Program-made: the position numbers and the translations under genes
IMG/VR virus record: IMGVR_UViG_3300026549_002476
Direction: 5' to 3' (one strand)
DNA length: 56,408 nucleotides
Origin: a virus
Taxonomy: Duplodnaviria > Heunggongvirae > Uroviricota > Caudoviricetes
Shown here: positions 1 through 56,408 of the stretch, piece by piece
Numbering within the stretch: the first letter of the stretch is position 1
How the letters are laid out: each line of letters begins with the position of its first letter
The notes under the pieces: model-generated
Database searches by the model: none
What the model saw: only the letters and a program-made list of their open reading frames with translations
What the model was told of the DNA's origin: nothing

Positions 1-708
1 ATGATTTACTTAACTGGGGATATTCATAGACAAGGAACAGTAAGTAGGTTTGAAGGTTTAACAATGTTACATAATGTTAAACCAGAAGACTACTTAATTA
101 TCTGTGGGGATGTAGGGTGTCTTTGGTATGGACATCCAAAAGATGATGAATTACTAGCTGAATATGATAAAATTCCATATAAAATCCTTTGGGTGGATGG
201 AAATCATGAAAATTTCGATTTAATGAAACAATATCCTCATGAAACATGGCATGGTGGAGATATACAGGTTATAAGTAAAAATTCTTATAGATTATGCCGT
301 GGACAGGTATTTAATATAGATGGATATAAGGTCTTCACATTTGGTGGAGGTTTAAGCATAGATAGATACAGAAGAGTTGAACATGAATCTTGGTGGGCTG
401 ATGAATGGCCATCTGAAGAAGAAAAAGAGACAGCATTTAAAAATCTTGAAGCTAATAACTGGAAAGTTGACTATGTTGTGACTCATGCAGCACCAAGAGA
501 AATTAGAAATAGGCTTATTTACTATTCAGTTCCACTAATAATGAGAGATTGTAAGACAGAAGATTTTCTAGAAGAAGTATATGCAAGGTTGGAGTTCAAA
601 CATTGGTTCTTTGGCCATTATCACAAAAATATGAACATTGGTGATAAGTTTACAATGTTGTACGATGGATATACTTCTATCAATAATCCTCAGCATATAG
701 AATATTAA
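1..708 (+). CDS. Calcineurin-like metallophosphoesterase
   Basis: Motifs in order: GDIH, GD(VG), GNHEN, THAAP, FGHYH. The ORF begins MIYLTGDIH, a typical family N-terminus, so it is probably complete. Confidence 0.9.
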   Translation: MIYLTGDIHRQGTVSRFEGLTMLHNVKPEDYLIICGDVGCLWYGHPKDDELLAEYDKIPYKILWVDGNHENFDLMKQYPHETWHGGDIQVISKNSYRLCRGQVFNIDGYKVFTFGGGLSIDRYRRVEHESWWADEWPSEEEKETAFKNLEANNWKVDYVVTHAAPREIRNRLIYYSVPLIMRDCKTEDFLEEVYARLEFKHWFFGHYHKNMNIGDKFTMLYDGYTSINNPQHIEY

Positions 709-721
709 ATTAAATTAGAAC

Positions 722-751
722 TTGACAAAAGGTATAAAAATGTGTTATATT
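722..751 (+). promoter_or_regulatory. sigma-A/sigma70-like promoter
   Basis: TTGACA (722-727), 18-bp spacer, extended -10 TG-n-TATATT (743-751), upstream of ORF 791. Confidence 0.65.
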
Positions 752-790
752 ATATACAAAATAAGATTTGACAAACTGAGGTAATTTATT

Positions 791-1675
791 ATGAAGTACT
801 TAAGAATAAAAGTTAACAATGCTGTCAAGGTTTTAAACCTTGTTAAACAATTTATAATTGTCCCAAGTAGTATTGACCTTGAGGGTAAAGATAAATATAA
901 TTATGAAGTAACCAAGAGAAACTTAATTACTATTAGTGAGCCTGTAAGTAAAAATACATACATAGAAATGCTCAATGGAGTTAAGAAAAGACTTGGAATA
1001 GACTCAAGTGTTACACATGGACATTGCAATTATAAAATATATGCCTTTGGAACAGATAAAGACATAATAGATAAAGAGTTTGGAAGTAGAGTTTATTTTG
1101 AGGATAAACATAAAAAAGATAAACATAAAAAAGAAGATAAGATTAGCAGTGTATTAAATATTGAACGACCAAAGGTAGAAATTAAAACATTTGCAGAGAT
1201 TGAAGAAGAGGATAGGCAAAGAGCTGGTAATGTTAAATCAAAGGCATTTGTAAAATTAATTGCACCATATAAATATGCATTAGAAGATAAGAAAAATGAA
1301 GGTTCGATAAGCAGTGAAGTTAAGACAGTAGATAAAGCACCTGAACAAACTGAAGTTAAGACAGAAAGTAAACCAAAGAAAAAGGCAAATAAAAGAACCT
1401 TAGCAGTCTTAGATGATACAGATACAGATAAGAAAGAAACAAACACAGCAGTTAAAGTTAAAACACCAAATAATAAAACAAAAGCAGTTAAAAAGAGAGC
1501 TTCAACTAGTAAAAATACCAAGAAAAATGATTCAGTCAAAAATAATTTTGTAACTGCATTAAATTTTTTGATCTGTAAATACTCTGAATTAGGTGATGAA
1601 GATGCAGTTAGAAAGCAGAATGTACTTAATGAAATAAAGAAAGATATAGAAGATAAACATATAGAAGTGGAGTAA
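791..1675 (+). CDS. Hypothetical protein with Lys/Thr-rich, probably disordered C-terminal half
   Basis: 294-aa ORF after a GAGG RBS. Contains a 15-bp duplication (DKHKK x2, 1103-1132). No family recognised. Confidence 0.75.
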   Translation: MKYLRIKVNNAVKVLNLVKQFIIVPSSIDLEGKDKYNYEVTKRNLITISEPVSKNTYIEMLNGVKKRLGIDSSVTHGHCNYKIYAFGTDKDIIDKEFGSRVYFEDKHKKDKHKKEDKISSVLNIERPKVEIKTFAEIEEEDRQRAGNVKSKAFVKLIAPYKYALEDKKNEGSISSEVKTVDKAPEQTEVKTESKPKKKANKRTLAVLDDTDTDKKETNTAVKVKTPNNKTKAVKKRASTSKNTKKNDSVKNNFVTALNFLICKYSELGDEDAVRKQNVLNEIKKDIEDKHIEVE

Positions 1676-1677
1676 TT

Positions 1678-1878
1678 ATGAAATTAGAAACTTTTATAAA
1701 GGCAGCACCAAAAGTAGCTAACTTAAGAATTAAAGATGTACGGAGTGATGTGTATATAGGAACAGTGTCTGGGTTTATGGGTTCTATTGAAGAAAAAAAC
1801 TATGGTAAGTGGACAGTAAACTCTTGCAATTATTATCCAAATCAAATGCTTTACATTATAAGCATTATGGAAGGATAA
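1678..1878 (+). CDS. Small hypothetical protein
   Basis: 66-aa ORF, GGAG RBS, directly after the stop of ORF 791. Confidence 0.65.
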   Translation: MKLETFIKAAPKVANLRIKDVRSDVYIGTVSGFMGSIEEKNYGKWTVNSCNYYPNQMLYIISIMEG

Positions 1879-1886
1879 TTTATTAT

Positions 1887-2024
1887 GATTCATGTGGACA
1901 ACAATCTGTGAATCTTACAGCAATTAATTTAAATTGGGTCCTGTTTCAGGAAGTGTCACTGTATGAGTGGTTCATACAGTGACACAAATAGGGTCAGACT
2001 TATTGTATTAAGTCTGACCCTATT
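1887..2024 (+). repeat. Cluster of hairpins containing a copy of the ACAGCAA motif (candidate structured RNA or terminator)
   Basis: GATTCA(1887)/TGAATC(1909-1914) stem. Perfect 14-bp IR 1953-1966/1972-1985. Perfect 16-bp IR 1987-2002/2009-2024. Confidence 0.6.
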
Positions 2025-2102
2025 ATTATAACTAAGTTGACATAAGAATATAAATAGATATATTTTAATTTAAAAATTAGTTAGAGAAATGAGGATGCAA
2101 AC

Positions 2103-2255
2103 ATGAGTAATGATGTTGATAATCTTGAAGTTGAAGTTGTTAAATCTCCTAGAAAGAAGAGACGTGAAATAGCCATTAGTACAGCAATTGTAATTGCTTT
2201 TGTGGCTTCAGTAACCACTGGTTTGGCTGTGTGGTATGCAAAAGAAAAGTGCTAA
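2103..2255 (+). CDS. Small single-pass membrane protein (not in the ORF track)
   Basis: MSNDVDNLEVEVVKSPRKKRREIAISTAIVIAFVASVTTGLAVWYAKEKC, with a GAGGA RBS at 2091-2095. A basic patch precedes one hydrophobic helix. Confidence 0.65.
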   Translation: MSNDVDNLEVEVVKSPRKKRREIAISTAIVIAFVASVTTGLAVWYAKEKC

Positions 2256-2299
2256 TCGCTGGTGGATTAAAATTTTTTTGAAAAATATTTAAAATGGGG

Positions 2300-2328
2300 T
2301 TGATTTAGGATTTAGGATGTGATATAGT
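2300..2328 (+). promoter_or_regulatory. sigma-A-like promoter with extended -10 for the DUF2828 gene
   Basis: TTGATT (2300-2305), 17-bp spacer, TG-n-TATAGT (2320-2328). Implies a ~205-nt 5' leader. Confidence 0.65.
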
Positions 2329-2333
2329 ATTGA

Positions 2334-2526
2334 TGTTGAGAGATGAAGTCGCGAGCAGATCTCAGCAGAATAGATTGGTTGTGATGCTAACAGCAATAAC
2401 TATTATAAAATTTTAGGATAAAAACAAATTTTATGCATCATGTGGCCAAAAATTAAATAGACATCCCTGTGATACTTACAGCAATAAATTAAAACAAATT
2501 TTGGAATGTTTGATTATGTATCATGT
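2334..2526 (+). ncRNA. Candidate cis-regulatory structured RNA leader with two tandem covarying units
   Basis: Hairpin 2334-2341/2360-2367. Unit 1: GTGATGC(2381)-TAACAGCAATAA...GCATCAT(2435). Unit 2: GTGATAC(2469)-TTACAGCAATAA...GTATCAT(2518). A compensatory G-C to A-T change is seen between the units. Confidence 0.55.
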
Positions 2527-2540
2527 AAAGGAGAAAAATT

Positions 2541-4049
2541 ATGAGTAAGCTTAGTGAAGCTATCGACAACGAGGCAAAGTGGACAAAGACTCAGAACGGT
2601 GCAGATGCACTTAATACGACTGGTTCACAATGCCTCAATTTTTTTGCAACAAGTGGTGCTTTGAGAGATGTTCCTGAGGTTCAGAAGAACCAGTTATTTG
2701 GGGCTGCATATTCAGAGAATCCTGATTGGGCAATGAAGTTATTGTTTTATACTCGTGACTTCAGAGAAAACCATGGATATGGTGAAAGAAAGACTTTCAC
2801 TGATATTTTGCATAACCTTGCAAAGGTTCATCCGGAATCAGTCAGAAAGAACCTTTGGGCTATAATGGAATTTGGGTATGCAAAAGATTTGTACTGTCTA
2901 ATTGATACTCCAGTAGAGAATGACATGTGGGATTTTATGAAGTCTCAGTTTGAACTTGATTATCAAAACATGATGGAAGGTAAGAACATCAGTTTGCTTG
3001 CAAAGTGGATTGCAACTCCTGATGCATCTTCTGATAATACTAAGGCACTTGGTAAGTTAACTGCTAAAAAGCTGGGATATAATTATAAGACTTTGCGTTA
3101 TTACAAGCAAAAGTTGCGTAAACTTAGAAAGTATCTCAATTTACCTGAAATCAAGATGGCAGCTAACAAGTGGGGTGAGATTGAATATGCTAATTGTGCT
3201 TCTCATGCAATTATGAAGCATGGTAGTGCATTTGCAAGACATGACACTGATAGATGGAATGAATATCTTGAAAGTGTAAACAATGGTAATACAAAGATTA
3301 ACGCTGATGTTCTTATGCCAGTAGAAGTATTGGTGAAAGAACTTAGGAGCCAAAGCAGCGATATTCAGCTTTGTGAAACACTTTGGAAAAATCTTCCAAA
3401 CATTGTAGCTGATAATGAAAATGTACTTGTTATGGCAGATACTTCTGGTTCTATGACGTGGACTAATGGAAATCATGTTCCACCGATTGCTGTTGCATGC
3501 GCACTTGCAATTTATTTCTCTGAACGTCTGAAAGGGGATTTAAAGAATAGGTTTATGACCTTTAGCAGTAATCCGCACTTTGTACACATTGCTGGTGGTA
3601 CTTTGACAGATAAATATCTGCAGATTGCAAATCATACTGACTGGGGATGTTCTACTGATCTTAAAGCAGCCTTTGACAAGCTTTTGAAAGTTGCCATCAA
3701 TTCTCATATGGAGTCAGCTGATATGCCAAAGGCTATTATGGTTATATCTGACATGCAGATTGATGAGTCTGTTGATGAATATGATAATCATTCTGGCAAA
3801 GTGACATTTACAGATGAGATCAGAAAGGAATACAATGACAATGGATATGAACTTCCACAGATCATTTACTGGAATGTAAATGCTAGCACTCCTGTATTTC
3901 ATGCATCTATGAATGATAATGGTGTAGCACTTGTATCTGGGTATTCAGTGAATGTGTTTAAGCAGGTTATGGAGTCCATTGGACAGACACCTATGGATGT
4001 AATGATGAAAGTCATTAATGATCCTAGATATAGTGAGATCACTGCATAA
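2541..4049 (+). CDS. DUF2828-family TROVE-like / von Willebrand A domain protein (Ro60-related)
   Basis: N-terminal TQNGA..LNFFATSGALR, KLLFYTRDFR...GYGER, LLAKW. C-terminal vWA MIDAS motifs ADTSGSM, T(DL), ISDMQ, IIYWNV, LVSGYS. Confidence 0.85.
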   Translation: MSKLSEAIDNEAKWTKTQNGADALNTTGSQCLNFFATSGALRDVPEVQKNQLFGAAYSENPDWAMKLLFYTRDFRENHGYGERKTFTDILHNLAKVHPESVRKNLWAIMEFGYAKDLYCLIDTPVENDMWDFMKSQFELDYQNMMEGKNISLLAKWIATPDASSDNTKALGKLTAKKLGYNYKTLRYYKQKLRKLRKYLNLPEIKMAANKWGEIEYANCASHAIMKHGSAFARHDTDRWNEYLESVNNGNTKINADVLMPVEVLVKELRSQSSDIQLCETLWKNLPNIVADNENVLVMADTSGSMTWTNGNHVPPIAVACALAIYFSERLKGDLKNRFMTFSSNPHFVHIAGGTLTDKYLQIANHTDWGCSTDLKAAFDKLLKVAINSHMESADMPKAIMVISDMQIDESVDEYDNHSGKVTFTDEIRKEYNDNGYELPQIIYWNVNASTPVFHASMNDNGVALVSGYSVNVFKQVMESIGQTPMDVMMKVINDPRYSEITA

Positions 4050-4061
4050 GGTGTAAAAACC

Positions 4062-4097
4062 AATAGCCAGAGCTTAATATAAGCTCTGGCTATTTTT
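4062..4097 (+). terminator. Intrinsic terminator
   Basis: 15-bp perfect IR (4062-4076/4080-4094) followed by Ts, just after the DUF2828 stop. Confidence 0.8.
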
Positions 4098-4116
4098 AGT
4101 ATACAAAGGAGATATT

Positions 4117-4701
4117 ATGATAATTTTTATTATTGGGCCGAGCAACTCTGGAAAAACAACATTAGCGGATAAAATTGTTAGTGAACTTAAATATAAGAAG
4201 ATTATTACATATACAACTAGAGATAAAAGACATAAAGAAATAGATGGTGCAGATTATCATTTTGTAGATGACAAATGGTTTAATAAGCATAGAAATATAT
4301 TTCTTGAATATACAGAGTATAATAATTGTAATTATGGAAGTTTAATTAAGGATTACCAAGATAATAGGGTAGTTGTTACAACACCAAGTGCTATTGAAGC
4401 ATATAATAAGGCAATAGACTCTGGGATCATTGAATATAACGGAAGTGTTGTGATATATTTAAATACTTCTGAAAAGGAACGTATTGCAAGAGCTATAGTA
4501 AGACATGATGATCTAGATGCATTTAAGAAAAGACTTATAGAAGACAAAGAAACTTTTAAAGAATACATTGAGAAATCTGGCAATAACAAGTTTTTGATTG
4601 AATTAGAGCCACTGAATTTGTCAGATGATAACAGTAAATTGATGAATAAACTTACTGAATTTGCTAGGGAGTGCACAAATGATATTTATTCTAGATACTG
4701 A
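4117..4701 (+). CDS. gmk: Guanylate kinase-like protein
   Basis: P-loop GPSNSGKTT, followed by ITYTTRDKRHKEIDGADYHFV and EYTEY..CNYG (GK signature region). Confidence 0.8.
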   Translation: MIIFIIGPSNSGKTTLADKIVSELKYKKIITYTTRDKRHKEIDGADYHFVDDKWFNKHRNIFLEYTEYNNCNYGSLIKDYQDNRVVVTTPSAIEAYNKAIDSGIIEYNGSVVIYLNTSEKERIARAIVRHDDLDAFKKRLIEDKETFKEYIEKSGNNKFLIELEPLNLSDDNSKLMNKLTEFARECTNDIYSRY

Positions 4702-4762
4702 AAATAGAAATGGCATTATGTTTACTAACAGAAGGTTTGGAAAGTCATTAGATAAAAATTAA
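4679..4762 (+). pseudogene. Truncated fragment resembling the N-terminus of a small conserved Firmicutes protein
   Basis: MIFILDTENRNGIMFTNRRFGKSLDKN* with a GGGAG RBS. Resembles the recalled pattern 'I.C.DD.NGM.FN.RRQS.D' but stops after 27 aa. Confidence 0.35.
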
Positions 4763-4829
4763 CATATAAATTGGCCTCGAATAAAAATATAAATAGTTTA
4801 TATTTTTATATATAAAGAGGGAAAATAGC

Positions 4830-6410
4830 ATGAAAAAGAAACAATTGTTAGCAGCTTTATTAAGTATATCAATGGCCTTTTCACTTGTTGGATGCAGCTT
4901 CTCATTTGGCAATATTCCAGATTTTGCTAGTCATAAAGATGAAGAGAGCAAGTCATCTGATGAAGATGAAAGCAGTGAGAAGTCCAAAGATGACAAAGAA
5001 GATCTTACTGTTAGTGATCTGACAGAAAAAGCTATTGACACTATCAATGATTCAGAGATCATGTCTAGTCATTATGAAGCTAATATGCGACTTAAGATTG
5101 ACGTTGCTGACGAATCTATGGGCATGAATTATAAGATGGATACTGACATTGCTATTGATAATGATAGCAATGGCAAAATGGAAGGATCAATATCTAATTC
5201 TGGGTATGGTTTTGATGAAGGGAACATGAACTTTATAGTTTATGTTGAGTCAGATACAGATGGTTGTACCACATATACTTCTGGAGATAATGGGAATAAT
5301 TGGGTAGTAACTAATAGTGATTCAAACACTATTCAGAAGGATTGTGGAGCAGTTAAAATGCTAGAGGCTATTGATCCTGATGCTGAAATTAAAAAGACAG
5401 AAGATGGCTATGTAATTGAAGCTGATTTACCCAGTGATGCTGTGATAGATGCTACTTCACTTACATCAGATACAGAAAGTACAGTTGATTTCTCATCTGC
5501 AGCTGAGACAAAAGTGCCTGCAACATTCACATTTAATGAGGATTATGAGTTATCTGGGTTTAACATTGATATGTCAGATATGCTAAAGTCTATTGTTGAA
5601 GGCAGTTATAATTCTGAAGATATTAAGACACTTGAAGACGCAGGACAGTCAATAGAATTAGAAACAGAGATGAATATTAAATTAGCAGACATTAAATATG
5701 ATGAGTATGATGCTAATGAAATTAAAGTTCCTGCTGACGTAAAGAAGAGTGCAGTATCAACAGATGATACAGACCTTTATCAGTCAATCGAAGGCACTGA
5801 AGAACACAGCAGTCCAGATAAAGAATATAGCAGTCCAGATAAAGAATATAGCAGTCCAGATAAAGAATATAGCAGTTCAGATAAAGAATATAGCAGTCCA
5901 GATAAAGAATATAGCAGTCCAGATAAAGATACTGACAAGGCTTCTGCATCAGCATTAAAAGAGCTCTTGAAGTTTTCATTTAATGGACATGATATTTCTC
6001 TCCCAGCATCACTTAGCGATTTTAAAGGATATGAAGTTGATCCATCAGATGAACAAACATTAGCTGCTGGGAACTCAACAGTTATATCTATTGAGAATGA
6101 TGATAATTACATTGTTGTCACTGCTAGGAATACAACAGATTCAACAAAAGACATTAAGGATTGTGACATAACTTCTGTAGATATCTCAGAATATGGTAAT
6201 GAAGGATCTGAGTTCACAATTAAAGGTTTAAAGTTTGGTGATTCTATTGATAATGTAAAACAGGTATTTGGAGAGCCATCTGAGGATTACAATGGTACAG
6301 ACGGATACTATTCAATGACATACAATGACGATGATGAAATCAGTAATATTGAATTTTATTTTAGTAATGATAAACTTATAGAAGTAAGCATGACCTATTG
6401 GCCAGATTAA
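4830..6410 (+). CDS. Acidic lipoprotein with LolA-like/DUF6612-like N-region, SSPDKEY repeats and a shared C-terminal domain
   Basis: Signal peptide with lipobox LVGC. The C-terminal domain (FSFNGHDISLPASL...GLKFGDSIDNVKQVFGEP) is paralogous to ORFs 6493 and 50623. Confidence 0.75.
   Translation: MKKKQLLAALLSISMAFSLVGCSFSFGNIPDFASHKDEESKSSDEDESSEKSKDDKEDLTVSDLTEKAIDTINDSEIMSSHYEANMRLKIDVADESMGMNYKMDTDIAIDNDSNGKMEGSISNSGYGFDEGNMNFIVYVESDTDGCTTYTSGDNGNNWVVTNSDSNTIQKDCGAVKMLEAIDPDAEIKKTEDGYVIEADLPSDAVIDATSLTSDTESTVDFSSAAETKVPATFTFNEDYELSGFNIDMSDMLKSIVEGSYNSEDIKTLEDAGQSIELETEMNIKLADIKYDEYDANEIKVPADVKKSAVSTDDTDLYQSIEGTEEHSSPDKEYSSPDKEYSSPDKEYSSSDKEYSSPDKEYSSPDKDTDKASASALKELLKFSFNGHDISLPASLSDFKGYEVDPSDEQTLAAGNSTVISIENDDNYIVVTARNTTDSTKDIKDCDITSVDISEYGNEGSEFTIKGLKFGDSIDNVKQVFGEPSEDYNGTDGYYSMTYNDDDEISNIEFYFSNDKLIEVSMTYWPD
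5808..5930 (+). repeat. In-frame 21-bp tandem repeat (~5.9 copies)
   Basis: Unit AGCAGTCCAGATAAAGAATAT, encoding SSPDKEY. Copy 4 has one substitution. Confidence 0.95.
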
Positions 6411-6428
6411 TAAATATAGGTGTCCATT

Positions 6429-6470
6429 ATACATAAGTGAGTTAAGCATAAACAACTCACTTATGTATTT
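6429..6470 (+). terminator. Intrinsic terminator-like 15-bp inverted repeat
   Basis: ATACATAAGTGAGTT (6429-6443) / AACTCACTTATGTAT (6454-6468). Confidence 0.7.
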
Positions 6471-6492
6471 ACTTAGAAAGGATAGAATGGGT

Positions 6493-7281
6493 ATGAAGAA
6501 TAAGTTGGTTACAATTTTAATTGCAGGTTTAACTATTATAAGTGTGAGTGGTTGCAGTCTTAATTTAAAAGATGCTGGTGGGCCAGTATCAAAGCCTATT
6601 GAACAGATGACTAATTCTGAAAAAGATAGTTATGATACCAGTACAAGTGAATCAGATACCAGTACAAGTGAATCAGATACCAGTACAAGTGAATCAGATA
6701 CCAGTACAAGTGAATCAGATACTAATAAACTGATAGCCACTGGAGAATATTCAGATGTAGCTAAAAGTACTGAGTTTACACTAGATGGCAAGACAATAAC
6801 ACTTCCTGCTTCTGTATCAGACTTTGATGGTTTTAAGATTGATGATGAATCCGACACAACTACCTTAGGACACCTGGAAAGCAGGTCAGTTTTACTTAAA
6901 AATGACAGTGGAAAATCTATTTATATAAACATTATTAATGATTCAGATACTAAGCAGGTACAGGATATAGAAGACTGTACAGTGGTTGGGGTTGTTTTTA
7001 TTACAGACCTTGGGATTGATGAACTAGACGTAGAATATAACGGAATTACTCTCGGGGAATCTATTTATGATGTTGTAGATAAATTTGGAGAACCAACTAA
7101 AGTTTTTGATGGTTACAATGATTATAAAGCAATGAACTATGATCGTGGATATATTACATATGTATATCATTATGAGGATCCTTCAAATTGGATTCATTCA
7201 TATGATAATGAACTTAGCCTTGATATTGACAATGGCATAATTACTAGAATTGAATTAGAGACAGGTAATATTTATAAATGA
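6493..7281 (+). CDS. Lipoprotein with DTSTSES repeats, paralogous to ORF 4830 (start revised from 6463)
   Basis: MKNKLVTILIAGLTIISVSGC lipobox. Contains FTLDGKTITLPASVSDF...GITLGESIYDVVDKFGEP. The track start at 6463 lies inside the terminator hairpin. Confidence 0.75.
   Translation: MKNKLVTILIAGLTIISVSGCSLNLKDAGGPVSKPIEQMTNSEKDSYDTSTSESDTSTSESDTSTSESDTSTSESDTNKLIATGEYSDVAKSTEFTLDGKTITLPASVSDFDGFKIDDESDTTTLGHLESRSVLLKNDSGKSIYINIINDSDTKQVQDIEDCTVVGVVFITDLGIDELDVEYNGITLGESIYDVVDKFGEPTKVFDGYNDYKAMNYDRGYITYVYHYEDPSNWIHSYDNELSLDIDNGIITRIELETGNIYK
6634..6723 (+). repeat. In-frame 21-bp tandem repeat (4 perfect copies plus a partial one)
   Basis: Unit GATACCAGTACAAGTGAATCA, encoding DTSTSES. Confidence 0.95.
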
Positions 7282-7304
7282 CAAAGATTTAGCAGTGATA
7301 AGAC

Positions 7305-7439
7305 ATGAAAAAGAAGTTTCATACACATGATTGCATGAGTATTAAGAAAATAAAAGACAGTAATAAAGAAACATTTACAGGTTCAAGAGATACTTTGATG
7401 AGTGAAGGTTATGAACCTTACAGAGTTTGTAAGTCATAA
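7305..7439 (+). pseudogene. Degenerate Ada-metal-binding-like domain fragment (not in the ORF track)
   Basis: MKKKFHTHDCMSIKKIKDSNKETFTGSRDTLMSEGYEPYRVCKS matches the 'KKFH..C..VK......GSR..L...GY.PC..C' pattern, but one Cys is Tyr and no good RBS is present. Confidence 0.5.
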
Positions 7440-7493
7440 ATAGCCTGTAAAGAAATTAAAAGAACAGTTTAAAAATGACAAGGGGTATTAGTT

Positions 7494-10400
7494 ATGAAGG
7501 TTAGGGATCGAGTTAAAAAATTTTTTAGCTATCTAATGCTTAGCACTATGATTTTAAATCAACTTGTTCCAGTAAACGCCGCTGAGACTAATGGTGATCT
7601 ACAAAGTAGCCAAGTCACAGTTGATGTAAGAGTGGATTGGGTTGATGATGCTTGGAAGGATTCAGATGATAACAGTACAAATCGTCCTGACAGCATTAAT
7701 ATTCACATACACAATGGCGATGATACTATTGATGCAGAAGTAAAGGCATCTGATAACTGGACATACACCACAACAGTAGATAGTGATAATGGTTTAAGCA
7801 TAGATGAGGATGTTCCGGATCAGTACGAGTATAGTGGATACACAACAGAAAAGACTGATACTGGAATTTTATTTGTTTTAAATAATGCATTTATTCCAAA
7901 GACAACAAGTGTTACAGTATCAAAAACTTGGGATGATGAAGATCATCCAAAACAGCTAATCATAACTCTTGCAGGTTCAGACGGAAGCACTTATGATTAT
8001 ACACTAAGTGACGATGCCGGTTGGTCACATACATTTGAGAATCTTCCATATTGGAAAGATGGCCAAGTCATTGAGTACACATCAAAAGAATCTCTTACAG
8101 ACGATGAGAAAGATAAGTGGGTACTTGAAGATGGTGAATGGACTTCTTCAGAATCCAAAGAAGTTGAAGAGCATAATCCAAATATGAATTATGTTACTAT
8201 TAAAGGTACAAAGACTTGGGTTGATGATGATGAAGCAAATCGTCCATTAAGTATAACAGTTGATCTGTATGCAAATAATGAACCAGCTAAGGATGCTGCT
8301 GGGAATGAAATTAAACAGACAATATCAGCAGACAATGGTTGGTCTTATAAGTTTGCAGGACTTAATGAAACAGATGATAATGGAGTAATCAATTATACAG
8401 TAAGAGAAGATTCAACTCCAGATAATTACATTGTAAAGTATGATGGGTATAATATAATTAACATATATAAAGATGCAACTATTTCAATATCTGGTAAAAA
8501 AACTTGGGATGATAACAATGATCAAGATGGTAAGAGACCAGAAAGCACAAAAGTTTATGTAGTTGACTCTGAAGGTAATCAGGTTGGTGATAAGAAAACT
8601 ATTACAGCTAATGATGATTGGAGTTATACATTTGAAAATCTTCCAAAGTATAATGATAATGGTGACGAGATTAAGTATTCAATAGCTGAAGACAATATAG
8701 ATGGCTATACTACAGAGATTTCTGATTATAATATAACTAATAAGCATACACCAAGTACTTTAACAGTAACAGTTAATAAAACTTGGGATGATTCAAGCAA
8801 TGCAGATGATAGTAGACCTGAAAAAATAAATTTTGATTTGTATGCTGACACTGAAAAGATTGATACACAGACATTTGATGTTGATAGAACTTCTGACATT
8901 AGTATATATACATTTAAAGATGAAGATGGGGCAGCAAAGAATTATCCGGTTTACAAAGATGGTACAAAGATAAATTATAGCATTAAAGAAGAAGACACTG
9001 GTGGATATACTTCTACCATAGAAAAATCTGATCAATCAACAGAAAATAATATTATTTATGATGTAAATAATAAGCATGGAGTTGAGACAGTTAAAGTATG
9101 TGGTAAAAAGGTATGGGTTGATGGAAATAACACTGATGAAAAGAGACCAACAACTGTTACAATTAATCTTTTAAGAGATGGTACCAAGATTTCTTCTGTT
9201 AAAGTAGGTAGTGACAATACATTTGATTTTGGTGAGCTTCCTGCAAATTATGCAGGCAAGAAGGCAACATATAGCATCACTGAAAATGATATTGATAATT
9301 ATAAGTCTGCAATAGTTAAAAATGATGATGGTACATATACAGTTACAAATACTTATGTAGAGCCATTAAAAGTTAAGAAAGTCTGGGATGACGTTAGTAA
9401 TAAGGATGGTAAGAGACCAGACAGCATTGAGTTTAGGCTGTCAGTAAATAATGTAATTGGTGATAAGACTTACACAATGTCTAAACCAGATATTGAATTA
9501 GCTGGAAACAATAGCTGGGGAACCATTACACTTAAAGATGATGATAACAAGATAGAGTATTTCCCTGTATATGATACTGATGGAAATAAGATAGAGTATA
9601 GTGTAAAAGAAACAAATATAGATGGTTATAAAGCTATTGTAAATACTGAGGGTAATGTTATAACAATTAGAAATCAACATGAAACATCTGATGGAACAGT
9701 AAAAATTAGAAAGATTTGGAATGATTGTGATAATCATTGTAATTCTAGACCTAATAGCATAGAAATCCAAGCTTATACCTCTTCTGATGATTCTGAAAAA
9801 TATGGTGATCCAGTAAAAATAACAAAAGCAGAATTAGTTGACAAAAATGTTTGGGAGTATACATTTAATCTTAATAATGAAAATGATGTAATTAATCATT
9901 TTAAAGAAATTGAAGTTCCAAAGTATTATGATGTTGAGTATACTGGTTGGGATGATGATCATAAGGTATATACAATAACAGATAATATAAATCCTAGTAA
10001 GGTTCCGATATATGTAAGAAAATATTGGAATACAGATGAAAAATATGAACCAAGAAAAAAGGATGATGCATCTGATGAATTAAAAGCTACTAATGATTCA
10101 GTCACAATAGAATTCGACTACAGAAAAGATGCAGATTCTGAATATAAACATTATTCATATAAATTAACACCTGATACAAATTGGACTAGACTTGTAGGCA
10201 CAGATGAAGTTCAGATAGTTTGTAAGGATGGACAGCCATATATTGATGTAGCAAATATCAAAGAAGCTGAAGAAGACATTCTTAAGAAAGCTGGGTATAA
10301 GATTACTACATATACATCTTGTGATTTAAAGCAAGGTGCAGAAGGCGGTGGATTTTATATTACTGTTGAGAATAAGTATAAAGAAACAGTAGATATTAAT

Positions 10401-13400
10401 GTTAAGAAGATTTATAAATCTGTTGGAAGTACTTGTCCAACAGCAACATTTACATTAACTGCTGATGATAAGGTTGTAGATTCTTTTGTATATACAGGTT
10501 CTGATAATCGTAGTTATACATTTAAAGATCTTCCAAAATATAATGCAAATGGTAAAGAAATAGTATATGATGTAAATGAGAGCTGTGTAGATATAGCATC
10601 AACAATGATTAACAACACTGGTAAATTACAGAGTACATATACAACTTATAAAGAACGCAATGGAAACACATTCACATTTAAAAATATACAGAATTGCTGG
10701 TTGCAATTTCAAAAAGTGTTTGCAGCTCGTTATACAGTAGATAAGCCAACTGCTGTAGTATTTACAGTATATCATTATGATAATGGCAGTAAGAAGGTAG
10801 ATGGTAATGTAACAATTAATACTTCTGGAAATGGCCATGTATTTTATAATAAAGATCATTTGTTGAATCTACCAACTTTTGATAAGGATTTGAATCCTAT
10901 AATTTATTATGTATCAGAACAGCCAGTTAATAAGTGGTACTTAGATGGTTCTAATCCTTCAGATTCTGGTCAGTATATTGTACTAGGGTCTTTGGGGGGC
11001 CTGAGCAGATACATAAGTCTAGAAAATGGTTCTAATGTATGTGATGGAACAGGTTACCAATTAACAGTATATAAAGTTTGGGATGATGATCATAATGTTG
11101 TTGGAACAAGACCAGAAAGTATGAACGTTAATTATAAATATAAAGACTTATATTATGATGGCTATAAGAATTATGAAGATAAAGTATATAAAAGAAATGT
11201 ATATAGAAATAGTACATATAGTTCAGATGTTGAAGCTGTAAAATATCATTTTGATGTAAATGTTGATGCATCAGACCTTTGGGTATATAATGGTGGCTTT
11301 GGGGCTTCAACAAATTATCTCATGATACCAGATGTAAATGAGGAAGTTCCAGATGGATATATATTAGATAAAAAAATGTATAGAGTACAATTTAGCCCAA
11401 GATCTACATTCAGAGGTTCTAATGGTAATTATTATTATCAGGGTACATATTATGAAGACATTAATATAGCTCAAGAAGCTATAAATGCTGGTATAGGGTT
11501 AGGTTACGTGAGAGTAGAATGTCTGTTAATTAATAAACCAATTAAAAATTCTACTCATGTACACATTAGTAAATCTTGGAATACTGACAATAAAAATAAG
11601 ATACCAGAGAGTATAGGAGTTTCATTTATTGATTCAGATGGAAATATTAAAAAGCATATTGTATTAAGCAAAGACAGTAATTTTGCATATGACTTTTATA
11701 CTAGTAATGAAGATTATAACAAATATAAGAGTTATAATATCATAGAAGATTCTAATAATGATGGCATAGAAGATAAGCCTGATGGATTTAAATATGTAAC
11801 TTATCATCTAGAAGATGATCCAGATAAAAGCTCATATAATACAAAGCATGATTTATATTATTCTATAATTAACAGTGATACAAAAGCAGAAATTACAGAT
11901 ATAAGAGTTACAGTAAACAAAACTTGGGATGATGATAACAATAGAGATGGTTATAGACCAAAGAAGTTTAAAGTTAGTTTACAGGATTTGGATGGACATT
12001 CAATAGCTTCTAGTTATGATTATGGAGTAAAAGATGCTTCATATAACTTACATGTTAACTCATCAAAAAGTGGTTTCAATGTCGTAGAGGATTATGATAC
12101 ATCTGATAAGTATACAACAACAAAGAATATCAAAGCTAATAAAGATGCTGATGGAAATATAACTAGCTATACAGTTGATCTTAAGAATACTCACATACCA
12201 GAAAAAATTGATATTCATGTAGTTAAGCACTGGTCAGATAAAGATATCATTAAGACAAATAAAGAGTCAAAGACAGTTCGCTTGTATGCAGATGGTAAGT
12301 ATGTTAAAGATGGAAAGTTCACATACTATGAAGAGACTGGCGAGTGGGCAGTAGATTTCAATGATCTTTATAAATATCAAGATGGAAAGAAGATCAATTA
12401 CACTGTTGTTGAAGATGGTGCAAGTCATGTAAACAAGACCTTAACCAAGACGATTGTTAATCATAAGACTATTACATTCCCTGTTAAGAAGGAATGGATT
12501 GATGATAGCAATGTAGGTTTGATAAGACCTACATCAGTCACAGTTGGTTTGTTTAGAGAGGATCAAGAAAATCCGATAGCAACAGTAGAACTTAGTGATA
12601 CAAACAATTGGGAATATGAGTTTACTAAGGATTCTTCTGGAAATGCTCTTCTGAAGTATGATAACGGTACTAAAATTAAATATTATGCAAGGGAGTTGGA
12701 TTCTAAAGGTAAGCCGATTGAAGATGGTGCAATAAATGAAAGGTACAAAACAACTTATTCAGAAGATTCTAAGGTAATCACTAACAGTCTTGTTGGAAAT
12801 ATCAAAGTAACCAAGGTTTGGGATGATAATAATGATGAAAATAAGGAAAGACCTACATCAGTAAATATCAATCTTAAATCTGGTAATGATACAGTAGATA
12901 GCATTAAACTGAATAGTGATAACTGGTCTGGAGAGTTTAAGAATATTCCAATAGTTGATGAAAATAATAAATTGATTAAGTATACTGTTACAGAAGATGC
13001 TTTGAGCAATAGCAAGTATGAGTTGAAACAAACTACCGGTGATTCAATCAATGGATTTACTGTTGAAAACGGATATAAAGTTATTAAAGAAGACATATCC
13101 GGTGAAAAGACTTGGGATGATTTTGATGACTATGATAAGATAAGGCCGTCAGAAATTACAATTTACTTGTATAAAGTAGCCAGTGATTCAAAGATTGAAG
13201 TTGCACATCAGGTGGTTAAACCAAACAAAGATGGAAAGTGGCTGTATGATTTTGGTGAACAACCAGTATATGAAAATGGTAAAGAAATAACCTATAAGAT
13301 TGAAGATAGTGTAGATGGTTATGAATGTCATGCATCTAAAGGTTATGATATAGTTAATAAGCATACACCAGAGCACAAAGATACAAATATTAATAATAAA

Positions 13401-14681
13401 GTTACAGTAATTAAGATTGATGAAGATAATAATGTAATAACAAGCAAAGCTCAGTTTGGTTTATATGAAGATAAAGATTGTAACAACAAGATTTATGAGT
13501 TTGGTACTGAAAATGGTAAGTTTAATATCAGTACAGATGAACCAGTATTATTAAAGTATTTGCCAGAGTCAGAAGGTAAAGAAAATACACTTTATCTAAA
13601 AGAGATTGTAGCGCCTAAAGGATATGATATTAATAGTACAGTATTTGAAGTCAAACTTGGTATTAGCAAAGACACAACAGATAAGTTTAATACAAAACTG
13701 AATCATCTGATTACAATTAATGGTTCTAGTGAGCTAAGAGTTGTTGATAATAAACATATTGAACCAACAAAGCCTGCAACAAAGCCTGCAACAAATAATT
13801 CTACTGAACAAGCAAAGCCTGCAACAAATGATAGTAATGACAATGCATCTTATGCTTATTATACACCATCAGTTACGAAGACCGTGAATGGTTTAAAGCC
13901 TGGAGCTAATAAGTTTACATTTGTATTAACTGATAACTCTGGTAAGGAACTTGACAGAGTAACTAATGATGAAAATGGCATAGTAAAGTTTAAGACCATT
14001 ACTTATAGCAATTACAATGTAGGATCTAAATATATCTATAAGATTCATGAGATTATTCCAGATGGAACGAATGGATATGACAATCATACATATGTAATAA
14101 ATGTAACACCTAAGTGGTCTGATTCTGGTACATTTATGATTGAGACATCAACAGATGGTTATTCTAATTTCAATAATGTAATTCAGATTGATCCACAGTT
14201 CAAGTCAGTAACTGTTCAGAAGATTTGGAATGACAATAATGACCAGTATAAACAGAGACCTGAGGCAGTAAAAGTCCAGTTGTATGCAAATGGTCAACCT
14301 TGTGGTGATACGATTTATCTGAATGATGATAATAATTGGCAGTTTACATGGCCAAGCATTCCAAGCAATGATCTTGTTGGAACACCTTATAATTACACAG
14401 TAGCTGAGATTGATATACCTAAATATTATGATTCAGACGTAACTGGTGATGCAACAAGTGGATTTGTAGTAACTAATATATTTGATACTGATACTTATTT
14501 GATGAGCAACGAGAGTAATAATACAGATAACCCAAATGGTTCAGGTACAAATGATAATACAATTAACTTGAATGATTCAGATACTGGCGATAGTTCAAAA
14601 CTTGTAGATGAAACAATAATATTAATTGTAGCTCTTGCAGCTCTTGCATGTGTCCTATTTTATAAACGCAAGCATAAATAA
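7494..14681 (+). CDS. Giant Cna B-type repeat surface adhesin with SpaA-like and FctA-like domains and a sortase-type C-terminus
   Basis: Signal peptide and many 'K.W.D..N.DG.RP..I.V.L' repeats. SpaA-like IKIDED..A.FGLY..LKEIVAPKGY. FctA-like KFTFVL..TNDENGIVKF. Ends DSDTGD + hydrophobic helix + KRKHK. Confidence 0.85.
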   Translation: MKVRDRVKKFFSYLMLSTMILNQLVPVNAAETNGDLQSSQVTVDVRVDWVDDAWKDSDDNSTNRPDSINIHIHNGDDTIDAEVKASDNWTYTTTVDSDNGLSIDEDVPDQYEYSGYTTEKTDTGILFVLNNAFIPKTTSVTVSKTWDDEDHPKQLIITLAGSDGSTYDYTLSDDAGWSHTFENLPYWKDGQVIEYTSKESLTDDEKDKWVLEDGEWTSSESKEVEEHNPNMNYVTIKGTKTWVDDDEANRPLSITVDLYANNEPAKDAAGNEIKQTISADNGWSYKFAGLNETDDNGVINYTVREDSTPDNYIVKYDGYNIINIYKDATISISGKKTWDDNNDQDGKRPESTKVYVVDSEGNQVGDKKTITANDDWSYTFENLPKYNDNGDEIKYSIAEDNIDGYTTEISDYNITNKHTPSTLTVTVNKTWDDSSNADDSRPEKINFDLYADTEKIDTQTFDVDRTSDISIYTFKDEDGAAKNYPVYKDGTKINYSIKEEDTGGYTSTIEKSDQSTENNIIYDVNNKHGVETVKVCGKKVWVDGNNTDEKRPTTVTINLLRDGTKISSVKVGSDNTFDFGELPANYAGKKATYSITENDIDNYKSAIVKNDDGTYTVTNTYVEPLKVKKVWDDVSNKDGKRPDSIEFRLSVNNVIGDKTYTMSKPDIELAGNNSWGTITLKDDDNKIEYFPVYDTDGNKIEYSVKETNIDGYKAIVNTEGNVITIRNQHETSDGTVKIRKIWNDCDNHCNSRPNSIEIQAYTSSDDSEKYGDPVKITKAELVDKNVWEYTFNLNNENDVINHFKEIEVPKYYDVEYTGWDDDHKVYTITDNINPSKVPIYVRKYWNTDEKYEPRKKDDASDELKATNDSVTIEFDYRKDADSEYKHYSYKLTPDTNWTRLVGTDEVQIVCKDGQPYIDVANIKEAEEDILKKAGYKITTYTSCDLKQGAEGGGFYITVENKYKETVDINVKKIYKSVGSTCPTATFTLTADDKVVDSFVYTGSDNRSYTFKDLPKYNANGKEIVYDVNESCVDIASTMINNTGKLQSTYTTYKERNGNTFTFKNIQNCWLQFQKVFAARYTVDKPTAVVFTVYHYDNGSKKVDGNVTINTSGNGHVFYNKDHLLNLPTFDKDLNPIIYYVSEQPVNKWYLDGSNPSDSGQYIVLGSLGGLSRYISLENGSNVCDGTGYQLTVYKVWDDDHNVVGTRPESMNVNYKYKDLYYDGYKNYEDKVYKRNVYRNSTYSSDVEAVKYHFDVNVDASDLWVYNGGFGASTNYLMIPDVNEEVPDGYILDKKMYRVQFSPRSTFRGSNGNYYYQGTYYEDINIAQEAINAGIGLGYVRVECLLINKPIKNSTHVHISKSWNTDNKNKIPESIGVSFIDSDGNIKKHIVLSKDSNFAYDFYTSNEDYNKYKSYNIIEDSNNDGIEDKPDGFKYVTYHLEDDPDKSSYNTKHDLYYSIINSDTKAEITDIRVTVNKTWDDDNNRDGYRPKKFKVSLQDLDGHSIASSYDYGVKDASYNLHVNSSKSGFNVVEDYDTSDKYTTTKNIKANKDADGNITSYTVDLKNTHIPEKIDIHVVKHWSDKDIIKTNKESKTVRLYADGKYVKDGKFTYYEETGEWAVDFNDLYKYQDGKKINYTVVEDGASHVNKTLTKTIVNHKTITFPVKKEWIDDSNVGLIRPTSVTVGLFREDQENPIATVELSDTNNWEYEFTKDSSGNALLKYDNGTKIKYYARELDSKGKPIEDGAINERYKTTYSEDSKVITNSLVGNIKVTKVWDDNNDENKERPTSVNINLKSGNDTVDSIKLNSDNWSGEFKNIPIVDENNKLIKYTVTEDALSNSKYELKQTTGDSINGFTVENGYKVIKEDISGEKTWDDFDDYDKIRPSEITIYLYKVASDSKIEVAHQVVKPNKDGKWLYDFGEQPVYENGKEITYKIEDSVDGYECHASKGYDIVNKHTPEHKDTNINNKVTVIKIDEDNNVITSKAQFGLYEDKDCNNKIYEFGTENGKFNISTDEPVLLKYLPESEGKENTLYLKEIVAPKGYDINSTVFEVKLGISKDTTDKFNTKLNHLITINGSSELRVVDNKHIEPTKPATKPATNNSTEQAKPATNDSNDNASYAYYTPSVTKTVNGLKPGANKFTFVLTDNSGKELDRVTNDENGIVKFKTITYSNYNVGSKYIYKIHEIIPDGTNGYDNHTYVINVTPKWSDSGTFMIETSTDGYSNFNNVIQIDPQFKSVTVQKIWNDNNDQYKQRPEAVKVQLYANGQPCGDTIYLNDDNNWQFTWPSIPSNDLVGTPYNYTVAEIDIPKYYDSDVTGDATSGFVVTNIFDTDTYLMSNESNNTDNPNGSGTNDNTINLNDSDTGDSSKLVDETIILIVALAALACVLFYKRKHK

Positions 14682-14705
14682 TTTAACAGCAAGTTAAGGA
14701 ATAGA

Positions 14706-14739
14706 TTAAATGCTCAGTATTTGTATACTGGGCATTTAA
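14706..14739 (+). terminator. Intrinsic terminator-like hairpin
   Basis: TTAAATGCTCAGTAT / ATACTGGGCATTTAA (one G-U pair), after the adhesin stop. Confidence 0.65.
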
Positions 14740-14783
14740 TTATATAAAAGTGTATTTTAAAAAATTTTAATAGGTGTGTTGTT

Positions 14784-15296
14784 ATGAGTACATATTTTAT
14801 AATGGCTAGACTTTATAAAGATAATAAACTTAGTAGATATAGATTATTCAATATGAATAGAAATAGAATAAAAGATGTTGACTTAGATTATGTAAAAATT
14901 AACATAGATAACATTGTAAATGCTAGAATCTATAATGATGATATACATATAAATGGCGAAAATACTTATAGATTTCCAAATATAAACAATGGAATTATTG
15001 AGGCAAGCAATAGAAATAAATTATTCGTGTTCAGAGTATATAGAAATAAACATAAGAATTACTTAATTGACTGTGTAACATTGGGAGGGGCAGTTTTAAG
15101 TTTAGCATCATATGACATTGATTACTTAAATAAACATAATTTTGTAAATGTTGATATAATTGATGGAGAAGTCATAAGCCGTGAAGATAATTCTTTTGTA
15201 TTAAGAAGAACTTTTGATAAGACTTGGCTTGAAAGATTGAAGCTTAGACTAAATAAGAATGGACATAAGGAAGATAAGAGTAAAAATAAAGTATAA
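14784..15296 (+). CDS. Hypothetical protein, probably two divergent copies of the recurrent ~65-aa domain
   Basis: YFIMARLYKDNKLSRYRLFN...NIVNARIYND and KLFVFRVYRNK...NFVNVDIIDG. Confidence 0.65.
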   Translation: MSTYFIMARLYKDNKLSRYRLFNMNRNRIKDVDLDYVKINIDNIVNARIYNDDIHINGENTYRFPNINNGIIEASNRNKLFVFRVYRNKHKNYLIDCVTLGGAVLSLASYDIDYLNKHNFVNVDIIDGEVISREDNSFVLRRTFDKTWLERLKLRLNKNGHKEDKSKNKV

Positions 15297-15355
15297 GCAT
15301 ACAAATTAGCCATTTAATTAAATTTTGATATATTTAAAAAATAGGAGGTTGTCCT

Positions 15356-15700
15356 ATGGGGAATATATTCGGCAGAGATAATAATGGCAGACCATTTACA
15401 GGGAATGTGTATAATGGAAATGTGACATATTGCAGCGATGGAAATACGATGTACAATCATGGAAATGTGACATATTGTAGTGATGGCAACACTATGTGCA
15501 ATTATGGAAATACCTCTTATATGAATAATGGCGTAACTATCTATAAATCTGGAAACATGTATTTTTGTAATGGAAAAACATATCATAAAGTTGGAAACAC
15601 TTTATTTGGATCAGATGGAAGTGAAATACATGGGTATAGTATGTCAGATCAAGATGTAAGAAATATGATCTTTAGTATGAACAATAGAAAGGAGCGTTAA
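15356..15700 (+). CDS. Gly/Asn/Tyr-rich short-repeat protein
   Basis: AGGAGG RBS. GNVTYCSDGNTM occurs twice with a 15-aa period, followed by degenerate GN/G.T.Y repeats. Confidence 0.75.
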   Translation: MGNIFGRDNNGRPFTGNVYNGNVTYCSDGNTMYNHGNVTYCSDGNTMCNYGNTSYMNNGVTIYKSGNMYFCNGKTYHKVGNTLFGSDGSEIHGYSMSDQDVRNMIFSMNNRKER

Positions 15701-15701
15701 G

Positions 15702-15944
15702 ATGTCATATTTTATAAAATTCGACATGGTAAATAAAACAAAAGCCAAAAGATTGTTTAACGAGGGCAAAGATGTTTGGATCCTTCCAAGTAATATGAGA
15801 ATTGACAATATCTGGATTCAGCCAGCATTGCTAAATAAGAAAAACGGCGTTGATTTCGATACACTAGTCAATGGATACATGTACTATAACTGTAATAATG
15901 AAACTGGAAAAAACGTACATTATTTTGTAGAGTCACAAAAGTAA
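15702..15944 (+). CDS. Small phage-type conserved hypothetical protein
   Basis: AAGGAG RBS. FDTLVNGYMYYNCNNETG..V.YFV resembles a motif I recall from small phage proteins. Confidence 0.65.
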   Translation: MSYFIKFDMVNKTKAKRLFNEGKDVWILPSNMRIDNIWIQPALLNKKNGVDFDTLVNGYMYYNCNNETGKNVHYFVESQK

Positions 15945-15977
15945 GTACATTAAATATTAGATAAGCAGGTAATTAAA

Positions 15978-17288
15978 ATGCAAGCACATGCGAATAAAGC
16001 AATCAAAAATAACAATAAAATCATTGGTTATGAAATTACAGATGGTAAGAGTACAATGAGCATTAATACTCAAGCTATCTTAAATGTTATGAAAGCTGGA
16101 AAGATTACTTTTGATAACTTGCATATTGATGCTAGTGGAACTAACCTTGTAATGGATATACCAGAAGATCAGAAGAAGTTAACTGACGAACTTAATAAAG
16201 CCAGAGAGGTTTATGAGCAAGGTACAGACGAGATAATGCCAAACAGAGAGTATGATGCTAAATATGATCAGCTCAAAGAAATGGAAAAGAAGTCTGGTAT
16301 CATTGCAAAAGATAGTCCTACAGTTAATGTTGGTTATTCAACTTCTGGATCTAAGCTTCAGAAATACACATTTAAAACACCAATGTTAAGCCTTGAAAAA
16401 ACAAAATCAGTTGATGATCTTAAAACTTTCATTGGAAATCAGAATTGTGTTTTATCAACTAAAATGGATGGTTTAACTGTCGTTCTTCAATATATGAATG
16501 GACAGTTGTACAGAGCAATCACTCGTGGAAATGGTGAAGTTGGAGAAATCGTTACAGAAAATGCCAAGAGATTTGTGAATGTGCCACAGAAGATCAATTA
16601 CACTGGCAAGATGGTTCTTCGCGGTGAAGCTGTTATTAAGTACAGTGACTTTGAAAAGTTAAATGTAGACGGAGCTTATAAGAATCCTCGTAACTTATGT
16701 AGTGGTTCTGTAAGACAGTTGGATCCGAATGTTACAGCAAGTAGAAAAGTAAATTGGTTTTGTTTTGATCTGGTAGAAGCTGATGGGATGCCAAGTAGCA
16801 TAACTTATCATCAACAGTTGGATTTCTTAAAGAGCCTAGGGTTTAGTGTTGTTCCGCATACCTTTGTAAATGCATCAACAGTAGATCAGCAAGTGATAAA
16901 TTTTACTACACTCGTTAAAGCAGACGATATTCCTGCTGACGGATTGGTTATAAAGTATGACAATATAGCATATGGACTTGGACTTGGTAGGACAGCTAAA
17001 GCTCCTAAATATGCAATTGCATTTAAGTGGGAAGATGGACTTAAGGAATCTGAGTTAATAGATATAGTTTGGCAGGTTGGACGTACTGGAAAAATTACAC
17101 CAGTAGCAGTATTCAAGCCAGTAGAAATTGAAGGAAGTATCGTTCAGAGAGCAAGCTTACATAATTTAAGTATGTTGAATGAAATACTTGGACAGCCATA
17201 TGTTGGTGAGAAAGTTTATATATACAAAGCCAACATGATAATTCCTCAGATAGCACAAGCTGATAGAAAGGCAGACTTAAGATTTTAA
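15978..17288 (+). CDS. ligA: NAD-dependent DNA ligase, N-terminal half (extra N-terminal domain + Ia + adenylation + OB fold)
   Basis: EYD..YD.L (Ia), KMDG (adenylation Lys), AITRGNG.VGE.VT, RGE, NPRN..GSVRQLD, DGLVIK, AIAFK, WQVGRTGKITPVA, ASLHN, KANMIIPQI. Stops before the Zn finger. Confidence 0.92.
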   Translation: MQAHANKAIKNNNKIIGYEITDGKSTMSINTQAILNVMKAGKITFDNLHIDASGTNLVMDIPEDQKKLTDELNKAREVYEQGTDEIMPNREYDAKYDQLKEMEKKSGIIAKDSPTVNVGYSTSGSKLQKYTFKTPMLSLEKTKSVDDLKTFIGNQNCVLSTKMDGLTVVLQYMNGQLYRAITRGNGEVGEIVTENAKRFVNVPQKINYTGKMVLRGEAVIKYSDFEKLNVDGAYKNPRNLCSGSVRQLDPNVTASRKVNWFCFDLVEADGMPSSITYHQQLDFLKSLGFSVVPHTFVNASTVDQQVINFTTLVKADDIPADGLVIKYDNIAYGLGLGRTAKAPKYAIAFKWEDGLKESELIDIVWQVGRTGKITPVAVFKPVEIEGSIVQRASLHNLSMLNEILGQPYVGEKVYIYKANMIIPQIAQADRKADLRF

Positions 17289-17384
17289 AATAGCATTTTG
17301 ATTTGTAATCCTATAGATTGATTATAACTTATAAGATGATTATAATTTCATAAGAAAATAATTCAATCTAGGGAGAAAACCAAA

Positions 17385-18227
17385 ATGCATAAACATTTTA
17401 CTAAAACATCTTTAACTATATTGCCGTTAGTTGCAGCTATAACATTTTCACCTATTACTGCAAGTGCACATTCAAAAGTAATGCCAGATGGCGGTAGATT
17501 TGATGCAACATTTTATGCTGCAACTTATCCAGATGTAAAGGCAGCATTTGGAACTAATGAAAATTTACTTTATCAGCATTATTTAAACAACGGAAAAAAG
17601 GAAGGCAGACTTCCATATGATCCAAAAGAAACATCTAGTGGCTCGGTGTCAGATGATGGATTTGATCCAGTTTATTATGCACAAGCAAACCCAGATGTGG
17701 TTAAAGTATTTGGAAACAGTCCTGAAGCCCTATATAATCATTATTTAAAATATGGAAAAGCTGAGGGAAGACTTCCACATGCAAATTCCAGTTCTGTAAG
17801 TAATACAACCACAACTACAACTACTACTACTGATGTATCAAGCAAGATATTAGCTTTAAAGAGTCAGTATCCAGAAGGAATGCCATGGAGTGATCAAAGT
17901 TACACGGTTACTCTTATTAAGTCTTTGAATTTAACCGGTCTACAGTGTGCTGGGTTTGCATTTAGGATAAGCAACTTAGTTTATGGAGAAGATGCACCAG
18001 CAACTTGGTATCAAAGTTCATTAAGTTTTGATAATATACAGCCTGGTGATGCAATTAATATAGGAAACTCAGCTGGTGGTAGACATTGGGTAATGGTTAT
18101 AAGTAAAGATGCAAACGGAGTAACAGTTTGTGAAGGCAATTATAATGCATCGGTTCATTGGGGAAGATACATAACTAAGAGTTATATAAACTCAGGGTTG
18201 TACGAGATTATAAGACGAAATGGATAA
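17385..18227 (+). CDS. Secreted CHAP/NlpC-like cysteine hydrolase with two N-terminal 'FD..YYA..PDV' repeats
   Basis: Signal peptide ending ASA. Repeats FDATFYAATYPDV..HY..GKKEGR and FDPVYYAQANPDV..HY..GKAEGR. Thr-rich linker. Catalytic-type QCAGFA, RHWVMV, CEGNY. Confidence 0.7.
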   Translation: MHKHFTKTSLTILPLVAAITFSPITASAHSKVMPDGGRFDATFYAATYPDVKAAFGTNENLLYQHYLNNGKKEGRLPYDPKETSSGSVSDDGFDPVYYAQANPDVVKVFGNSPEALYNHYLKYGKAEGRLPHANSSSVSNTTTTTTTTTDVSSKILALKSQYPEGMPWSDQSYTVTLIKSLNLTGLQCAGFAFRISNLVYGEDAPATWYQSSLSFDNIQPGDAINIGNSAGGRHWVMVISKDANGVTVCEGNYNASVHWGRYITKSYINSGLYEIIRRNG

Positions 18228-19014
18228 CTTTAGCGTTGAATGCGTAAAGATTCTATATGACGAATACAACGGCAATTATGTTTATAAGCTGAGAAATGAA
18301 GAATCAAAAACAGCTCGTATGTCAGCTGACTATTTAAAAAGAGGCATTAAAAGAAACCTAATAGAAGTAACTAATCTGACTTTTGATAAGGATGATAACC
18401 TTATATTTAAATTTTTTGCTGATAAAAGGAATAGTTTTGAACGATCCATTACTAATTCCAAAACAGTAATTACAAGGGATTTGGTACGAAGTATGGATTG
18501 TGAAAAGGCATTAAGATTTGAGGTATACAAAGATAATTATATTTACACATGCATAAACAAAGCTAAATTCCTTGGCATAGATGCAATAGAGATTGAGGAT
18601 GACAAGAGATATAAAATATATGCATTAGATAAACCGAATGAAATACTGGTCATATCGAATAAAGAGCTTATAGTGCCAAATAAAGCAGATTATTTATTTT
18701 CAGAATCTCGCTTTGCAAGTATAGATTTAAGAAATACAGACATGACTGAGATAATGTCTACATATTGTATGTTTCAAAACAGTAAAGCTAAAAATATAAA
18801 CTTAAGCACTTTTGATGGGCATAATTTACTAGATGCTCAGAGAATGTTTTTAAATTCAGAAGCAGAGTTTATAGATTTAAGCAGTTTTAATATAAATAGA
18901 ATATCTAAAATACTGATATTAGACGGGCCATGTGAAGAAGGGATATACTATAATTGTGATGCTAAAGTCAAGTTAAAAGATAGAGTAGCACAGTTTAATG
19001 ATTTAAGAAATTAA
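18220..19014 (+). CDS. Recurrent N-terminal domain fused to BspA/DUF285-like leucine-rich repeats
   Basis: N-region ends IKRNLIEVTNLTFDKDDNLI. C-region ADYLFSES...IDLRN.D...MF.NS.AK.INLSTFD...MF.NSEAEFIDLSSF. Confidence 0.65.
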   Translation: MDNFSVECVKILYDEYNGNYVYKLRNEESKTARMSADYLKRGIKRNLIEVTNLTFDKDDNLIFKFFADKRNSFERSITNSKTVITRDLVRSMDCEKALRFEVYKDNYIYTCINKAKFLGIDAIEIEDDKRYKIYALDKPNEILVISNKELIVPNKADYLFSESRFASIDLRNTDMTEIMSTYCMFQNSKAKNINLSTFDGHNLLDAQRMFLNSEAEFIDLSSFNINRISKILILDGPCEEGIYYNCDAKVKLKDRVAQFNDLRN

Positions 19015-19021
19015 TTATTAC

Positions 19022-19059
19022 AAGAGCTAACATTAAAATTAGTGTTAGCTCTTATTTTT
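19022..19059 (+). terminator. Intrinsic terminator
   Basis: AAGAGCTAACA / TGTTAGCTCTT followed by ATTTTT. Confidence 0.75.
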
Positions 19060-19370
19060 GCTATATAGCATTAGAGTAATAATCAATAAATTTTATAAAA
19101 ATTTTAGAGTATAAAAACTCCGTATATGTGTTGAACAGTGTATATTAAAGGGTGAATAAAAATATAAGCTAAAGTGATTTAAAATCTAGTATACAATAAT
19201 AAAATTTAATTATGCTCTATATATTTCTCAGCTTAATTTTGATTTGTATATATTTAGTTAATTTATCATTGATGCTAAAAGATGCTGTACTTATAGTGAA
19301 AATTGAAATTACTTAGGGTAAAAATTAGGTATACATATTAATTTGAGATATACATAAGGAAAGAGCTATA

Positions 19371-19649
19371 ATGAGCTTTGCAAAACCAACATTTAAACAA
19401 GATATATTAACAGATATATTTGGATCATCATTAGGTAATGATAAATCTACCACATTCACTCCACAAAAGACAGTGAGTGACATGGTTGATCTAATTCTTC
19501 CATGGAATGCAGACCATGAATGTTTTAGGTCTACTGATCAAACATTTAGTGAAAAATTAAATAATGGTGGGAGTGTCAAGCAGTACAACACATTAAAATA
19601 CCAAAAATATATAATTAGTTGTAATTTAGATTTAATTATTTTTATATAA
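19371..19649 (+). pseudogene. Truncated fragment of an Eco57I/type IIG-like methyltransferase N-terminal region
   Basis: FTPQKTVSDMVDLI......F....TF resembles the 'FTP..V..M.D.L...TF.(D/E)P..G.G' segment, then diverges before motif I and ends at 92 aa. Confidence 0.5.
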
Positions 19650-19663
19650 ACAGAGGTAATTAT

Positions 19664-19969
19664 ATGAGAACATCTGAATTAATAAGTAAACTTAAAGAAG
19701 CTGAATGTAATAATAAGGAAGCACATATAGTTGCATACAAAGACAAAACATGGGAAATTACTGTTGAACGGCATCCATATGGTATGATTCGTATGTGGGT
19801 TTCCTATGAATATTCCAGTGGTGCATATAATGCCAGTTTGGTTACTTATGTGAAAGATCCGAATACAAAAGCAGTTAAATTGTTTACTGACTTTGTATTA
19901 AAGAAAGCAGTTAAAGATAGAGCAATCGAGATATGGCGTGCAATAGATAAAGCTGGTTTAATCAGATAA
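19664..19969 (+). CDS. Hypothetical protein
   Basis: 101-aa ORF with GAGG RBS. No family recognised. Confidence 0.65.
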   Translation: MRTSELISKLKEAECNNKEAHIVAYKDKTWEITVERHPYGMIRMWVSYEYSSGAYNASLVTYVKDPNTKAVKLFTDFVLKKAVKDRAIEIWRAIDKAGLIR

Positions 19970-19986
19970 CAAGGGGTATAAGCTTT

Positions 19987-20625
19987 ATGAAGAGAGTACA
20001 ATGCATAGAAACTGATAAAGTTTTTGAGTCTGTTAAGCAAGCAGCTGAGACTTATGGCATATCTGAGAATTCAGTTTATAGAGCATGTAAAACTGGTGGA
20101 TATGTATTAAGCAATAAAATGCCAAAATATGTATTAGATGCTATTGGCAACTGGAATGAAAAACAACCTATAGGTCAGAGAGTGCCATTACATTTTACTT
20201 ATGGAAATGCTGGGTATGAAATGAAGGTGCCTATGAACATCAAAGTAAAGTGCATAGAGACTGGTGATGTATTCAAAAATATAGATTATGCAGCTGCTGC
20301 CATTGGTTCAACTGTTCCTAATTTGTATTGGAGCATAATATTTGGTGAGGAAGCTTGCAATTTTAAGAGTAATAATCCAATGTTTAGGAAATTAACCTTT
20401 AAGTTTATGGTTGAAGATAATTCACGTGATCCAGTTGACCTTCCAGATTGGCATTCAATACCTGGGTATGAAAGATTACTCATGAATAAAGATCATGAAA
20501 TTTATGATTCTAAAACTAGAGCATATATAAAGCCAAGATACTCAGCAAAATTAAAATGTAACGTAATAAGTTTAATGGGTGTAGAAATTCCAGTCAACAA
20601 GCTTATAAATGGGAGATCCAGATGA
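19987..20625 (+). CDS. Homing-endonuclease-related DNA-binding protein (2x NUMOD1-like + NUMOD4-like), with no nuclease motif seen
   Basis: KRVQCIETDKVFESVKQAAETYGIS and KVKCIETGDVFKNIDYAAAAIG. C-terminal WHSIPGYE.L.MN....IY...T...IKP. No HNH or GIY-YIG motif visible. Confidence 0.65.
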   Translation: MKRVQCIETDKVFESVKQAAETYGISENSVYRACKTGGYVLSNKMPKYVLDAIGNWNEKQPIGQRVPLHFTYGNAGYEMKVPMNIKVKCIETGDVFKNIDYAAAAIGSTVPNLYWSIIFGEEACNFKSNNPMFRKLTFKFMVEDNSRDPVDLPDWHSIPGYERLLMNKDHEIYDSKTRAYIKPRYSAKLKCNVISLMGVEIPVNKLINGRSR

Positions 20626-20647
20626 AATCAATTATGACTATGATAGA

Positions 20648-20697
20648 TTGATGACTAACCGCCGCACACTCATGACTTTAGTCATGTGAGGCTTCAC
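20648..20697 (+). mobile_element. 45-bp IS200/IS605-like end remnant (PATE-like scar)
   Basis: TTGAT, then GACTAACCGCCGCACACTC-ATGAC-TTTA-GTCAT-GT-GAG-GC-TTCAC. A GC-rich bulged hairpin ending in TTCAC, standing out from the AT-rich background. Confidence 0.5.
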
Positions 20698-20716
20698 AAA
20701 TAGGAGTAAATTAAAA

Positions 20717-21562
20717 ATGGAAGTTAAGATGCTAGCAATTCCAAGAACTTGTCCAGCTTGTGGACAGCCAACTACAGTATATCAAGATCCAAACAGTGGT
20801 GTTTTAACTTTATACTGTGGGAATCCAAATTGTCCAGCAAAGGGAAATAGAATTCTTGAGCATTTTGTAGCAAGAGATGCCATGAATATTGAAGGTATAA
20901 GCTCTTCTACATTAAATACATTTGTAGAAATGGGGTTCATAACTGATTTTGTATCTATCTTTCATCTTGATAGATATGCAGAGGAAATCACATATTTACC
21001 TGGATTTGGAGTAAAGTCCTATAATAATATCTTAGCAGCTGTAGATAAAGCCCGTAATGTAAAAATATCAAATTTAATATATGCATTAGGTATTCCGAAT
21101 ATTGGTTTAGCAACTGCTAAGTTAATTTGTAAATCATTTAATTATGATGTTGTAAGAATTTTAAATGCTGAATACGATGAACTTGCAGAAATACCTGGAA
21201 TTGGTGGAGTTGTAGCCAGTAATTTTGTTGAATACTTTGCTGATCCAGTTAATCAAAGAGAAGTTACAGATTTACTCAAAGAGGTAAATATTCAACCAGA
21301 GAAACAAGATGTCGATGCATCTATGAGTAGTTTGACTTTCTGTGTTACTGGAGATGTTTATATATTTCCTAATAGGCGAGCTGTCAAAGATTATATTGAA
21401 TCACATGGTGGCAAGCTGACAGGATCAGTTAGCAGAAGTACAAGTTATCTCATTACAAATGACACAACATCTGGGAGCAATAAAAATAAAGCTGCTCAGA
21501 AATATGGCATTCCAATTTTGTCAGAGCAGGATTTCATAAAGAAGTTTAACATAAAGTTCTAA
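20717..21562 (+). CDS. ligA: NAD-dependent DNA ligase, C-terminal half (C4 Zn finger + HhH + BRCT)
   Basis: Own RBS (TAGGAG 20701-20706). CPACG...YCGNPNCPAK, AMNIEGI, LPGFGVKS, ALGIPNIG, IPGIGGVVA, and BRCT TFCVTG...GGK..GSVS..TSYLI...SNKNKAAQKYGIPILSEQDF. Confidence 0.92.
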   Translation: MEVKMLAIPRTCPACGQPTTVYQDPNSGVLTLYCGNPNCPAKGNRILEHFVARDAMNIEGISSSTLNTFVEMGFITDFVSIFHLDRYAEEITYLPGFGVKSYNNILAAVDKARNVKISNLIYALGIPNIGLATAKLICKSFNYDVVRILNAEYDELAEIPGIGGVVASNFVEYFADPVNQREVTDLLKEVNIQPEKQDVDASMSSLTFCVTGDVYIFPNRRAVKDYIESHGGKLTGSVSRSTSYLITNDTTSGSNKNKAAQKYGIPILSEQDFIKKFNIKF

Positions 21563-21578
21563 AAGAATAGGAGCAATT

Positions 21579-22103
21579 ATGAACGCAGCTTATTATATAG
21601 ATGATGTAGCAGCTAATGATCTATTGAAAGCTATAATGCCAACAGTGGAAAGCAATATGTCTAATGTACAGGACTTGCTATTTGGAAATGACTTATATAA
21701 GATTTCTGTTATTGTAGCTGACGATGTTAATGGATCTTGCATAGATATGGCATTTGACTCACACTTAGAGATGTATCCTAGTACATATGGTGATTTATAC
21801 TGTGTTATGTCAATGCCAACTAATAGTGATGGTGTTGAAAAGTTGGAAATTGTGCTCCCAGCAGCGATAGCTAATAATACAATCTTAGCATATACAGTTT
21901 ATATTGAGCTACTTCGCTTTTATGGATTTTATAATAACTTCTGGTATTTGATGCTTACTAATAGAGATAGCTATGGTGTCAATAGAAATGTTGCCGCCTG
22001 CTATTTAACTACAAATGAGAACAATATTTGGAAGATTATATCTAGTGAAATAGTCATACCAGATAGAAGTGTAGCATTTGATCCATATCATACAGGCAAG
22101 TAA
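21579..22103 (+). CDS. Hypothetical protein
   Basis: 174-aa ORF with AGGAG RBS. Confidence 0.65.
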   Translation: MNAAYYIDDVAANDLLKAIMPTVESNMSNVQDLLFGNDLYKISVIVADDVNGSCIDMAFDSHLEMYPSTYGDLYCVMSMPTNSDGVEKLEIVLPAAIANNTILAYTVYIELLRFYGFYNNFWYLMLTNRDSYGVNRNVAACYLTTNENNIWKIISSEIVIPDRSVAFDPYHTGK

Positions 22104-22122
22104 GTTTGGAGGTGTATCAAAG

Positions 22123-22779
22123 ATGATATATGCTAGATACAGTGCCAAAACAGAAGAATTAGATAAAACATTATATTTTGTTAATAAATACATTGAAGAT
22201 GAATCTGGTGAAAGAGTTGAAGATAGTTCAACAGGTAGTATAATTTGTTATGCAAGTAAGGAACTTTTATTAAGTGATATATTCCAATTAAAGATTATTC
22301 TTGACAATTGTAAGTTAGGAATGACAATGGATTTTATTCAAGTTGATCCAGATGAAGAAAAAGAACTTATGAAGAATCATTTGAGCCAGCTTGAAAATGA
22401 AATTACAAGCACTAATAATGAAGTTGATATAGAGAATAGATTCCATGATACATTTGGTGGGATAAGTGATATAAAATATAATAATATTAAGATTGGTGAA
22501 ATTTCAATAGAAACAATGCCACAGAAAGATACTTACAGATTAATTGCTGAATTAGCTAACAAAAAAGGATATGCAGACAGAAGGGCTTGTACTATATCTC
22601 CAATGGGTATAACAGATGCATATGATGATATGATTGAACTGTTTGAAGATGCTGATCTTGAAGGAATTTCAAAGATCGCTGATGGGTATAAAGAACGCAT
22701 GAAAGAAGAAGAACTTAAAGAGAAAAAGAAGCGTGAAGAATTAAGTAGGTCAGACTTCATGAGCGAGATGGGTTTATAA
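22123..22779 (+). CDS. Hypothetical acidic protein (start revised from 22078)
   Basis: GGAGG at 22108-22112 precedes the ATG at 22123. Confidence 0.65.
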   Translation: MIYARYSAKTEELDKTLYFVNKYIEDESGERVEDSSTGSIICYASKELLLSDIFQLKIILDNCKLGMTMDFIQVDPDEEKELMKNHLSQLENEITSTNNEVDIENRFHDTFGGISDIKYNNIKIGEISIETMPQKDTYRLIAELANKKGYADRRACTISPMGITDAYDDMIELFEDADLEGISKIADGYKERMKEEELKEKKKREELSRSDFMSEMGL

Positions 22780-23068
22780 TGTTGTATACAGTTAGTAAAA
22801 ATTGCTATAACATTACACTTGTTAGCTTTTTAATTATGTTTTTACTATTTGTTGTTAATTTATTGTGAGTGTTTTCAAAATTAAAACTGATTAAAATTTT
22901 TAAGTTAGCTGTAGCAAAAATTTAGTATACTTTAATTTTCAGAAAATTTAGCCTTGTTATGAGTTTTCCGGAAAAGTTTGATAAGGGTTACATCAATAAA
23001 GAGATAAACTATATTAAATTTTTGATAGACATAAGAGTTATTCAGTTATAGAGTTTGGAGATATAGAC

Positions 23069-23884
23069 ATGTATAATTGGAGAGATAAATTTGGAAACAA
23101 CTTTGTCAACAATGAAGGTATTGGCAAGGATGCAATGATTCAGAAGAACGAAGAAACCAGAGGAGCATACCAAGCTAGCGTTAGTGGTAACTATGGCGAG
23201 TTCACTGTATCAAGTGTATTGAAAAGTTTACCAGCTAACTATACTGTAATGGACAATATACTTTTACAGACTGGAACAATGCTAAGACCTTATCATCCAG
23301 AAAAATATGGTCAATCAGTGTGGGAAGTTAAAGCTGTCAAAGGAAAACCTGGAAAGCTATATGAAGTAGTAAAGCAATCTACTCAAGTTGATCATGTAAT
23401 AGTGTCAGAGTTTGGTGTATTCGTAATAGAAACAAAGAATCATAAAGGAATGGTCTTTGGTGACGTTAATGGTAAGGTTTGGACACAAGTGCTTACAGGT
23501 TCAAAAGGGCCTAGAGCATACGGTGGTCATGATCATTACACATTTTATAATCCAGTAACACAGAATCTTGGACATATAAAGGCATTATCTGAAGCTTTAC
23601 ATTTGAATCAAGCATATATGACAGGCATGGTGGTATTTACTAATCCTGATGCATCTCTTGGGAATGTTAATTGTAATTGTTGTTATACATTGAATGGATT
23701 GTATGAAGCTATCACAAAATATAATAAAGTCGTGTTTACATGGGATAAGACATTGGATTTAGTTAATAAGCTAGATAAATTAAATTCAAATAGCTATCTT
23801 TTAGCTAAAGAGCATGAGAGGTATGTTAAGGATCTTCAGCATCATAAAGATATTGACATAATGTTGAAAAGGAAACATGAATAA
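23069..23884 (+). CDS. NERD (nuclease-related) domain protein
   Basis: G..GEF.V, NILL, TQVDHVIVSEFGVFVIETKNHKG, NPVTQN.GHI.AL. Confidence 0.85.
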   Translation: MYNWRDKFGNNFVNNEGIGKDAMIQKNEETRGAYQASVSGNYGEFTVSSVLKSLPANYTVMDNILLQTGTMLRPYHPEKYGQSVWEVKAVKGKPGKLYEVVKQSTQVDHVIVSEFGVFVIETKNHKGMVFGDVNGKVWTQVLTGSKGPRAYGGHDHYTFYNPVTQNLGHIKALSEALHLNQAYMTGMVVFTNPDASLGNVNCNCCYTLNGLYEAITKYNKVVFTWDKTLDLVNKLDKLNSNSYLLAKEHERYVKDLQHHKDIDIMLKRKHE

Positions 23885-23909
23885 TAAATATATGCAAATA
23901 GAATATATG

Positions 23910-23955
23910 TAAGAATCATCAATTTGTTATTAACTTTGATGATTCTTATTTTTTG
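23910..23955 (+). terminator. Intrinsic terminator
   Basis: TAAGAATCATCAA / TTGATGATTCTTA followed by a T7 run. Confidence 0.8.
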
Positions 23956-24053
23956 CCATAAAATTTATAATGTAGCATTTTTATAAAGAGAGTGTTTATT
24001 TTAATTGAATTTTTGTTTTGGTTATAGTGAGATTTTAGTCATCGGAGGATTTT

Positions 24054-26858
24054 TTGATGAACAATAATGATGTTAAAAATACTGGTGATATGCCAGAAAA
24101 GCCAGTAGAATATACTGATGATTCTGAATTATCTAAAGATATTGATATTGGCATGATTATGGACGAACAAAAAAGAGTTCATAACAGAAATGATGAAAGA
24201 GATGTGCATAACAGTTATGAAACATCTGGCGAAGATACAGATGAAGCTACAGATGAAACACGCGTAATAGACAAAAGAACTGATAAATCACAATCTGATG
24301 ATTTAGGTGATTATAATTATAGCACTGGGGAATATAGGCAGAGTAGAAGATCAGCTAGGATGGAAAGCAAAAGGCGTAAAAGAAAGAAGAATAAGTCTTT
24401 TATGAATAAGGTGCTTTATCATAAAGATGAGACAGCACTTCCACTTTTCATTTTTGAATTCATACTTGCATTTATTGCAGATACACTTAAGATTCTCCTT
24501 AGGTTTGCTTTGTGGATAATTGTTGTACTTGTAGTAATTTGTGTATGTGCAGGTTTGTTTGTATGGCATAAGATTGAACCAACCTATATAAAGTATAATG
24601 ACTTTGCCAATGAGATTGTAGATAACAGTACAAAAGCAGATTTCAAGCCCGAGGAAAGCTCTTATGTTTATGCATCAGACGGAAGCGTGATTGCTAAACT
24701 TCAGGGTGATGAAGATAGCATTTATATCACATATGATAACATTCCAGAATATGTAGATGATGCTTTTATTGCCATTGAGGATCAGTCTTACTGGGATAAT
24801 CCTGGAATTGACTTAAAGGGCATTATTAGAGTTGTTAGAGACTATGTTACAAGTAATGGTGACGATGTAGCTGGTGCATCTACAATTACACAGCAGCTTG
24901 CAAGAGGTGTTTATCTCACTAATGAAGTTTCAATGGAACGTAAGTTCAAGGAGATGCTTATTGCAATTAAGCTAACTAAGAAGTACACGAAAAAGCAGAT
25001 TATGGAATTTTATGTCAACAACTGCTATTTCGCGAACGGTTATTATGGAATTGAGGCTGCTGCACATGGGTACTTCAGTAAATCAGTAAGCGACCTTACA
25101 TTGAGTGAAATTGCTTATTTGTGTGCAATTCCAAACAGTCCTACATATTATGATCCTATTAAATATCCTGAACATGCTATTGAGAGAAGGAATCATATCC
25201 TTGAAAATATGGTTGACTGTGGATACATTGACAAGAGCCAGTGTTTGGAGGCTGAGAGTGAGGAGATTGCACTTAATCCTCAGAAGTACAACTTTAATAA
25301 TTATCAAACGACTTATGCAGTTAATTGTGCAGTTAAATATTTGATGAAGCTTGATGCTTTTACATTCAGATACAGTTTTTCTGATACAGATGACTATAAC
25401 AGTTATAAAGAGAACTATAATAAAGAGTATGAAGCTATGAAAGATCAGCTTTATACAGGTGGGTATAAGATTTATACTTCTCTTAATCCGGACAAGCAGA
25501 AGAGTTTACAGGACATCGTTGATAAATATTTAAGTAAGATTGACAACTCTGTGGATGAAAGTACAGGCGCTTATGAATTACAGAGTGCAGTTACAGCAAT
25601 TGATAATACTACTGGTAAAGTAATTGCAATCGTTGGTGGAAGGACTTCCGAGAATCAGAAGGACGGAGTTTATGAGTTAAACAGAGCTTATCAGTCAAAT
25701 AGACAGCCTGGTAGTACAATTAAACCATTGGTTGTTTATACACCAGCTCTGATGAATGGTTATACACCAAGTTCGATTGTTACAAACATTGATACAGATG
25801 TAGCTAAGCAGAAGGGTGTGAATGCTCAGACACTTGGTGGTGAAAAAATGACTTTGCAGAATGCTCTTACTTGGAGTAAAAATGGAGTAGCTTGGCAGAT
25901 TTTTGATAAACTTAGTCCACAATACTGTTTGTCATTCTTAGCTAATATGGATTTTGCATCAATTTGTCCAGATGACTATACAGATGCAGCAGCACTTGGT
26001 GGTTTGACTTATGGAACTACTACAGAAGAGATGGCTGGTGGTTACAACACATTAGTAAGCGGTGGTAGCTATACAGATACAACTTGTTTATTAAAGTTAA
26101 TTGATTCAGACGGAAATAATGTTTATACTGAACCAGAATCAAAGCAGGTATACACAAGTGCTTCAGCAAAAACTATTAGTGAAATGCTTACACATGTTAT
26201 CAATGAAGGAACAGCTAGGGGTCTTGGTTGGAGTAGCAAATCAAAGATGATTGCAGCTGGTAAGACTGGTACAACTAACAATAATAAAGATGGATGGTTC
26301 TGTGGATATACACCTTATTACACGGTCAGTGTTTGGGTTGGATATGATACACCGAGAAGGTTTAGTACACTACAGGGTGCAAGTTATCCTGGAGAAATTT
26401 GGAGAGATTGCATGTTGAAGCTGATTGATGGGCTTCCAGTAATTAAGAGTTTTGATGAAGTAGCTACATCAACTGAGATTATTCAGAGTGATGACACAGA
26501 GTCAGATACTAACAAATCAAAGTCAGATAGTACAGACTCAATTGATCCTGGCATTAGTGAAGATGGTAAACTTCCAGACTCAGCTTATGAGAAGTACATG
26601 CCTGGTCGTGATGATGCTGAAGTATTAAGCCCGAATTATACAGTTTATGATTATCGTAAAGATCATACAATTGCAGATAGCATTGATACTGTGATTGAGC
26701 AGATGAATGATCTTGATAAGAACGATAGTGATTATAAGTCAAAACTTGATGGTTTGTACAAGAATGGTCAGGATTTGATTAACAGCATGTATGGTGTTAC
26801 ATTAAAATCACAGAAGACAGCAGATTTGAATAATGCTTATGGAGGTTTAAGTAAATAA
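24054..26858 (+). CDS. pbp1A: Class A penicillin-binding protein (transglycosylase + transpeptidase)
   Basis: Acidic cytoplasmic N-terminus and TM helix. GT51 motifs IEDQSYW.NPG, GASTITQQLAR, RKFKE, EFYVN..YF. Transpeptidase motifs SxxK (GSTIKP), SxN (WSKN), KTG (AGKTGT). Confidence 0.92.
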   Translation: MMNNNDVKNTGDMPEKPVEYTDDSELSKDIDIGMIMDEQKRVHNRNDERDVHNSYETSGEDTDEATDETRVIDKRTDKSQSDDLGDYNYSTGEYRQSRRSARMESKRRKRKKNKSFMNKVLYHKDETALPLFIFEFILAFIADTLKILLRFALWIIVVLVVICVCAGLFVWHKIEPTYIKYNDFANEIVDNSTKADFKPEESSYVYASDGSVIAKLQGDEDSIYITYDNIPEYVDDAFIAIEDQSYWDNPGIDLKGIIRVVRDYVTSNGDDVAGASTITQQLARGVYLTNEVSMERKFKEMLIAIKLTKKYTKKQIMEFYVNNCYFANGYYGIEAAAHGYFSKSVSDLTLSEIAYLCAIPNSPTYYDPIKYPEHAIERRNHILENMVDCGYIDKSQCLEAESEEIALNPQKYNFNNYQTTYAVNCAVKYLMKLDAFTFRYSFSDTDDYNSYKENYNKEYEAMKDQLYTGGYKIYTSLNPDKQKSLQDIVDKYLSKIDNSVDESTGAYELQSAVTAIDNTTGKVIAIVGGRTSENQKDGVYELNRAYQSNRQPGSTIKPLVVYTPALMNGYTPSSIVTNIDTDVAKQKGVNAQTLGGEKMTLQNALTWSKNGVAWQIFDKLSPQYCLSFLANMDFASICPDDYTDAAALGGLTYGTTTEEMAGGYNTLVSGGSYTDTTCLLKLIDSDGNNVYTEPESKQVYTSASAKTISEMLTHVINEGTARGLGWSSKSKMIAAGKTGTTNNNKDGWFCGYTPYYTVSVWVGYDTPRRFSTLQGASYPGEIWRDCMLKLIDGLPVIKSFDEVATSTEIIQSDDTESDTNKSKSDSTDSIDPGISEDGKLPDSAYEKYMPGRDDAEVLSPNYTVYDYRKDHTIADSIDTVIEQMNDLDKNDSDYKSKLDGLYKNGQDLINSMYGVTLKSQKTADLNNAYGGLSK

Positions 26859-27142
26859 TGGCTGAGTTTTGTATTGATGCACTTGACAGAAAGCTTACAG
26901 AGGCAGGAATTCCGCATCAGGTTGCTTCATATATGGGCGGAAAGATCCTATGGTATCCGAACAGACAGCATACAATCTGCGATGGGATATGTCATAGAGG
27001 ATCTTATGGGCATGAAGCAAATCTTATTGAGATTATGGGACTGCTCACACCTGAAGAGGAGATACATGACGATGTAGTTGGATTCCTCACACCACACGAA
27101 GTGTTTGAGAGAATTAAGAAAGACTATGAATCTCGTAAGTGA
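26858..27142 (+). CDS. Small phage-type conserved hypothetical protein
   Basis: ICH.GSYGHE.NLIEIMGLL......D.V.GFLT..EV..RI. Start overlaps the PBP stop (TAATG). Confidence 0.65.
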   Translation: MAEFCIDALDRKLTEAGIPHQVASYMGGKILWYPNRQHTICDGICHRGSYGHEANLIEIMGLLTPEEEIHDDVVGFLTPHEVFERIKKDYESRK

Positions 27143-27154
27143 ACAGTAGTAGGG

Positions 27155-27193
27155 ATTGACAGGCTTTAGGTATAACAAAGCCTGTCAATTTTG
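27155..27193 (+). terminator. Intrinsic terminator
   Basis: 13-bp perfect IR ATTGACAGGCTTT / AAAGCCTGTCAAT followed by Ts. Confidence 0.75.
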
Positions 27194-27261
27194 ATTTTAA
27201 CTTATAAAGTAGCTTTATAATTTAAAAAGTAATATAAAAATTAAAATTCAGTAGGTGAAAC

Positions 27262-28845
27262 ATGCATTACTTAAAAAGTTATTTTAGAAATAAAAAGAAT
27301 ATCAAATGGTACATATTTTTCTTACTTTTATTGGCAGAAATATGTGTACAATACTTGCTTGCAAAAGACGGAGACTTAGATTTTATATGGCATTATAAAA
27401 CAGGTGAGAGGATTGTACTTGAGCATAAAATACCAATGGACAATTCTTTTACTTGGCAAACAGGAACAACTTGGAATCAACACGAGTGGCTATTTGATGT
27501 AATATTTTATTCATTTGTCAAATGCTTTGGACTATTTGGAGACCTTGGGCTTTGGTATTTGATAAATGCTATAGGTGTAACAGCTTGTTTAGCTATTGCT
27601 AAACCTAAGCATCCTAACTTGTTTTTGTTTATCACTGCATTCACTATGATTATAATGGATACAGTACCAAGTTGTAGACCATCATTGTTGACAAATTATT
27701 TATTTGCTTTTTGGGTTTGGTTATATTATAAAAATAAAGATACAATGAAGAGACTTGTGGCATCAGCTATAATGGGATTGTTTATAGCTAATTTTCATGG
27801 CGGAAACATAGGATTCTTTGTTGTAATTTATTTGATTTTAATTGCTATTGATGTTGTATTTGATCTAAGAAATGGTGAAAGTAGCTTAAATAAATATAGA
27901 ACTACTTTTGGATGCATTCTTGTGTTTCTTGGGGCAAGTTGTATGTGCCCATTAGGGTATAAAATCATAACTAATAGTCTTGACATTAGTGGCTTGGAAT
28001 CAACCGGATATATAAATGAATGGCAACCTAAGGGATTTGGATATACAGAAGCATGTGTTTATTTAGCTATTATTATTTCTTTTGGATACACAATATATAA
28101 GAATAAATTTGATAGAAAACAGACTAGTCAGATGCTTATAGTAACAGCACTTGCAGTGTTAAGCATGGTAATAACAAGATGTACACAGCAATTTTGGATT
28201 GCCTGGGTATGTTTTGGGATGCAATATACAATTGATTTCTTCTATGATTTCTTCTTAGCTTTTAAGAGAGGCATTAAGAGGTGGCTGATGATCTTGAAGT
28301 CTAAAGATGGAACAATAGATGAAGCAGCTTTGGATGTAGTTAAACCAAAGAAAAGAAAAGAAGCAAATGCAGTATTTGTAGCCTGTATATTTTCTGCAGT
28401 ATACACACTATTTGCTTGTATGACATATACTGTATATAGCCAGAGTAAATATAAAACTTTCAATGATCTTGTAGATGGAAGAGTATCTAAAACTTGTTTG
28501 GAAGCTATTGAGAAGAATTATGTAGACGGAGAGACAAAGATACTTAATCCATATAGTGATGGAAACGTTTTAATTTATCATAATATAAAGGTATTTTGTG
28601 ATTCTAGGCAGTCTCCATATGATAATGATACAAATAATTCATTAATTACACTTATGAAACTTGGGCGTAAGACTAAGGATGAAATAGATGCAGATTTTAA
28701 GAAGTACGATTTCAATATGGTATGGACAACTACTGAACTTCCATTGGACATGTATATGGAAACAAGGGATGACTTTAAAAGAATTGCATACGATAAAGAT
28801 AAAAAATCATCTGTATATATAAAAATAGATAAAGATGGTAAATAA
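27262..28845 (+). CDS. Polytopic membrane protein, GT-C-fold glycosyltransferase-like
   Basis: About 12 hydrophobic segments. First extracytoplasmic loop DGDLDFIWHYKTGE.I.....P.DNSFTW....W..HEWL. Also NFHGG, YINEWQP, and C-terminal KVFCDSR..PY. Confidence 0.6.
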   Translation: MHYLKSYFRNKKNIKWYIFFLLLLAEICVQYLLAKDGDLDFIWHYKTGERIVLEHKIPMDNSFTWQTGTTWNQHEWLFDVIFYSFVKCFGLFGDLGLWYLINAIGVTACLAIAKPKHPNLFLFITAFTMIIMDTVPSCRPSLLTNYLFAFWVWLYYKNKDTMKRLVASAIMGLFIANFHGGNIGFFVVIYLILIAIDVVFDLRNGESSLNKYRTTFGCILVFLGASCMCPLGYKIITNSLDISGLESTGYINEWQPKGFGYTEACVYLAIIISFGYTIYKNKFDRKQTSQMLIVTALAVLSMVITRCTQQFWIAWVCFGMQYTIDFFYDFFLAFKRGIKRWLMILKSKDGTIDEAALDVVKPKKRKEANAVFVACIFSAVYTLFACMTYTVYSQSKYKTFNDLVDGRVSKTCLEAIEKNYVDGETKILNPYSDGNVLIYHNIKVFCDSRQSPYDNDTNNSLITLMKLGRKTKDEIDADFKKYDFNMVWTTTELPLDMYMETRDDFKRIAYDKDKKSSVYIKIDKDGK

Positions 28846-28869
28846 TATAGCGTTAGAGGGGATCAAGCA

Positions 28870-30612
28870 ATGGCATCTGTATTCCAATGTAAAAATTGTG
28901 GTGGAAGGTTAATATATAAGCCAGATCAGAACATACTTGAGTGTGAGTCTTGTGGATCAAGGTTTAGTATACCAAAGGCATCAGAGAGATTAAGTCAAGC
29001 AGTAAGACTTGACAGTTATACTTGTCAGTCATGCGGAGCTGAGCTTGTAGCAAGTGATGGACAGGTAGCAACATTTTGTCCTTATTGCGGTAATCAGAGC
29101 CTTGTTCCATCACAGAATACTGCTAAAATCCCAAAGATGATAGTTCCGTTTAGACTTACAGCAGCTGATGCTAAAAAAGCTTTTAAGCAAGCAATGGATG
29201 GTATAAGTATTTTACCAGATTCATATAAAGCGAATGCAGAGAATATAGCATTTTATGGGTATTATATACCATACTATAATTATTCGGTTACTGTTAATGC
29301 TAGTGGAAAAATGAAGTGCGAATTTGACATTGATTCATATGATGAGCATGATAGAAAGACATACAGAACAAAATATAAAGTAGACGGAAAATATAATATT
29401 CAAAATTACCCAATGGAAATTGTAGTTGACGGATCAACTTATCTTGATGACACATTAAGTAATAGCATAGCTGCAGATTACATGTCAAACTATCAAAATG
29501 TAAGGATGCAGAAGTTTGGAGCTAAGCTATGGAGAGGTAATTCAAACATAGTATATAATAATGTAATAAACCCAGAAAAATATAATCCAGCTTATTTAGC
29601 CGGGTTTATGACTGATGGTTCTGAAGTTGATCCGCATGTATATGATGACATGGTTAATAAAGAAGCAGTTAATGGCGTTAAACATATGATAGGCAGGAAG
29701 TTTAATAATTTTGCAGCACAGAATGGTTCAAGTATGCCATATGTTGAAGATGATAGGGATATGAATATTCAGACTAATATAAACGGATATCAAGAGGTAC
29801 TTATTCCAATATGGTTTTTCACATGGCATGACAAAAAGAATAAAAGAGTATCCTATGTAGCAATGAATGGCGTTGATGGGTCATTTTATGCTGATTATCC
29901 TATTGATTCTGGAAAAATACTGAAAAAGGTGGCAATAGCTTCAGTGATATGTACTATAATTAGTCTCATAGTTATGTCTTTTGCTAGCATGCCATTAGCA
30001 GCAACAATACAATTAGCTTCATTGCTTATGGGAGCAATTATATATTATTTAGCAGCTGTTGTTAGAAAGCAGGCGGCTACAGAACTTCACTTAAATGACC
30101 GTGGATACCAAGGTGAGCTTAAATATGATCCAAAAGACAGAGATAAGATAGCCAAGAAACTTCATGCATATGAGTATCAATATGATAAAAAAGGTAATAG
30201 TACTGAAGTTACATTATTGATGGCATTATCTGTTGTAATAGCACTTGGATTGGTTTTTGGTGCTATGGGAGTTTTTGGAAACGTTGGTAGGAATTTGCCA
30301 ATAATAGGTTTACTAGGAAATCTGATTATACTTAAACAGTTTATGAACCTTGTATATGCTGACAAATGGCTTACAGAAAAATCTAAAGCAGTAGGAACTA
30401 GCCTATTTGCTTTAATTTTAAGTATGTTTGGATGTACTGTGTTGCAAGTTATGATTGGAAATCAGACAGTTTGTATAATATATGCTTTGTTGTATGTAAT
30501 TACAACAATTAGATTAATTTTAAAGTTTTGCAGATTCTTAAATATTGCATCTACAAGGCCAATACCACATTTCTTTAAGAAGCAAGAAGGAGCAGTGAAA
30601 TACAATGCGTAG
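28870..30612 (+). CDS. Double zinc-ribbon membrane protein
   Basis: CKNCGG..CESCGS and CQSCGA..CPYCGN. IVPFRL, YYIPYY, PIWF...AMNG..G. Several C-terminal TM helices. Confidence 0.75.
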   Translation: MASVFQCKNCGGRLIYKPDQNILECESCGSRFSIPKASERLSQAVRLDSYTCQSCGAELVASDGQVATFCPYCGNQSLVPSQNTAKIPKMIVPFRLTAADAKKAFKQAMDGISILPDSYKANAENIAFYGYYIPYYNYSVTVNASGKMKCEFDIDSYDEHDRKTYRTKYKVDGKYNIQNYPMEIVVDGSTYLDDTLSNSIAADYMSNYQNVRMQKFGAKLWRGNSNIVYNNVINPEKYNPAYLAGFMTDGSEVDPHVYDDMVNKEAVNGVKHMIGRKFNNFAAQNGSSMPYVEDDRDMNIQTNINGYQEVLIPIWFFTWHDKKNKRVSYVAMNGVDGSFYADYPIDSGKILKKVAIASVICTIISLIVMSFASMPLAATIQLASLLMGAIIYYLAAVVRKQAATELHLNDRGYQGELKYDPKDRDKIAKKLHAYEYQYDKKGNSTEVTLLMALSVVIALGLVFGAMGVFGNVGRNLPIIGLLGNLIILKQFMNLVYADKWLTEKSKAVGTSLFALILSMFGCTVLQVMIGNQTVCIIYALLYVITTIRLILKFCRFLNIASTRPIPHFFKKQEGAVKYNA

Positions 30613-31480
30613 GAATGGTAAAATAATAATATTAATACTAGTAATTGGCTTATTATTGTGGCTGTTGCCAATCATTGTAATTACTATTGCAGCTTTTGTA
30701 GATCCAGATGGGAGCATAAAGTTTTTTAATGGCATTCAAGAAAAAATGGAAAGTTGGCTTGCTGAGTATGAACAGCAAGCAGATCAGAAAGCCTTAGAAG
30801 AAGGGTCGAAACTTGTAAAAACTCAAGATGACAAAGCAGTTTATTATACTGATAAGCAGTCTGGATATACTTGTGTAATAAGAGATGATGCCAAGATACT
30901 TAAAGATCCAGAAATGGTAGCTTATAGATCAGCTAACTTGTTAAAACATGGAAACATTGTAATTCACACTTATAATCCATCAGATGATGAATATGAATAT
31001 ACATATCAAGTATATGAAGAGTACTTTGATACAGATACAAGCGGTATTATTATTGAGATTAACTCAGAATATATCAATGACCCAGATTATCAGAAAGGAA
31101 ATTTATTAGTTTATGGTAACATAGAAAAAGATATGAATCATAATTTGATGGGATCTGAAAATGTTAGATGGGATATACTTGAGGAGGCAGAATCAATTAC
31201 AACTCCTGATGATTATATAAATTATATGGTAGCTCGAATATCAGAATATACTGATGGTAGCAAATATGAATATAATGCAGAGCCTGGAAGCATTGATTTA
31301 GCAGGAGTAATAATGATGTTTGTTTTAGGAATTTCAATAGCATCAGTTGGTGTATTTACATATGTATTGCTTCAATATTCAAAAGCTAGAAATGATGTGG
31401 CTGGAGTAACCAATCATTTTAGGATACCATATGAAATAAATGATAATGACATTAATTTTAGAATAACACATAAGTTTTAA
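30605..31480 (+). CDS. Membrane protein with TPM-like extracytoplasmic domain
   Basis: N- and C-terminal TM helices. VIRDDAKILKDPE resembles the TPM 'V.D.A.LL' start. Overlaps the zinc-ribbon gene. Confidence 0.5.
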   Translation: MRRNGKIIILILVIGLLLWLLPIIVITIAAFVDPDGSIKFFNGIQEKMESWLAEYEQQADQKALEEGSKLVKTQDDKAVYYTDKQSGYTCVIRDDAKILKDPEMVAYRSANLLKHGNIVIHTYNPSDDEYEYTYQVYEEYFDTDTSGIIIEINSEYINDPDYQKGNLLVYGNIEKDMNHNLMGSENVRWDILEEAESITTPDDYINYMVARISEYTDGSKYEYNAEPGSIDLAGVIMMFVLGISIASVGVFTYVLLQYSKARNDVAGVTNHFRIPYEINDNDINFRITHKF

Positions 31481-31502
31481 ATGCAGGAGTAATATTAATA
31501 TA

Positions 31503-33254
31503 ATGAGTATAAATAGAATAGATGTAGACTCTTTACCAGAGGAATACAAAGAAATTTATAAAAATACTATAATGCCTGTTGATACGAACATTAAGCTTGA
31601 GCAGGTTATATTAAGCGACGAGAATAAAAAGAAAATTAGCCGATTTAAGCATGAAATAGAAATGAGGGATACTCTTAGAAAATATGGTCTTGAACCAATG
31701 AACAGAGTATTGCTTTATGGTGCTTCTGGTACTGGTAAAACTTTCATGACAAAAGCACTTAGTAATGAACTTGGGTTTACAATGTTATACATTGATATTT
31801 CCAGAGCTCTTACTGAAGGAAATGTAGCTAGAAACATATCTGACATATTTAGGTTAGCTAATTATCTTGAGAATTGTATTATATTCCTTGATGAGTGTGA
31901 TTCTGTTGCATGGAGAAGAAATGATGTAAACAATAATGACTCAGCGAATATAAGAAGGGCTACAAACTCAATTTTCCAAAATTTGGATCAGATGAGCTAT
32001 AAGAACTTATTCTTTGCAGCAACAAACTTGGTAGATAGTTTGGATGATGCATTTAGACGAAGATTTAACTTGGAAATGAGATTCTACAGGCCACAGTTAA
32101 ATCTTGATGAGTCTATAAAGCATTTTTTAAATCCGATGTTTCAATTATTGGATGATGAGTCAAAGAAAGAAAAGGAAGTCATTCAAAGGCGTGCTTATAA
32201 CTCAGAAAGTTTAAGCTATTATGCCATTGAAAATGCCGTTAAAGAGGGTGAAAAGAAGTCTGTATTATCTGGTAGTAACATTGTAAGCACATCTGGTATA
32301 TATCAAGATTTGATGACAACGATGCATTTCACACTTAATACCGGAAATGCTATTACTAGAGATGATGTTCCTAAGAAATATCAAGATATTTGGGATAATG
32401 TTATAATGCATGTTGACACTAATATATCGCTTGATAGCGTTATACTTAGTGATGAAAACAAAAAGAAGATTTTAAGATTTCTTAAAGAAGTTGAATATAG
32501 AGATAAGTTAATTGAATATGGACTAGAGCCACAGAATAGAATCCTTATGTATGGAGCCTCTGGTACAGGTAAAACTTTTCTATCAAAGGCTTTATCAAAT
32601 ACACTTGGATATACAATGTTGTACGTTGATATTTCAAAGAGTTTATCAGAAGGAAATGTATCACAAAACATTTCTGATATATTTACTCTTGGCAATTATA
32701 TTGAAACGGCTATTATATTTCTTGATGAGTGTGATTCAGTTGCTTGGAATCGTGATGCAGGCAATGCAGACAATGGTGTAATTCGTAGAGCAACAAATAC
32801 AATCTTCCAAAACTTGGATCAGATGAATCAAAAATGCATATTTATTGCAGCTACGAACATGCTGCATAGATTGGATGCAGCTTTTGAAAGACGATTCAAT
32901 GTAAAAATGAAGTTTACAAGACCAGAGCTTGACATAGATGAAGCTATTCATCATTTTATGTATCCAAAGTTTAGAATTATTGACAATACTCCTGATGACA
33001 TAAAGGAGATTGTTAAAAAGCGTGCTAAACAAAATGCTAAACTTAGCTATTATGAGATTGAAGAAATAGTTAAGGAAGGTATGAAGCGTGCAGTATTGAA
33101 TGATACTGATGTTGTTTATACACTAGACATATATAATGATTTGCAAACTTCAATGCACTTTAAGATTAAACATCAGACTGGCGATGATGATCCAGAAATA
33201 TTTAGGAATAATTCTAGTTATGATCCAGCACCAGATGAAGAAATATACATTTAA
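31503..33254 (+). CDS. Tandem-duplicated AAA+ ATPase
   Basis: Two copies each of Walker A GASGTGKT, Walker B IIFLDECD and SRH AATN...LD.AF.RRF. Confidence 0.9.
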   Translation: MSINRIDVDSLPEEYKEIYKNTIMPVDTNIKLEQVILSDENKKKISRFKHEIEMRDTLRKYGLEPMNRVLLYGASGTGKTFMTKALSNELGFTMLYIDISRALTEGNVARNISDIFRLANYLENCIIFLDECDSVAWRRNDVNNNDSANIRRATNSIFQNLDQMSYKNLFFAATNLVDSLDDAFRRRFNLEMRFYRPQLNLDESIKHFLNPMFQLLDDESKKEKEVIQRRAYNSESLSYYAIENAVKEGEKKSVLSGSNIVSTSGIYQDLMTTMHFTLNTGNAITRDDVPKKYQDIWDNVIMHVDTNISLDSVILSDENKKKILRFLKEVEYRDKLIEYGLEPQNRILMYGASGTGKTFLSKALSNTLGYTMLYVDISKSLSEGNVSQNISDIFTLGNYIETAIIFLDECDSVAWNRDAGNADNGVIRRATNTIFQNLDQMNQKCIFIAATNMLHRLDAAFERRFNVKMKFTRPELDIDEAIHHFMYPKFRIIDNTPDDIKEIVKKRAKQNAKLSYYEIEEIVKEGMKRAVLNDTDVVYTLDIYNDLQTSMHFKIKHQTGDDDPEIFRNNSSYDPAPDEEIYI

Positions 33255-33277
33255 TTGGTGATTGAAAGGCTCATATT

Positions 33278-33802
33278 TTGAACATGAAAAAATCAATTTT
33301 AAAAAATGGGCAAAGTTATATCTTTGCAATAATGATTGGAATTGTACTAGCCATTATACTTAACAAATTCATCATAATGAATGCTAGAATACCAAGTGGA
33401 TCAATGTTAAATACAGTAGATGATCCTTCAAATATAATTATAAGTAGATTATCTTATAAAACAAATGATCCACAGAGGGGAGATATAATAGCATTTCATT
33501 TTCCAGATAATGAAACTGTATTTTTCTTAAAGAGAGTCATAGGAATTCCTGGTGATACAGTTGAAGGAATAGATGGAGTGGTTTATATCAATGGAGAACC
33601 AATAGATGAGCCATATGTAAAAGAAAAATGGACAGGTGATTTCGGGCCATACAAAGTTCCAGATGATTGTTACTTTGCTATGGGGGATAACCGAAATAAT
33701 AGTTATGATTCAAGGTACTGGGATCATACATTTGTTAAAAGAGAAGAAATTATGGGAAAGGCCATTTTTGAATATTATCCAACCTTAAAAAAATTAAAAT
33801 AG
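33278..33802 (+). CDS. lepB: Signal peptidase I
   Basis: TM helix, IPSGSM (catalytic Ser), LKRVIG.PGD (catalytic Lys), GDNRNNSYDSRYW. Confidence 0.92.
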   Translation: MNMKKSILKNGQSYIFAIMIGIVLAIILNKFIIMNARIPSGSMLNTVDDPSNIIISRLSYKTNDPQRGDIIAFHFPDNETVFFLKRVIGIPGDTVEGIDGVVYINGEPIDEPYVKEKWTGDFGPYKVPDDCYFAMGDNRNNSYDSRYWDHTFVKREEIMGKAIFEYYPTLKKLK

Positions 33803-33877
33803 CCTATTTATAATAAAGGTGTAATTTTTTAAAATTGCTTTTTGATTTTAATTTTAATTTAAGGTGGAGGTATTAAG

Positions 33878-34606
33878 ATGTCAGTTGTAGATGAAAATGT
33901 TATGAACGCCGCACTTGTAGCTCAGATGCTTAAGGAAATGGACGAAGCAAGCGAGAATGATTCAAGCGATCTTGAGTGCATTCCTGATGGACTCGGGTCA
34001 GATGCAGACGTACTTAGTGCAGTTAGAAGAGCACAGGAAGATGATAGTTTAGAAGGAACTAAAAGGTCTAAGACATCAAAAACCACTAAATCACATGGTA
34101 AGACAAATAAAAGTACAGAAGAGTGTGATTTTACTTATACAGGAATGAAGCCAATTATTGATCCGATAGATGAGCTTCCAGAGTTTGTGAATCTTCCTAA
34201 GGATATGACAGTAACAGTTAATTTTAAAGAACATGACATTCCATATAAGGATCAGCTGTGGGGAATTCCGAGAAGAACTGTGGAATATATTGTAGAGCTT
34301 ATTAAATATCAGATGGGTGCAGCAAGAGCAGCTAGAGAATTTAGGGGATGTAAAGATGATACAGATGAAAAGGATGCAAAGACTGGGAAGGTTAGATATT
34401 ACAGAGTTGTAAGTTACCTAGAAAACCTTCCGTTTAGAGATAGATATATTGCATACATTAGAGTTATTAATAAGAATAATAAAATTTATGCTTCTTACTG
34501 TCTTACTAATGATTCAAGAAGTTCAATGGATACAAATGAACTTGAAAAGTCTTTGAATAATATTATTGAAAGGATTCAGGCAACTAAAATTGGAACAGAA
34601 CGATAA
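33878..34606 (+). CDS. Hypothetical protein
   Basis: 242-aa ORF with a strong GGAGG RBS and an acidic N-terminus. Confidence 0.7.
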   Translation: MSVVDENVMNAALVAQMLKEMDEASENDSSDLECIPDGLGSDADVLSAVRRAQEDDSLEGTKRSKTSKTTKSHGKTNKSTEECDFTYTGMKPIIDPIDELPEFVNLPKDMTVTVNFKEHDIPYKDQLWGIPRRTVEYIVELIKYQMGAARAAREFRGCKDDTDEKDAKTGKVRYYRVVSYLENLPFRDRYIAYIRVINKNNKIYASYCLTNDSRSSMDTNELEKSLNNIIERIQATKIGTER

Positions 34607-35192
34607 AGAAGAAAAACACATACATCCATTATTAATTATTATAGCTGTTGTATTGGGGTCTTTGGCATTTTTAATGATTATTGGAAACGGGTTTACTTCT
34701 GGTTTAACATTGGGAAGTTCAAGTAGCGAAAATCAGATAAAGGAATTTGATAGCATTGAGAAGGCTAGTAACACATTGGCATTTTCAATTAATGTTCCAG
34801 AAGATGTTAAAAATCAGCCAAATATCAAGATAGAAACAGTGTCAAATCAAATGTTACAGGTGTATAATGATAAGTTCATATTTAAAGCTGCAGCATTTGT
34901 TGATTATAGTGCAGACCCTTTAGGCTTATACGAAACAGCTGGAATAGATAATAAATACTATGTGAACTACGATTCAACTGGATATGAATTTTTTAGGTAT
35001 AGAAATGGATATCCGGATTACCCAAATTCAAAGATTTTAAACTGGGTATATGATGGAACAGCATATGGAATATTAGTTGAGTCTAAAATGACTGAAGATG
35101 ATGCATTGGCAATGTTAGGTTTAACCAGAGATGATCTAACCGAAATTACTGAAGATAATAGCACTACTAGCTCAGATGCAACTACTGAGTAG
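34566..35192 (+). CDS. Membrane-anchored hypothetical protein (start uncertain)
   Basis: One TM helix (PLLIIIAVVLGSLAFLMIIG), then EFDSIEKASNTLAFSINVP (DUF4367-like start). Confidence 0.6.
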   Translation: MKGFRQLKLEQNDKEEKHIHPLLIIIAVVLGSLAFLMIIGNGFTSGLTLGSSSSENQIKEFDSIEKASNTLAFSINVPEDVKNQPNIKIETVSNQMLQVYNDKFIFKAAAFVDYSADPLGLYETAGIDNKYYVNYDSTGYEFFRYRNGYPDYPNSKILNWVYDGTAYGILVESKMTEDDALAMLGLTRDDLTEITEDNSTTSSDATTE

Positions 35193-35371
35193 TCAAATTA
35201 AGCTTGTGAAACACTAAGAGTAACTACTTAGTTGTTTCAATTTAATGTTATCTTGGTGCTTTGACCTTTAATGAAACATTAGGTTTACAAAGATTCATAA
35301 GAATTAAAAATTAAAAATGATGAAATATCTTTTGCACCTAGGAAAAACATTAAAAGTAGAGGTTATTAAAT

Positions 35372-35668
35372 ATGGAAAATAAGATTTTAGAGAAGAAGCT
35401 TGTAAAGATTGAGGGTGTAAATTGTAAGCTATATGATATTAAAAAAAGTACTAACAAGATATTAAAGAATGGGGCTTTTGTATATAAATTTGGGCCAGAT
35501 GGCTTCAGATTTGAAAGATTTGATACAATTGATGATGCTGTCAGATGTGCTGTTCAACTTGAGGGTGCAGAAGTATTAGTAGACGGTAAGGAGATTAAAT
35601 ATTGTGTTTTTGATAGAACTTCTGCTGTTTACTTTGAAAACAATGATATTTATGAGGTAGAATTTTGA
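35372..35668 (+). CDS. Hypothetical protein
   Basis: 98-aa ORF with GAGG RBS. Confidence 0.65.
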   Translation: MENKILEKKLVKIEGVNCKLYDIKKSTNKILKNGAFVYKFGPDGFRFERFDTIDDAVRCAVQLEGAEVLVDGKEIKYCVFDRTSAVYFENNDIYEVEF

Positions 35669-35686
35669 TTAGGAGAATGTACTAAA

Positions 35687-36262
35687 ATGATGAATATTAT
35701 ACATAATGGAAATACAACAGTTGCTATTGATAATAATTGTACACATGATGCACTTGATCATGTGCAGAAGGTATTTGAGAGTTCAACAGGGTCTATTAAG
35801 AATAACATTGATTCTTTAACAACTGGTGTTCCTGAAGCACCAAAAGCATTTATGCCAAACACTATTAGTGCTGTTGTAAGGTGCCATGAAGGTGATACTT
35901 ATTCAGAGGATGTAGGGACTGATGAAGCTGTTAAGAAAGCAATGTTTAAGCATCATAAGGCTTTTAAGAAAGCACTTTTAGATTGGCAGAGAGCGATTGT
36001 TAAGGATATAGTAGCTGTGTCTCCAGATACTTTTGGGAAGGCTATTAGAGAAGCTATTGGAAATTCTAAAGCACTTAAAACTGCAATTAGAAAAGAAGCA
36101 AAGCAGGTAAATGAGCTAAGTAAGCATAAGGAAGTTGATATTGAGCTTAAGATTAATGATATGCTAATTGAGTGGCAGAGGGAGATTATCAAGGGTGTTA
36201 TTAGTGCATCTCCTGAAACTTTTGATGAAGCCTTAAAGCAAGCAACAGAAAGCCAAAAATAG
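35687..36262 (+). CDS. Phage-type hypothetical protein with an internal duplication
   Basis: AVVRCHEGDTYSEDVG..EAVKKA motif. Repeated segments LLDWQRAIVKDIVAVSPDTFGKAIREA / LIEWQREIIKGVISASPETFDEALKQA. Confidence 0.65.
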   Translation: MMNIIHNGNTTVAIDNNCTHDALDHVQKVFESSTGSIKNNIDSLTTGVPEAPKAFMPNTISAVVRCHEGDTYSEDVGTDEAVKKAMFKHHKAFKKALLDWQRAIVKDIVAVSPDTFGKAIREAIGNSKALKTAIRKEAKQVNELSKHKEVDIELKINDMLIEWQREIIKGVISASPETFDEALKQATESQK

Positions 36263-36299
36263 GTAGCAATCGAACAATAATAAGAAGGTAAATAAACCT

Positions 36300-37172
36300 A
36301 TGAAAGTAGTTAAATTAGCAGGATTTAGTTGTATTACAGATATTCCTGATAAAGAACTTAGTATTGATAAAACGCTTAATTGTGGACAAGCATTCAGATG
36401 GAATAAGTTGAACAATGGTTCTTGGGAGGGTGTTATCAATGGAAAGATTGTGATGCTCACCCAAGGAGTTGTTGAAGAGACAAATAAGAATGGAATTATA
36501 ACAAATTTAAATGAAGAGGACACTAAAAATATATTAATTCCATATCTAGACCTAGATACAAACTACCAAGAAAAACTTTCAAAGATCCAGATGAATGATT
36601 TTGAGAAGCAATGCTGTGAATGTGGTCTTGGCATTCATATTTTAAGACAGGATCTTTTGGAAATTATGATTACATTCTTAATGAGTCAGTTTAATAGCAT
36701 GAGAAATATTAGATTGATCATTAAGCATATTTGTGAAAATTACGGAAATAAATTGACAGTAAATTGGGTAGGACAAGAGGTAACAGATTATTCATTTCCA
36801 AACATTGAAAAACTTTCTACATTAACATACAGAGACTGTTACGACGTATGTAGAATGGGTCTGAGATCACAGTATTTTGTTGAAATGATACAGACTTTAA
36901 AAGAGCATCCTGAAATACTTGATAAGTTAAAAAACGCTAGCTATAATGAAGCAATGAAAATCCTTACTAATTTCGATGGTATAGGAGTCAAGGTTGCAAA
37001 TTGCATTTGTTTATTTGCTTTACATCATACAGAAGCATTTCCGATAGATGTTCATATTAAGAGAATTATTGATGAGCATTTTGATGGTAACCTTGATTTT
37101 AAAAAGTATGGTGACATGGCTGGAGTTATGCAACAGTACATGTATTATTATCAAGCTTTTAAGATGAGGTAA
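36300..37172 (+). CDS. 8-oxoguanine DNA glycosylase (OGG1-like, HhH-GPD)
   Basis: TLNCGQAFRW, GIHILRQD..E..ITFL.SQ.N, G.R, FDGIGVKVANCICLFAL (catalytic Lys), AFPIDVHI (catalytic Asp). Confidence 0.9.
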   Translation: MKVVKLAGFSCITDIPDKELSIDKTLNCGQAFRWNKLNNGSWEGVINGKIVMLTQGVVEETNKNGIITNLNEEDTKNILIPYLDLDTNYQEKLSKIQMNDFEKQCCECGLGIHILRQDLLEIMITFLMSQFNSMRNIRLIIKHICENYGNKLTVNWVGQEVTDYSFPNIEKLSTLTYRDCYDVCRMGLRSQYFVEMIQTLKEHPEILDKLKNASYNEAMKILTNFDGIGVKVANCICLFALHHTEAFPIDVHIKRIIDEHFDGNLDFKKYGDMAGVMQQYMYYYQAFKMR

Positions 37173-37441
37173 TGATTATGATTAAAAAGTATATTATTTT
37201 TTATAGACATGAAGACGTTGAAGATTTTGTAAAAGCAATTAGTAAGTATGATGTAACTGCAGACATAGCTCTTGGTTCTTCTGTGATAGTTGATGCCAAG
37301 TCAATAATGGGTGTTACATCTTTACAGCTGGGAAAGAGATTGAAACTCATTCTACATACTGAAGATACTAAATTTGCAGATGAAATCTTCGAAAGTATTA
37401 ATAAATACATTTGGAAGGAAGATGAACCATGGCAAAGCTAA
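37172..37441 (+). CDS. HPr-like protein
   Basis: VDAKSIMGVTSL (Ser46-region signature) and DVEDFVK. The GLHARP His15 motif is absent. Confidence 0.75.
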   Translation: MIMIKKYIIFYRHEDVEDFVKAISKYDVTADIALGSSVIVDAKSIMGVTSLQLGKRLKLILHTEDTKFADEIFESINKYIWKEDEPWQS

Positions 37442-37647
37442 ATTACAATAGGGATGTGGTACCCCTTATAAATAGAATAAACAGAGAGTTAAACAATGAA
37501 AGACCATTTAGGTTGAGCAGCACGGATGAATTGTGGAGTGTTGAGAGGATAATTAACTCTTCATATGCCGTTGATAGATTTTATACTGGCACATTGAGAG
37601 AGTGCTATTGCTATTTACTTGGTTTTGATAGAGCATTAAATAAATAA
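37429..37647 (+). CDS. Small hypothetical protein
   Basis: 72-aa ORF overlapping the end of the HPr-like gene, followed by a terminator. Confidence 0.6.
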   Translation: MAKLNYNRDVVPLINRINRELNNERPFRLSSTDELWSVERIINSSYAVDRFYTGTLRECYCYLLGFDRALNK

Positions 37648-37652
37648 GAACG

Positions 37653-37686
37653 ATAGGGAGCCTTGTTTAGAGGACTCCCTATTTTT
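37653..37686 (+). terminator. Intrinsic terminator
   Basis: ATAGGGAG / CTCCCTAT followed by Ts. Confidence 0.7.
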
Positions 37687-37951
37687 ATGCATAAATTAAA
37701 ATTGAGCTAGTATAAAGTACAAGAACTAAGAATTAATTAAGATTAGGCTAGAATAAAAACACATGGCTTATGAAATTTTTAATGTACTATAATTTACAAA
37801 ATAATGTGACATATTTTTTAACATTAAGAATGAAATTAAGATGAAATTTAAGAAATATTAGCTAGTGTGAATTTTTGTTCACTATACCAATAAAAAGTTG
37901 GTAAAACTAAATTGATAATAAGCGTACATTTTAAACAAGGAGTGATAAGCT

Positions 37952-38209
37952 ATGTTTGTTATTCTTGGAGCCTATGTAAAAGGTAACATAGTTAAGGCAT
38001 ATGAAATTCAAAATCTTGAAACTGGAGCATCTACTACTGCGATTCCAGCTACGGTACATCAACTTGCTATAAAACATAAGATTCTTAATGTTATGGCTAG
38101 AAAGATTAATGGTAAGATTTATATGATGGGCACAAATGGTTTTGATCTCAAAAAGATGCCAACTAAACAAGTTTCAAGTGACTTTATGAAAAATAGATCA
38201 ATTAGATAA
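37952..38209 (+). CDS. Stand-alone copy of the recurrent ~65-aa domain
   Basis: AAGGAG RBS. FVILGAYVKGNIVKAYEIQN...ILNVMARKINGKIYMMGTNG.DLKKMP. Confidence 0.75.
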   Translation: MFVILGAYVKGNIVKAYEIQNLETGASTTAIPATVHQLAIKHKILNVMARKINGKIYMMGTNGFDLKKMPTKQVSSDFMKNRSIR

Positions 38210-38227
38210 GAGAGATTAACAATATAA

Positions 38228-38992
38228 ATGAATCATATAATATATACTGCAATAACACTTGGAATTACAGTATTAGCCTATAAATTAGTTGGCAAGCTAT
38301 ATCAAAGAGTTCCAAAATCATCAGTTACTCGAACATTTATTTATGACGTTGTGAGAGTAACTGTTATAATTTTAGGAATACTTGGAGTTATTATTCAAAT
38401 ACCTTCAGCGGCTAATACATGGGATAGATTACTTGCAGGAAGTGGTGTAATAGCAGTAATAATAGGTTTAGCTGCACAAACATCCTTTGGGAATATTTTC
38501 AGTGGCATAATGATTTTGGTGTCTAAGCCATTTGAAATTGGGGATAGAATACAGATTGGTGAGGATGTTGGGTATGTAACTGGTTTAACCCTACAGTATA
38601 CAGTGATCACAACTTATTTAAATGAGGAAGTGACCATACCAAATTCAGTTGTAAGCTCAACGAGAATAAAGAATTATAGCAAGGTTAATGGAGCTTCTTA
38701 TCCGATTGAGATAACAGTCGGATATGATACTAACCTTGAAAAAGCTAAACAGATAATGATAGATGTTATTACTAAACATCCAAAATATAGTGATAAATTT
38801 GGAACTCCAACTGTACTGGTTAAAGAGGCTGGAGATTACGGAATTAAACTTAAGGTAGTTGTTACAACTGAAAAGCCAGAAGATAATGCAGTAGCTTGTT
38901 CTGATTGTCTAGAGGGGATAATAGTAGAGTTTCAAAAGGAAAGCATTGACATACCATATCCAATAGTAAACATTCAAAAGGATACAAATTAA
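38228..38992 (+). CDS. mscS: Small-conductance mechanosensitive channel
   Basis: Three TM helices, IIGLAAQTSFGNIFSGIMIL..KPFEIGDRI, G.V..L.L.YT.I, IPNS, ITVGYDTNLE. Confidence 0.9.
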   Translation: MNHIIYTAITLGITVLAYKLVGKLYQRVPKSSVTRTFIYDVVRVTVIILGILGVIIQIPSAANTWDRLLAGSGVIAVIIGLAAQTSFGNIFSGIMILVSKPFEIGDRIQIGEDVGYVTGLTLQYTVITTYLNEEVTIPNSVVSSTRIKNYSKVNGASYPIEITVGYDTNLEKAKQIMIDVITKHPKYSDKFGTPTVLVKEAGDYGIKLKVVVTTEKPEDNAVACSDCLEGIIVEFQKESIDIPYPIVNIQKDTN

Positions 38993-39056
38993 CAAATAAA
39001 ACAAAATTAATTTAAAAGTGACTAAGTATACTTCATTAAACAAAATATGAATTATA

Positions 39057-39098
39057 AATATACCATTTCTATGACATATGATATAGAAATGGTATATT
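39057..39098. repeat. 16-bp perfect inverted repeat (terminator or operator)
   Basis: AATATACCATTTCTAT (39057-39072) / ATAGAAATGGTATATT (39083-39098). Confidence 0.8.
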
Positions 39099-39140
39099 TA
39101 ATTTTTAATAATTACCAAGATTTTAGGAGGTAATAATAAT

Positions 39141-39794
39141 ATGGATAATCGAGCAAAAGATTTAAATGCAGACATAATTAAAGATATTGAAGATAGTAAT
39201 TCAAAAAATGTTGTAGCAGTTGAACCCACTAAAAAAGAAGAGGCTAAAACAAGAAAATCTGGCAGACCACTTGAAAAGTTTGCTATGACTGCTCGTTGTA
39301 TGAATGGTACTGAAGTTGTTGGGTATTACATTGTAAGCAGCACGAGTCCAAAATCAATTTATATAAGTAAAGAAGTTGCAGCTTTCCTTGTTGGTCAGAA
39401 TCGTGTAAAAAATGTTCAAGGTGCCCTTACAGATAAAGGAATAACACTTACTGGGGTTAATGGGTTTAAAGTTTCTGAACTTCCAACTGCTCAGATGAAG
39501 ATTGAAAATGGTAAGGTAGTAGGTATTGAATCAACTAAAAATGGTAAGGTTGGACTTAATGATAGAAGCATGCTACCAAGAGTAACAAAGATAATTAAGA
39601 AAGATAAAGCAATTATTGGAGTAGAAACTGTTGATGATAAATATGGAACTAGAAGGCTAAATTTGATAGAGTTTGAGACACTTGGTTTAAAAAGGCAGTT
39701 TAGCAATGTATATATTCAGAAATATAATGGAAGGTTTGTACCTCATGGCATTAATTGTAACTGGGGTGATATTCCTGTTGAGCAAGTTCAATAA
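39141..39794 (+). CDS. Protein with two copies of the recurrent domain
   Basis: TARCMNGTEVVGYYIVS...VAAFLVGQNRVKNV...GVNG..VSELP and VTKIIKKDKAIIGVE...QFSNVYIQKYNG...GDIP. Confidence 0.75.
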   Translation: MDNRAKDLNADIIKDIEDSNSKNVVAVEPTKKEEAKTRKSGRPLEKFAMTARCMNGTEVVGYYIVSSTSPKSIYISKEVAAFLVGQNRVKNVQGALTDKGITLTGVNGFKVSELPTAQMKIENGKVVGIESTKNGKVGLNDRSMLPRVTKIIKKDKAIIGVETVDDKYGTRRLNLIEFETLGLKRQFSNVYIQKYNGRFVPHGINCNWGDIPVEQVQ

Positions 39795-39808
39795 TGAGGT
39801 GATAAAAT

Positions 39809-40105
39809 ATGTACAGTATGGTAACACTGAATGGATTTAAAGATCCATTTAATGATAATAAAAATCTTATGTTATATGTTAAGCCAGATGAATGTGCTTA
39901 TGTATACTTTGATAAGCAAATTAAGGCCATAGTAAGGATAGTTTATTATCAAAAACCTACAGAGGGTTGTAAAATACAGTACTTAAAGGATATTCATTTG
40001 GCACCATACAGAACAAATAATTATCCAGGATTTGCAAGGATGCCAGAAAAATATTATGATTTAGCATTCTATATTGCAAGTGCCTTTAGAACATTACAAA
40101 AATAA
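39809..40105 (+). CDS. Hypothetical protein
   Basis: 98-aa ORF with GAGGTG RBS. Confidence 0.65.
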   Translation: MYSMVTLNGFKDPFNDNKNLMLYVKPDECAYVYFDKQIKAIVRIVYYQKPTEGCKIQYLKDIHLAPYRTNNYPGFARMPEKYYDLAFYIASAFRTLQK

Positions 40106-40119
40106 CAGGGGTAAAGAAT

Positions 40120-40647
40120 ATGGGTAACATTATAATGTATAAGCTAGCCTATGTAGTTAAAAATGGAACAATGGTTACTGGGTATGGTCTTGTAGATTCT
40201 GAGACTAGAAGGCCAAAAACTTATAATAGAGAGCAGGTTGCATTTTTAGCTGGTCGTAAGCAAATAATTGGTTTAGCCAGCCAGATTAGTAATGGAGCAG
40301 TAATTTATAAGGGAACAAAAATTCCACTTAAAAATCTTCCAGTTAAACAGCAAGCAGCACCTAATAGAGCTGTAGTAACTGATAGTCAAGATAAAGCCTA
40401 TGTGGTTACACCTGGAGCAAGGGGTCGTAAATCTTTATCCACTAATGGTAGATATATGATTGTTGGCACAGTACAAAGTAAAGATAATAAGCACATTACT
40501 GAAGGATACAAGGTAGCTGACAGAAAATCTGGTAAAACAGATATTCTTAGTAAGGAACAGGTTGTAAAGTTGATTAGTCAAAATCAGGTTGTAAATGCTA
40601 GAGTTCAAGTTTGGAATGGGCGTACAATCATCAGACTTAAGAAGTGA
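40120..40647 (+). CDS. Protein with two copies of the recurrent domain
   Basis: KLAYVVKNGTMVTGYGLVD...EQVAFLAGRKQIIG...LKNLP and MIVGTV....ITEGYKVAD...KEQVVKLISQNQVVNARVQVWNGRTIIR. Confidence 0.75.
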   Translation: MGNIIMYKLAYVVKNGTMVTGYGLVDSETRRPKTYNREQVAFLAGRKQIIGLASQISNGAVIYKGTKIPLKNLPVKQQAAPNRAVVTDSQDKAYVVTPGARGRKSLSTNGRYMIVGTVQSKDNKHITEGYKVADRKSGKTDILSKEQVVKLISQNQVVNARVQVWNGRTIIRLKK

Positions 40648-40678
40648 TAACAAATAATAAATTTTAATAAGCACATAT

Positions 40679-40719
40679 AAAATGGATGAACTCTAAGTAA
40701 CTTAGGTTCATCCATTTTT
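40679..40719 (+). terminator. Intrinsic terminator
   Basis: AAAATGGATGAAC / GTTCATCCATTTT, after ORF 40120. Confidence 0.75.
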
Positions 40720-40847
40720 AACGAGAATTGGTTTAATATCAGCTTTCAAATGAGCCAATAATTATAACTTACTAAATAATTTATTTTTAATAATAATTAT
40801 AAAGTTCACAGGTTGTATGCTTATATTAATGGCATGAGGTGATTAAG

Positions 40848-41234
40848 ATGACAATTACAATTAAGCGAGATACAAGATGGAATAAGAAAGTTAAAGTTGG
40901 TATGATTCATGGACGATATCCATATAAAATGTACCTTGAAGTTGAAGGAAACAGTAAGATAGGTAATTATATCGTGGTTGTAGGAAATGAACCACTAGGA
41001 AATGGACTGGTAAACTCTGTAATTATCCAAACAACTGATGATACTGTTGAAGATACTGATAAAAATTTTAATAAACCTAATATGATTGGTAAGTATCATA
41101 TTAAATATACTGTGATTGAAGTTAGTCCACTTGATGTACCACTTGATGAGAAGATGATCGTATTTAACAAAGTTAAGGAACGTCAGAAGAGTATTGTAGA
41201 TCTTGTCAAGGAAAGAGAAAGCGGAAATGTTTAA
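40848..41234 (+). CDS. Hypothetical protein (start revised from 40839)
   Basis: GAGGTG RBS precedes the ATG at 40848. Confidence 0.6.
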   Translation: MTITIKRDTRWNKKVKVGMIHGRYPYKMYLEVEGNSKIGNYIVVVGNEPLGNGLVNSVIIQTTDDTVEDTDKNFNKPNMIGKYHIKYTVIEVSPLDVPLDEKMIVFNKVKERQKSIVDLVKERESGNV

Positions 41235-42906
41235 TAAGATTAAATTGAAATTAGCAGCTGTGCTTAGTTTATGCATTTTGTTAGCATTAAATGGCTGTGG
41301 TGAAAAAAGTTCAGAAGATGCTAAGAGGATAATAAAAGAGGCTTTATCATCTGACTTTAGCAATGTAACTGTAAACATTGAGTCAGAAAATGTAATGACT
41401 ATCACTAAAGTTGGAAATAAGATAACTGATTCTAATGGCAATGAGTTGGACTCAGATCTTTTTGGATATAAAACAGCTGATGCTAATATAAACAGTGATA
41501 TTACAGTCAATATAGATGGAAATGTATCTCATACCAAAGCAACTCAAGTAAATACAATGCTTAATAATACAGAAACAGTAAGCATGGATGCATATACTGA
41601 TGGTAATATACAGTATGTGCATTATACAAACTCTGATGAGTCCAATGATTCTGGCTGGATCAAATCAGATTATGATAATACAACGGATTTATCAGAAGCA
41701 AGCTTAATAGATATAGATGACATTGAAGATATTAAGTGTACTAGAAAAGGTGCTGAGTATACAATAACTGGTACGATACTTGGTAAGTACTTGAATACAA
41801 CAGATGAATTTGATTCAGATATACTTGATGCAATTAAAGATCAGAAATTTGACCTCGAGTTTAAGATTACAAATAGTAATGAGATAGAAGAGATAAGCTT
41901 AGAATATACTGGGGATTTAAAAGTTGGTGATGAATCTAACGGATATAAAATGGTTCTTAAGCAACTAAAATATAGTATACAATATTCAGAATTTGGTACA
42001 ACTAAGGTAGAAATTCCAGAAACAGTTATAAATAATGCAAAAGATTCATCTGAAGTTGATACAGATAAAGATAAGTCACCCGCAAATAGTGATAGTGATA
42101 GCAAAGTAAGTTCAATAAATGCAGAGACAAATGGGGTTAAGACTGGCGCAATAGAATTTGATAGCTTTTTAATTGATTTGCCATATAATTGTTATGGAAT
42201 AACAAAGCAAGTAAATAGCCTAGATGCTTTGCTTGTAACTAATAAGAGCCAAGATGAAGGAATGATAATCTTCAAATATGAGGCTAAAGACCAAAACAAT
42301 GAAAATTTTGAAAAGAATTCTGTTGAAGCATTGAATGATGGTTTAAATGAAACAAAATTTTCTGAAGATATATTAGGAAAGACACTTGACACTGATAATT
42401 ATAAAATACAGTGTATGCTGGTAGATAATTCAATAATATTTACAGTAGGATCAAATGAGTCTAACATAGTGTATACATTAGTTGACTATAATGATTCTAA
42501 AACATACACAGCTAGGAAATATGATTTAAAAGTTATATTAAGAAGTTTCCTTAGTGATATAAGTGGACAAGATGAAATAGCTACAGTTAATTTTTATATT
42601 GATGGATTGTTTGATCCAGATGAGAAATTATGCAAGAGTTTGTTTGGTGTTGATCATATAAATTATGAGGAGATCAAAGACTATATAGATGCAACATTAA
42701 CAAAAGATTTAGCTAAAGCACTTGTTAAATACATTAGCAATTATGATTATGATGGATTTGTGGATCAGATAAAACAATGGAAGTACATGAGTGAAGATGA
42801 AAAAACAGCTTGTATAATGATAAGTGAACTAGGGGTTTGTAGTACAGATGATTTAGTAGCTTATGGAGCTTCTCAAGATGACATTGATAACATATTAAAT
42901 AAATAG
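41227..42906 (+). CDS. Acidic lipoprotein with LolA-like/DUF6612-like N-region (start revised from 41203)
   Basis: MFNKIKLKLAAVLSLCILLALNGC lipobox. The N-region resembles that of ORF 4830 (..Y....G.W.K..; I.YS.(F/Y)...V.IP..V). Confidence 0.7.
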   Translation: MFNKIKLKLAAVLSLCILLALNGCGEKSSEDAKRIIKEALSSDFSNVTVNIESENVMTITKVGNKITDSNGNELDSDLFGYKTADANINSDITVNIDGNVSHTKATQVNTMLNNTETVSMDAYTDGNIQYVHYTNSDESNDSGWIKSDYDNTTDLSEASLIDIDDIEDIKCTRKGAEYTITGTILGKYLNTTDEFDSDILDAIKDQKFDLEFKITNSNEIEEISLEYTGDLKVGDESNGYKMVLKQLKYSIQYSEFGTTKVEIPETVINNAKDSSEVDTDKDKSPANSDSDSKVSSINAETNGVKTGAIEFDSFLIDLPYNCYGITKQVNSLDALLVTNKSQDEGMIIFKYEAKDQNNENFEKNSVEALNDGLNETKFSEDILGKTLDTDNYKIQCMLVDNSIIFTVGSNESNIVYTLVDYNDSKTYTARKYDLKVILRSFLSDISGQDEIATVNFYIDGLFDPDEKLCKSLFGVDHINYEEIKDYIDATLTKDLAKALVKYISNYDYDGFVDQIKQWKYMSEDEKTACIMISELGVCSTDDLVAYGASQDDIDNILNK

Positions 42907-42914
42907 GATTAAGT

Positions 42915-44177
42915 ATGAATGACATATTGACAAAATCTCAAACAACTGCATTTAAAGTAATGCTACAAGGTTACAATGTATTTTTAACAGGTGGGGCTGG
43001 AACAGGTAAAAGTTTTGTAATTGATAAATACATTGAGTATTTAAAATCACATAATAGAAATGTAATGACAACTGCTCCAACTGGTATAGCTGCTTTAAAT
43101 ATAAATGGTGTAACTGTTCATAGGGCATTTGGAGTCCCAGTGAAGCCATTAACTGAAACACCAGAAAAGATAAATAAGAATTTAAAATATACTGATGTTA
43201 TAATCATAGATGAAATAAGTATGTGTAGAATTGATTTGTTTGAATACATAATGAAAATGATTATAGCAGATAATCTTAGAAGAAGAAAAGAATATAAAAA
43301 AGATATACAAGTAATAGTTGTTGGAGATTTCTTTCAACTTCCACCAGTTATACCAAAGAAAGATAAAGACATATTGGATGACTATTATGAAAATGATGTA
43401 AAACATGGGTATGCCTTTCAATCAAAATATTGGCATTACATGAGATTTATAGGAATAAATCTTAATGAAATTGTAAGACAGAAGGATTTAAACTTTGCAG
43501 CCAGTTTGAATCAAGTCCGAATAGGAAACTATCAAGGGTTTCAATACATATGTAATAATTATTCTAAAACGTCAGATAATAAAGCCATTACAGTTTGTGG
43601 AAAAAACTCTGTAGCAACCGAAATAAACAATAGAGAATTAGGTAAAATACAGAGTAAATCAAAGGTTTACAGGTCAAAAATAACTGGAGATGTAAAGGAA
43701 AGTGACAAAGCAACAGTTGATGAGCTAGAGTTAAGAGTTGGTGCTCGTGTAATGACTTTGATAAATGATCCATATACAATTTATCAGAATGGATCATTAG
43801 GGACTGTTGTTAGGCTTGATAAAAATAAGATAGAAGTAGCATTTGATAGTGGTTTAAGGGCAGATATAGAAGTAAATACTTGGGAGATAAAGAAGTATAC
43901 TTTTATAAATCATAAATTACATGAAGATGTTATAGGAACATTTTCACAGATACCTGTAAAATTAGCTTACGCGATAACAGTATATAAAAGTCAAGGACAG
44001 ACATTTGATGCAGTGAACATAGTTCCTGATTGTTGGGAACCAGGTCAGTTTTATACAGCTGTATCAAGATGTAAATATTTAGAAACAATGCATTTTACGA
44101 AAGAGCCAAATAGATGGAGTATGAAAACAGCTCAAGAAGTGATTGACTTTTATAAAGGGAATGTTAAGTTTATATAG
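42915..44177 (+). CDS. PIF1/RecD-like SF1B helicase
   Basis: VFLTGGAGTGKS, TAPTGIAA.NI.G.T.H, IIIDEISM, GDFFQLPPV, LNEIVRQKD, PVKLAYAITVYKSQGQT, GQFYTAVSR. Confidence 0.92.
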   Translation: MNDILTKSQTTAFKVMLQGYNVFLTGGAGTGKSFVIDKYIEYLKSHNRNVMTTAPTGIAALNINGVTVHRAFGVPVKPLTETPEKINKNLKYTDVIIIDEISMCRIDLFEYIMKMIIADNLRRRKEYKKDIQVIVVGDFFQLPPVIPKKDKDILDDYYENDVKHGYAFQSKYWHYMRFIGINLNEIVRQKDLNFAASLNQVRIGNYQGFQYICNNYSKTSDNKAITVCGKNSVATEINNRELGKIQSKSKVYRSKITGDVKESDKATVDELELRVGARVMTLINDPYTIYQNGSLGTVVRLDKNKIEVAFDSGLRADIEVNTWEIKKYTFINHKLHEDVIGTFSQIPVKLAYAITVYKSQGQTFDAVNIVPDCWEPGQFYTAVSRCKYLETMHFTKEPNRWSMKTAQEVIDFYKGNVKFI

Positions 44178-44295
44178 ACATTCATAAAGGCATAAAAACT
44201 ATATAATCAAAAAATTAGATTAAAAATGTCAAAATCCGTGATGATTAAAATTTAAGCGAAGATTATTTATAATAGCAAGGAAAGCGGTAATTGAC

Positions 44296-44811
44296 ATGAA
44301 TATGGAAGAAGTGGATTACATAGAGGCACTTGGTAAGGACATACTAAAATCAAAAGCTTACCAAGATGCTTTAAAGCAAAAACATCATTTTAAATGTACA
44401 GTTGGTGTTCATATGATGGACACAGCTTATTACAGTTACAAGATATGTAAAATTTTAAACAAGCTTGGAATAAAAACAGATACAGATGAATTAATAATTG
44501 CTTGTTTGTGCCATGACTTAGGTATTGTGGGTAACAGATATAATAAGTATAAGAGCGGACCTGAGTGCTGTAGGATGCACCCGTTAGATAGTATTCCTAT
44601 AGCAGACTCAATAACTGGTGGGCTTACAGATAAAGAAATAAACATAATAAAAAGGCACATGTGGCCTGTGACAGTGATTCCGCCAAAGTGTAAAGAAGGG
44701 TTTATACTTACAATAGTTGATAAGTACTGTGCAATTTGTGAGAGTACTGGAATAATAAATAGAGATAGAGTTGATAATCAGATCAGAATTGGGTTACTAC
44801 AATACGAATAA
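44296..44811 (+). CDS. HD-domain phosphohydrolase
   Basis: QKHH....V..H, CLCHDLG, MHP, IIKRHMWP, IVDK.CA. Confidence 0.8.
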   Translation: MNMEEVDYIEALGKDILKSKAYQDALKQKHHFKCTVGVHMMDTAYYSYKICKILNKLGIKTDTDELIIACLCHDLGIVGNRYNKYKSGPECCRMHPLDSIPIADSITGGLTDKEINIIKRHMWPVTVIPPKCKEGFILTIVDKYCAICESTGIINRDRVDNQIRIGLLQYE

Positions 44812-44821
44812 TTGATAAGGT

Positions 44822-47800
44822 ATGGTGAAGGTTATGAATACAGTAAACTGCCTAGTAGTTGGTGTATATAGAAACAAAACAGACATAGTTGGTTTTAAAC
44901 TAATACGTTATTCAGATCATCAACAATTTGATATATCCTATGCAAATACTTGCTTGCATATCAAAAATGGTAGTTTGCATGTACAAAATCTTGAACTTGT
45001 AAATGGACAGTTAAAGTTTATAGGTGGTGCTGAATCAAGATATGATGATCCAAAGGGCATTGTCAATAAGCTCGTAATACTTGATGAAGTATACGATAGA
45101 AAAACTGGGACATTGGTGTATTATGATGTAGCGTCTGCTATAGGTAAGGTTACTAGAAATAGTGTTAATACAATACTCAATTATGCTATTGCAAATAATA
45201 AAAAAGGTATTAATGTACTTGCTAATGCTAAATTGATAAACAAAAATGGTAAGTATATAATTTCTAGCATTGAGGGAACTTATCCAATATTAAGTGTGGA
45301 TATTCCTAGAACACCTGTAAGCAAACCAGCTACAAAACCTGAAGCTACGAAACCTGAAGCTACGAAACCTGAAGCTACGAAACCTGAAGCTACGAAACAA
45401 ACAGATGCCAATAGTGTATCTCAAGAAGTTGTAAATAAGATACGCAAGTGCATGTCTTATCCTGATTTTCATGATAGCTTTGCTGAAAAAGTCAGTTTAA
45501 CCATAAAGAAGTTTAAAAAGTGTTCTCCGAAACAAGAAGCAGTACTCGATAGATTTATAAATGAGCACAAGGATGAAGAAGTAACTGTAAGAAGGGTTGA
45601 GCCAGTTGAAGATGAAATTAAGGAAGTACCAAAGGTAGATCAGAAGAAACCTGAAGTAGATCAGAAGAAACCTGAAGTAGATCAGAAGAAACCTGAAGTA
45701 GCCGAAGTTGAAGTTTCTAAGCCAACCCCAGTAAAATCTAAAGTAGATACTTATGATGCTAACAGGATAATAAGAGTTTACAGCAATTATCAGACAGTAT
45801 CAAATAATGACTTAACATACAAAGTTACTGGAAATACCAATGAAGTTTATGTAGCAAGACTTTTAAATCATGATCTTAAAAACATAATAATTCCAGATGA
45901 TGTTGCAATAGATGGAAAAACTTATGATGTAGTTGGTATTACAAGTGGAGCTTTTGCTAATGAAGACATAAAAAGTATTAAATGTGGGCCTAAGATGAGA
46001 GATATTGGGCCTGGGGCATTTGAGGCTTCACATATAGAATTTGCAGATTTATCAGATACTAAAATTACTTTAATAGCTAGCAGAACTTTTCTTAACTGCA
46101 GGTTTTTGAAATATGTAAAGTTAAATAATTTGATTGAACGTATACATGAATATGCTTTTGCAGAGTCCAGTTTGGAGTCAATAACTCTACCTGATACAAC
46201 TATGACAATTTCTGCTAAAGCATTTGAGAATTGTAAAAACCTTCAAAGTGTTAATGCAAAACCAAAGTTTGTAAATGATGGAGCATTCTGTGGGGATAGA
46301 AAGCTTTCAGTATTTGACTTTAGTAATATTAATTCCATAGCTCCATTTGCATTTTGCGGCTGTGCTTTCGAAGAAATTGAAATATCTGAATCTACTGTGA
46401 CAATAGGTTCAAAGGCATTCTTAAACAATCTTGAACTTAGTAAAGTTAATATAAAAGATGGTGTTTCTGCCATTGGGGACAATGCATTTTTCAGAATTGA
46501 CTTCGGTAGGAGAGGAGTCACAGATATTAAGTTAGCAGTTGGAAAGCCACCTAAAGATAAAAAATTAGAAATAACTGTTCCAAAGTCTGTAAAAGAAATT
46601 GGACATAATGCTTTTGGAGCAGCAAGTTTAGTTTACACTTATACTGGTTCCTATTGTGAATCATATTGCAACGGTTATAGTGTACCATGTATGCTGTTGG
46701 ATAGTGCAAATACAGAAAATACAACAGCAATAAGAAGAAAATCTGCTTTTCTTGGTACAAGTCCAATGCAGAGCATTTATAATAGATTATCTGCTAATGC
46801 TCCAGATGCAGCTAACCCAGAGTATTCTTTAAGATATGACAAGTTAACTGATATAGATGCAGGTGCACAATTATTAAAGGCACTTAAAGTACCGATCGGA
46901 TCAAATCCGATAGATCCATCAATAAAGTTTAAAGCTATTGTAAACTATTTACAGGATGTAAGTGGCTATTATAAAGATCCATTAACAAATGAAGTATTAA
47001 GGCTTAGCAGGGCGTTTAATATTCATAATGAAGTTTTATACACAGACTCATGGAATTCTGTTAATAAAGTGTCTTATGAAATGATGGATACTTTGGATAA
47101 GGGTAGTTTCATAATGGTTACAAGTGGAACTAAACTGCTATATGTATCTCCATTGGCTCCTGAAACAGATATATTGGTTAATCCACAGAGTTTTAATGAT
47201 GAAGCTTTACCAATAAATGGAATTATTCATTCTGGAGATAAGCTTGGTAGAGATGGTGTTATAGCTAGCTATAAAGCCTATCTTGGACCTGATGAACATC
47301 ATGGATACATAGATGTTGGTATATTATATGCTAATAAGCTATTCCATCAAGGTATTGGCATAAGGAAAACCAGAAAAGACTATTATTTGTATGTGCCATG
47401 TGAAAATATTGTATTGTACATACATGACGATGGTAAGAATATAGAAGAAAACTTTCATGACAGGGATGAAAGAGATATAGGAACATTAACTATTGTACAG
47501 ATGATCTCATATGTGGAATTTATAAATGAGGTTAAAGATAAGATCATTAGAAGTGGCGGGGATGACAGAAGATTCTTTGATACAGTAAAGAGTTTTTCAA
47601 GTACTGAAATTAATAATAGAATAACAAGTACTGGTTTAATCCAAGAAGAAAAACAAGCTCAGCTATTTAGAATTTCTAAGGCATTTAATGAAATAGTTAT
47701 TAAAGCTGGAGATGTAAGAATTACACCGAATTATTTGACACAAGACTTGTTTGATGGATTGTGCAACAGTTATTGGATGGTTCCAAAGGATAGTCAGTGG

Positions 47801-48880
47801 TTGAGATTAGCTAAGAGTAAATCTCTCAATAAGATTGATGAATATAACATTGGAAATTATAGGATAATTGAGTATAGGAGTAATCAAGTAGTTAAATTTA
47901 GTAATCCATACATGAATGGCTGTAAGGGTGCTTATATATTTGTTAAATACATCAATAATAGAGAAGCTGGTGTGTATGCAAGCGTAATGAGTTTATCTGA
48001 GATAGCAACTGAATTGGTTAATTTAACAAGGTTTGATCAGAGTATACCAGTAGTTGATCTTATGCAGAATGCTGAAGAACTTGATATGGTTGATCCTAAA
48101 CTTTTCTACTCATTCTATAATGTATTGTATACATCAGATGGGTGGCTACTTGAAGATTATTCACCAGCATTTAGAAGCATAGGCAACTCAGTTAGTTTTC
48201 ACATTTCAATGTATAAGCCAACTGGAGTATTCTATTTGACAGCAAATCTATTTGCAACAAGAACTGTTATTGGAAGGAAAGGAACTGAAACAAAAACAGT
48301 TGACTTAAGGACTATTCCAATACTTCCTATTGGTAATATGAACAGAGCATTAATGGTTGCAAATACAACTAACATAAATGCAAGCAAATTGAAATTGTTT
48401 AATGAACTTATTGAATTAGCTTTAATAATGGATTATAAGATAAATAATCTTAATATTAGTGAAGAAAGACTTAAGTATTGTATAAATAGCGTGCATGATA
48501 TTATAAGTCGCAGATATAAGAATATGAAATTTGATGTTCCTGATGAATCAGCTTATGTAAGGTACATTAAAGCCCGTGAAATGTCCATTGAAGGCATAAA
48601 AGATGCAAAAGAATATAAGAAAATAATAGATGACAGAGCTGTTTATATGATGGGTACAGTAAGTAAAGGTCAACTAAAGGTCGAGAATTATAAATCTTAC
48701 GATTTTGATAGTGATACTTATGATGAAGACCAGAGTTTTGAAGAAGTAATAGATAATGATGATGATGAGTATGACGAGTCAGAAGATGAAAACGAGTATG
48801 GCCAGTCAGAATATGAAATTGACTTTGATGAAGATGGAGAGTTTGAAAAAGATACAGAAGATGACGAAGACTATGAATGA
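44822..48880 (+). CDS. Large multidomain protein: 2x recurrent domain, repeat linkers, BspA-type LRR, long orphan C-region, acidic tail
   Basis: VVGVYRNKTDIVGFKLI...VQNLELVNGQL. KPEAT x4 and VDQKKPE x3. IPDDV.IDGKTYDVVGI..GAF followed by 'I...AF..C..L' LRR repeats. D/E-rich final ~50 aa. Confidence 0.8.
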   Translation: MVKVMNTVNCLVVGVYRNKTDIVGFKLIRYSDHQQFDISYANTCLHIKNGSLHVQNLELVNGQLKFIGGAESRYDDPKGIVNKLVILDEVYDRKTGTLVYYDVASAIGKVTRNSVNTILNYAIANNKKGINVLANAKLINKNGKYIISSIEGTYPILSVDIPRTPVSKPATKPEATKPEATKPEATKPEATKQTDANSVSQEVVNKIRKCMSYPDFHDSFAEKVSLTIKKFKKCSPKQEAVLDRFINEHKDEEVTVRRVEPVEDEIKEVPKVDQKKPEVDQKKPEVDQKKPEVAEVEVSKPTPVKSKVDTYDANRIIRVYSNYQTVSNNDLTYKVTGNTNEVYVARLLNHDLKNIIIPDDVAIDGKTYDVVGITSGAFANEDIKSIKCGPKMRDIGPGAFEASHIEFADLSDTKITLIASRTFLNCRFLKYVKLNNLIERIHEYAFAESSLESITLPDTTMTISAKAFENCKNLQSVNAKPKFVNDGAFCGDRKLSVFDFSNINSIAPFAFCGCAFEEIEISESTVTIGSKAFLNNLELSKVNIKDGVSAIGDNAFFRIDFGRRGVTDIKLAVGKPPKDKKLEITVPKSVKEIGHNAFGAASLVYTYTGSYCESYCNGYSVPCMLLDSANTENTTAIRRKSAFLGTSPMQSIYNRLSANAPDAANPEYSLRYDKLTDIDAGAQLLKALKVPIGSNPIDPSIKFKAIVNYLQDVSGYYKDPLTNEVLRLSRAFNIHNEVLYTDSWNSVNKVSYEMMDTLDKGSFIMVTSGTKLLYVSPLAPETDILVNPQSFNDEALPINGIIHSGDKLGRDGVIASYKAYLGPDEHHGYIDVGILYANKLFHQGIGIRKTRKDYYLYVPCENIVLYIHDDGKNIEENFHDRDERDIGTLTIVQMISYVEFINEVKDKIIRSGGDDRRFFDTVKSFSSTEINNRITSTGLIQEEKQAQLFRISKAFNEIVIKAGDVRITPNYLTQDLFDGLCNSYWMVPKDSQWLRLAKSKSLNKIDEYNIGNYRIIEYRSNQVVKFSNPYMNGCKGAYIFVKYINNREAGVYASVMSLSEIATELVNLTRFDQSIPVVDLMQNAEELDMVDPKLFYSFYNVLYTSDGWLLEDYSPAFRSIGNSVSFHISMYKPTGVFYLTANLFATRTVIGRKGTETKTVDLRTIPILPIGNMNRALMVANTTNINASKLKLFNELIELALIMDYKINNLNISEERLKYCINSVHDIISRRYKNMKFDVPDESAYVRYIKAREMSIEGIKDAKEYKKIIDDRAVYMMGTVSKGQLKVENYKSYDFDSDTYDEDQSFEEVIDNDDDEYDESEDENEYGQSEYEIDFDEDGEFEKDTEDDEDYE
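45335..45394 (+). repeat. In-frame 15-bp tandem repeat (4 copies)
   Basis: Unit AAACCTGAAGCTACG, encoding KPEAT. Confidence 0.95.
45635..45697 (+). repeat. In-frame 21-bp tandem repeat (3 copies)
   Basis: Unit GTAGATCAGAAGAAACCTGAA, encoding VDQKKPE. Confidence 0.95.
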
Positions 48881-48962
48881 TTAAAAATCAGACAGCATAG
48901 TTATAAGTGTAGCATATGTTCTGATCAATAAAAGAAAAGATTGACTAAGTAATTTATGACAT

Positions 48963-49000
48963 GAGAGCATTACAGTTTATATAATGCTCTCGTGTTTTTT
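48963..49000 (+). terminator. Intrinsic terminator
   Basis: GAGAGCATTA / TAATGCTCTC followed by GTGTTTTTT. Confidence 0.65.
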
Positions 49001-49021
49001 ATGAAAGCAAGGGAAGGTATT

Positions 49022-50089
49022 ATGAAACTTATAAAACATATATTAACATGCATACTGACATTTATAACCGTGATAGCAAGTATTAATATACCAGTTTATG
49101 CAGCAGATAGCTTTGGTACAGTTGGTATTGTAACAATTGGTTCTGACTTGACAGCTGAACAAGAAGAGCAGATGTTTGAGTATTTTGGCGTATCAAGAGA
49201 TACAGTTCAGATATTAATAGTTAATAACAAGGATGAACATAAATACCTTGATGGAATTGCAACAAGCAATCAGATAGGCACACATACTTATAGCTGCTGC
49301 TATATTCAGCCAACTGAATCCGGTGGAATAAATGTTAAGACTTATAATTTAAATTGGGTTACTGATGAAATGATTAAAAATGCATTGGTGACAAGTGGTA
49401 TTACAAATTGTAACATTGTAGCTGCTTCTCCAATAGAGGTAAGTGGAACTGGAGCATTAACAGGTGTATTCAAAGCTTATGAAACAGTAGATGGTCTTGG
49501 AAAACTTGATTCTAATAAAATTAATGCAGCGTCTGAAGAACTAGTTATAACTTCAGAAGCAGCAGAAGATATAGGTCAGCAAGCAGCTAGTGATATGATA
49601 GAAAGTTTAAAGGAAGAAATAATCACAGCAAAAAATAATAACCAAGAAGTTGACATTCCGAGTTTAGTAGATAAATATATTTTAGACAAAGGTTTAAAAT
49701 TAACACCTGAGCATAGACAACAAATAATTGACTTACTGACAAAGATTTCTGACCTAGATTATGATATAGATCAAATAGAAGCTGCTTATGGCAAATTGAA
49801 ATCAGCTTATGATACAACAATGAAGACTCTTGATGAGACAAAGGAAAAAGCTGAAGAAACAAAGAATTTTCTTGATAAGATAATTGATTTCTTTAAGGGA
49901 TTGTTTGAAAAAATAAGTAGCATATTCAATAATACTGAATCGTCAACTGAAGAAGTTTCAACTACTGCAAGTTCAATTGAAGATAATACAAGTAGTAATG
50001 AAGCTGATACCAGTAGTAGCAAAGCAAATACAAGTAGTAATGAAGCCAGTACAGAGTCAATATTGGATAATTTACAGTATCAAGAATAG
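49022..50089 (+). CDS. DUF1002 (YpuA-like) secreted protein (start revised from 48992)
   Basis: Signal peptide ending VYA. TIGSDLT.EQ...M..YFG, VNNKDEH.YL, S.C.YI, N.NWVT..M..NAL.T.GI, ASP..VSGTGALTG..KA. Confidence 0.8.
   Translation: MKLIKHILTCILTFITVIASINIPVYAADSFGTVGIVTIGSDLTAEQEEQMFEYFGVSRDTVQILIVNNKDEHKYLDGIATSNQIGTHTYSCCYIQPTESGGINVKTYNLNWVTDEMIKNALVTSGITNCNIVAASPIEVSGTGALTGVFKAYETVDGLGKLDSNKINAASEELVITSEAAEDIGQQAASDMIESLKEEIITAKNNNQEVDIPSLVDKYILDKGLKLTPEHRQQIIDLLTKISDLDYDIDQIEAAYGKLKSAYDTTMKTLDETKEKAEETKNFLDKIIDFFKGLFEKISSIFNNTESSTEEVSTTASSIEDNTSSNEADTSSSKANTSSNEASTESILDNLQYQE
49985..50047 (+). repeat. Imperfect in-frame 21-bp repeat (3 copies)
   Basis: NTSSNEA / DTSSSKA / NTSSNEA. 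Confidence 0.75.
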
Positions 50090-50098
50090 GTAGATAAG

Positions 50099-50566
50099 AT
50101 GCCAGAAAATAATACTGATAGTAATAACAATAAGAAAAAACAAGGATTTTTTGATGAAATAAAAGAAGATCATAACTTTGTTGGTTTACTGGCTTTTGTA
50201 TTGTTTTGCGCACTTTTAGCTTGTGTTATACTTACAACTGCTATTATATATTCTAGAGCAAATAGTAAAGAAGCTAATGGAACAGTAGTTGAATGTTCAA
50301 GAGTTGGTGGTATATACTATGAAGTTTATTGCAATAGTTCAGATAATACAATGGAACTTACAGTAGACCCTGATAATGATGATAGCAACTTAACTACTGA
50401 AATGATAAATCATGATGGATCTCAGAGAGTGTATGATGGACAGGATGCATTAATAGGGGTATTTGATATAAGTATTAATGATCAGGGAGTTACACTTTTC
50501 GACAAGCATCAAAATGTAAGATATAGATATGATTATGAAACAGAATCATTAAATATTATTAGATAG
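50099..50566 (+). CDS. Single-pass membrane hypothetical protein
   Basis: One TM helix (FVGLLAFVLFCALLACVILTTAIIY) followed by an acidic beta-rich region. Confidence 0.7.
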   Translation: MPENNTDSNNNKKKQGFFDEIKEDHNFVGLLAFVLFCALLACVILTTAIIYSRANSKEANGTVVECSRVGGIYYEVYCNSSDNTMELTVDPDNDDSNLTTEMINHDGSQRVYDGQDALIGVFDISINDQGVTLFDKHQNVRYRYDYETESLNIIR

Positions 50567-50622
50567 CACGATAAATAAATGATTAAAATTACCAACTGGT
50601 AGTTGAAAACGGAGTACTAATT

Positions 50623-52527
50623 ATGCTGAAGAAATTATTGATATTCCTTATGATAGTTTGTTTGGGACAGCCACAAACACATTGGATTAGCTGGATATCT
50701 TATAAAGGAGCATCTATAATTAACAATAAGCAAGAGGTTGCTAAAGCTGAACAGGAGGCATCTGAGGCTTCTAGTGAAGATGCTTATGATCCTACTATGG
50801 ATCCATCTAGTGATAAATTCGAACCTGAGAAATACTATAACATAAGCGTATTTGCTGATCAAAGTCTTGGCGGATATAAAATTAGTATTCCAGCTTCTCA
50901 TTTTACACTTGTAGATTCTGAGTCAACTAATCTAGAAAAAGTAGTAACATATAAAGATACAAAGTCAGTTTTTAAAATTGGGTATACAATTAGTATAGTT
51001 GCAAATGCAGATGTTCCTGGTTATTTAACCAATGGTTTGTTTAAGCTTAATTCAACAACAAATGATAGAGAGACATATAAATTTGGAGATACTGATTGGA
51101 CAAGAATAAGAGCTACAACAACTGATAAAGGAAACACTCAATACATTTGGTATACTCAGAGAAATGATTCAGACGGAACAATTTCAGCATTTTGGATTGA
51201 AGGTAGTGTATATCCTGAATCTGATAATGATGAAATGCAATATGCAGTTCAAGCTATGATGAAGACTTACAGTTATGATCTTACAAGCTCTGGTACAGTA
51301 TTTGATCAAACTGGTGCAGCTGCTGTTGACAGCGAAAAGTATATAGCAAATAGTTCTGATCATACAATATTTTCAGATAGATCTGGCATAATTGCTGATT
51401 CTGGTTTGTCAGATGATTGGAGAGATTTAGAGTTTAGCATTGATGGTAGCAAGTTTGCACTTCCTTGTAGACTTCAAGTTTTTGAGGATGCTGGGTTTAC
51501 AATCAATGAACAAAAGACAGATGCTAAAACAATTATAGTTAATCAGAATCAGGTAGTATCTGTTGATCTTATAAATAATCATGGCACAAGATTGTCAGTG
51601 TATGCATACAATGAAGATCAATCAGAAGCTAAAACATTAAATGATTGTAACATAGTAAAGGTTATAATTGATCCATCAAAGTTTGTTTCTGAAGCAGATG
51701 CTGCTGAAAAATTAAAGGAGTTAAACAAAAATTCAACAGAAAATTCTTCCACTGGGTCTTCAGAAGTTGATACTTCACTTACAAGTAATGCCAATGAATC
51801 AATACCTTCTAGCTATGCTGATGAGCCATATATGTATAAGATGAGCGATGGAGGTTATATGAATGCAACACCAGCTGAGGGTAGTGATAATACAGATATA
51901 TTTAAGCCTAAAGCTGGAGATCCATTACCAGATGTTTATGGCAATAGTTACGTTATAAAGACTTCTGGGTATTCTAGAGATTACCCAAGTGTTACAACTG
52001 GTAAGATGGTTGAGAAGATAACATCTGGAACAGAAATCGTAGCTGTTGGTGATGCTTTAACAGCAACTGGAGATTTGTGGGTTTGCTATATAAATTCAGA
52101 TAACAAACAATGCTGGTATCCAGTTACAGACATAGAAAATGTTAAAGATGAAAGTGATGAAAGCAGTACCGAAAATACTCAAATAGAACTTCCAATTCCA
52201 GATGCAAGTAGTGAAACATCTACAGAAAGTAGTGAAACATCTACAGAAAGTACAGAAACATCTGAAGAAGGTTCATCAACTATGTTAGGTAATGATTCAA
52301 CTGCTGGACTTCATGAAATTATACTTCCTGGAGGAGTTACAACATCTGCTTATACAGATGACATCATAGCAAAATATGGTGACTGTGATAAACGAATGAA
52401 GACTGTGAATGGTGTTCAGTATTATGTTTGCACTTGGACATATCAGCAAGAAACATTTGAATTAACTCTTCAAACTTATCAAGGAATTGTATCCATAGAA
52501 ATGAGCAGCATGGATGTTTCTAATTAA
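50623..52527 (+). CDS. Secreted/surface protein containing the domain shared with ORFs 4830 and 6493
   Basis: N-terminal hydrophobic leader. FSIDGSKFALPC.L..F..AGF and LPGGVT...IIAKYGD. 21-bp SETSTES repeat at 52210-52251. Confidence 0.7.
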   Translation: MLKKLLIFLMIVCLGQPQTHWISWISYKGASIINNKQEVAKAEQEASEASSEDAYDPTMDPSSDKFEPEKYYNISVFADQSLGGYKISIPASHFTLVDSESTNLEKVVTYKDTKSVFKIGYTISIVANADVPGYLTNGLFKLNSTTNDRETYKFGDTDWTRIRATTTDKGNTQYIWYTQRNDSDGTISAFWIEGSVYPESDNDEMQYAVQAMMKTYSYDLTSSGTVFDQTGAAAVDSEKYIANSSDHTIFSDRSGIIADSGLSDDWRDLEFSIDGSKFALPCRLQVFEDAGFTINEQKTDAKTIIVNQNQVVSVDLINNHGTRLSVYAYNEDQSEAKTLNDCNIVKVIIDPSKFVSEADAAEKLKELNKNSTENSSTGSSEVDTSLTSNANESIPSSYADEPYMYKMSDGGYMNATPAEGSDNTDIFKPKAGDPLPDVYGNSYVIKTSGYSRDYPSVTTGKMVEKITSGTEIVAVGDALTATGDLWVCYINSDNKQCWYPVTDIENVKDESDESSTENTQIELPIPDASSETSTESSETSTESTETSEEGSSTMLGNDSTAGLHEIILPGGVTTSAYTDDIIAKYGDCDKRMKTVNGVQYYVCTWTYQQETFELTLQTYQGIVSIEMSSMDVSN

Positions 52528-52592
52528 CATATAAACTAATTCATTAAATTGGGTATGATTAAAAAATTAACATGTGTACGGAGGTTTATTAA

Positions 52593-53456
52593 TTGCATAA
52601 AATTCCTTTTAACTTGAGGAATTTAAAGTTAAACCTGATTAAAATTGTAGTAATTACTTCATTGATTTTAATAATAACACCCAATTATAAAGTGTTTGCA
52701 TCTGATGTTAATAGTAACACTGTACAAATTAATAGTAAACAAACTGCTGATTATAATAGTCAATTAATGCAAGGAATGACTATAAGAAATGGATTGGTCA
52801 CTCCTGCAAGTTATAGCATAAACAGTTTTGATGAATTAAGAGTATATTTAGACAATATGTTATCTGAAACAAATCCAGCTGTCAGTTATCTAGCTTTTGA
52901 TGAAATGATGATGATTGGTAATGATTATGGAATTCCACAAAATGATTATAATGCTGCCATGAATAAAGCTATTACTTGTAAAAATTGGGTAGATGCTAAT
53001 ATGCAGTACATTGTTCCACAAGGAACAAGCTATGATAAAGTACCAAACATTATAGCTAATTGGGTTTCAGATTGTATGAGCTATGACTACTCTGCATATA
53101 GTCAACCAGCTTTGCTAAGGAATTATCAATCAGCTTATGAGGGATTTGTAAACCAAAAAGGAGTATGTACAACATATTCAAACATGTTTATGATTGTTTT
53201 ACATGAAATACCTATTAACAGTGCAACATTAACTGTTGATTATGGTGCAACAAATCCTTTGTATTATCAAGTGCATATTATGTATAGTGCAAAGCATAGT
53301 TGGTCTGCTTATAGGTTTAACAGAAGTGGTGTTTGGACACAATGTGACATAACCAATTATGATTCTGCTATTAGAGATGGAAATTTTTTAAACTTACCAA
53401 GTACTTACTTAGTTAATTATCCATATCAAAATCCGGAAGTAATTCTTCCACAGTGA
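52593..53456 (+). CDS. Secreted transglutaminase-like protein
   Basis: Signal peptide. WVSD.MSYD, GVCTTYSNMF (Cys), HSW (His), CDIT (Asp). Confidence 0.7.
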   Translation: MHKIPFNLRNLKLNLIKIVVITSLILIITPNYKVFASDVNSNTVQINSKQTADYNSQLMQGMTIRNGLVTPASYSINSFDELRVYLDNMLSETNPAVSYLAFDEMMMIGNDYGIPQNDYNAAMNKAITCKNWVDANMQYIVPQGTSYDKVPNIIANWVSDCMSYDYSAYSQPALLRNYQSAYEGFVNQKGVCTTYSNMFMIVLHEIPINSATLTVDYGATNPLYYQVHIMYSAKHSWSAYRFNRSGVWTQCDITNYDSAIRDGNFLNLPSTYLVNYPYQNPEVILPQ

Positions 53457-53485
53457 TTAAAATTATTGTAACAGGAGAAGATGAA

Positions 53486-54421
53486 ATGAAAAAATGTGCA
53501 AGGTGTGGTCAACCTCTTCAAGATAATGCTGAACATTGCAATTATTGTGGGTGGAATAGGTTTGTTCCTATAGATGCTCCGCAGCCATCCACTTTTGATC
53601 ATTCCAGAGGAAATAGTCAACGAAATGCAATGGGTATGAATCAAGGTCAGCAAAGAAGACCTTCAAATGGTGTAAATAATCAAGGACAACAAAGAATGAA
53701 CTCTATTCAAAATCAGCAGAATAGAGTTAGGCCAAATCAGAACACAAATAATGAGCCTGGACAGTTTAGTCAACAAGGGATAAATAATCAATTTAGTTCA
53801 CAGAATATGAACAGTCAGTTGAATCAGAATCCAATGAATCAGCAGGGTATGAACCAATTTGGCATGAATCAACAAAGTATGAATCAGCAAAGTATGAATC
53901 AATTTGGTAATACACCTGGTTCAAATGTTCCAATGTCAAAGATGGATAAAAAGTTAGCTAAAGCTCAAGCTAAGCAACAAGCTAAAATGGCTAAAGAACA
54001 GGCTAAACAACAGGCAGCACAGCAGAAGATGCAATTAAAGCAACAGGCTATGCAATTAAAACAGCAAGAGATGCAAATGAGACAGAATAATGCAAATCAA
54101 GCTAATATTAATCAGCCTAACATGCCATCTAAACCTGGGCAGCCAATGAATCCTGGGATGCCTTCTAAACCTGGTCAAAGACCAAGATTTGTTGATGAAA
54201 GCACCACAGCAGCAAATAGATCTTCTTCAACAGATATGACTGTTGTACAGTGGATTATAAAGCTTATTATAATGGGTATCAGTCCTTTGGGATTGGTTTA
54301 TGGGTATTTGCAAATTAAAAAAGAAGATACACCAGAAATCATGAAAAACTATTATATAGCTTCAATGATCTTTGCTGGGCTGAGTCTTGTAATAGGTTTG
54401 ATAGTCCTTATAACACAGTAA
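53486..54421 (+). CDS. Zinc-ribbon + Q/N/M-rich low-complexity region + two C-terminal TM helices (start revised from 53453)
   Basis: GGAG RBS before MKKCARCGQ..HCNYCG. Long Q/N/M/P-rich stretch. Two hydrophobic helices at the C-terminus. Confidence 0.8.
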   Translation: MKKCARCGQPLQDNAEHCNYCGWNRFVPIDAPQPSTFDHSRGNSQRNAMGMNQGQQRRPSNGVNNQGQQRMNSIQNQQNRVRPNQNTNNEPGQFSQQGINNQFSSQNMNSQLNQNPMNQQGMNQFGMNQQSMNQQSMNQFGNTPGSNVPMSKMDKKLAKAQAKQQAKMAKEQAKQQAAQQKMQLKQQAMQLKQQEMQMRQNNANQANINQPNMPSKPGQPMNPGMPSKPGQRPRFVDESTTAANRSSSTDMTVVQWIIKLIIMGISPLGLVYGYLQIKKEDTPEIMKNYYIASMIFAGLSLVIGLIVLITQ

Positions 54422-54432
54422 ATTAAATAAAT

Positions 54433-54475
54433 TATAAAAGCACCAATACATTTAAAAGTTATTTGGTGCTTTTAT
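54433..54475 (+). terminator. Intrinsic terminator
   Basis: ATAAAAGCACCA / TGGTGCTTTTAT. Confidence 0.7.
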
Positions 54476-54553
54476 TATGCTATAAATGACCTTATTGTAA
54501 AGTATAGTATATTTAAATAATAATTATTAAGATTTTAGTTTTGGAGGTATAAC

Positions 54554-54751
54554 ATGTATTGTAATGATATGGACTGGTGTTTGCTATACTGTGAAAGTAA
54601 TGGCGATTGGAAGATCGGTAAGGATACAGATAAAGACTTTATGAATCGTCCACAGCACTCAGATGGTACAGAATATACAGATGAAGAAATTAATAAGCCT
54701 AGTGATAATAAGATTGACATAAAGAAAAACGAGCCTATTAACATTCTATGA
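54554..54751 (+). CDS. Small hypothetical protein
   Basis: GGAGG RBS, 65 aa. Confidence 0.6.
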   Translation: MYCNDMDWCLLYCESNGDWKIGKDTDKDFMNRPQHSDGTEYTDEEINKPSDNKIDIKKNEPINIL

Positions 54752-54763
54752 TGGAGTATAATT

Positions 54764-55282
54764 ATGTATATAGTTAATAAAGCTTATGATGACAAATCAG
54801 CTGATATTCTTGATATAACTAATGGAAATTCAATGCATCTTGATGAATCAGGGCTTGTGGGTTTAGCTAAGAATCATTCAGTGTATGGATTAGCATGCTA
54901 CAAAAACAAAGTTTCAAGTTTGCAGGCATATGATTTTATGACTTTTGCTACTGAAGTCGAGGCTGACGAATGGATTAGAGAAGCTGGATTAAATAATATA
55001 AATAAATTAGCAATGAGTTATGGGACTATAGTATTAATTAAAAGCAATGTAAAATATCATGTTTCATATTATGTTGGATACTACAGAGGTGATCCACATA
55101 TGGGTGATTATGAAACACTTGTAGCTGAGGGTCGTGGATATACAAATTACAGAGAAGCAGCCAAGGAGTTTACGAAGACTGATGCAGAAAAGAAAGCTGC
55201 AATAATGAGAAATAGAAGTAAATCCGCTGTACCTTGGAAAGCTATTCGTGGCAATGTTACAGAGATAAGATACAATAAATAA
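54764..55282 (+). CDS. Hypothetical protein with a possible divergent recurrent N-terminal domain
   Basis: GGAG RBS. MYIVNKAYDDKSADILDITNG.S.HL....LV.LAKNHSVYGL. Confidence 0.65.
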   Translation: MYIVNKAYDDKSADILDITNGNSMHLDESGLVGLAKNHSVYGLACYKNKVSSLQAYDFMTFATEVEADEWIREAGLNNINKLAMSYGTIVLIKSNVKYHVSYYVGYYRGDPHMGDYETLVAEGRGYTNYREAAKEFTKTDAEKKAAIMRNRSKSAVPWKAIRGNVTEIRYNK

Positions 55283-55297
55283 TTAGGAGATAAATAG

Positions 55298-55621
55298 TTG
55301 ATGAAAATAACACAGACTAAAACTCCAGAAGACTTTAAGAATATTAAGAAGAAAGAATTGTACCAGCTTTGGTATATTGAGAGCTATACTGACAAGCAGG
55401 TAGCAAAGATGTATGGAGTTACAGCAGAAGAAGTTAAAAATAAACGAGCAGAATTTGATTTAACAATGTGGAAGGCTTCTTGGCTGTTTATGCTCGGTGG
55501 AGAGCAATGGAAAGATGCTCGTAAAGCAGAAATGAGAAAAAAGAAAGCTGAAGAAAAAAGAAAGAAAGAAGCCGAGAAGTACACTAAAAAATACTTAAAA
55601 TCAAAAGACACTAAAAAGTAA
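55298..55621 (+). CDS. Putative helix-turn-helix protein with a basic coiled-coil tail
   Basis: LYQLWYIESYTDKQVAKMYGVTAEEVKNKR fits an HTH pattern. K/E-rich C-terminus. Confidence 0.55.
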   Translation: MMKITQTKTPEDFKNIKKKELYQLWYIESYTDKQVAKMYGVTAEEVKNKRAEFDLTMWKASWLFMLGGEQWKDARKAEMRKKKAEEKRKKEAEKYTKKYLKSKDTKK

Positions 55622-55641
55622 TATATAACAGGGGTATTTTA

Positions 55642-56408
55642 ATGACTAGCAAGCAAATGGCTGAAGAAGTCAAACAAAAAGTAACCATACCAATGTATTT
55701 CTATCAAATAATCGTTCCACAGATGGGTAGCTATTATGATGTTTATCCAGTAGATTTTGATAGTAAACCTGTTGTATGTTGCCCATTACATGACGAAGAT
55801 ACACCATCATTTAGGTATTATGAAAATACAAGTTCTTTTTACTGTTTTGGTTGCCAAAGAGGTGGAGACGTAATATCTTTGCATAGATACTATGCAGAAA
55901 GGATGAATGGAACAAAGCCATCTTATTTTGAAGCAGTTCAATTCCTATATAATTTTTTTGTAAATGGTAGAGATCTTAAACCATTTAAAACAGACATAGG
56001 AATACTTAAGAAACCAGAGTTAAATAGTGATAAGGACTTAGTAAAAATAAATATTTACAGAGTAAATTTGGAAAGCAGTATAAATGCAGATAGAAATATA
56101 AGTTTTGTTGCTAAGAAGATCATTTGGAAGGCTCTAGATGACATAGATATGTTACTTTCGAAAGACTTAATTTCTGTGAGTGATGCAAGACAATATCTTG
56201 AAGAAACAGTTAGAAAAGCAATAACAGCTAATGAAACTATTAATAGACCAGTGTATAGTTCAAAAGTTAAGGAACATAATATGATAGATGAAGGTACTGA
56301 TGAGAATAAGCAAGTTAAACATGTAAAGATGATTCCTGCACCTCCTAAAGAATTAAGAAGACAAAAGGGGCCAACTATCCTAAGTCAGAGTAATGGAGAA
56401 GTTGAATT
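55642..56408 (+). CDS. CHC2 (DnaG-type) zinc-finger protein, 3'-partial (not in the ORF track)
   Basis: ATG at 55642. I read the frame as open to the window end. Contains CCPLHDEDTPSF.....FYCFGCQRGGDVI. Confidence 0.85.
   Translation, partial: MTSKQMAEEVKQKVTIPMYFYQIIVPQMGSYYDVYPVDFDSKPVVCCPLHDEDTPSFRYYENTSSFYCFGCQRGGDVISLHRYYAERMNGTKPSYFEAVQFLYNFFVNGRDLKPFKTDIGILKKPELNSDKDLVKINIYRVNLESSINADRNISFVAKKIIWKALDDIDMLLSKDLISVSDARQYLEETVRKAITANETINRPVYSSKVKEHNMIDEGTDENKQVKHVKMIPAPPKELRRQKGPTILSQSNGEVE

Follow-up and report, generated by a model that had tools for sequence, protein, structure and literature searches.

The DUF2828 locus and its leader

The window, that is, the whole stretch of 56,408 nucleotides of a Caudoviricetes record from a rumen phage (IMG/VR IMGVR_UViG_3300026549_002476), carries on its plus strand a gene for a 502-aa protein (2541–4049), which Pfam identifies as a DUF2828 and DUF7788/vWA protein. 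Upstream on the same strand lies a sigma-70-type promoter (2300–2328) composed of TTGATT (2300–2305), a 17-nt spacer and TG-n-TATAGT (2320–2328), i.e. 9 of 12 matches in a consensus scan plus the TG of an extended −10 element. The leader begins with a 5′ hairpin predicted in the minimum free energy (MFE) fold (2334–2367, plus strand) and runs up to the SD AAGGAG (2528–2533) and the start codon (2541–2543). A terminator scan gave no hit between leader and coding sequence (CDS) and one intrinsic terminator-like hairpin behind the gene (4062–4094, plus strand), in which a 15-bp stem is followed by a T run. The preceding transcription unit ends in two very stable plus-strand hairpins (1953–1985 and 1987–2024), with a fold of 1885–2030 of −62 kcal/mol (z = −9.3). 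A megablast search with positions 1–8000 found no match in the phage collection.

The leader contains two tandem units of what is referred to here as handle RNA. A handle consists of a covarying helix of 7–9 bp and free sequence and of a single-stranded ACAGCAA that follows the 5′ strand of the helix within 1–3 nt; it encloses variable cargo. In unit 1 (type A, 2380–2443, plus strand), UGUGAUGC (2380–2387) pairs with GCAUCAUG (2435–2442), ACAGCAA occupies 2390–2396 and the variable insert is AU-rich; in RNA contigs of the X18 strain, sequence variants of this unit are confined to the insert. Unit 2 (type A, 2468–2526, plus strand) is closed by UGUGAUAC (2468–2475) and GUAUCAUG (2518–2525) with ACAGCAA at 2478–2484, and the SD starts 2 nt past its end. 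Both closing helices comprise 8 bp including two terminal G-U pairs (G-U, U-G), and G2386–C2436 of unit 1 is replaced by A2474–U2519 in unit 2, a compensatory change. An earlier note on this DNA, made from the letters alone, had described promoter, units, ACAGCAA and ribosome binding site correctly to the base, and the covariation of the two stems that it reported is borne out as well. It had also placed both tandem units rightly and missed a third, permuted copy.

This unit 0 (type B-like, 1887–1923, plus strand) belongs to the 3′ part of the upstream transcript. In it, GAUUCAUG (1887–1894) pairs with UGUGAAUC (1907–1914) across a 12-nt loop, followed by ACAGCAA at 1917–1923. It was found as a pattern match with 3 mismatches, its hairpin is present in the MFE fold, and the covariance model (CM) R1 matches the region (1906–1977) with 20 bits (E = 0.011). 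The same model gives unit 1 48.8 bits, but unit 1 is one of its seed members. A further CM match on the minus strand (41036–41101, 16.8 bits) was taken as chance, as it is antisense to coding sequence and has no ACAGCAA. With up to 3 mismatches allowed, the window has three copies of the element's 20-nt 5′ half, versus 0.10 expected from shuffles. As befits a covarying helix of free sequence, the three helix cores differ (GAUGC/GCAUC, GAUAC/GUAUC and GAAUC/GAUUC), and ACAGCAA follows the helix strand after 2 nt in every case. Counted upstream from the ATG at 2541, units 2, 1 and 0 lie at distances of 15, 98 and 618 nt. All three are on the plus strand and share the position that characterizes the family, on the gene's strand and no more than about 1 kb from a DUF2828 gene. 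The window contains no tRNA gene or tRNA-like call, and the inserts are AU-rich hairpins. Since the whole leader folds no better than shuffled sequences (z = 0.08; single units, z near 0), support for the structure is comparative and not thermodynamic.

A predicted Ro60-like fold of the DUF2828 protein

The 502-aa protein matches PF11443 (6.5e-39) and PF25043 (1.6e-41), with VWA_2 appearing below threshold only, and belongs to PHROG 850, annotated as 'RNA-binding protein'. Its AF2 model (pLDDT 86.8) finds Ro60/TROVE structures (1yvr, 2i91, 9kop and 9l5y) as best Foldseek matches over the full length (E = 1e-7), with TMq values of 0.5–0.6 (up to 0.60). Further fold matches of the model are Ro60s, p80 and TEP1. 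The MIDAS is intact, as D300, S302, S304, T372 and D404 (DxSxS, T, D) are invariant in 25 homologues. The protein is hence predicted to fold into a ring of TROVE-like repeats that a MIDAS-bearing vWA domain closes, as in Ro60. The family is very large: over 5000 relatives were found at E ≤ 1e-10, and 692 records come from cultured phages, including Felix O1 as well as Listeria, Staphylococcus, Mycobacterium and Vibrio phages, and it also occurs in plants and other eukaryotes.

Structure and covariation of the handle family

Comparison of related loci shows that handle RNAs are structured and conserved. With strands placed by sequence-only anchors, 131 of 145 variable cells pair in 29 distinct handles, while the maximum in 5000 shuffles was 111 and none reached the observed value. 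Helix position 3 is G-C in 15 and U-A in 14 of these handles, and position 7 shows five pair types. In alignment A3, 88.8% of cells pair versus 30–49% with the partner strand slid. Conservation is limited to the closing helix and ACAGCAA; the unit interior of 25–66 nt is hypervariable and has no shared sequence. Relatives do not share the segment AAAACAAAUUUU, which had been regarded as part of the motif. Types A and B are related to each other by circular permutation, and bacterial handles end in AAAG...CUUG versus UGKG...CMUG in the phage type. G-U pairs, which are possible in the plus-strand RNA only, compensatory changes and a strict strand bias place the element at the level of RNA and not of double-stranded DNA.

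A cmscan of the window against Rfam returned no family at gathering score, in line with the initial impression that this is not a named family, and no description of handle RNA was found in the literature.

Linkage of handle and gene

The closest metagenomic relatives (protein identity 53–56%) possess the handle, and nearly all of 80 IMG/VR loci with proteins 43–47% identical to that of the window show ACAGCAA upstream on the plus strand. These loci were retrieved with alignment A1 as query, whereas a search of IMG/VR with the single protein found no related loci and a contig scan with narrow peptide patterns only 2. In bacteria, the handle was found beside the DUF2828 gene in 19 of 20 sampled Lachnospiraceae loci, with 44 copies of ACAGCAA on the gene's strand and 7 on the opposite one. 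With a CM derived from viral units, 22 bacterial loci yielded 15 matches at E ≤ 0.004. Every match is on the strand of the gene, those checked are upstream of it, and 91.7% of their cells pair. Felix O1 carries its units within the tRNA array adjoining ORF42.

The reverse search leads back to the same gene. Using an RNA-only two-half pattern in IMG/VR, a DUF2828 gene was present on the same strand in 97 of 110 paired matches, mostly 6–470 nt downstream of the handle, and 7 of the 13 misses had too little flanking sequence. As many IMG/VR loci are closely related to each other, such counts overstate the number of independent events. The 5′ half alone (GTGAYRCTWACAGCAATAA) gave 2 chance matches in IMG/VR, in coding DNA. 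Among 301 Lachnospiraceae genomes, of which 30 contain PF11443, the pattern GKGAY-N5-ACAGCAA-N-RTCMTG produced 18 unpaired chance matches and none in the DUF2828-positive genomes; the pattern is of the phage type and misses bacterial handles because of their different ends. Handle and gene are hence linked in both directions, across phages and bacteria, and the loci read revealed no further gene that recurs with the handle. Taken together, handle RNA modules are real, small, structured and widespread in hundreds of phages and bacteria.

The last handle adjoins the SD in most loci, a junction that recurs across many lineages: the handle's final G is 13–16 nt away from the ATG in 57 of 80 viral loci, and loci L220, L221, L081 and L088 share the adjacency. 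Genome compactness or a site of RNA processing could by itself account for this arrangement. Handles are, however, not confined to the 5′ leader, as had been assumed at first, and were also found between tRNA genes, downstream of the gene and inside tRNA bodies. In relatives, the cargo can be a T arm, an anticodon arm or a whole tRNA body, and a complete tRNA can also host the handle between its D arm and its anticodon arm.

Transcription of the leader

Public RNA data cover the region in contigs that give no proof of RNA ends, strand or abundance and to which DNA carry-over in the RNA libraries may contribute. One bovine-gut metatranscriptome contig holds leader and gene in one piece (2344–4054), which shows that the two are co-transcribed. 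Contigs from three studies start at 2344 (X10) or 2348 (X2, X5 and X18), with the X2 start abutting an Illumina adapter. Contigs of higher depth begin 16–20 nt downstream of the promoter. Contigs end at 4050–4054, and the terminator-like hairpin at 4062–4094 is taken as the end of the leader-plus-gene transcript. Because the starts lie inside the 5′ hairpin (2334–2367), the latter may fall outside the stable RNA. In one run, a discrete 187-nt leader piece (2348–2534, with adapter) was assembled at a depth of 74, about 16-fold above the CDS contigs of that run (4.65). This is the first hint in public RNA data of a leader that accumulates as a separate RNA. Unit 0 is covered by contigs reaching 1938 or 1992. 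The stretches 1993–2078 (in any of 4 runs) and 4119–4215 are without RNA-contig cover, a weak hint that the libraries reflect transcripts.

Relation to known ribonucleoproteins

The obvious point of comparison are the ribonucleoproteins of Ro60 (Rsr) and Y RNAs, including the bacterial and phage YrlA RNAs that mimic tRNA (Chen et al. 2014, PMC4201824). Ro60 is also encoded by the Thermus phage phiLo (PMC12135203). Similar to these systems, the gene for a predicted ring protein of TROVE and vWA/MIDAS type lies beside small RNAs, an end-joining helix of the protein-binding type carries a variable or tRNA-like module, and the pairing of protein and RNA occurs in phages and bacteria. Yet, the protein belongs to DUF2828/DUF7788 and not to TROVE (PF05731) according to Pfam, and a PDB-sequence profile search with it yielded no Ro60 match. 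The handle helix with its ACAGCAA likewise differs from the Ro60-binding stem of Y RNAs, handles also exist in circularly permuted form or inside complete tRNA bodies, and those of the window form an mRNA leader abutting the SD. In contrast to YrlA, the window has no tRNA-like domain with T arm or D arm mimicry; the YrlA model (RF02553, gathering score 69 bits) gave no match in it, not even at E ≤ 10, and reached only 21–26 bits in related loci, on tRNA-like parts. The handle does not display the known Ro60-binding features of Y RNAs, an observation that counts against regarding it as a partner of the protein.

Autogenous operators of phages offer a second parallel, as the RNA-binding proteins RegA and gp32 of T4 act on sites at or next to the SD of their own genes. 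In the window, the putative recognition site would also adjoin the SD of the message for its RNA-binding protein. Unlike in T4, the module of which this site is a copy also occurs in the form of free-standing RNAs.

Possible function of the handle RNAs

Going by gene neighbourhood and the analogy to Ro60, the DUF2828 protein most likely binds the handle. Handles acting as Y-RNA-like partners of the Ro60-like protein, and doubling as its autoregulatory operator, is the reading that we favour with moderate confidence. The protein would recognize the handle as Ro60 does the conserved stem of Y RNAs to form a phage ribonucleoprotein. In this phage, the gene's own promoter supplies two minimal units as the leader, and protein sitting on unit 2, 2 nt from the SD, would also block ribosome entry. 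Protein synthesis would thereby be tied to the supply of free handles, i.e. be autoregulated.

Alternatively, the units could be purely cis-acting operator or leader sites on the DUF2828 mRNA without a separate RNA life, through which the protein or another factor sets translation or stability of the message. The end of unit 2 just before the SD, an adjacency that recurs in many lineages, and the contig joining leader and CDS with no intervening terminator are what such sites would look like. They can hardly account, however, for handles that have no SD nearby and lie among tRNA genes, inside tRNA bodies or downstream of the gene, for unit 0 behind another operon or for the leader-only RNA piece at about 16-fold the CDS contig depth in one run, and we consider this explanation rather improbable. 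It is also unlikely that another factor recognizes the handle, be it an RNase of host or phage, an enzyme of tRNA modification or repair or an RNA ligase like RtcB, with DUF2828 sharing the locus and the units serving as processing or stability signals, substrates or decoys independently of the Ro60-like protein. The embedding of handles in tRNA arrays and tRNA bodies would suit an enzyme of this kind, and so would the circular permutation of types A and B, as though the helix were a stem-loop that can be nicked or closed. However, the window has three handles beside its DUF2828 gene without any tRNA gene, the linkage to DUF2828 is two-way across phages and bacteria, and no second gene was seen to accompany the handle in the loci read. 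Finally, a 5′ leader position and tandem direct repeats that contain inverted repeats might bring to mind a ligand-sensing riboswitch or a DNA-level repeat, for instance a protein-binding site in double-stranded DNA. The former is at odds with the hypervariable interior, which has no conserved multi-helix aptamer core, and with the lack of an Rfam match, the latter with the G-U pairs, compensatory changes and strand bias that point to RNA; both are very improbable.

With regard to the three roles offered in the earlier note, a Y-RNA-like partner fits best because handles also occur away from the leader, and the adjacency of last handle and SD in many lineages makes autoregulation plausible as well. 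Ligand sensing finds no support, as the interior varies freely. The note's general proposal, a covarying element that acts at the level of RNA and is linked to a DUF2828 protein of Ro60/TROVE type, is supported.

We infer both autoregulation, which the conserved junction of handle and SD predicts, and a biological role for the particle, probably in RNA/tRNA conflicts or counter-defence, given that relatives load tRNA pieces or bodies onto the handle and that Bas63 gp130 is reported to counter Ppl. The latter protein is Ro60-like, is encoded directly upstream of tRNA genes and reportedly counteracts the Ppl defence (10.1101/2024.10.10.617714); judging from genus and preprint description, it is a putative Felix O1-type orthologue. 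Should handles indeed be the partners of the Ro60-like protein, they would define a second, independent lineage of Ro/Y-RNA-type particles. The DUF2828 family would gain a testable job through a defined RNA partner, and phage biology a concrete route to Ro-like proteins that counter host defences. The window offers a minimal, tRNA-free version of the system with two 60–65-nt units and one gene under one promoter.

Resemblance to Class I RNAs of Dictyostelium

Among Rfam families, the recurring non-tRNA match on type A units of relatives is RF01414 (20–24.6 bits), the Class I RNAs of Dictyostelium. Its gathering score of 41.5 was reached neither by the window nor by relatives (best, 24.6 bits); in the window, unit 2 scored 14.2 bits (E = 9.7) and unit 1 gave no match. 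Class I RNAs are abundant, are reported to be unique to Dictyostelia and are eukaryotic genes with a DUSE promoter element about 60 nt upstream, and the one direct binder shown is the RRM protein CIBP (Kjellin et al. 2021, PMC7919456). Both RNA types have a short stem that joins the ends, a variable interior and a length of about 60 nt. Moreover, the Class I motif CCUUACAGCAA (RF01414 consensus) directly follows the 5′ stem half, and unit 2 has CUUACAGCAA at this place; of the 11 bases of the motif, 10 are identical in unit 2 and 9 in unit 1. The handle's 3′ end reads C-N-U-G after the stem, and Class I RNAs end in CUGU. Differences are found in the surroundings, as the window has a bacterial-type promoter, an SD and phage genes, and neither a DUSE nor a dictyostelid host.

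It appears doubtful that Class I RNAs are eukaryotic members of the handle family and Y-RNA-like partners of a TROVE/DUF2828-type ring protein. In such a scenario, the handle design may have reached the bacteria-eating amoeba from phages or bacteria. If the resemblance goes beyond chance, a 20-year-old orphan RNA class would gain a candidate mechanism. No Dictyostelium protein was found among the Swiss-Prot fold matches of the DUF2828 protein. A candidate for the amoebal partner is DDB_G0281243, which was pulled down with DdR-21.

The leader units and a permuted third copy

The DUF2828 gene of the phage is preceded by a sigma-70-type promoter (TTGATT at 2300-2305, a 17-nt spacer and TG-n-TATAGT at 2320-2328) and by two tandem RNA units, each of which consists of variable cargo and a handle, i.e. 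a 7-9-bp helix and the box ACAGCAA. In unit 1 (2380-2443), UGUGAUGC (2380-2387) is paired with GCAUCAUG (2435-2442), and in unit 2 (2468-2526), UGUGAUAC (2468-2475) is paired with GUAUCAUG (2518-2525), with G2386-C2436 of the former being replaced by A2474-U2519 in the latter, a compensatory pair change. The helix ends of both units contain one G-U and one U-G pair, which are mismatched on the opposite strand or as DNA. ACAGCAA follows two bases 3' of the 5' strand (2390-2396 and 2478-2484), and AAGGAG (2528-2533) stands 2 nt past the end of unit 2, with the ATG at 2541. Promoter, tandem units, covarying stems and the spacing of unit 2 to the ribosome binding site all read in the sequence exactly as the earlier note had described them. 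A third copy had been missed and was found by a pattern search with the 20-nt 5' half, which occurs three times in the window versus 0.10 expected.

In this copy, unit 0 (1887-1923), a hairpin is formed by GAUUCAUG (1887-1894) and UGUGAAUC (1907-1914) with a loop of 12 nt between them, and UU-ACAGCAA follows. The order of the helix strands is thus reversed relative to units 1 and 2, and the helix again covaries (GAAUC/GAUUC). Unit 0 is located 3' of the stop codon of the upstream ORF and just 5' of two hairpins (1953-2024) that are very stable upon folding (z = -9.3). Its 5' half can alternatively pair with the downstream GGUUCAUA (1969-1976) to give the fold of units 1 and 2; since GGUUCAUA is buried in a 14-bp hairpin (1953-1985), two exclusive folds are possible in this region. 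The folding energies of the leader and of the single units were no better than background (z about 0), and the case for leader structure is made by comparison with relatives, not by folding energy. A site resembling a strong promoter (TTGACA, 16-nt spacer, TATATT; 11 of 12 matches) is also found within 2037-2255; the ORF downstream of it (2103-2255) encodes 50 aa, of which the C-terminal half is hydrophobic.

Covariation and position of the handle

To avoid selection for pairing, handles in related loci were anchored by sequence alone, the 5' anchor being G[UG]GA-N5-ACAGCAA and the 3' anchor the first UC[AC]UG after it. In the 29 distinct handles so obtained, pairing is seen at 131 of 145 variable cells, and none of 5000 shuffles exceeded 111; position 3 is G-C in 15 and U-A in 14 handles, and position 7 shows five pair types. 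In a second alignment (27 units), 88.8% of cells pair; sliding the partner strand by 1-3 columns lowers this to 30-49%. With this alignment as seed, a covariance model gave 15 matches (E <= 0.004) in 22 Lachnospiraceae loci outside the seed, all on the gene's strand and, in the ones checked, all upstream of the gene, with 91.7% of cells pairing. The stem covariation proposed from the window is therefore borne out across homologues. In these Lachnospiraceae loci, the helix ends with AAAG...CUUG instead of UGUG...CAUG and the box is kept: 19 of 20 loci contain ACAGCAA, with 44 copies on the gene's strand versus 7 on the opposite one.

Viral loci from IMG/VR, 80 in number and with a protein 43-47% identical to that of the window, carry 1-8 copies of ACAGCAA in the last few hundred bases 5' of the gene and, within this stretch, only on its strand. 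The final G of the handle lies 13-16 nt from the ATG in 57 of these 80 viral loci (...GUCCUG-AAAGGAG...), most of the exceptions being due to a variant box skipped by the search. The junction in the window, AUCAUG-U-AAAGGAG, recurs likewise in the loci L220, L221 and L081 and in the bacterial locus L088.

Linkage also holds from the RNA back to the gene. An RNA-only IMG/VR pattern comprising both helix halves and the box recovered at least 109 loci; among the matches listed, a DUF2828 gene is found on the same strand in 97 of 110 paired matches, mostly 6-470 nt downstream of the handle, and in 7 of the 13 misses the flanking sequence is too short, although these counts do not represent independent events, as many of the phages are related to one another. 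The pairing extends over phages of Firmicutes, Proteobacteria and Actinobacteria as well as bacterial genomes.

Cargo in relatives

Two unit forms occur in relatives. In type A, as in units 1 and 2, the helix joins the two RNA ends and encloses a variable insert (25-66 nt), which in some cases contains a T arm or an anticodon-arm-like hairpin. Type B, as in unit 0, is a circular permutation, in which a short loop caps the CAUG/GUG end and the ACAGCAA end is open. In many loci, type B resides within a complete tRNA body of 114-130 nt that matches the Rfam tRNA model at 36-55 bits, the approximately 45 extra nucleotides being placed between D arm and anticodon arm. Such bodies in L006:2214-2328, L022:1678-1795, L001:1848-1965, L033:2086-2397 and L013:3998-4127 are missed by ARAGORN. 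The insertion at the D arm/anticodon arm junction of these bodies is the handle hairpin plus ACAGCAA, and their readable anticodon loops are GUU, GUA, GUG, GUC and GAA. The first four make up the queuosine set, the one that colicin E5 also targets.

The closest relatives (protein 53-56% identical) carry one unit at the Shine-Dalgarno sequence and further units in a non-coding stretch of 1-1.5 kb downstream. This gene-free stretch directly after DUF2828 (L219:3977-5055, L220:3977-5536, L221:3977-5505) is filled by type B handles in tRNA-like bodies, where the window has a terminator only. In Felix O1, a tRNA array follows the gene (ORF42), and its spacers hold units, e.g. GAAGACCG-UU-UACAGCAA...CGGUCUGG. 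Downstream of the DUF2828 gene of a gut-phage contig, an Rfam int-alpA RNA (RF02996; L002:4399-4470; 55 bits, over the gathering score of 35.8) adjoins tRNA-Lys and tRNA-Cys.

RNA contigs

Public bovine-gut metatranscriptomes contain a single contig (2344-4054) covering leader and gene, which ends just short of a terminator at 4062-4094. Contigs start at 2344-2348 in three studies, with an Illumina adapter abutting 2348 in one; these ends are within the predicted 5' hairpin, 16-20 nt beyond the -10 box. In another study, a piece of 187 nt (2348-2534), which carries an adapter on one end, has a depth of 74, compared with 4.65 for the CDS contigs of the same run. It stems from a variant strain that differs from the window in the inserts only (5 nt deleted at 2404, an extra TATAT after 2484 and, within 2425-2429, three substitutions), leaving the handles untouched. 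No RNA contigs were found over 1993-2078 (terminator hairpins and next promoter), which fits RNA rather than contaminating DNA. As ends, strand and abundance cannot be proven from contigs, this evidence is a moderate hint. Low-depth RNA contigs begin at 2079-2090 and extend as far as 2353, inside the DUF2828 leader, which suggests some read-through.

The DUF2828 protein

The ORF at 2541-4049 contains DUF2828 and DUF7788 with a sub-threshold VWA_2 match (Pfam) and is assigned to PHROG 850, 'RNA-binding protein'. It is not in Pfam TROVE, and no solved structure matches it by sequence. An AlphaFold2 model from 25 homologues (pLDDT 86.8, pTM 0.87) aligns full-length with Ro60/TROVE structures (E about 1e-7, TMq up to 0.60), including Xenopus Ro60 (1yvr, 2i91), a TROVE domain (9kop) and Ro60 of Thermus phage phiLo (9l5y). 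The best matches among Swiss-Prot models are Ro60 orthologues, Tetrahymena p80 and TEP1, and the vWA MIDAS residues D300, S302, S304, T372 and D404 are invariant. Hence, the initial label 'TROVE/Ro60-like' holds for the predicted fold, but not for the sequence family, which is DUF2828/DUF7788. This family has more than 5000 matches at E <= 1e-10 and 692 cultured-phage records.

Known systems and proposed mechanism

A conserved helix formed by the ends, variable or tRNA-like cargo, an invariant single-stranded box and an always adjacent Ro60-shaped protein together resemble Ro60 and its Y RNAs, with the YrlA tRNA mimics as the nearest comparison (PMC4201824). The Rfam scan returned no YrlA match (RF02553) in the window. 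The system would work like Ro60/Y RNA but is not part of that family. A second likeness concerns the Class I RNAs of Dictyostelium (RF01414), in which a stem joins the ends, CUUACAGCAA lies beside the 5' half and C-N-U-G after the 3' half of an RNA of approximately 60 nt. RF01414 is the recurring non-tRNA Rfam match of type A units (20-24.6 bits, all below the gathering score of 41.5), while the window units give 14.2 bits or nothing. The search by the Class I authors covered eukaryotes and one bacterium but no phages. Four proteins were pulled down with a Class I RNA, one of them DDB_G0281243, of unknown function. TROVE proteins with tRNA-like partners have been noted in jumbo phages (Iyer et al. 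2021). No description of the handle was found in the literature or among Rfam families, the nearest being a preprint on phage Bas63, and the Rfam scan bears out the first impression, in which no named family was recognised.

We rate handle and DUF2828 protein as a probable particle of Ro/Y-RNA type. Because the anatomy is that of Ro60 with Y RNAs, the handle may be read as the site bound by the DUF2828 protein, which would make the units partner RNAs of this protein, either released from the leader or kept on it. Protein on unit 2 would cover the Shine-Dalgarno sequence and thereby provide simple negative autoregulation. A role of the particle in conflicts over RNA or tRNA, or in counter-defence, is suggested by relatives in which this handle displays anticodon arms or entire tRNAs, as well as by gp130 of the Felix O1-type phage Bas63, a putative orthologue of the DUF2828 protein. 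Gp130 is Ro60-like and is reported to counter the Ppl defence system, its gene lies directly 5' of the tRNA genes of the phage, and some 'tRNAs' of this region were suggested to be Y RNAs (10.1101/2024.10.10.617714). Taken as a whole, this reading of binding site, autoregulation and particle role is considered somewhat more likely than not.

Neighbouring genes

The locus is flanked by genes for a calcineurin-like metallophosphoesterase and a guanylate-kinase-like P-loop kinase (1-708 and 4117-4701), a pair that could heal RNA ends. Further downstream lies an ORF of 2395 aa (7494-14681). All genes of the window are on one strand, and it contains no tRNA. With an NAD-dependent ligase (15978-17288), an AAA+ clamp-loader-like protein (31503-33254) and a Dda-like helicase (42915-44177), the window looks like the part of a large rumen phage that serves replication and nucleotide metabolism.

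Follow-up and report, generated by a model that had tools for sequence, protein, structure and literature searches.

Here we show that a small domain repeated across a 56,408-nucleotide stretch of viral DNA (IMG/VR record IMGVR_UViG_3300026549_002476; the whole stretch is referred to below as the window, and all coordinates are on its plus strand) is, on its predicted fold and on sub-threshold sequence matches, a divergent, DUF3892-like branch of a fold that is already known, and that its family comes in two flavours, strongly basic domains that stand alone, singly or in tandem, versus near-neutral domains placed as N-terminal tags. The tag is a portable module. The homology of the copies, their fold, the recurring fusions, the split in charge and the occurrence of a common tag on unrelated cargo proteins constitute the established part of our findings.

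Copies in the window and their relatives

The window holds nine supported copies of the domain, spread over six genes. The five core copies are mutually detectable in pairwise phmmer comparisons and lie in the three genes predicted to encode stand-alone or tandem proteins. The single-domain protein (37952..38209; 85 aa, pI 9.9) carries its domain at residues 1-75 (37952-38179), scores 63 bits against a profile of the 301-domain family and has an ortholog in L001. The first tandem protein (39141..39794; 217 aa) opens with 44 K/E-rich residues ahead of domain a (39273-39500; 67 bits), which is followed by domain b (39561-39791; 53 bits); it is represented by cluster P0005 with an E-value of 6.5e-59 in a profile search of the whole library. 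The second (40120..40647; 175 aa) also matches the family profile significantly; domain a (40129-40359) and domain b (40444-40644), with net charges of about +10 and +12, lie on either side of a linker that is disordered in the AlphaFold2 (AF2) model.

The original prediction of about 12 copies in about eight genes is too high, because one of the remaining candidates is marginal and two score at the level of shuffled sequences. In the 170-aa ORF 14784-15296, which was thought to be probably tandem, residues 3-61 (14790..14966) form a marginal candidate (HMM E 0.006) that reaches 31% and E 5e-4 with hhalign as a piece, beating all 40 shuffles, and only 5% as a whole protein; the claimed second copy (15009..15233) scores at the shuffle mean, and 21 of the 40 shuffles score as well. 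The weak copy claimed in ORF 54764 (54764..54973) falls in an acidic region of pI 4.5 and is likewise unsupported (hhalign 2% and 0.3%; 3.4 bits). No homologues of 14784 or 54764 turned up in the two IMG/VR phage genomes examined. Beyond the candidate genes, the top ORF in the six-frame set of 410 ORFs scored just 7.5 bits.

An exhaustive search of 1.84 billion proteins with a profile of the five core copies recovered 412 metagenomic clusters at E<=1e-3, of which 192 lie below 1e-10 and the best reaches about 1e-59. The majority are tandem pairs, found on contigs of up to 660 kb and also on viral contigs from IMG/VR that measure 250-268 kb; in view of the latter, the idea that the element might be a plasmid or an ICE was dropped. 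Two IMG/VR genomes that we examined each give 7-8 profile matches of tandem type and 5-7 of tag type, which overlap in part and are not gene counts, and a TAG-recoded huge phage again has a cluster of paralogues made up of one single gene and several tandem genes. There was no match in GenBank phages or PLSDB plasmids to 12 kb (megablast) or to 40120 (tblastn), nor any in an IMG/VR scan using 40120 alone; the relatives that a word-indexed homologue search returned for 40120 and for the 44822 N-terminus were all near-identical, and ESM Atlas feature searches with the latter and with 14784 gave nothing usable. Scans of all claimed carriers against Pfam, NCBIfam and PHROGs yielded no named family for the domain, which had been described as unnamed; that description stands as regards annotation in these collections and fails in that the domain is DUF3892-like by fold and by sub-threshold matches.

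Fold, charge and relation to DUF3892

A stand-alone protein and the ligase tag share a fold, as anticipated, in AF2 models built from independent alignments. In the model of 40120 (pLDDT 84.9) both domains are beta3-alpha-beta2 and residues 82-107 form the disordered linker; the ligase tag (pLDDT 90.3) has the same topology (E-E-E-H-E-E). Both models match the same AFDB/Atlas entries, including DUF3892 models, with a Foldseek probability of 1.0 against AlphaFold models named DUF3892. For 40120 the TM-score by hit is 0.67 against a DUF3892-named model (rmsd 3.0, 85 aa) and 0.72 against an Atlas cluster that is 99% PF13031 (rmsd 2.4, 74 aa); for the ligase tag the values against DUF3892 models are 0.68/0.56. 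PF13031 is also the sole family that recurs among 78 relatives, eight of which match it at E<=0.01 (best 2.8e-4), all below threshold; within the window the Pfam gathering threshold of 22.3 bits is not reached, the best score being 15 bits (E 0.036) for domain b of 40120. It is the structural matches together with these eight sub-threshold relatives that lead us to regard the domain as a divergent DUF3892-like branch. Its nearest family is thus not a well-characterised one with a known unrelated role, DUF3892 being itself uncharacterised.

Searches of the PDB returned nothing at E<=10 by sequence profile and nothing under E 0.1 with Foldseek; VIA-align gave best Z-scores of 4.0 and 3.6 for the two models, no solved structure being a close match, and BFVD matches were confined to uncharacterised phage proteins (best E 1.4e-3). 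DUF3892 has been proposed to act in RNA or ribosome sensing and is fused to varied partners (bioRxiv 10.1101/2025.01.14.632903), and it is tied to operons of defence type, among them CapH/CapP-regulated ones (bioRxiv 10.1101/2022.04.27.489752).

The two flavours differ in charge, the tandem-type domains (n=301) having a median pI of 9.56 and a mean net charge of +4.8 versus a pI of about 5-9, for most of them about 5-7 and mostly near 6, for the ligase tags (n=17).

A portable N-terminal module on unrelated cargo

The extra segment of about 60 residues predicted on the LigA-N half of a split DNA ligase is present as a DUF3892-like tag at residues 1-61 (15978..16160; gene 15978-17288), ahead of the Ia, adenylation and OB domains. 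The NCBIfam LigA model (NF005932) begins at residue 65, with residues 65-428 aligned to model positions 3-384 (E 1e-89); the protein being a half-enzyme, its score falls short of the equivalog cut-off. The adenylation and OB domains match PF01653 (E 7e-53) and PF03120 (E 2e-22), and Ia lies at the N-terminus of the LigA part; the other half, LigA-C, is encoded at 20717..21562 and carries HhH and BRCT domains (PF12826, PF00533). Cellular LigA had been expected to start at Ia, and 655-aa cellular LigAs are without the extension. The extension is common to 17 related ligases, split and unsplit, at 47-57% identity, and its profile aligns with that of the tandem family (hhalign 94.2%, E 1.2e-7).

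The same profile finds the tag on two leucine-rich repeat (LRR) proteins, both of which the original prediction had singled out. In the 264-aa DUF285-like LRR protein (gene 18220-19014) the tag occupies residues ~6-65 (18235..18414) and is matched at E 4.4e-7 and 24 bits in the ORF set, or 28 bits as a piece. The cargo scores 23.4 bits against DUF285 (PF03382), slightly below the cut-off of 25; a full-length ortholog with both tag and DUF285 occurs in a 268-kb IMG/VR phage (E 1.5e-38), and its DUF285 reaches 157 bits. The 1352-aa BspA-type LRR protein (gene 44822-48880) carries two copies. Its first domain, at residues ~8-70 (44843..45031), scores 19.4 bits as a piece and E 2.3e-3 in the ORF set with the ligase-tag profile, and hhalign E 2.6e-4 against the tandem profile. 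The second, at residues ~79-155 (45056..45286), is not significant by itself; a profile of three sequences (alignment A6), namely this N-terminus and two homologous N-termini from a 250-kb phage, aligns collinearly with both domains of the tandem family (hhalign 96.1%, E 3.1e-9, 143 columns). A linker of PEATK repeats comes after the second domain, and the cargo matches LRR_5 (PF13306, BspA-type) above threshold at 116.5 bits.

That the tag is portable, as proposed, is borne out by the occurrence of an N-terminal module of about 60 residues on unrelated cargo in three different huge-phage genomes. The cargo comprises LigA, DUF285 and BspA LRR proteins, a DUF2201 metallopeptidase-VWA protein and several proteins of no assigned family, and in the two phages other than that of the window the tags begin at residue 1 of LigA, DUF285, DUF2201 and unassigned proteins. 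One 268-kb phage has tags 61-77% identical to one another on cargo without detectable homology. Such high identity might stem from recently duplicated gene 5' ends and not from selection for a common partner, and the window's three tags are mutually only 15-25% identical, which makes one partner common to all of them less than obvious.

Possible functions and comparison with known systems

The reading that we prefer, and to which we give an even chance, is that the basic flavour binds phage nucleic acid and the near-neutral tag tethers cargo to a shared phage-specific partner or site. The DUF3892-like beta3-alpha-beta2 domain would have undergone an expansion specific to huge phages and taken on two flavours. 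The basic proteins 37952, 39141 and 40120, which lie amid replication, repair and nucleotide-metabolism genes (OGG, guanylate kinase, NrdD/G, DnaG zinc ribbon, Dam and Pif1), would most likely bind nucleic acid; it should be noted that positive charge by itself is insufficient to prove such binding. Some relatives elsewhere adjoin RNA or translation genes (S1 domain, S30AE_C, RNA ligase), and the target may thus be DNA or RNA. The near-neutral copy would serve as a portable module at the N-terminus, often with a flexible linker between it and the cargo, and would most likely dock LigA-N, the two LRR proteins and, elsewhere, the DUF2201 peptidase-VWA protein at one phage-specific partner or site. 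An addressing role for the module, as originally suggested, is a plausible proposal. Because the stand-alone and tandem copies are distinct and strongly basic, they could serve as a different functional partner; that they act as scaffolds or competitors is conjecture. It seems unlikely that huge phages possess an addressing system of their own in which the tag docks cargo onto basic tandem paralogues that coat the genome or mark a phage-built compartment, in a homotypic code. The tandem domains of 40120 do not pack together in the AF2 model (pTM 0.46), which gives no sign of homotypic contacts.

Several other explanations have to be weighed against tethering. All copies, tags included, might be non-specific binders of double-stranded nucleic acid, used in the manner of dsRBD or Sso7d, which would raise the affinity of the ligase for DNA and elsewhere concentrate cargo on phage DNA or RNA. 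Engineered fusions of Sso7d type improve ligases and polymerases. The tandem flavour is very basic, one relative has a weak match to Cren7 (E 1.1e-3), and the fold class is common to dsRBD and HPF (bioRxiv 10.1101/2025.01.14.632903, Lipocone preprint). However, most ligase-type tags are near-neutral or acidic, unsplit tagged ligases already possess the DNA-binding HhH and BRCT domains, and LRR or peptidase-VWA cargo has no obvious need of DNA contact, so that we consider general nucleic-acid binding possible but rather improbable. A special case of addressing, in which the tag serves as a signal for virion packaging or ejection and tagged proteins travel in the capsid into the host, would account for an N-terminal tag on diverse cargo lacking signal peptides, for the linkers that come after some tags in the window and in ligase relatives, and for LRR and metallopeptidase-like cargo that could act on host targets. 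It is quite doubtful, as none of the copies in the window has a virion gene nearby and an NAD+ ligase of replicative type would be unusual capsid cargo.

The link of DUF3892 to defence-type operons, CapH/CapP-regulated ones included (bioRxiv 10.1101/2022.04.27.489752), would agree with phage copies that are counter-defence decoys or competitors mimicking the host DUF3892 proteins of such operons. We hold this to be very unlikely, since divergence keeps the phage branch below the Pfam threshold and the conserved fusions to LigA and LRR proteins would be left unexplained. That the similarity arises from chance or low complexity, with no true family behind it, might be argued from the failure of three of the 12 copies originally proposed; yet E-values down to 1e-59, with 192 clusters below 1e-10 in the whole-library search, confident and concordant AF2 models and profile-profile probabilities of 94-96% reduce its probability almost to nil, and for the nine supported copies it is refuted.

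Unannotated genes number in the hundreds in huge phages, and the DUF3892-like family covers several of these per genome. What the analysis adds for this family is the fold, the link to DUF3892 and the rule by which basic domains stand alone and the N-terminal module is placed on unrelated cargo; orphan genes are in this way converted into a testable hypothesis on the organisation of replication enzymes and putative host-interaction proteins. Natural fusions to LigA and LRR proteins could also help in finding the binding target of the uncharacterised, defence-associated DUF3892 fold.

The window ligase resembles bacterial LigA in having Ia, adenylation and OB domains in LigA-N and HhH and BRCT domains in LigA-C, and differs in the ~61 additional N-terminal residues that form the tag and in being split between two genes 3.4 kb apart. 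With DUF3892 (PF13031) the phage branch shares, in the models, a three-stranded meander, a helix and a beta hairpin within ~70 aa. Classical DUF3892 proteins are usually small, have a single domain and are encoded in bacterial operons of defence type (bioRxiv 10.1101/2022.04.27.489752), whereas the phage branch occurs on huge-phage contigs, mostly as strongly basic tandem pairs, and includes a sub-branch of N-terminal tags on LigA, LRR and peptidase proteins. The dsRBD and HPF have the meander and helix published for DUF3892 (bioRxiv 10.1101/2025.01.14.632903), and one relative adjoins S1-domain and S30AE_C genes, but the domain itself gives neither a sequence match nor a significant structural match to them. 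The best solved-structure matches of both models are chromo and chromoshadow domains (SH3-like small barrels), over beta3 plus helix and ~50 residues; Z-scores of 3.2-4.0, rmsd of 2.6-3.6 and identities of 0-15% are in the range of common arrangements, and as evidence of an aromatic cage is absent we do not claim membership. Dockerin-cohesin pairs and the capsid-targeting sequences of phage T4 are modular docking tags. They have no relation to the phage tag in sequence or fold, and the analogy, which is one of architecture only, would lie in the attachment of one small module, through linkers, to many cargo proteins that are unrelated but belong to a single system.

Copies of the domain in the window and beyond

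The five core copies of the domain, comprising the stand-alone protein encoded at 37952 and both halves of the tandem pairs at 39141 and 40120, find each other by pairwise phmmer within a 410-ORF six-frame set (for example, the first copy of 39141 matches 40120 with an E-value of 7e-8, where all E-values from searches of window ORFs derive from small databases and are lenient). The same copies reach 53-76 bits with a second profile, built from 301 retrieved domains and scored on the window's six-frame ORFs. With this profile the N-terminus of LigA-N scored E 3.7e-5, 14784 E 0.006 and 44822 E 0.3, and the top ORF other than the candidate genes of the original prediction scored 7.5 bits. At 14784, proposed as a probable pair, the first copy is marginal (hhalign 31%, E 5e-4 as an isolated piece, above all 40 shuffles; 5% with the whole protein) but the second lies at shuffle level, and the weak copy proposed in 54764 is indistinguishable from shuffles by hhalign. 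Of the roughly 12 copies in about eight genes that had been predicted, nine are upheld, spread over six genes; with the marginal copy the count would be ten in seven.

A 76-position profile of the five core copies, run against all of 1.84 billion representative proteins, retrieved 412 clusters with E<=1e-3, of which 192 have E<=1e-10. Of the 149 best-scoring clusters, 81 consist of nothing but a tandem pair (150-200 amino acids), 57 have the pair N-terminal on a longer protein and five have it C-terminal, in one case (P0029) after a BspA LRR region. Every family member looked up proved to be an unnamed protein from metagenomes. The tandem-pair relative P0160 can be translated only if TAG encodes glutamine (ENA scaffolds L002 and L003), and the same protein is present on contigs as long as 660 kb; the family therefore includes huge phages of both standard and recoded genetic codes. 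At the recoded locus the paralogue cluster of the window recurs, as a single-domain gene and three tandem-pair genes in a row. A pattern scan covering 185,579 species, with one genome for each, detected the conserved subfamily in a single MAG, a result limited to the patterns used. IMG/VR yielded two contigs, one of 250 kb and the other of 268 kb, each with 7-8 matches to tandem-type domains and 5-7 to tag-type domains (N-terminal additions to cargo), a few places being in both lists.

Orthologues of several window proteins are found on these two viral contigs, and GenBank phages and PLSDB, queried by megablast with 12 kb and by tblastn with 40120, gave no near match. The long ORFs of the window all lie on the + strand, at 30-35% GC. 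They include a TROVE/Ro60-like RNA-binding protein with DUF2828, DUF7788 and VWA domains (2541-4049; phrog_850, E 3e-121), a 2395-residue protein with 14 Cna_B repeats (7494-14681) and a class-A PBP with transglycosylase and transpeptidase domains (24054-26858), the latter two assigned to a phage-like element, and a Cdc48/FtsH-like protein with two AAA domains (31503-33254) that the syntenic relative L001 also has. Further recognisable genes encode an S26 signal peptidase, OGG, Pif1 and a DnaG zinc ribbon. Between the single-domain and tandem genes lies a 254-residue MscS-type channel (38228-38992), whose L001 orthologue matches MS_channel_2nd/3rd. A small HPr-like protein, with a weak PTS-HPr match, is encoded near the domain cluster both in the window (37172-37441) and in the distant TAG-recoded huge phage (L002, 18601-18840).

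Fusions to DNA ligase and LRR proteins

The NAD+ ligase of the window is split into LigA-N (15978-17288; tag, Ia, adenylation and OB domains) and, 3.4 kb away, LigA-C (20717-21562; HhH and BRCT). Since the NCBIfam LigA model aligns LigA-N only from residue 65 onward, the preceding 61-64 or so residues are additional; cellular LigAs of 655 residues begin at domain Ia and cover 84% of the query. The extension is kept in 17 ligases at 47-57% identity, in both split (432-478 residues) and unsplit (697-761 residues) forms, and its role is therefore not the reassembly of split halves. Aligned by hhalign, the 17 ligase N-termini match the tandem family at 94.2% (E 1.2e-7), and jackhmmer seeded with the ligase N-terminus converges on that family, so the predicted identity of the extension with the repeated domain holds. 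Directly upstream of the ligase region, a 114-residue ORF (15356-15700) is built from degenerate repeats, each about 16 residues long and rich in G/N/Y/T.

A ligase-tag profile, holding no window sequence besides the ligase tag, matched the N-termini of the LRR proteins 18220 (E 4.4e-7; 28.0 bits as an isolated piece) and 44822 (E 2.3e-3; 19.4 bits as an isolated piece), and iteration from it arrives at the tandem family. Over its full length, the protein at 18220 is orthologous (E 1.5e-38) to a 388-residue protein of the 268-kb phage that has the same tag and a strong DUF285 match, which supports the predicted N-terminal copy. In the 250-kb phage, two 798-residue proteins have N-termini homologous to the first 200 or so residues of 44822. 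The alignment of these three sequences is collinear with both tandem-family domains (96.1%, E 3.1e-9, 143 columns), so 44822 carries two copies, as predicted. Between these and its LRR region lie PEATK and KKPEVDQ low-complexity repeats (window 45300-45700) that look like flexible spacers.

Fold and relation to DUF3892

AlphaFold2 modelled 40120, with 78 relatives, as two beta-beta-beta-alpha-beta-beta domains joined by a disordered linker (pLDDT >90 inside the domains, 84.9 overall). The ligase tag, from an alignment without any tandem-family row, was modelled with the same topology (pLDDT 90.3), in line with the expectation of a common fold. The two models share their matches in AlphaFold DB and ESM Atlas, among them models and clusters named DUF3892 (tandem model, TM by hit 0.67-0.72, rmsd 2.4-3.0; tag model, TM 0.68 by query and 0.56 by hit). 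The sole recurrent sequence family is PF13031, matched by 8 of the 78 relatives, always below threshold (best E 2.8e-4). None of the solved structures is close, the best being chromo and chromoshadow domains (Z 3.2-4.0). Given these concordant models, structural matches and recurrent sub-threshold hits, the domain most probably belongs to the DUF3892 fold family, as a divergent branch beyond the reach of the Pfam model.

Cargo, charge and possible roles

The module is portable, and its fusions are old and conserved. In the 268-kb phage the tag stands at residue 1 of a full-length LigA, a DUF285 protein and three unknowns, and in the 250-kb phage at residue 1 of a DUF2201 metallopeptidase-VWA protein and one unknown. 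Three tags of the 268-kb phage are 61-77% identical, on cargo without detectable homology to each other, and its DUF285 tag shares only 29% identity with the tag of the orthologous protein in the window. Ligase tags, in contrast, group by cargo (39% identity between the two genomes).

Tandem-type domains are strongly basic (median pI 9.56, 81% above 9, mean net charge +4.8; about +10 and +12 for the two domains of 40120) and ligase-type tags near neutral. Tandem genes sit amid NrdD/G, guanylate kinase, OGG, DnaG-like and Dam genes. In one lineage the tandem gene is beside S1-domain, S30AE_C and RNA-ligase genes: at locus L004 (8942-14196) a 576-residue tandem-pair protein is encoded between genes for SAM synthetase and an S1-domain protein on one side and a Ribosom_S30AE_C protein and RNA ligase on the other, a setting that may link part of the family to RNA or translation. 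From charge, gene context, architecture and tag sharing we infer that the basic stand-alone proteins would be nucleic-acid binders, and the neutral tag a module that would dock its cargo to one shared partner. Alternatively, every copy, whether basic or neutral, may bind nucleic acid directly; the tag may be a virion-packaging signal; or the copies may act as decoys of host DUF3892 proteins. Of the portable recruiting tag originally predicted, portability is established by recurrent fusions to unrelated cargo, and docking by the neutral tag is putative. Nucleic-acid binding by the basic proteins is likewise putative.

The domain had been taken as unnamed, which is correct in that Pfam, NCBIfam and PHROGs hold no annotation of the huge-phage branch, the tandem form, the tag sub-branch or the LigA, LRR and peptidase fusions, but its fold family is known, although itself uncharacterised. 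A literature search found no paper describing any of these. DUF3892 has been linked to defence-type operons (bioRxiv 10.1101/2022.04.27.489752), and a published comparison has drawn a likeness between its fold and those of dsRBD and HPF (bioRxiv 10.1101/2025.01.14.632903).

Follow-up and report, generated by a model that had tools for sequence, protein, structure and literature searches.

Does an NAD-dependent DNA ligase (LigA) that is encoded by two separate genes still act as one enzyme? The question is raised by a large phage-like element from the cattle gut, in which the ligase is specified by two intact, conserved genes lying 3.4 kb apart. In the stretch of 56,408 nucleotides studied here (the window), both genes and the slot between them are arranged as follows:

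15978-17288, plus strand: LigA-N, the N-half, 436 aa (Pfam, PHROG 3869 and PDB 2owo matches, invariant residues)
17289-20716, no strand: slot separating N- and C-half, 3,428 bp and five plus-strand ORFs (comparison of strains and with the unsplit relative L097)
20717-21562, plus strand: LigA-C, the C-half, 281 aa (Pfam, PHROG 3869 and PDB 2owo matches, invariant cysteines)

LigA-N starts with an extra N-terminal domain of about 60 aa, followed by a probable domain Ia, then by the adenylation (NTase) domain and finally by the OB fold. Pfam recognizes the adenylation domain (DNA_ligase_aden, PF01653, residues 126-352, E 7.4e-53, above cut-off) and the OB fold (DNA_ligase_OB, PF03120, residues 358-430, E 2.3e-22). 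Motif I reads K162-x-D164-G165 and aligns to the K-x-D-G of 1v9p; these three and many other residues are invariant among ten aligned N-only relatives. Domain Ia is the NMN-binding domain and the source of NAD specificity. PDB LigA chains align to this region from LigA-N residue 65-85 on, beginning with chain residues 8-30, and a precomputed match to PF22745 on the record is weak only. Y79, Y92 and D93 are invariant within the clade; the importance of such domain Ia residues is assumed on the basis of E. coli mutagenesis. The stop codon falls inside the linker between OB fold and zinc finger, 11 residues past the IIPQI motif. LigA-N is about 54% identical to metagenomic LigA proteins of 655 aa, some of them on contigs larger than 1 Mb, which most likely stem from cells.

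LigA-C comprises a C4 zinc finger, a HhH domain and a BRCT domain. The HhH and BRCT domains are matched by HHH_2 (PF12826, residues 120-181, E 6.3e-15) and PF00533 (residues 204-273, E 4.7e-12). The Pfam zinc finger model stays under its cut-off (E 0.006), and the four cysteines C12, C15, C34 and C39 are invariant in 15 C-halves. The gene has its own ribosome-binding site, AGGAG at 20702-20706, 10 nt upstream of the ATG.

Together, the two proteins tile a full LigA with neither gaps nor duplicated parts. Of the 656 positions in phrog_3869, the profile for full-length phage ligases, the N-half covers 6-383 and the C-half 387-654; in E. coli LigA (2owo), residues 28-389 and 401-667 match the N- and the C-half, respectively, placing the cut at approximately residues 390-400. 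The same six domains in the same order and with the same catalytic motifs are present in single-chain LigA (E. coli 2OWO, T. filiformis 1V9P/1DGS), which is one polypeptide, whereas in the window they are distributed over two ORFs. In a junction alignment of nine split and 63 unsplit ligases, the N-terminal partner's tail of 11 residues and the C-terminal partner's head of about ten add up to approximately the linker of unsplit relatives. The first-pass annotation had described an N-half with domain Ia, adenylation domain and OB fold ending cleanly past IIPQI, a C-half with its own ribosome-binding site, C4 zinc finger, HhH and BRCT, complete coverage of LigA without overlap, no intein motifs, and five ORFs plus a terminator in between; all parts of this picture are borne out.

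Independent contigs bear on whether the window joins two different genomes or strains, an artefact that we find hardly credible. The N-half of six other contigs from six runs is two residues off that of the window and is followed by the same ORFs, and one of the six, 81.7 kb in length, extends as far as the C-half. Both junctions (17288 and 20717) are spanned by DNA contigs or pieces of two further runs, X2 and X5, the contig of strain L005 covers both halves, and in all at least eight other runs yielded contigs that reproduce the junctions. Base composition is even over the ligase region, and a search for evidence in favor of an artefact found none. As independent assemblies bridge both junctions, misassembly of the locus can practically be ruled out.

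The following elements reside in the slot between the halves:

17385-18227, plus strand: ORF of 280 aa, N-terminus resembling a signal peptide, repeats within the protein, no family match
18220-19014, plus strand: ORF of 264 aa, weak DUF285/BspA-type repeat match
19022-19053, plus strand: terminator-like hairpin with 14-bp stem, 4-nt loop and T run (consensus scan only)
19371-19649, plus strand: ORF of 92 aa, no family match, within a stretch swapped in other strains
19664-19969, plus strand: ORF of 101 aa, no family match
19987-20625, plus strand: ORF of 212 aa with two short HTH modules (BLASTP, phrog_4538, weak Pfam matches)
20648-20698, plus strand: TTGAT followed by a hairpin element of about 45 bp, matching IS ends in L099

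The content of the slot varies between near-identical strains and is missing from L097, a syntenic relative in which an unsplit ligase of 718 aa is followed by the same downstream genes. L005 is colinear with the window at about 98%, but approximately 800 bp of extra sequence replace 19571-19626, and in a contig of run X5 positions 19182-19630 are replaced. The first ORF varies in length from 192 to 280 aa between strains, and homologues of the 101-aa ORF are located elsewhere in related contigs (L003 19983-20852, L091 10785-11105). The HTH module of the 212-aa ORF corresponds to the C-terminal one of HNH homing endonucleases in related split loci (BLASTP E 6e-6 and 0.015 against the L031 endonuclease, 2e-4 against that of L091), and the ORF matches positions 400-433 of phrog_4538, a profile also matched by the L091 endonuclease. 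Pfam returned weak HTH/NUMOD1 matches only, and no nuclease domain was found in this ORF, which may be an endonuclease remnant; neither Pfam nor PHROG revealed a homing endonuclease or nuclease domain in any of the five gap ORFs. The hairpin element ends 3 nt upstream of the C-half ribosome-binding site. Window positions 20663-20686 and 20674-20700 are each 96% identical to the left (2446-2469) and right (4363-4389) end, respectively, of the IS in L099. In three runs the depth of 20648-20698 reaches tens to hundreds of times that of its flanks, with contigs continuing into several different flanks. These features identify the element, as judged from its ends and depth, as a miniature or scar of the IS200/IS605 family.

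Introns, inteins and bypass elements that interrupt phage genes are well known, and the halves could accordingly be rejoined through intron splicing, in cis or in trans, through a split intein or through ribosomal bypass. We consider this very unlikely. Rfam families including group I and II introns gave no match in 15000-22500 at E values up to 1, tail and head make up a normal linker and thus leave no room for intein halves, the gap is filled by five ORFs and the terminator-like hairpin, and the C-gene is equipped with a separate ribosome-binding site and start codon. In two RNA libraries, contigs identical to the window map to the N-half, to gap ORFs and to the C-half, with DNA carry-over possible, and none of the contigs joins the N-half to the C-half. 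With a product that stays in two pieces, assembly of the ligase must be non-covalent.

Are both pieces maintained? The host can be presumed to carry a LigA of its own and the insertion is large, with content that turns over between strains, so that the locus might represent the decaying remains of an insertion-inactivated ligase while host LigA does the work. Selection points the other way. Between the window and strain L005, 11 synonymous and two non-synonymous changes occur in the N-half (dN/dS 0.05) and eight and three, respectively, in the C-half (dN/dS 0.10), compared with dN/dS 0.40-0.56 for two gap ORFs (0.40 for the 212-aa ORF; 0.56 for the 264-aa ORF, which is thus under less constraint than the ligase halves). 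In four diverged split relatives, with protein identity of only 69-80% and synonymous sites near saturation, dN/dS amounts to 0.07-0.20 in both halves, and the C-half is not more relaxed than the N-half. Purifying selection acts on both halves. Moreover, no strain seen carries a broken copy of either ORF, the catalytic and zinc-binding residues are invariant, and hundreds of lytic T5-like phages keep the same split. Decay, which we regard as distinctly improbable, is therefore already disfavoured.

The halves also share their history. Trees for N and C are congruent (window+P0003 98*/92, L096+L024 100*/99*, L031+L049 100*/98*), and as they agree, both halves stem from one ligase and not from unrelated ones. 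The nearest relative of the window ligase is the unsplit P0003/P0004 (98* and 92 in quick trees, 100/98* in a careful tree). Among the sampled relatives, gain or loss of the split state has occurred on at least six or seven occasions.

We thus favor as likely that one NAD-dependent ligase is made as two polypeptides which form a heterodimer through a contact between OB fold and zinc finger. Mobile DNA would have inserted into the flexible linker between these domains, generating an N-gene (Ia-NTase-OB) that ends at a new stop codon and a C-gene (Zn-HhH-BRCT) that is translated from a separate ribosome-binding site and start codon. By analogy with LigA biochemistry, the N-protein would self-adenylate with NAD+, the C-protein would contribute the DNA clamp, and both would meet through the OB-zinc finger contact that ordinary LigA makes within a single chain, the resulting heterodimer sealing nicks as in T5-like phages. 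The gap would later have become a tolerated landing site at which homing endonucleases, an IS200/IS605 element and cargo genes were gained and lost. As the window lacks a nuclease gene, the cause of its own split is deduced from relatives.

Complex prediction for N plus C gave a score of 0.65 versus 0.00 for the best of three controls, with run-to-run contact agreement of at least 72% and partner pLDDT of at least 81; this mark was reached by 58 of 80 solved complexes and two of 110 mismatched pairs, counts that apply only approximately here, as the prediction used our own alignments. The predicted interface pairs OB residues 360-410 and 434-436 with residues 3-43 of the C-half. The model supports binding; since full-length LigA and a T5-type heterodimer have already been solved, the pass may merely mirror these known structures, and the prediction shows likeness, not binding of these copies. 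The naturally heterodimeric ligase proposed in the first-pass annotation is favored by conserved residues, selection, congruent trees, recurrence of the split in many phages and the two-chain structures from T5-like phages.

To our knowledge, reconstitution of an NAD ligase from two polypeptides has not been published. One attempt failed because the C-fragment could not be expressed, and C-terminally truncated LigN retained self-adenylation yet lost ligation (PMC1684257). The latter would fit halves with separate roles or separate regulation, the latter also offered in the first-pass annotation; full ligase activity would then require that both proteins be present, or would not arise at all. 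For example, the C-protein could bind DNA or nicks on its own and serve as a BRCT scaffold, with the N-protein being an enzyme that self-adenylates or uses NAD. Likewise, 3.4 kb and a terminator-like hairpin between the halves mean that stoichiometric co-expression is not assured, and consensus promoter-like sites are present there too, although the promoter scan yielded 34 sites versus 35 expected by chance. In relatives L093/L094, the N-gene is present and no C-gene lies within 8 kb downstream, so the N-half may sometimes stand alone; in every other split relative examined, however, the two genes are 0.5-4.3 kb apart on the same strand. Congruent trees, similar constraint on both halves and the confidently predicted OB-Zn interface also argue against separate roles, which we consider unlikely.

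A heterodimer would not be without precedent. Phage T5 ligA and ligB (T5.116/T5.117; PHROG 3359 and 3498), which the first-pass annotation did not mention, are likewise two separate genes on one strand and are cut in the same OB-Zn linker: the T5 N-protein ends seven residues past IP-x-I and the C-protein starts eight residues ahead of C-P-x-C. Domain content on either side of the cut is the same as in the window, except that T5 has a shorter N-terminus; the extra domain of about 60 aa belongs to the window's clade. The same linker is cut in 445 T5-like records, with both halves conserved across hundreds of genomes, and a T5-like two-gene NAD ligase has been solved as chain A plus 'subunit B' (PDB 9HU3/9I5I). 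The two-subunit principle is therefore already established, and the window, cut in the same linker, provides a further example of a known arrangement; novelty is much lowered by this direct precedent. The T5 genes are only about 200 bp apart with nothing but promoters in between, in contrast to the 3,428 bp, five ORFs, hairpin and IS scar of the window. T5 forms a very long branch outside all other ligases in both N and C trees, and phrog_3869 scores 345 and 212 bits with the window halves compared to 161 and 146 bits for the T5-type half families. No 9HU3 chain was among the window's PDB matches at E 1e-20 (N) and 1e-10 (C). A split shared with T5 by descent is not supported by the bit scores, by the distant T5 branch or by the unsplit P0003/P0004 as closest relatives; by these comparisons, the two splits are independent in origin.

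What splits such genes is suggested by the relatives. HNH or other homing endonuclease genes lie between the halves in L031, L066, L091 and L096, the gap of L099 holds an intact IS200/IS605 element with TnpA (Y1_Tnp) and TnpB (OrfB_IS605), and the gap contains PARG, an MNT-HEPN pair, likely a toxin-antitoxin module, or a HAD phosphatase in different relatives. In L096, the last ~90 residues of the N-half share 88-89% identity with those of the split alleles L003 and L091, in contrast to the 250 residues before them, which are 90% identical to the unsplit L024; L031 versus L049 follows the same pattern. This indicates that in these two relatives the last ~90 codons upstream of the cut move together with the insert; in the window itself the signal for co-carried flanking sequence is weak.

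A similar case is Aeromonas phage Aeh1, in which a ribonucleotide reductase gene is split by a free-standing homing endonuclease gene (nrdA-a/mobE/nrdA-b) and the enzyme is active in two pieces (Crona et al., 2011, PMC3045599). Here as there, an essential phage gene of DNA metabolism is split by mobile DNA, with short new tails at the break; in relatives of the window, the position of HNH homing endonuclease genes coincides with the break, flanks move with the insert, and an uninterrupted allele exists (L097). The enzyme is a different one, and it is for NrdA that function of the pieces, and any role of the tails, has been shown. The first-pass annotation's choice of this precedent is apt, four related loci having a homing endonuclease gene between the halves; the annotation overlooked that the window gap contains no recognizable endonuclease. 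In 'fractured genes', the halves bear split inteins and enclose a free-standing endonuclease gene (Dassa et al., 2009, PMC2677866); these, too, combine two gene halves with intervening mobile DNA, but the window lacks intein halves at the break.

It is conceivable, albeit somewhat doubtful, that the OB-zinc finger linker is a shared 'safe harbour' for unrelated mobile DNA and that gene conversion carries the split junction, along with the last ~90 OB codons, from one huge-phage ligase to another, making the split allele a portable cargo carrier and not a one-off accident. The cargo kinds concerned are HNH and other homing endonucleases, IS200/IS605 TnpA-TnpB, MNT-HEPN, PARG and HAD phosphatase. 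A less probable addition is that the terminator between the halves would enable the phage to schedule ligation.

To the known arrangement, the window and its relatives add the repeated gain or loss of the split, the varied mobile content of the gap, the co-travelling codons and the 45-bp IS605-type scar. A six-domain DNA ligase appears to tolerate a cut at one specific hinge, and phages arrive there repeatedly, which is of use for split-ligase engineering and means that annotators should not call such halves pseudogenes. Unsplit ligase genes, genes split by an endonuclease, and split genes that hold an IS element or cargo form a natural series that lets one study how selfish DNA colonizes essential genes and how the site then becomes a slot for accessory genes.

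The window is AT-rich (~31% GC), and all of its ORFs of at least 170 aa except one lie on the + strand, among them the two that encode an NAD-dependent DNA ligase:

15978-17288, + strand: LigA-N, 436 aa, matching the NAD-ligase adenylation domain at E 7.4e-53 and the OB fold of ligases at E 2.3e-22
20717-21562, + strand: LigA-C, 281 aa, with an N-terminal zinc finger (C-x2-C...C-x4-C), HhH (E 6.3e-15) and BRCT (E 4.7e-12)

The first-pass annotation had described a LigA split in two, with its domains, intervening ORFs, terminator and ribosome-binding site, and this description is accurate. In phrog_3869, a profile of full-length phage ligase, positions 6-383 are matched by the N-half and 387-654 by the C-half; in E. 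coli LigA (2owo) the corresponding residues are 28-389 and 401-667. The two ORFs thus tile a single LigA that is cut in the short linker between OB fold and zinc finger. The C-gene is preceded by a ribosome-binding site (AGGAG, 10 nt 5' of the ATG), and the 3,428-bp gap holds five + strand ORFs and a terminator-like hairpin (19022-19053, 14-bp stem). An intein had been declared absent, and this is borne out: the N-half ends 11 residues past IIPQI and the C-half begins ~10 residues ahead of C-P-x-C, which equals the linker of unsplit relatives and leaves no room for intein halves. An Rfam search of 15000-22500 gave no matches and a tRNA scan found none. The promoter scan returned 34 sites versus 35 expected by chance and is therefore uninformative on separate promoters for the halves.

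Split and unsplit members of the ligase clade share an extra N-terminal domain of ~60 aa (window 15978-16160, N-half residues 1-60), after which comes a linker that varies from 0 to 40 residues. Lysine K326 of the N-half, in the motif D-G-L-V-I-K, aligns to a lysine of Thermus filiformis LigA; the window has K at this position, but several of its close relatives, whether split or unsplit, carry T, A or R (alignment A1). Its E. coli equivalent presumably contacts adenine, and variation is hence unexpected here.

The arrangement is real and not a product of misassembly, as the junctions are reproduced in independent assemblies. Positions 17288 and 20717 are both bridged by DNA contigs from two further cattle-gut runs. 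In six further contigs, assembled from six sequencing runs, the encoded N-protein deviates from that of the window at two residues and the same downstream ORFs follow, and the 81.7-kb contig of a near-identical strain, L005, extends as far as the C-gene. The sequence is present in cattle-gut metagenomes from 13 studies. Window and L005 are colinear at ~98% identity, the gap being ~800 bp longer in L005, and in another strain 19182-19630 is replaced; the ligase halves are thus stable while the content of the gap turns over. Elsewhere, L005 is devoid of the stretch corresponding to window 4830-14681 (L005 1240-1624), which comprises a gene for a 2,395-aa surface protein (7494-14681) and two upstream ORFs, and a further related contig (L007 872-1993) encodes a 373-aa Cna_B/FctA protein in its place. 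PHROG and Pfam searches revealed no phage structural genes among most other window ORFs; the assignment of the element as a phage relies on its IMG/VR relatives. At the DNA level, relatives among phages and plasmids amount to short ~72% matches within the ligase.

The split is not restricted to the window. Among the closest protein relatives with the extra N-terminal domain, ten are N-only and about as many are full length, and a survey for the same split point found it to recur, with all ten N-only proteins ending 8-12 residues past I-I-P-x-I. This linker is also the site of the split in 5 of 80 IMG/VR loci, and these five represent three lineages. The cargo found between the halves differs:

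Content of the gap between ligase halves in related loci
L091/L092: NUMOD4-HNH endonuclease
L096: 590-aa homing endonuclease (phrog_3339, E 6e-73)
L002: HAD_SAK_2 phosphatase (L002 11437-11961)
L003/L004: microbial PARG, ADP-ribose glycohydrolase family (L003 11400-12170)
L099: intact IS200/IS605 element (Y1 transposase and TnpB) and two small ORFs
L031 (IMG/VR): NUMOD4-HNH_3 endonuclease
L066 (IMG/VR): Endonuclease VII/HNH-like gene
L078/L079/L081 (IMG/VR): MNT-HEPN pair (L079 11069-11855)

Whether by coincidence or not, a PARG here adjoins an enzyme that uses NAD. Split and unsplit genes are interleaved in the trees: accounting for nine split rows takes nine changes of state, at least six or seven of them forced by well-supported branches. 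An AU test that excluded the junction columns rejects monophyly for the five split genes within the window's clade (log-likelihood difference 304, p 6e-48), the tested group having been chosen after a first tree was seen. A placement of L099 as sister of the window, equivalent to a shared older split, is not supported.

Two relatives deviate from these arrangements. P0016 (463 aa; L093 3724-5115, L094 8001-9392) is encoded by an N-half gene with no C-half within 8 kb downstream and deviates from the consensus of its clade at some positions that are conserved elsewhere; it may have no partner, or may have one at a greater distance. In the IMG/VR contig L056, a lone in-frame stop (10891-10895) lies inside a ligase that is unsplit apart from this and that its close relative L045 has intact; it may reflect a sequencing error, a pseudogene or a recoded stop.

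Both halves derive from the same ligase. They share the same best relatives, and the possibility that they stem from unrelated ligases is countered by congruent key pairings in separate N and C trees: the window with the unsplit P0003 (support 98 and 92), L096 with L024 (100 and 99), L031 with L049 (100 and 98) and an identical 13-member clade (98 and 100). In the syntenic relative L097 the sister ligase is unsplit (718 aa) and is followed by homologues of the genes downstream of the window's ligase, in the same order, namely a ~180-aa protein, NERD, a class A penicillin-binding protein, a ~500-aa protein and an AAA ATPase. L097 thereby offers an 'empty site' in a colinear genome. Relaxed selection was seen in neither half. 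Between window and L005, counts being small throughout, the N-half differs by 11 synonymous and 2 non-synonymous changes (dN/dS 0.05) and the C-half by 8 and 3 (dN/dS 0.10); two gap ORFs have values of 0.56 and 0.40. In four diverged split relatives dN/dS is 0.07-0.20 in both halves, with synonymous sites near saturation, and the C-half is never more relaxed than the N-half. K162-x-D164-G165 and many further residues are invariant in the ten N-only proteins, as are all four zinc-finger cysteines in fifteen C-halves.

No nuclease gene was found in the window's own gap. The ORF at 19987-20625 carries, in duplicate, the short HTH module with which the L031 and L091 endonucleases end, and shares a phrog_4538 match with the latter; judged from these similarities it may be an endonuclease remnant, with Pfam NUMOD1 reaching just E 0.16 and the nuclease domain absent from the results. 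A further element lies directly 5' of the ribosome-binding site of the C-gene:

20648-20698: TTGAT followed by a 45-bp hairpin element

The 5' part of this element is 96% identical to the left end (L099 2446-2469) and its 3' part 96% identical to the right end (L099 4363-4389) of the L099 IS element, indicating that at least one IS605-type element once resided in the window's slot. In three cattle-gut runs its depth is tens to hundreds of times that of its flanks and contigs continue into several different flanks, as expected of a multi-copy element. L005 carries three substitutions in the 6-bp hairpin stem, which would preserve pairing only as G-U in RNA. An exact search of IMG/VR with the hairpin (20667-20688) gave no match, and its folding energy is unremarkable (z -0.66).

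The identity pattern around the junction is suggestive of how the split spreads. L096 and the unsplit L024 are 90% identical over the 250 residues preceding the junction tract (next best relative 66%), yet over the last 90 residues of its N-half L096 has 88-89% identity with L003 and L091, both split alleles, and just ~50-67% with L024. The same local drop is evident between L031 and L049 (30-57% against 80-97% elsewhere). This would be the signature expected of insert-linked gene conversion, in which the insert moves and the adjacent OB-coding tract is carried along, as homing endonucleases do. The window itself shows this signal only weakly. Between L002 and the unsplit P0010 the linker is colinear and identity does not drop locally, so that plain insertion, or else a precise loss, takes place as well.

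Contigs from two RNA libraries fall on the N-half, on gap ORFs and on the C-half with 0 differences from the window, and none of them joins N to C. As these are assembled contigs rather than reads and DNA carry-over is possible, they are a hint of expression only; stretches lacking such contigs (e.g. 19084-19755 in run X16) are no sign of silence. The suggested structure prediction gave a complex of N-half residues 62-436 and the C-half scoring 0.65, versus 0.00 for the best of three controls, a mark that 58 of 80 solved complexes attain, as do 2 of 110 mismatched pairs; these counts apply only approximately, since custom alignments were supplied. Contact agreement between runs was at least 72% and partner pLDDT at least 81, and the predicted interface is formed by OB residues 360-410 and 434-436 and C-half residues 3-43. 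Because full-length LigA and a T5-type pair have been solved, the prediction may be a memory of the known fold, and it shows likeness to that fold rather than binding. In LigA, NAD+ reacts with domain Ia and the NTase domain, while the zinc finger holds HhH in position against the OB fold and HhH shuts the clamp around nicked DNA (review PMC7470946). A two-chain enzyme would work in the same manner, with Ia/NTase reacting with NAD+ and zinc finger, HhH and OB fold forming the clamp. The Ia-NTase-OB fragment of LigN self-adenylates and cannot ligate; expression of its C-fragment failed and reconstitution was hence not attempted (PMC1684257).

Two-subunit NAD ligases are known from phage T5, in which ligA (T5.116) and ligB (T5.117) are ~200 bp apart and cut in the same linker as the window's ligase. 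The ligA-ligB stretch is matched by 445 T5-like records, and 40 sampled rows are annotated with two DNA ligase genes, about one third of them as 'subunit A/B'. In PDB entries 9HU3/9I5I the two chains are named 'DNA ligase (NAD(+))' and 'DNA ligase subunit B', and they match T5 LigA at E 8e-104 and LigB at E 3.8e-80; a search of the available literature for these entries or a heterodimeric NAD ligase found no paper. The split in the window arose independently of that in T5: the T5 ligase forms a distant long branch in the trees, and the gene closest to the window's is unsplit. The split LigA is confirmed and its reading as a two-polypeptide enzyme supported. The window ligase adds a case of independent origin to the two-subunit NAD ligases already known from phages; it stands out for its widely separated halves, and it documents that mobile DNA of several kinds has landed in this linker repeatedly.
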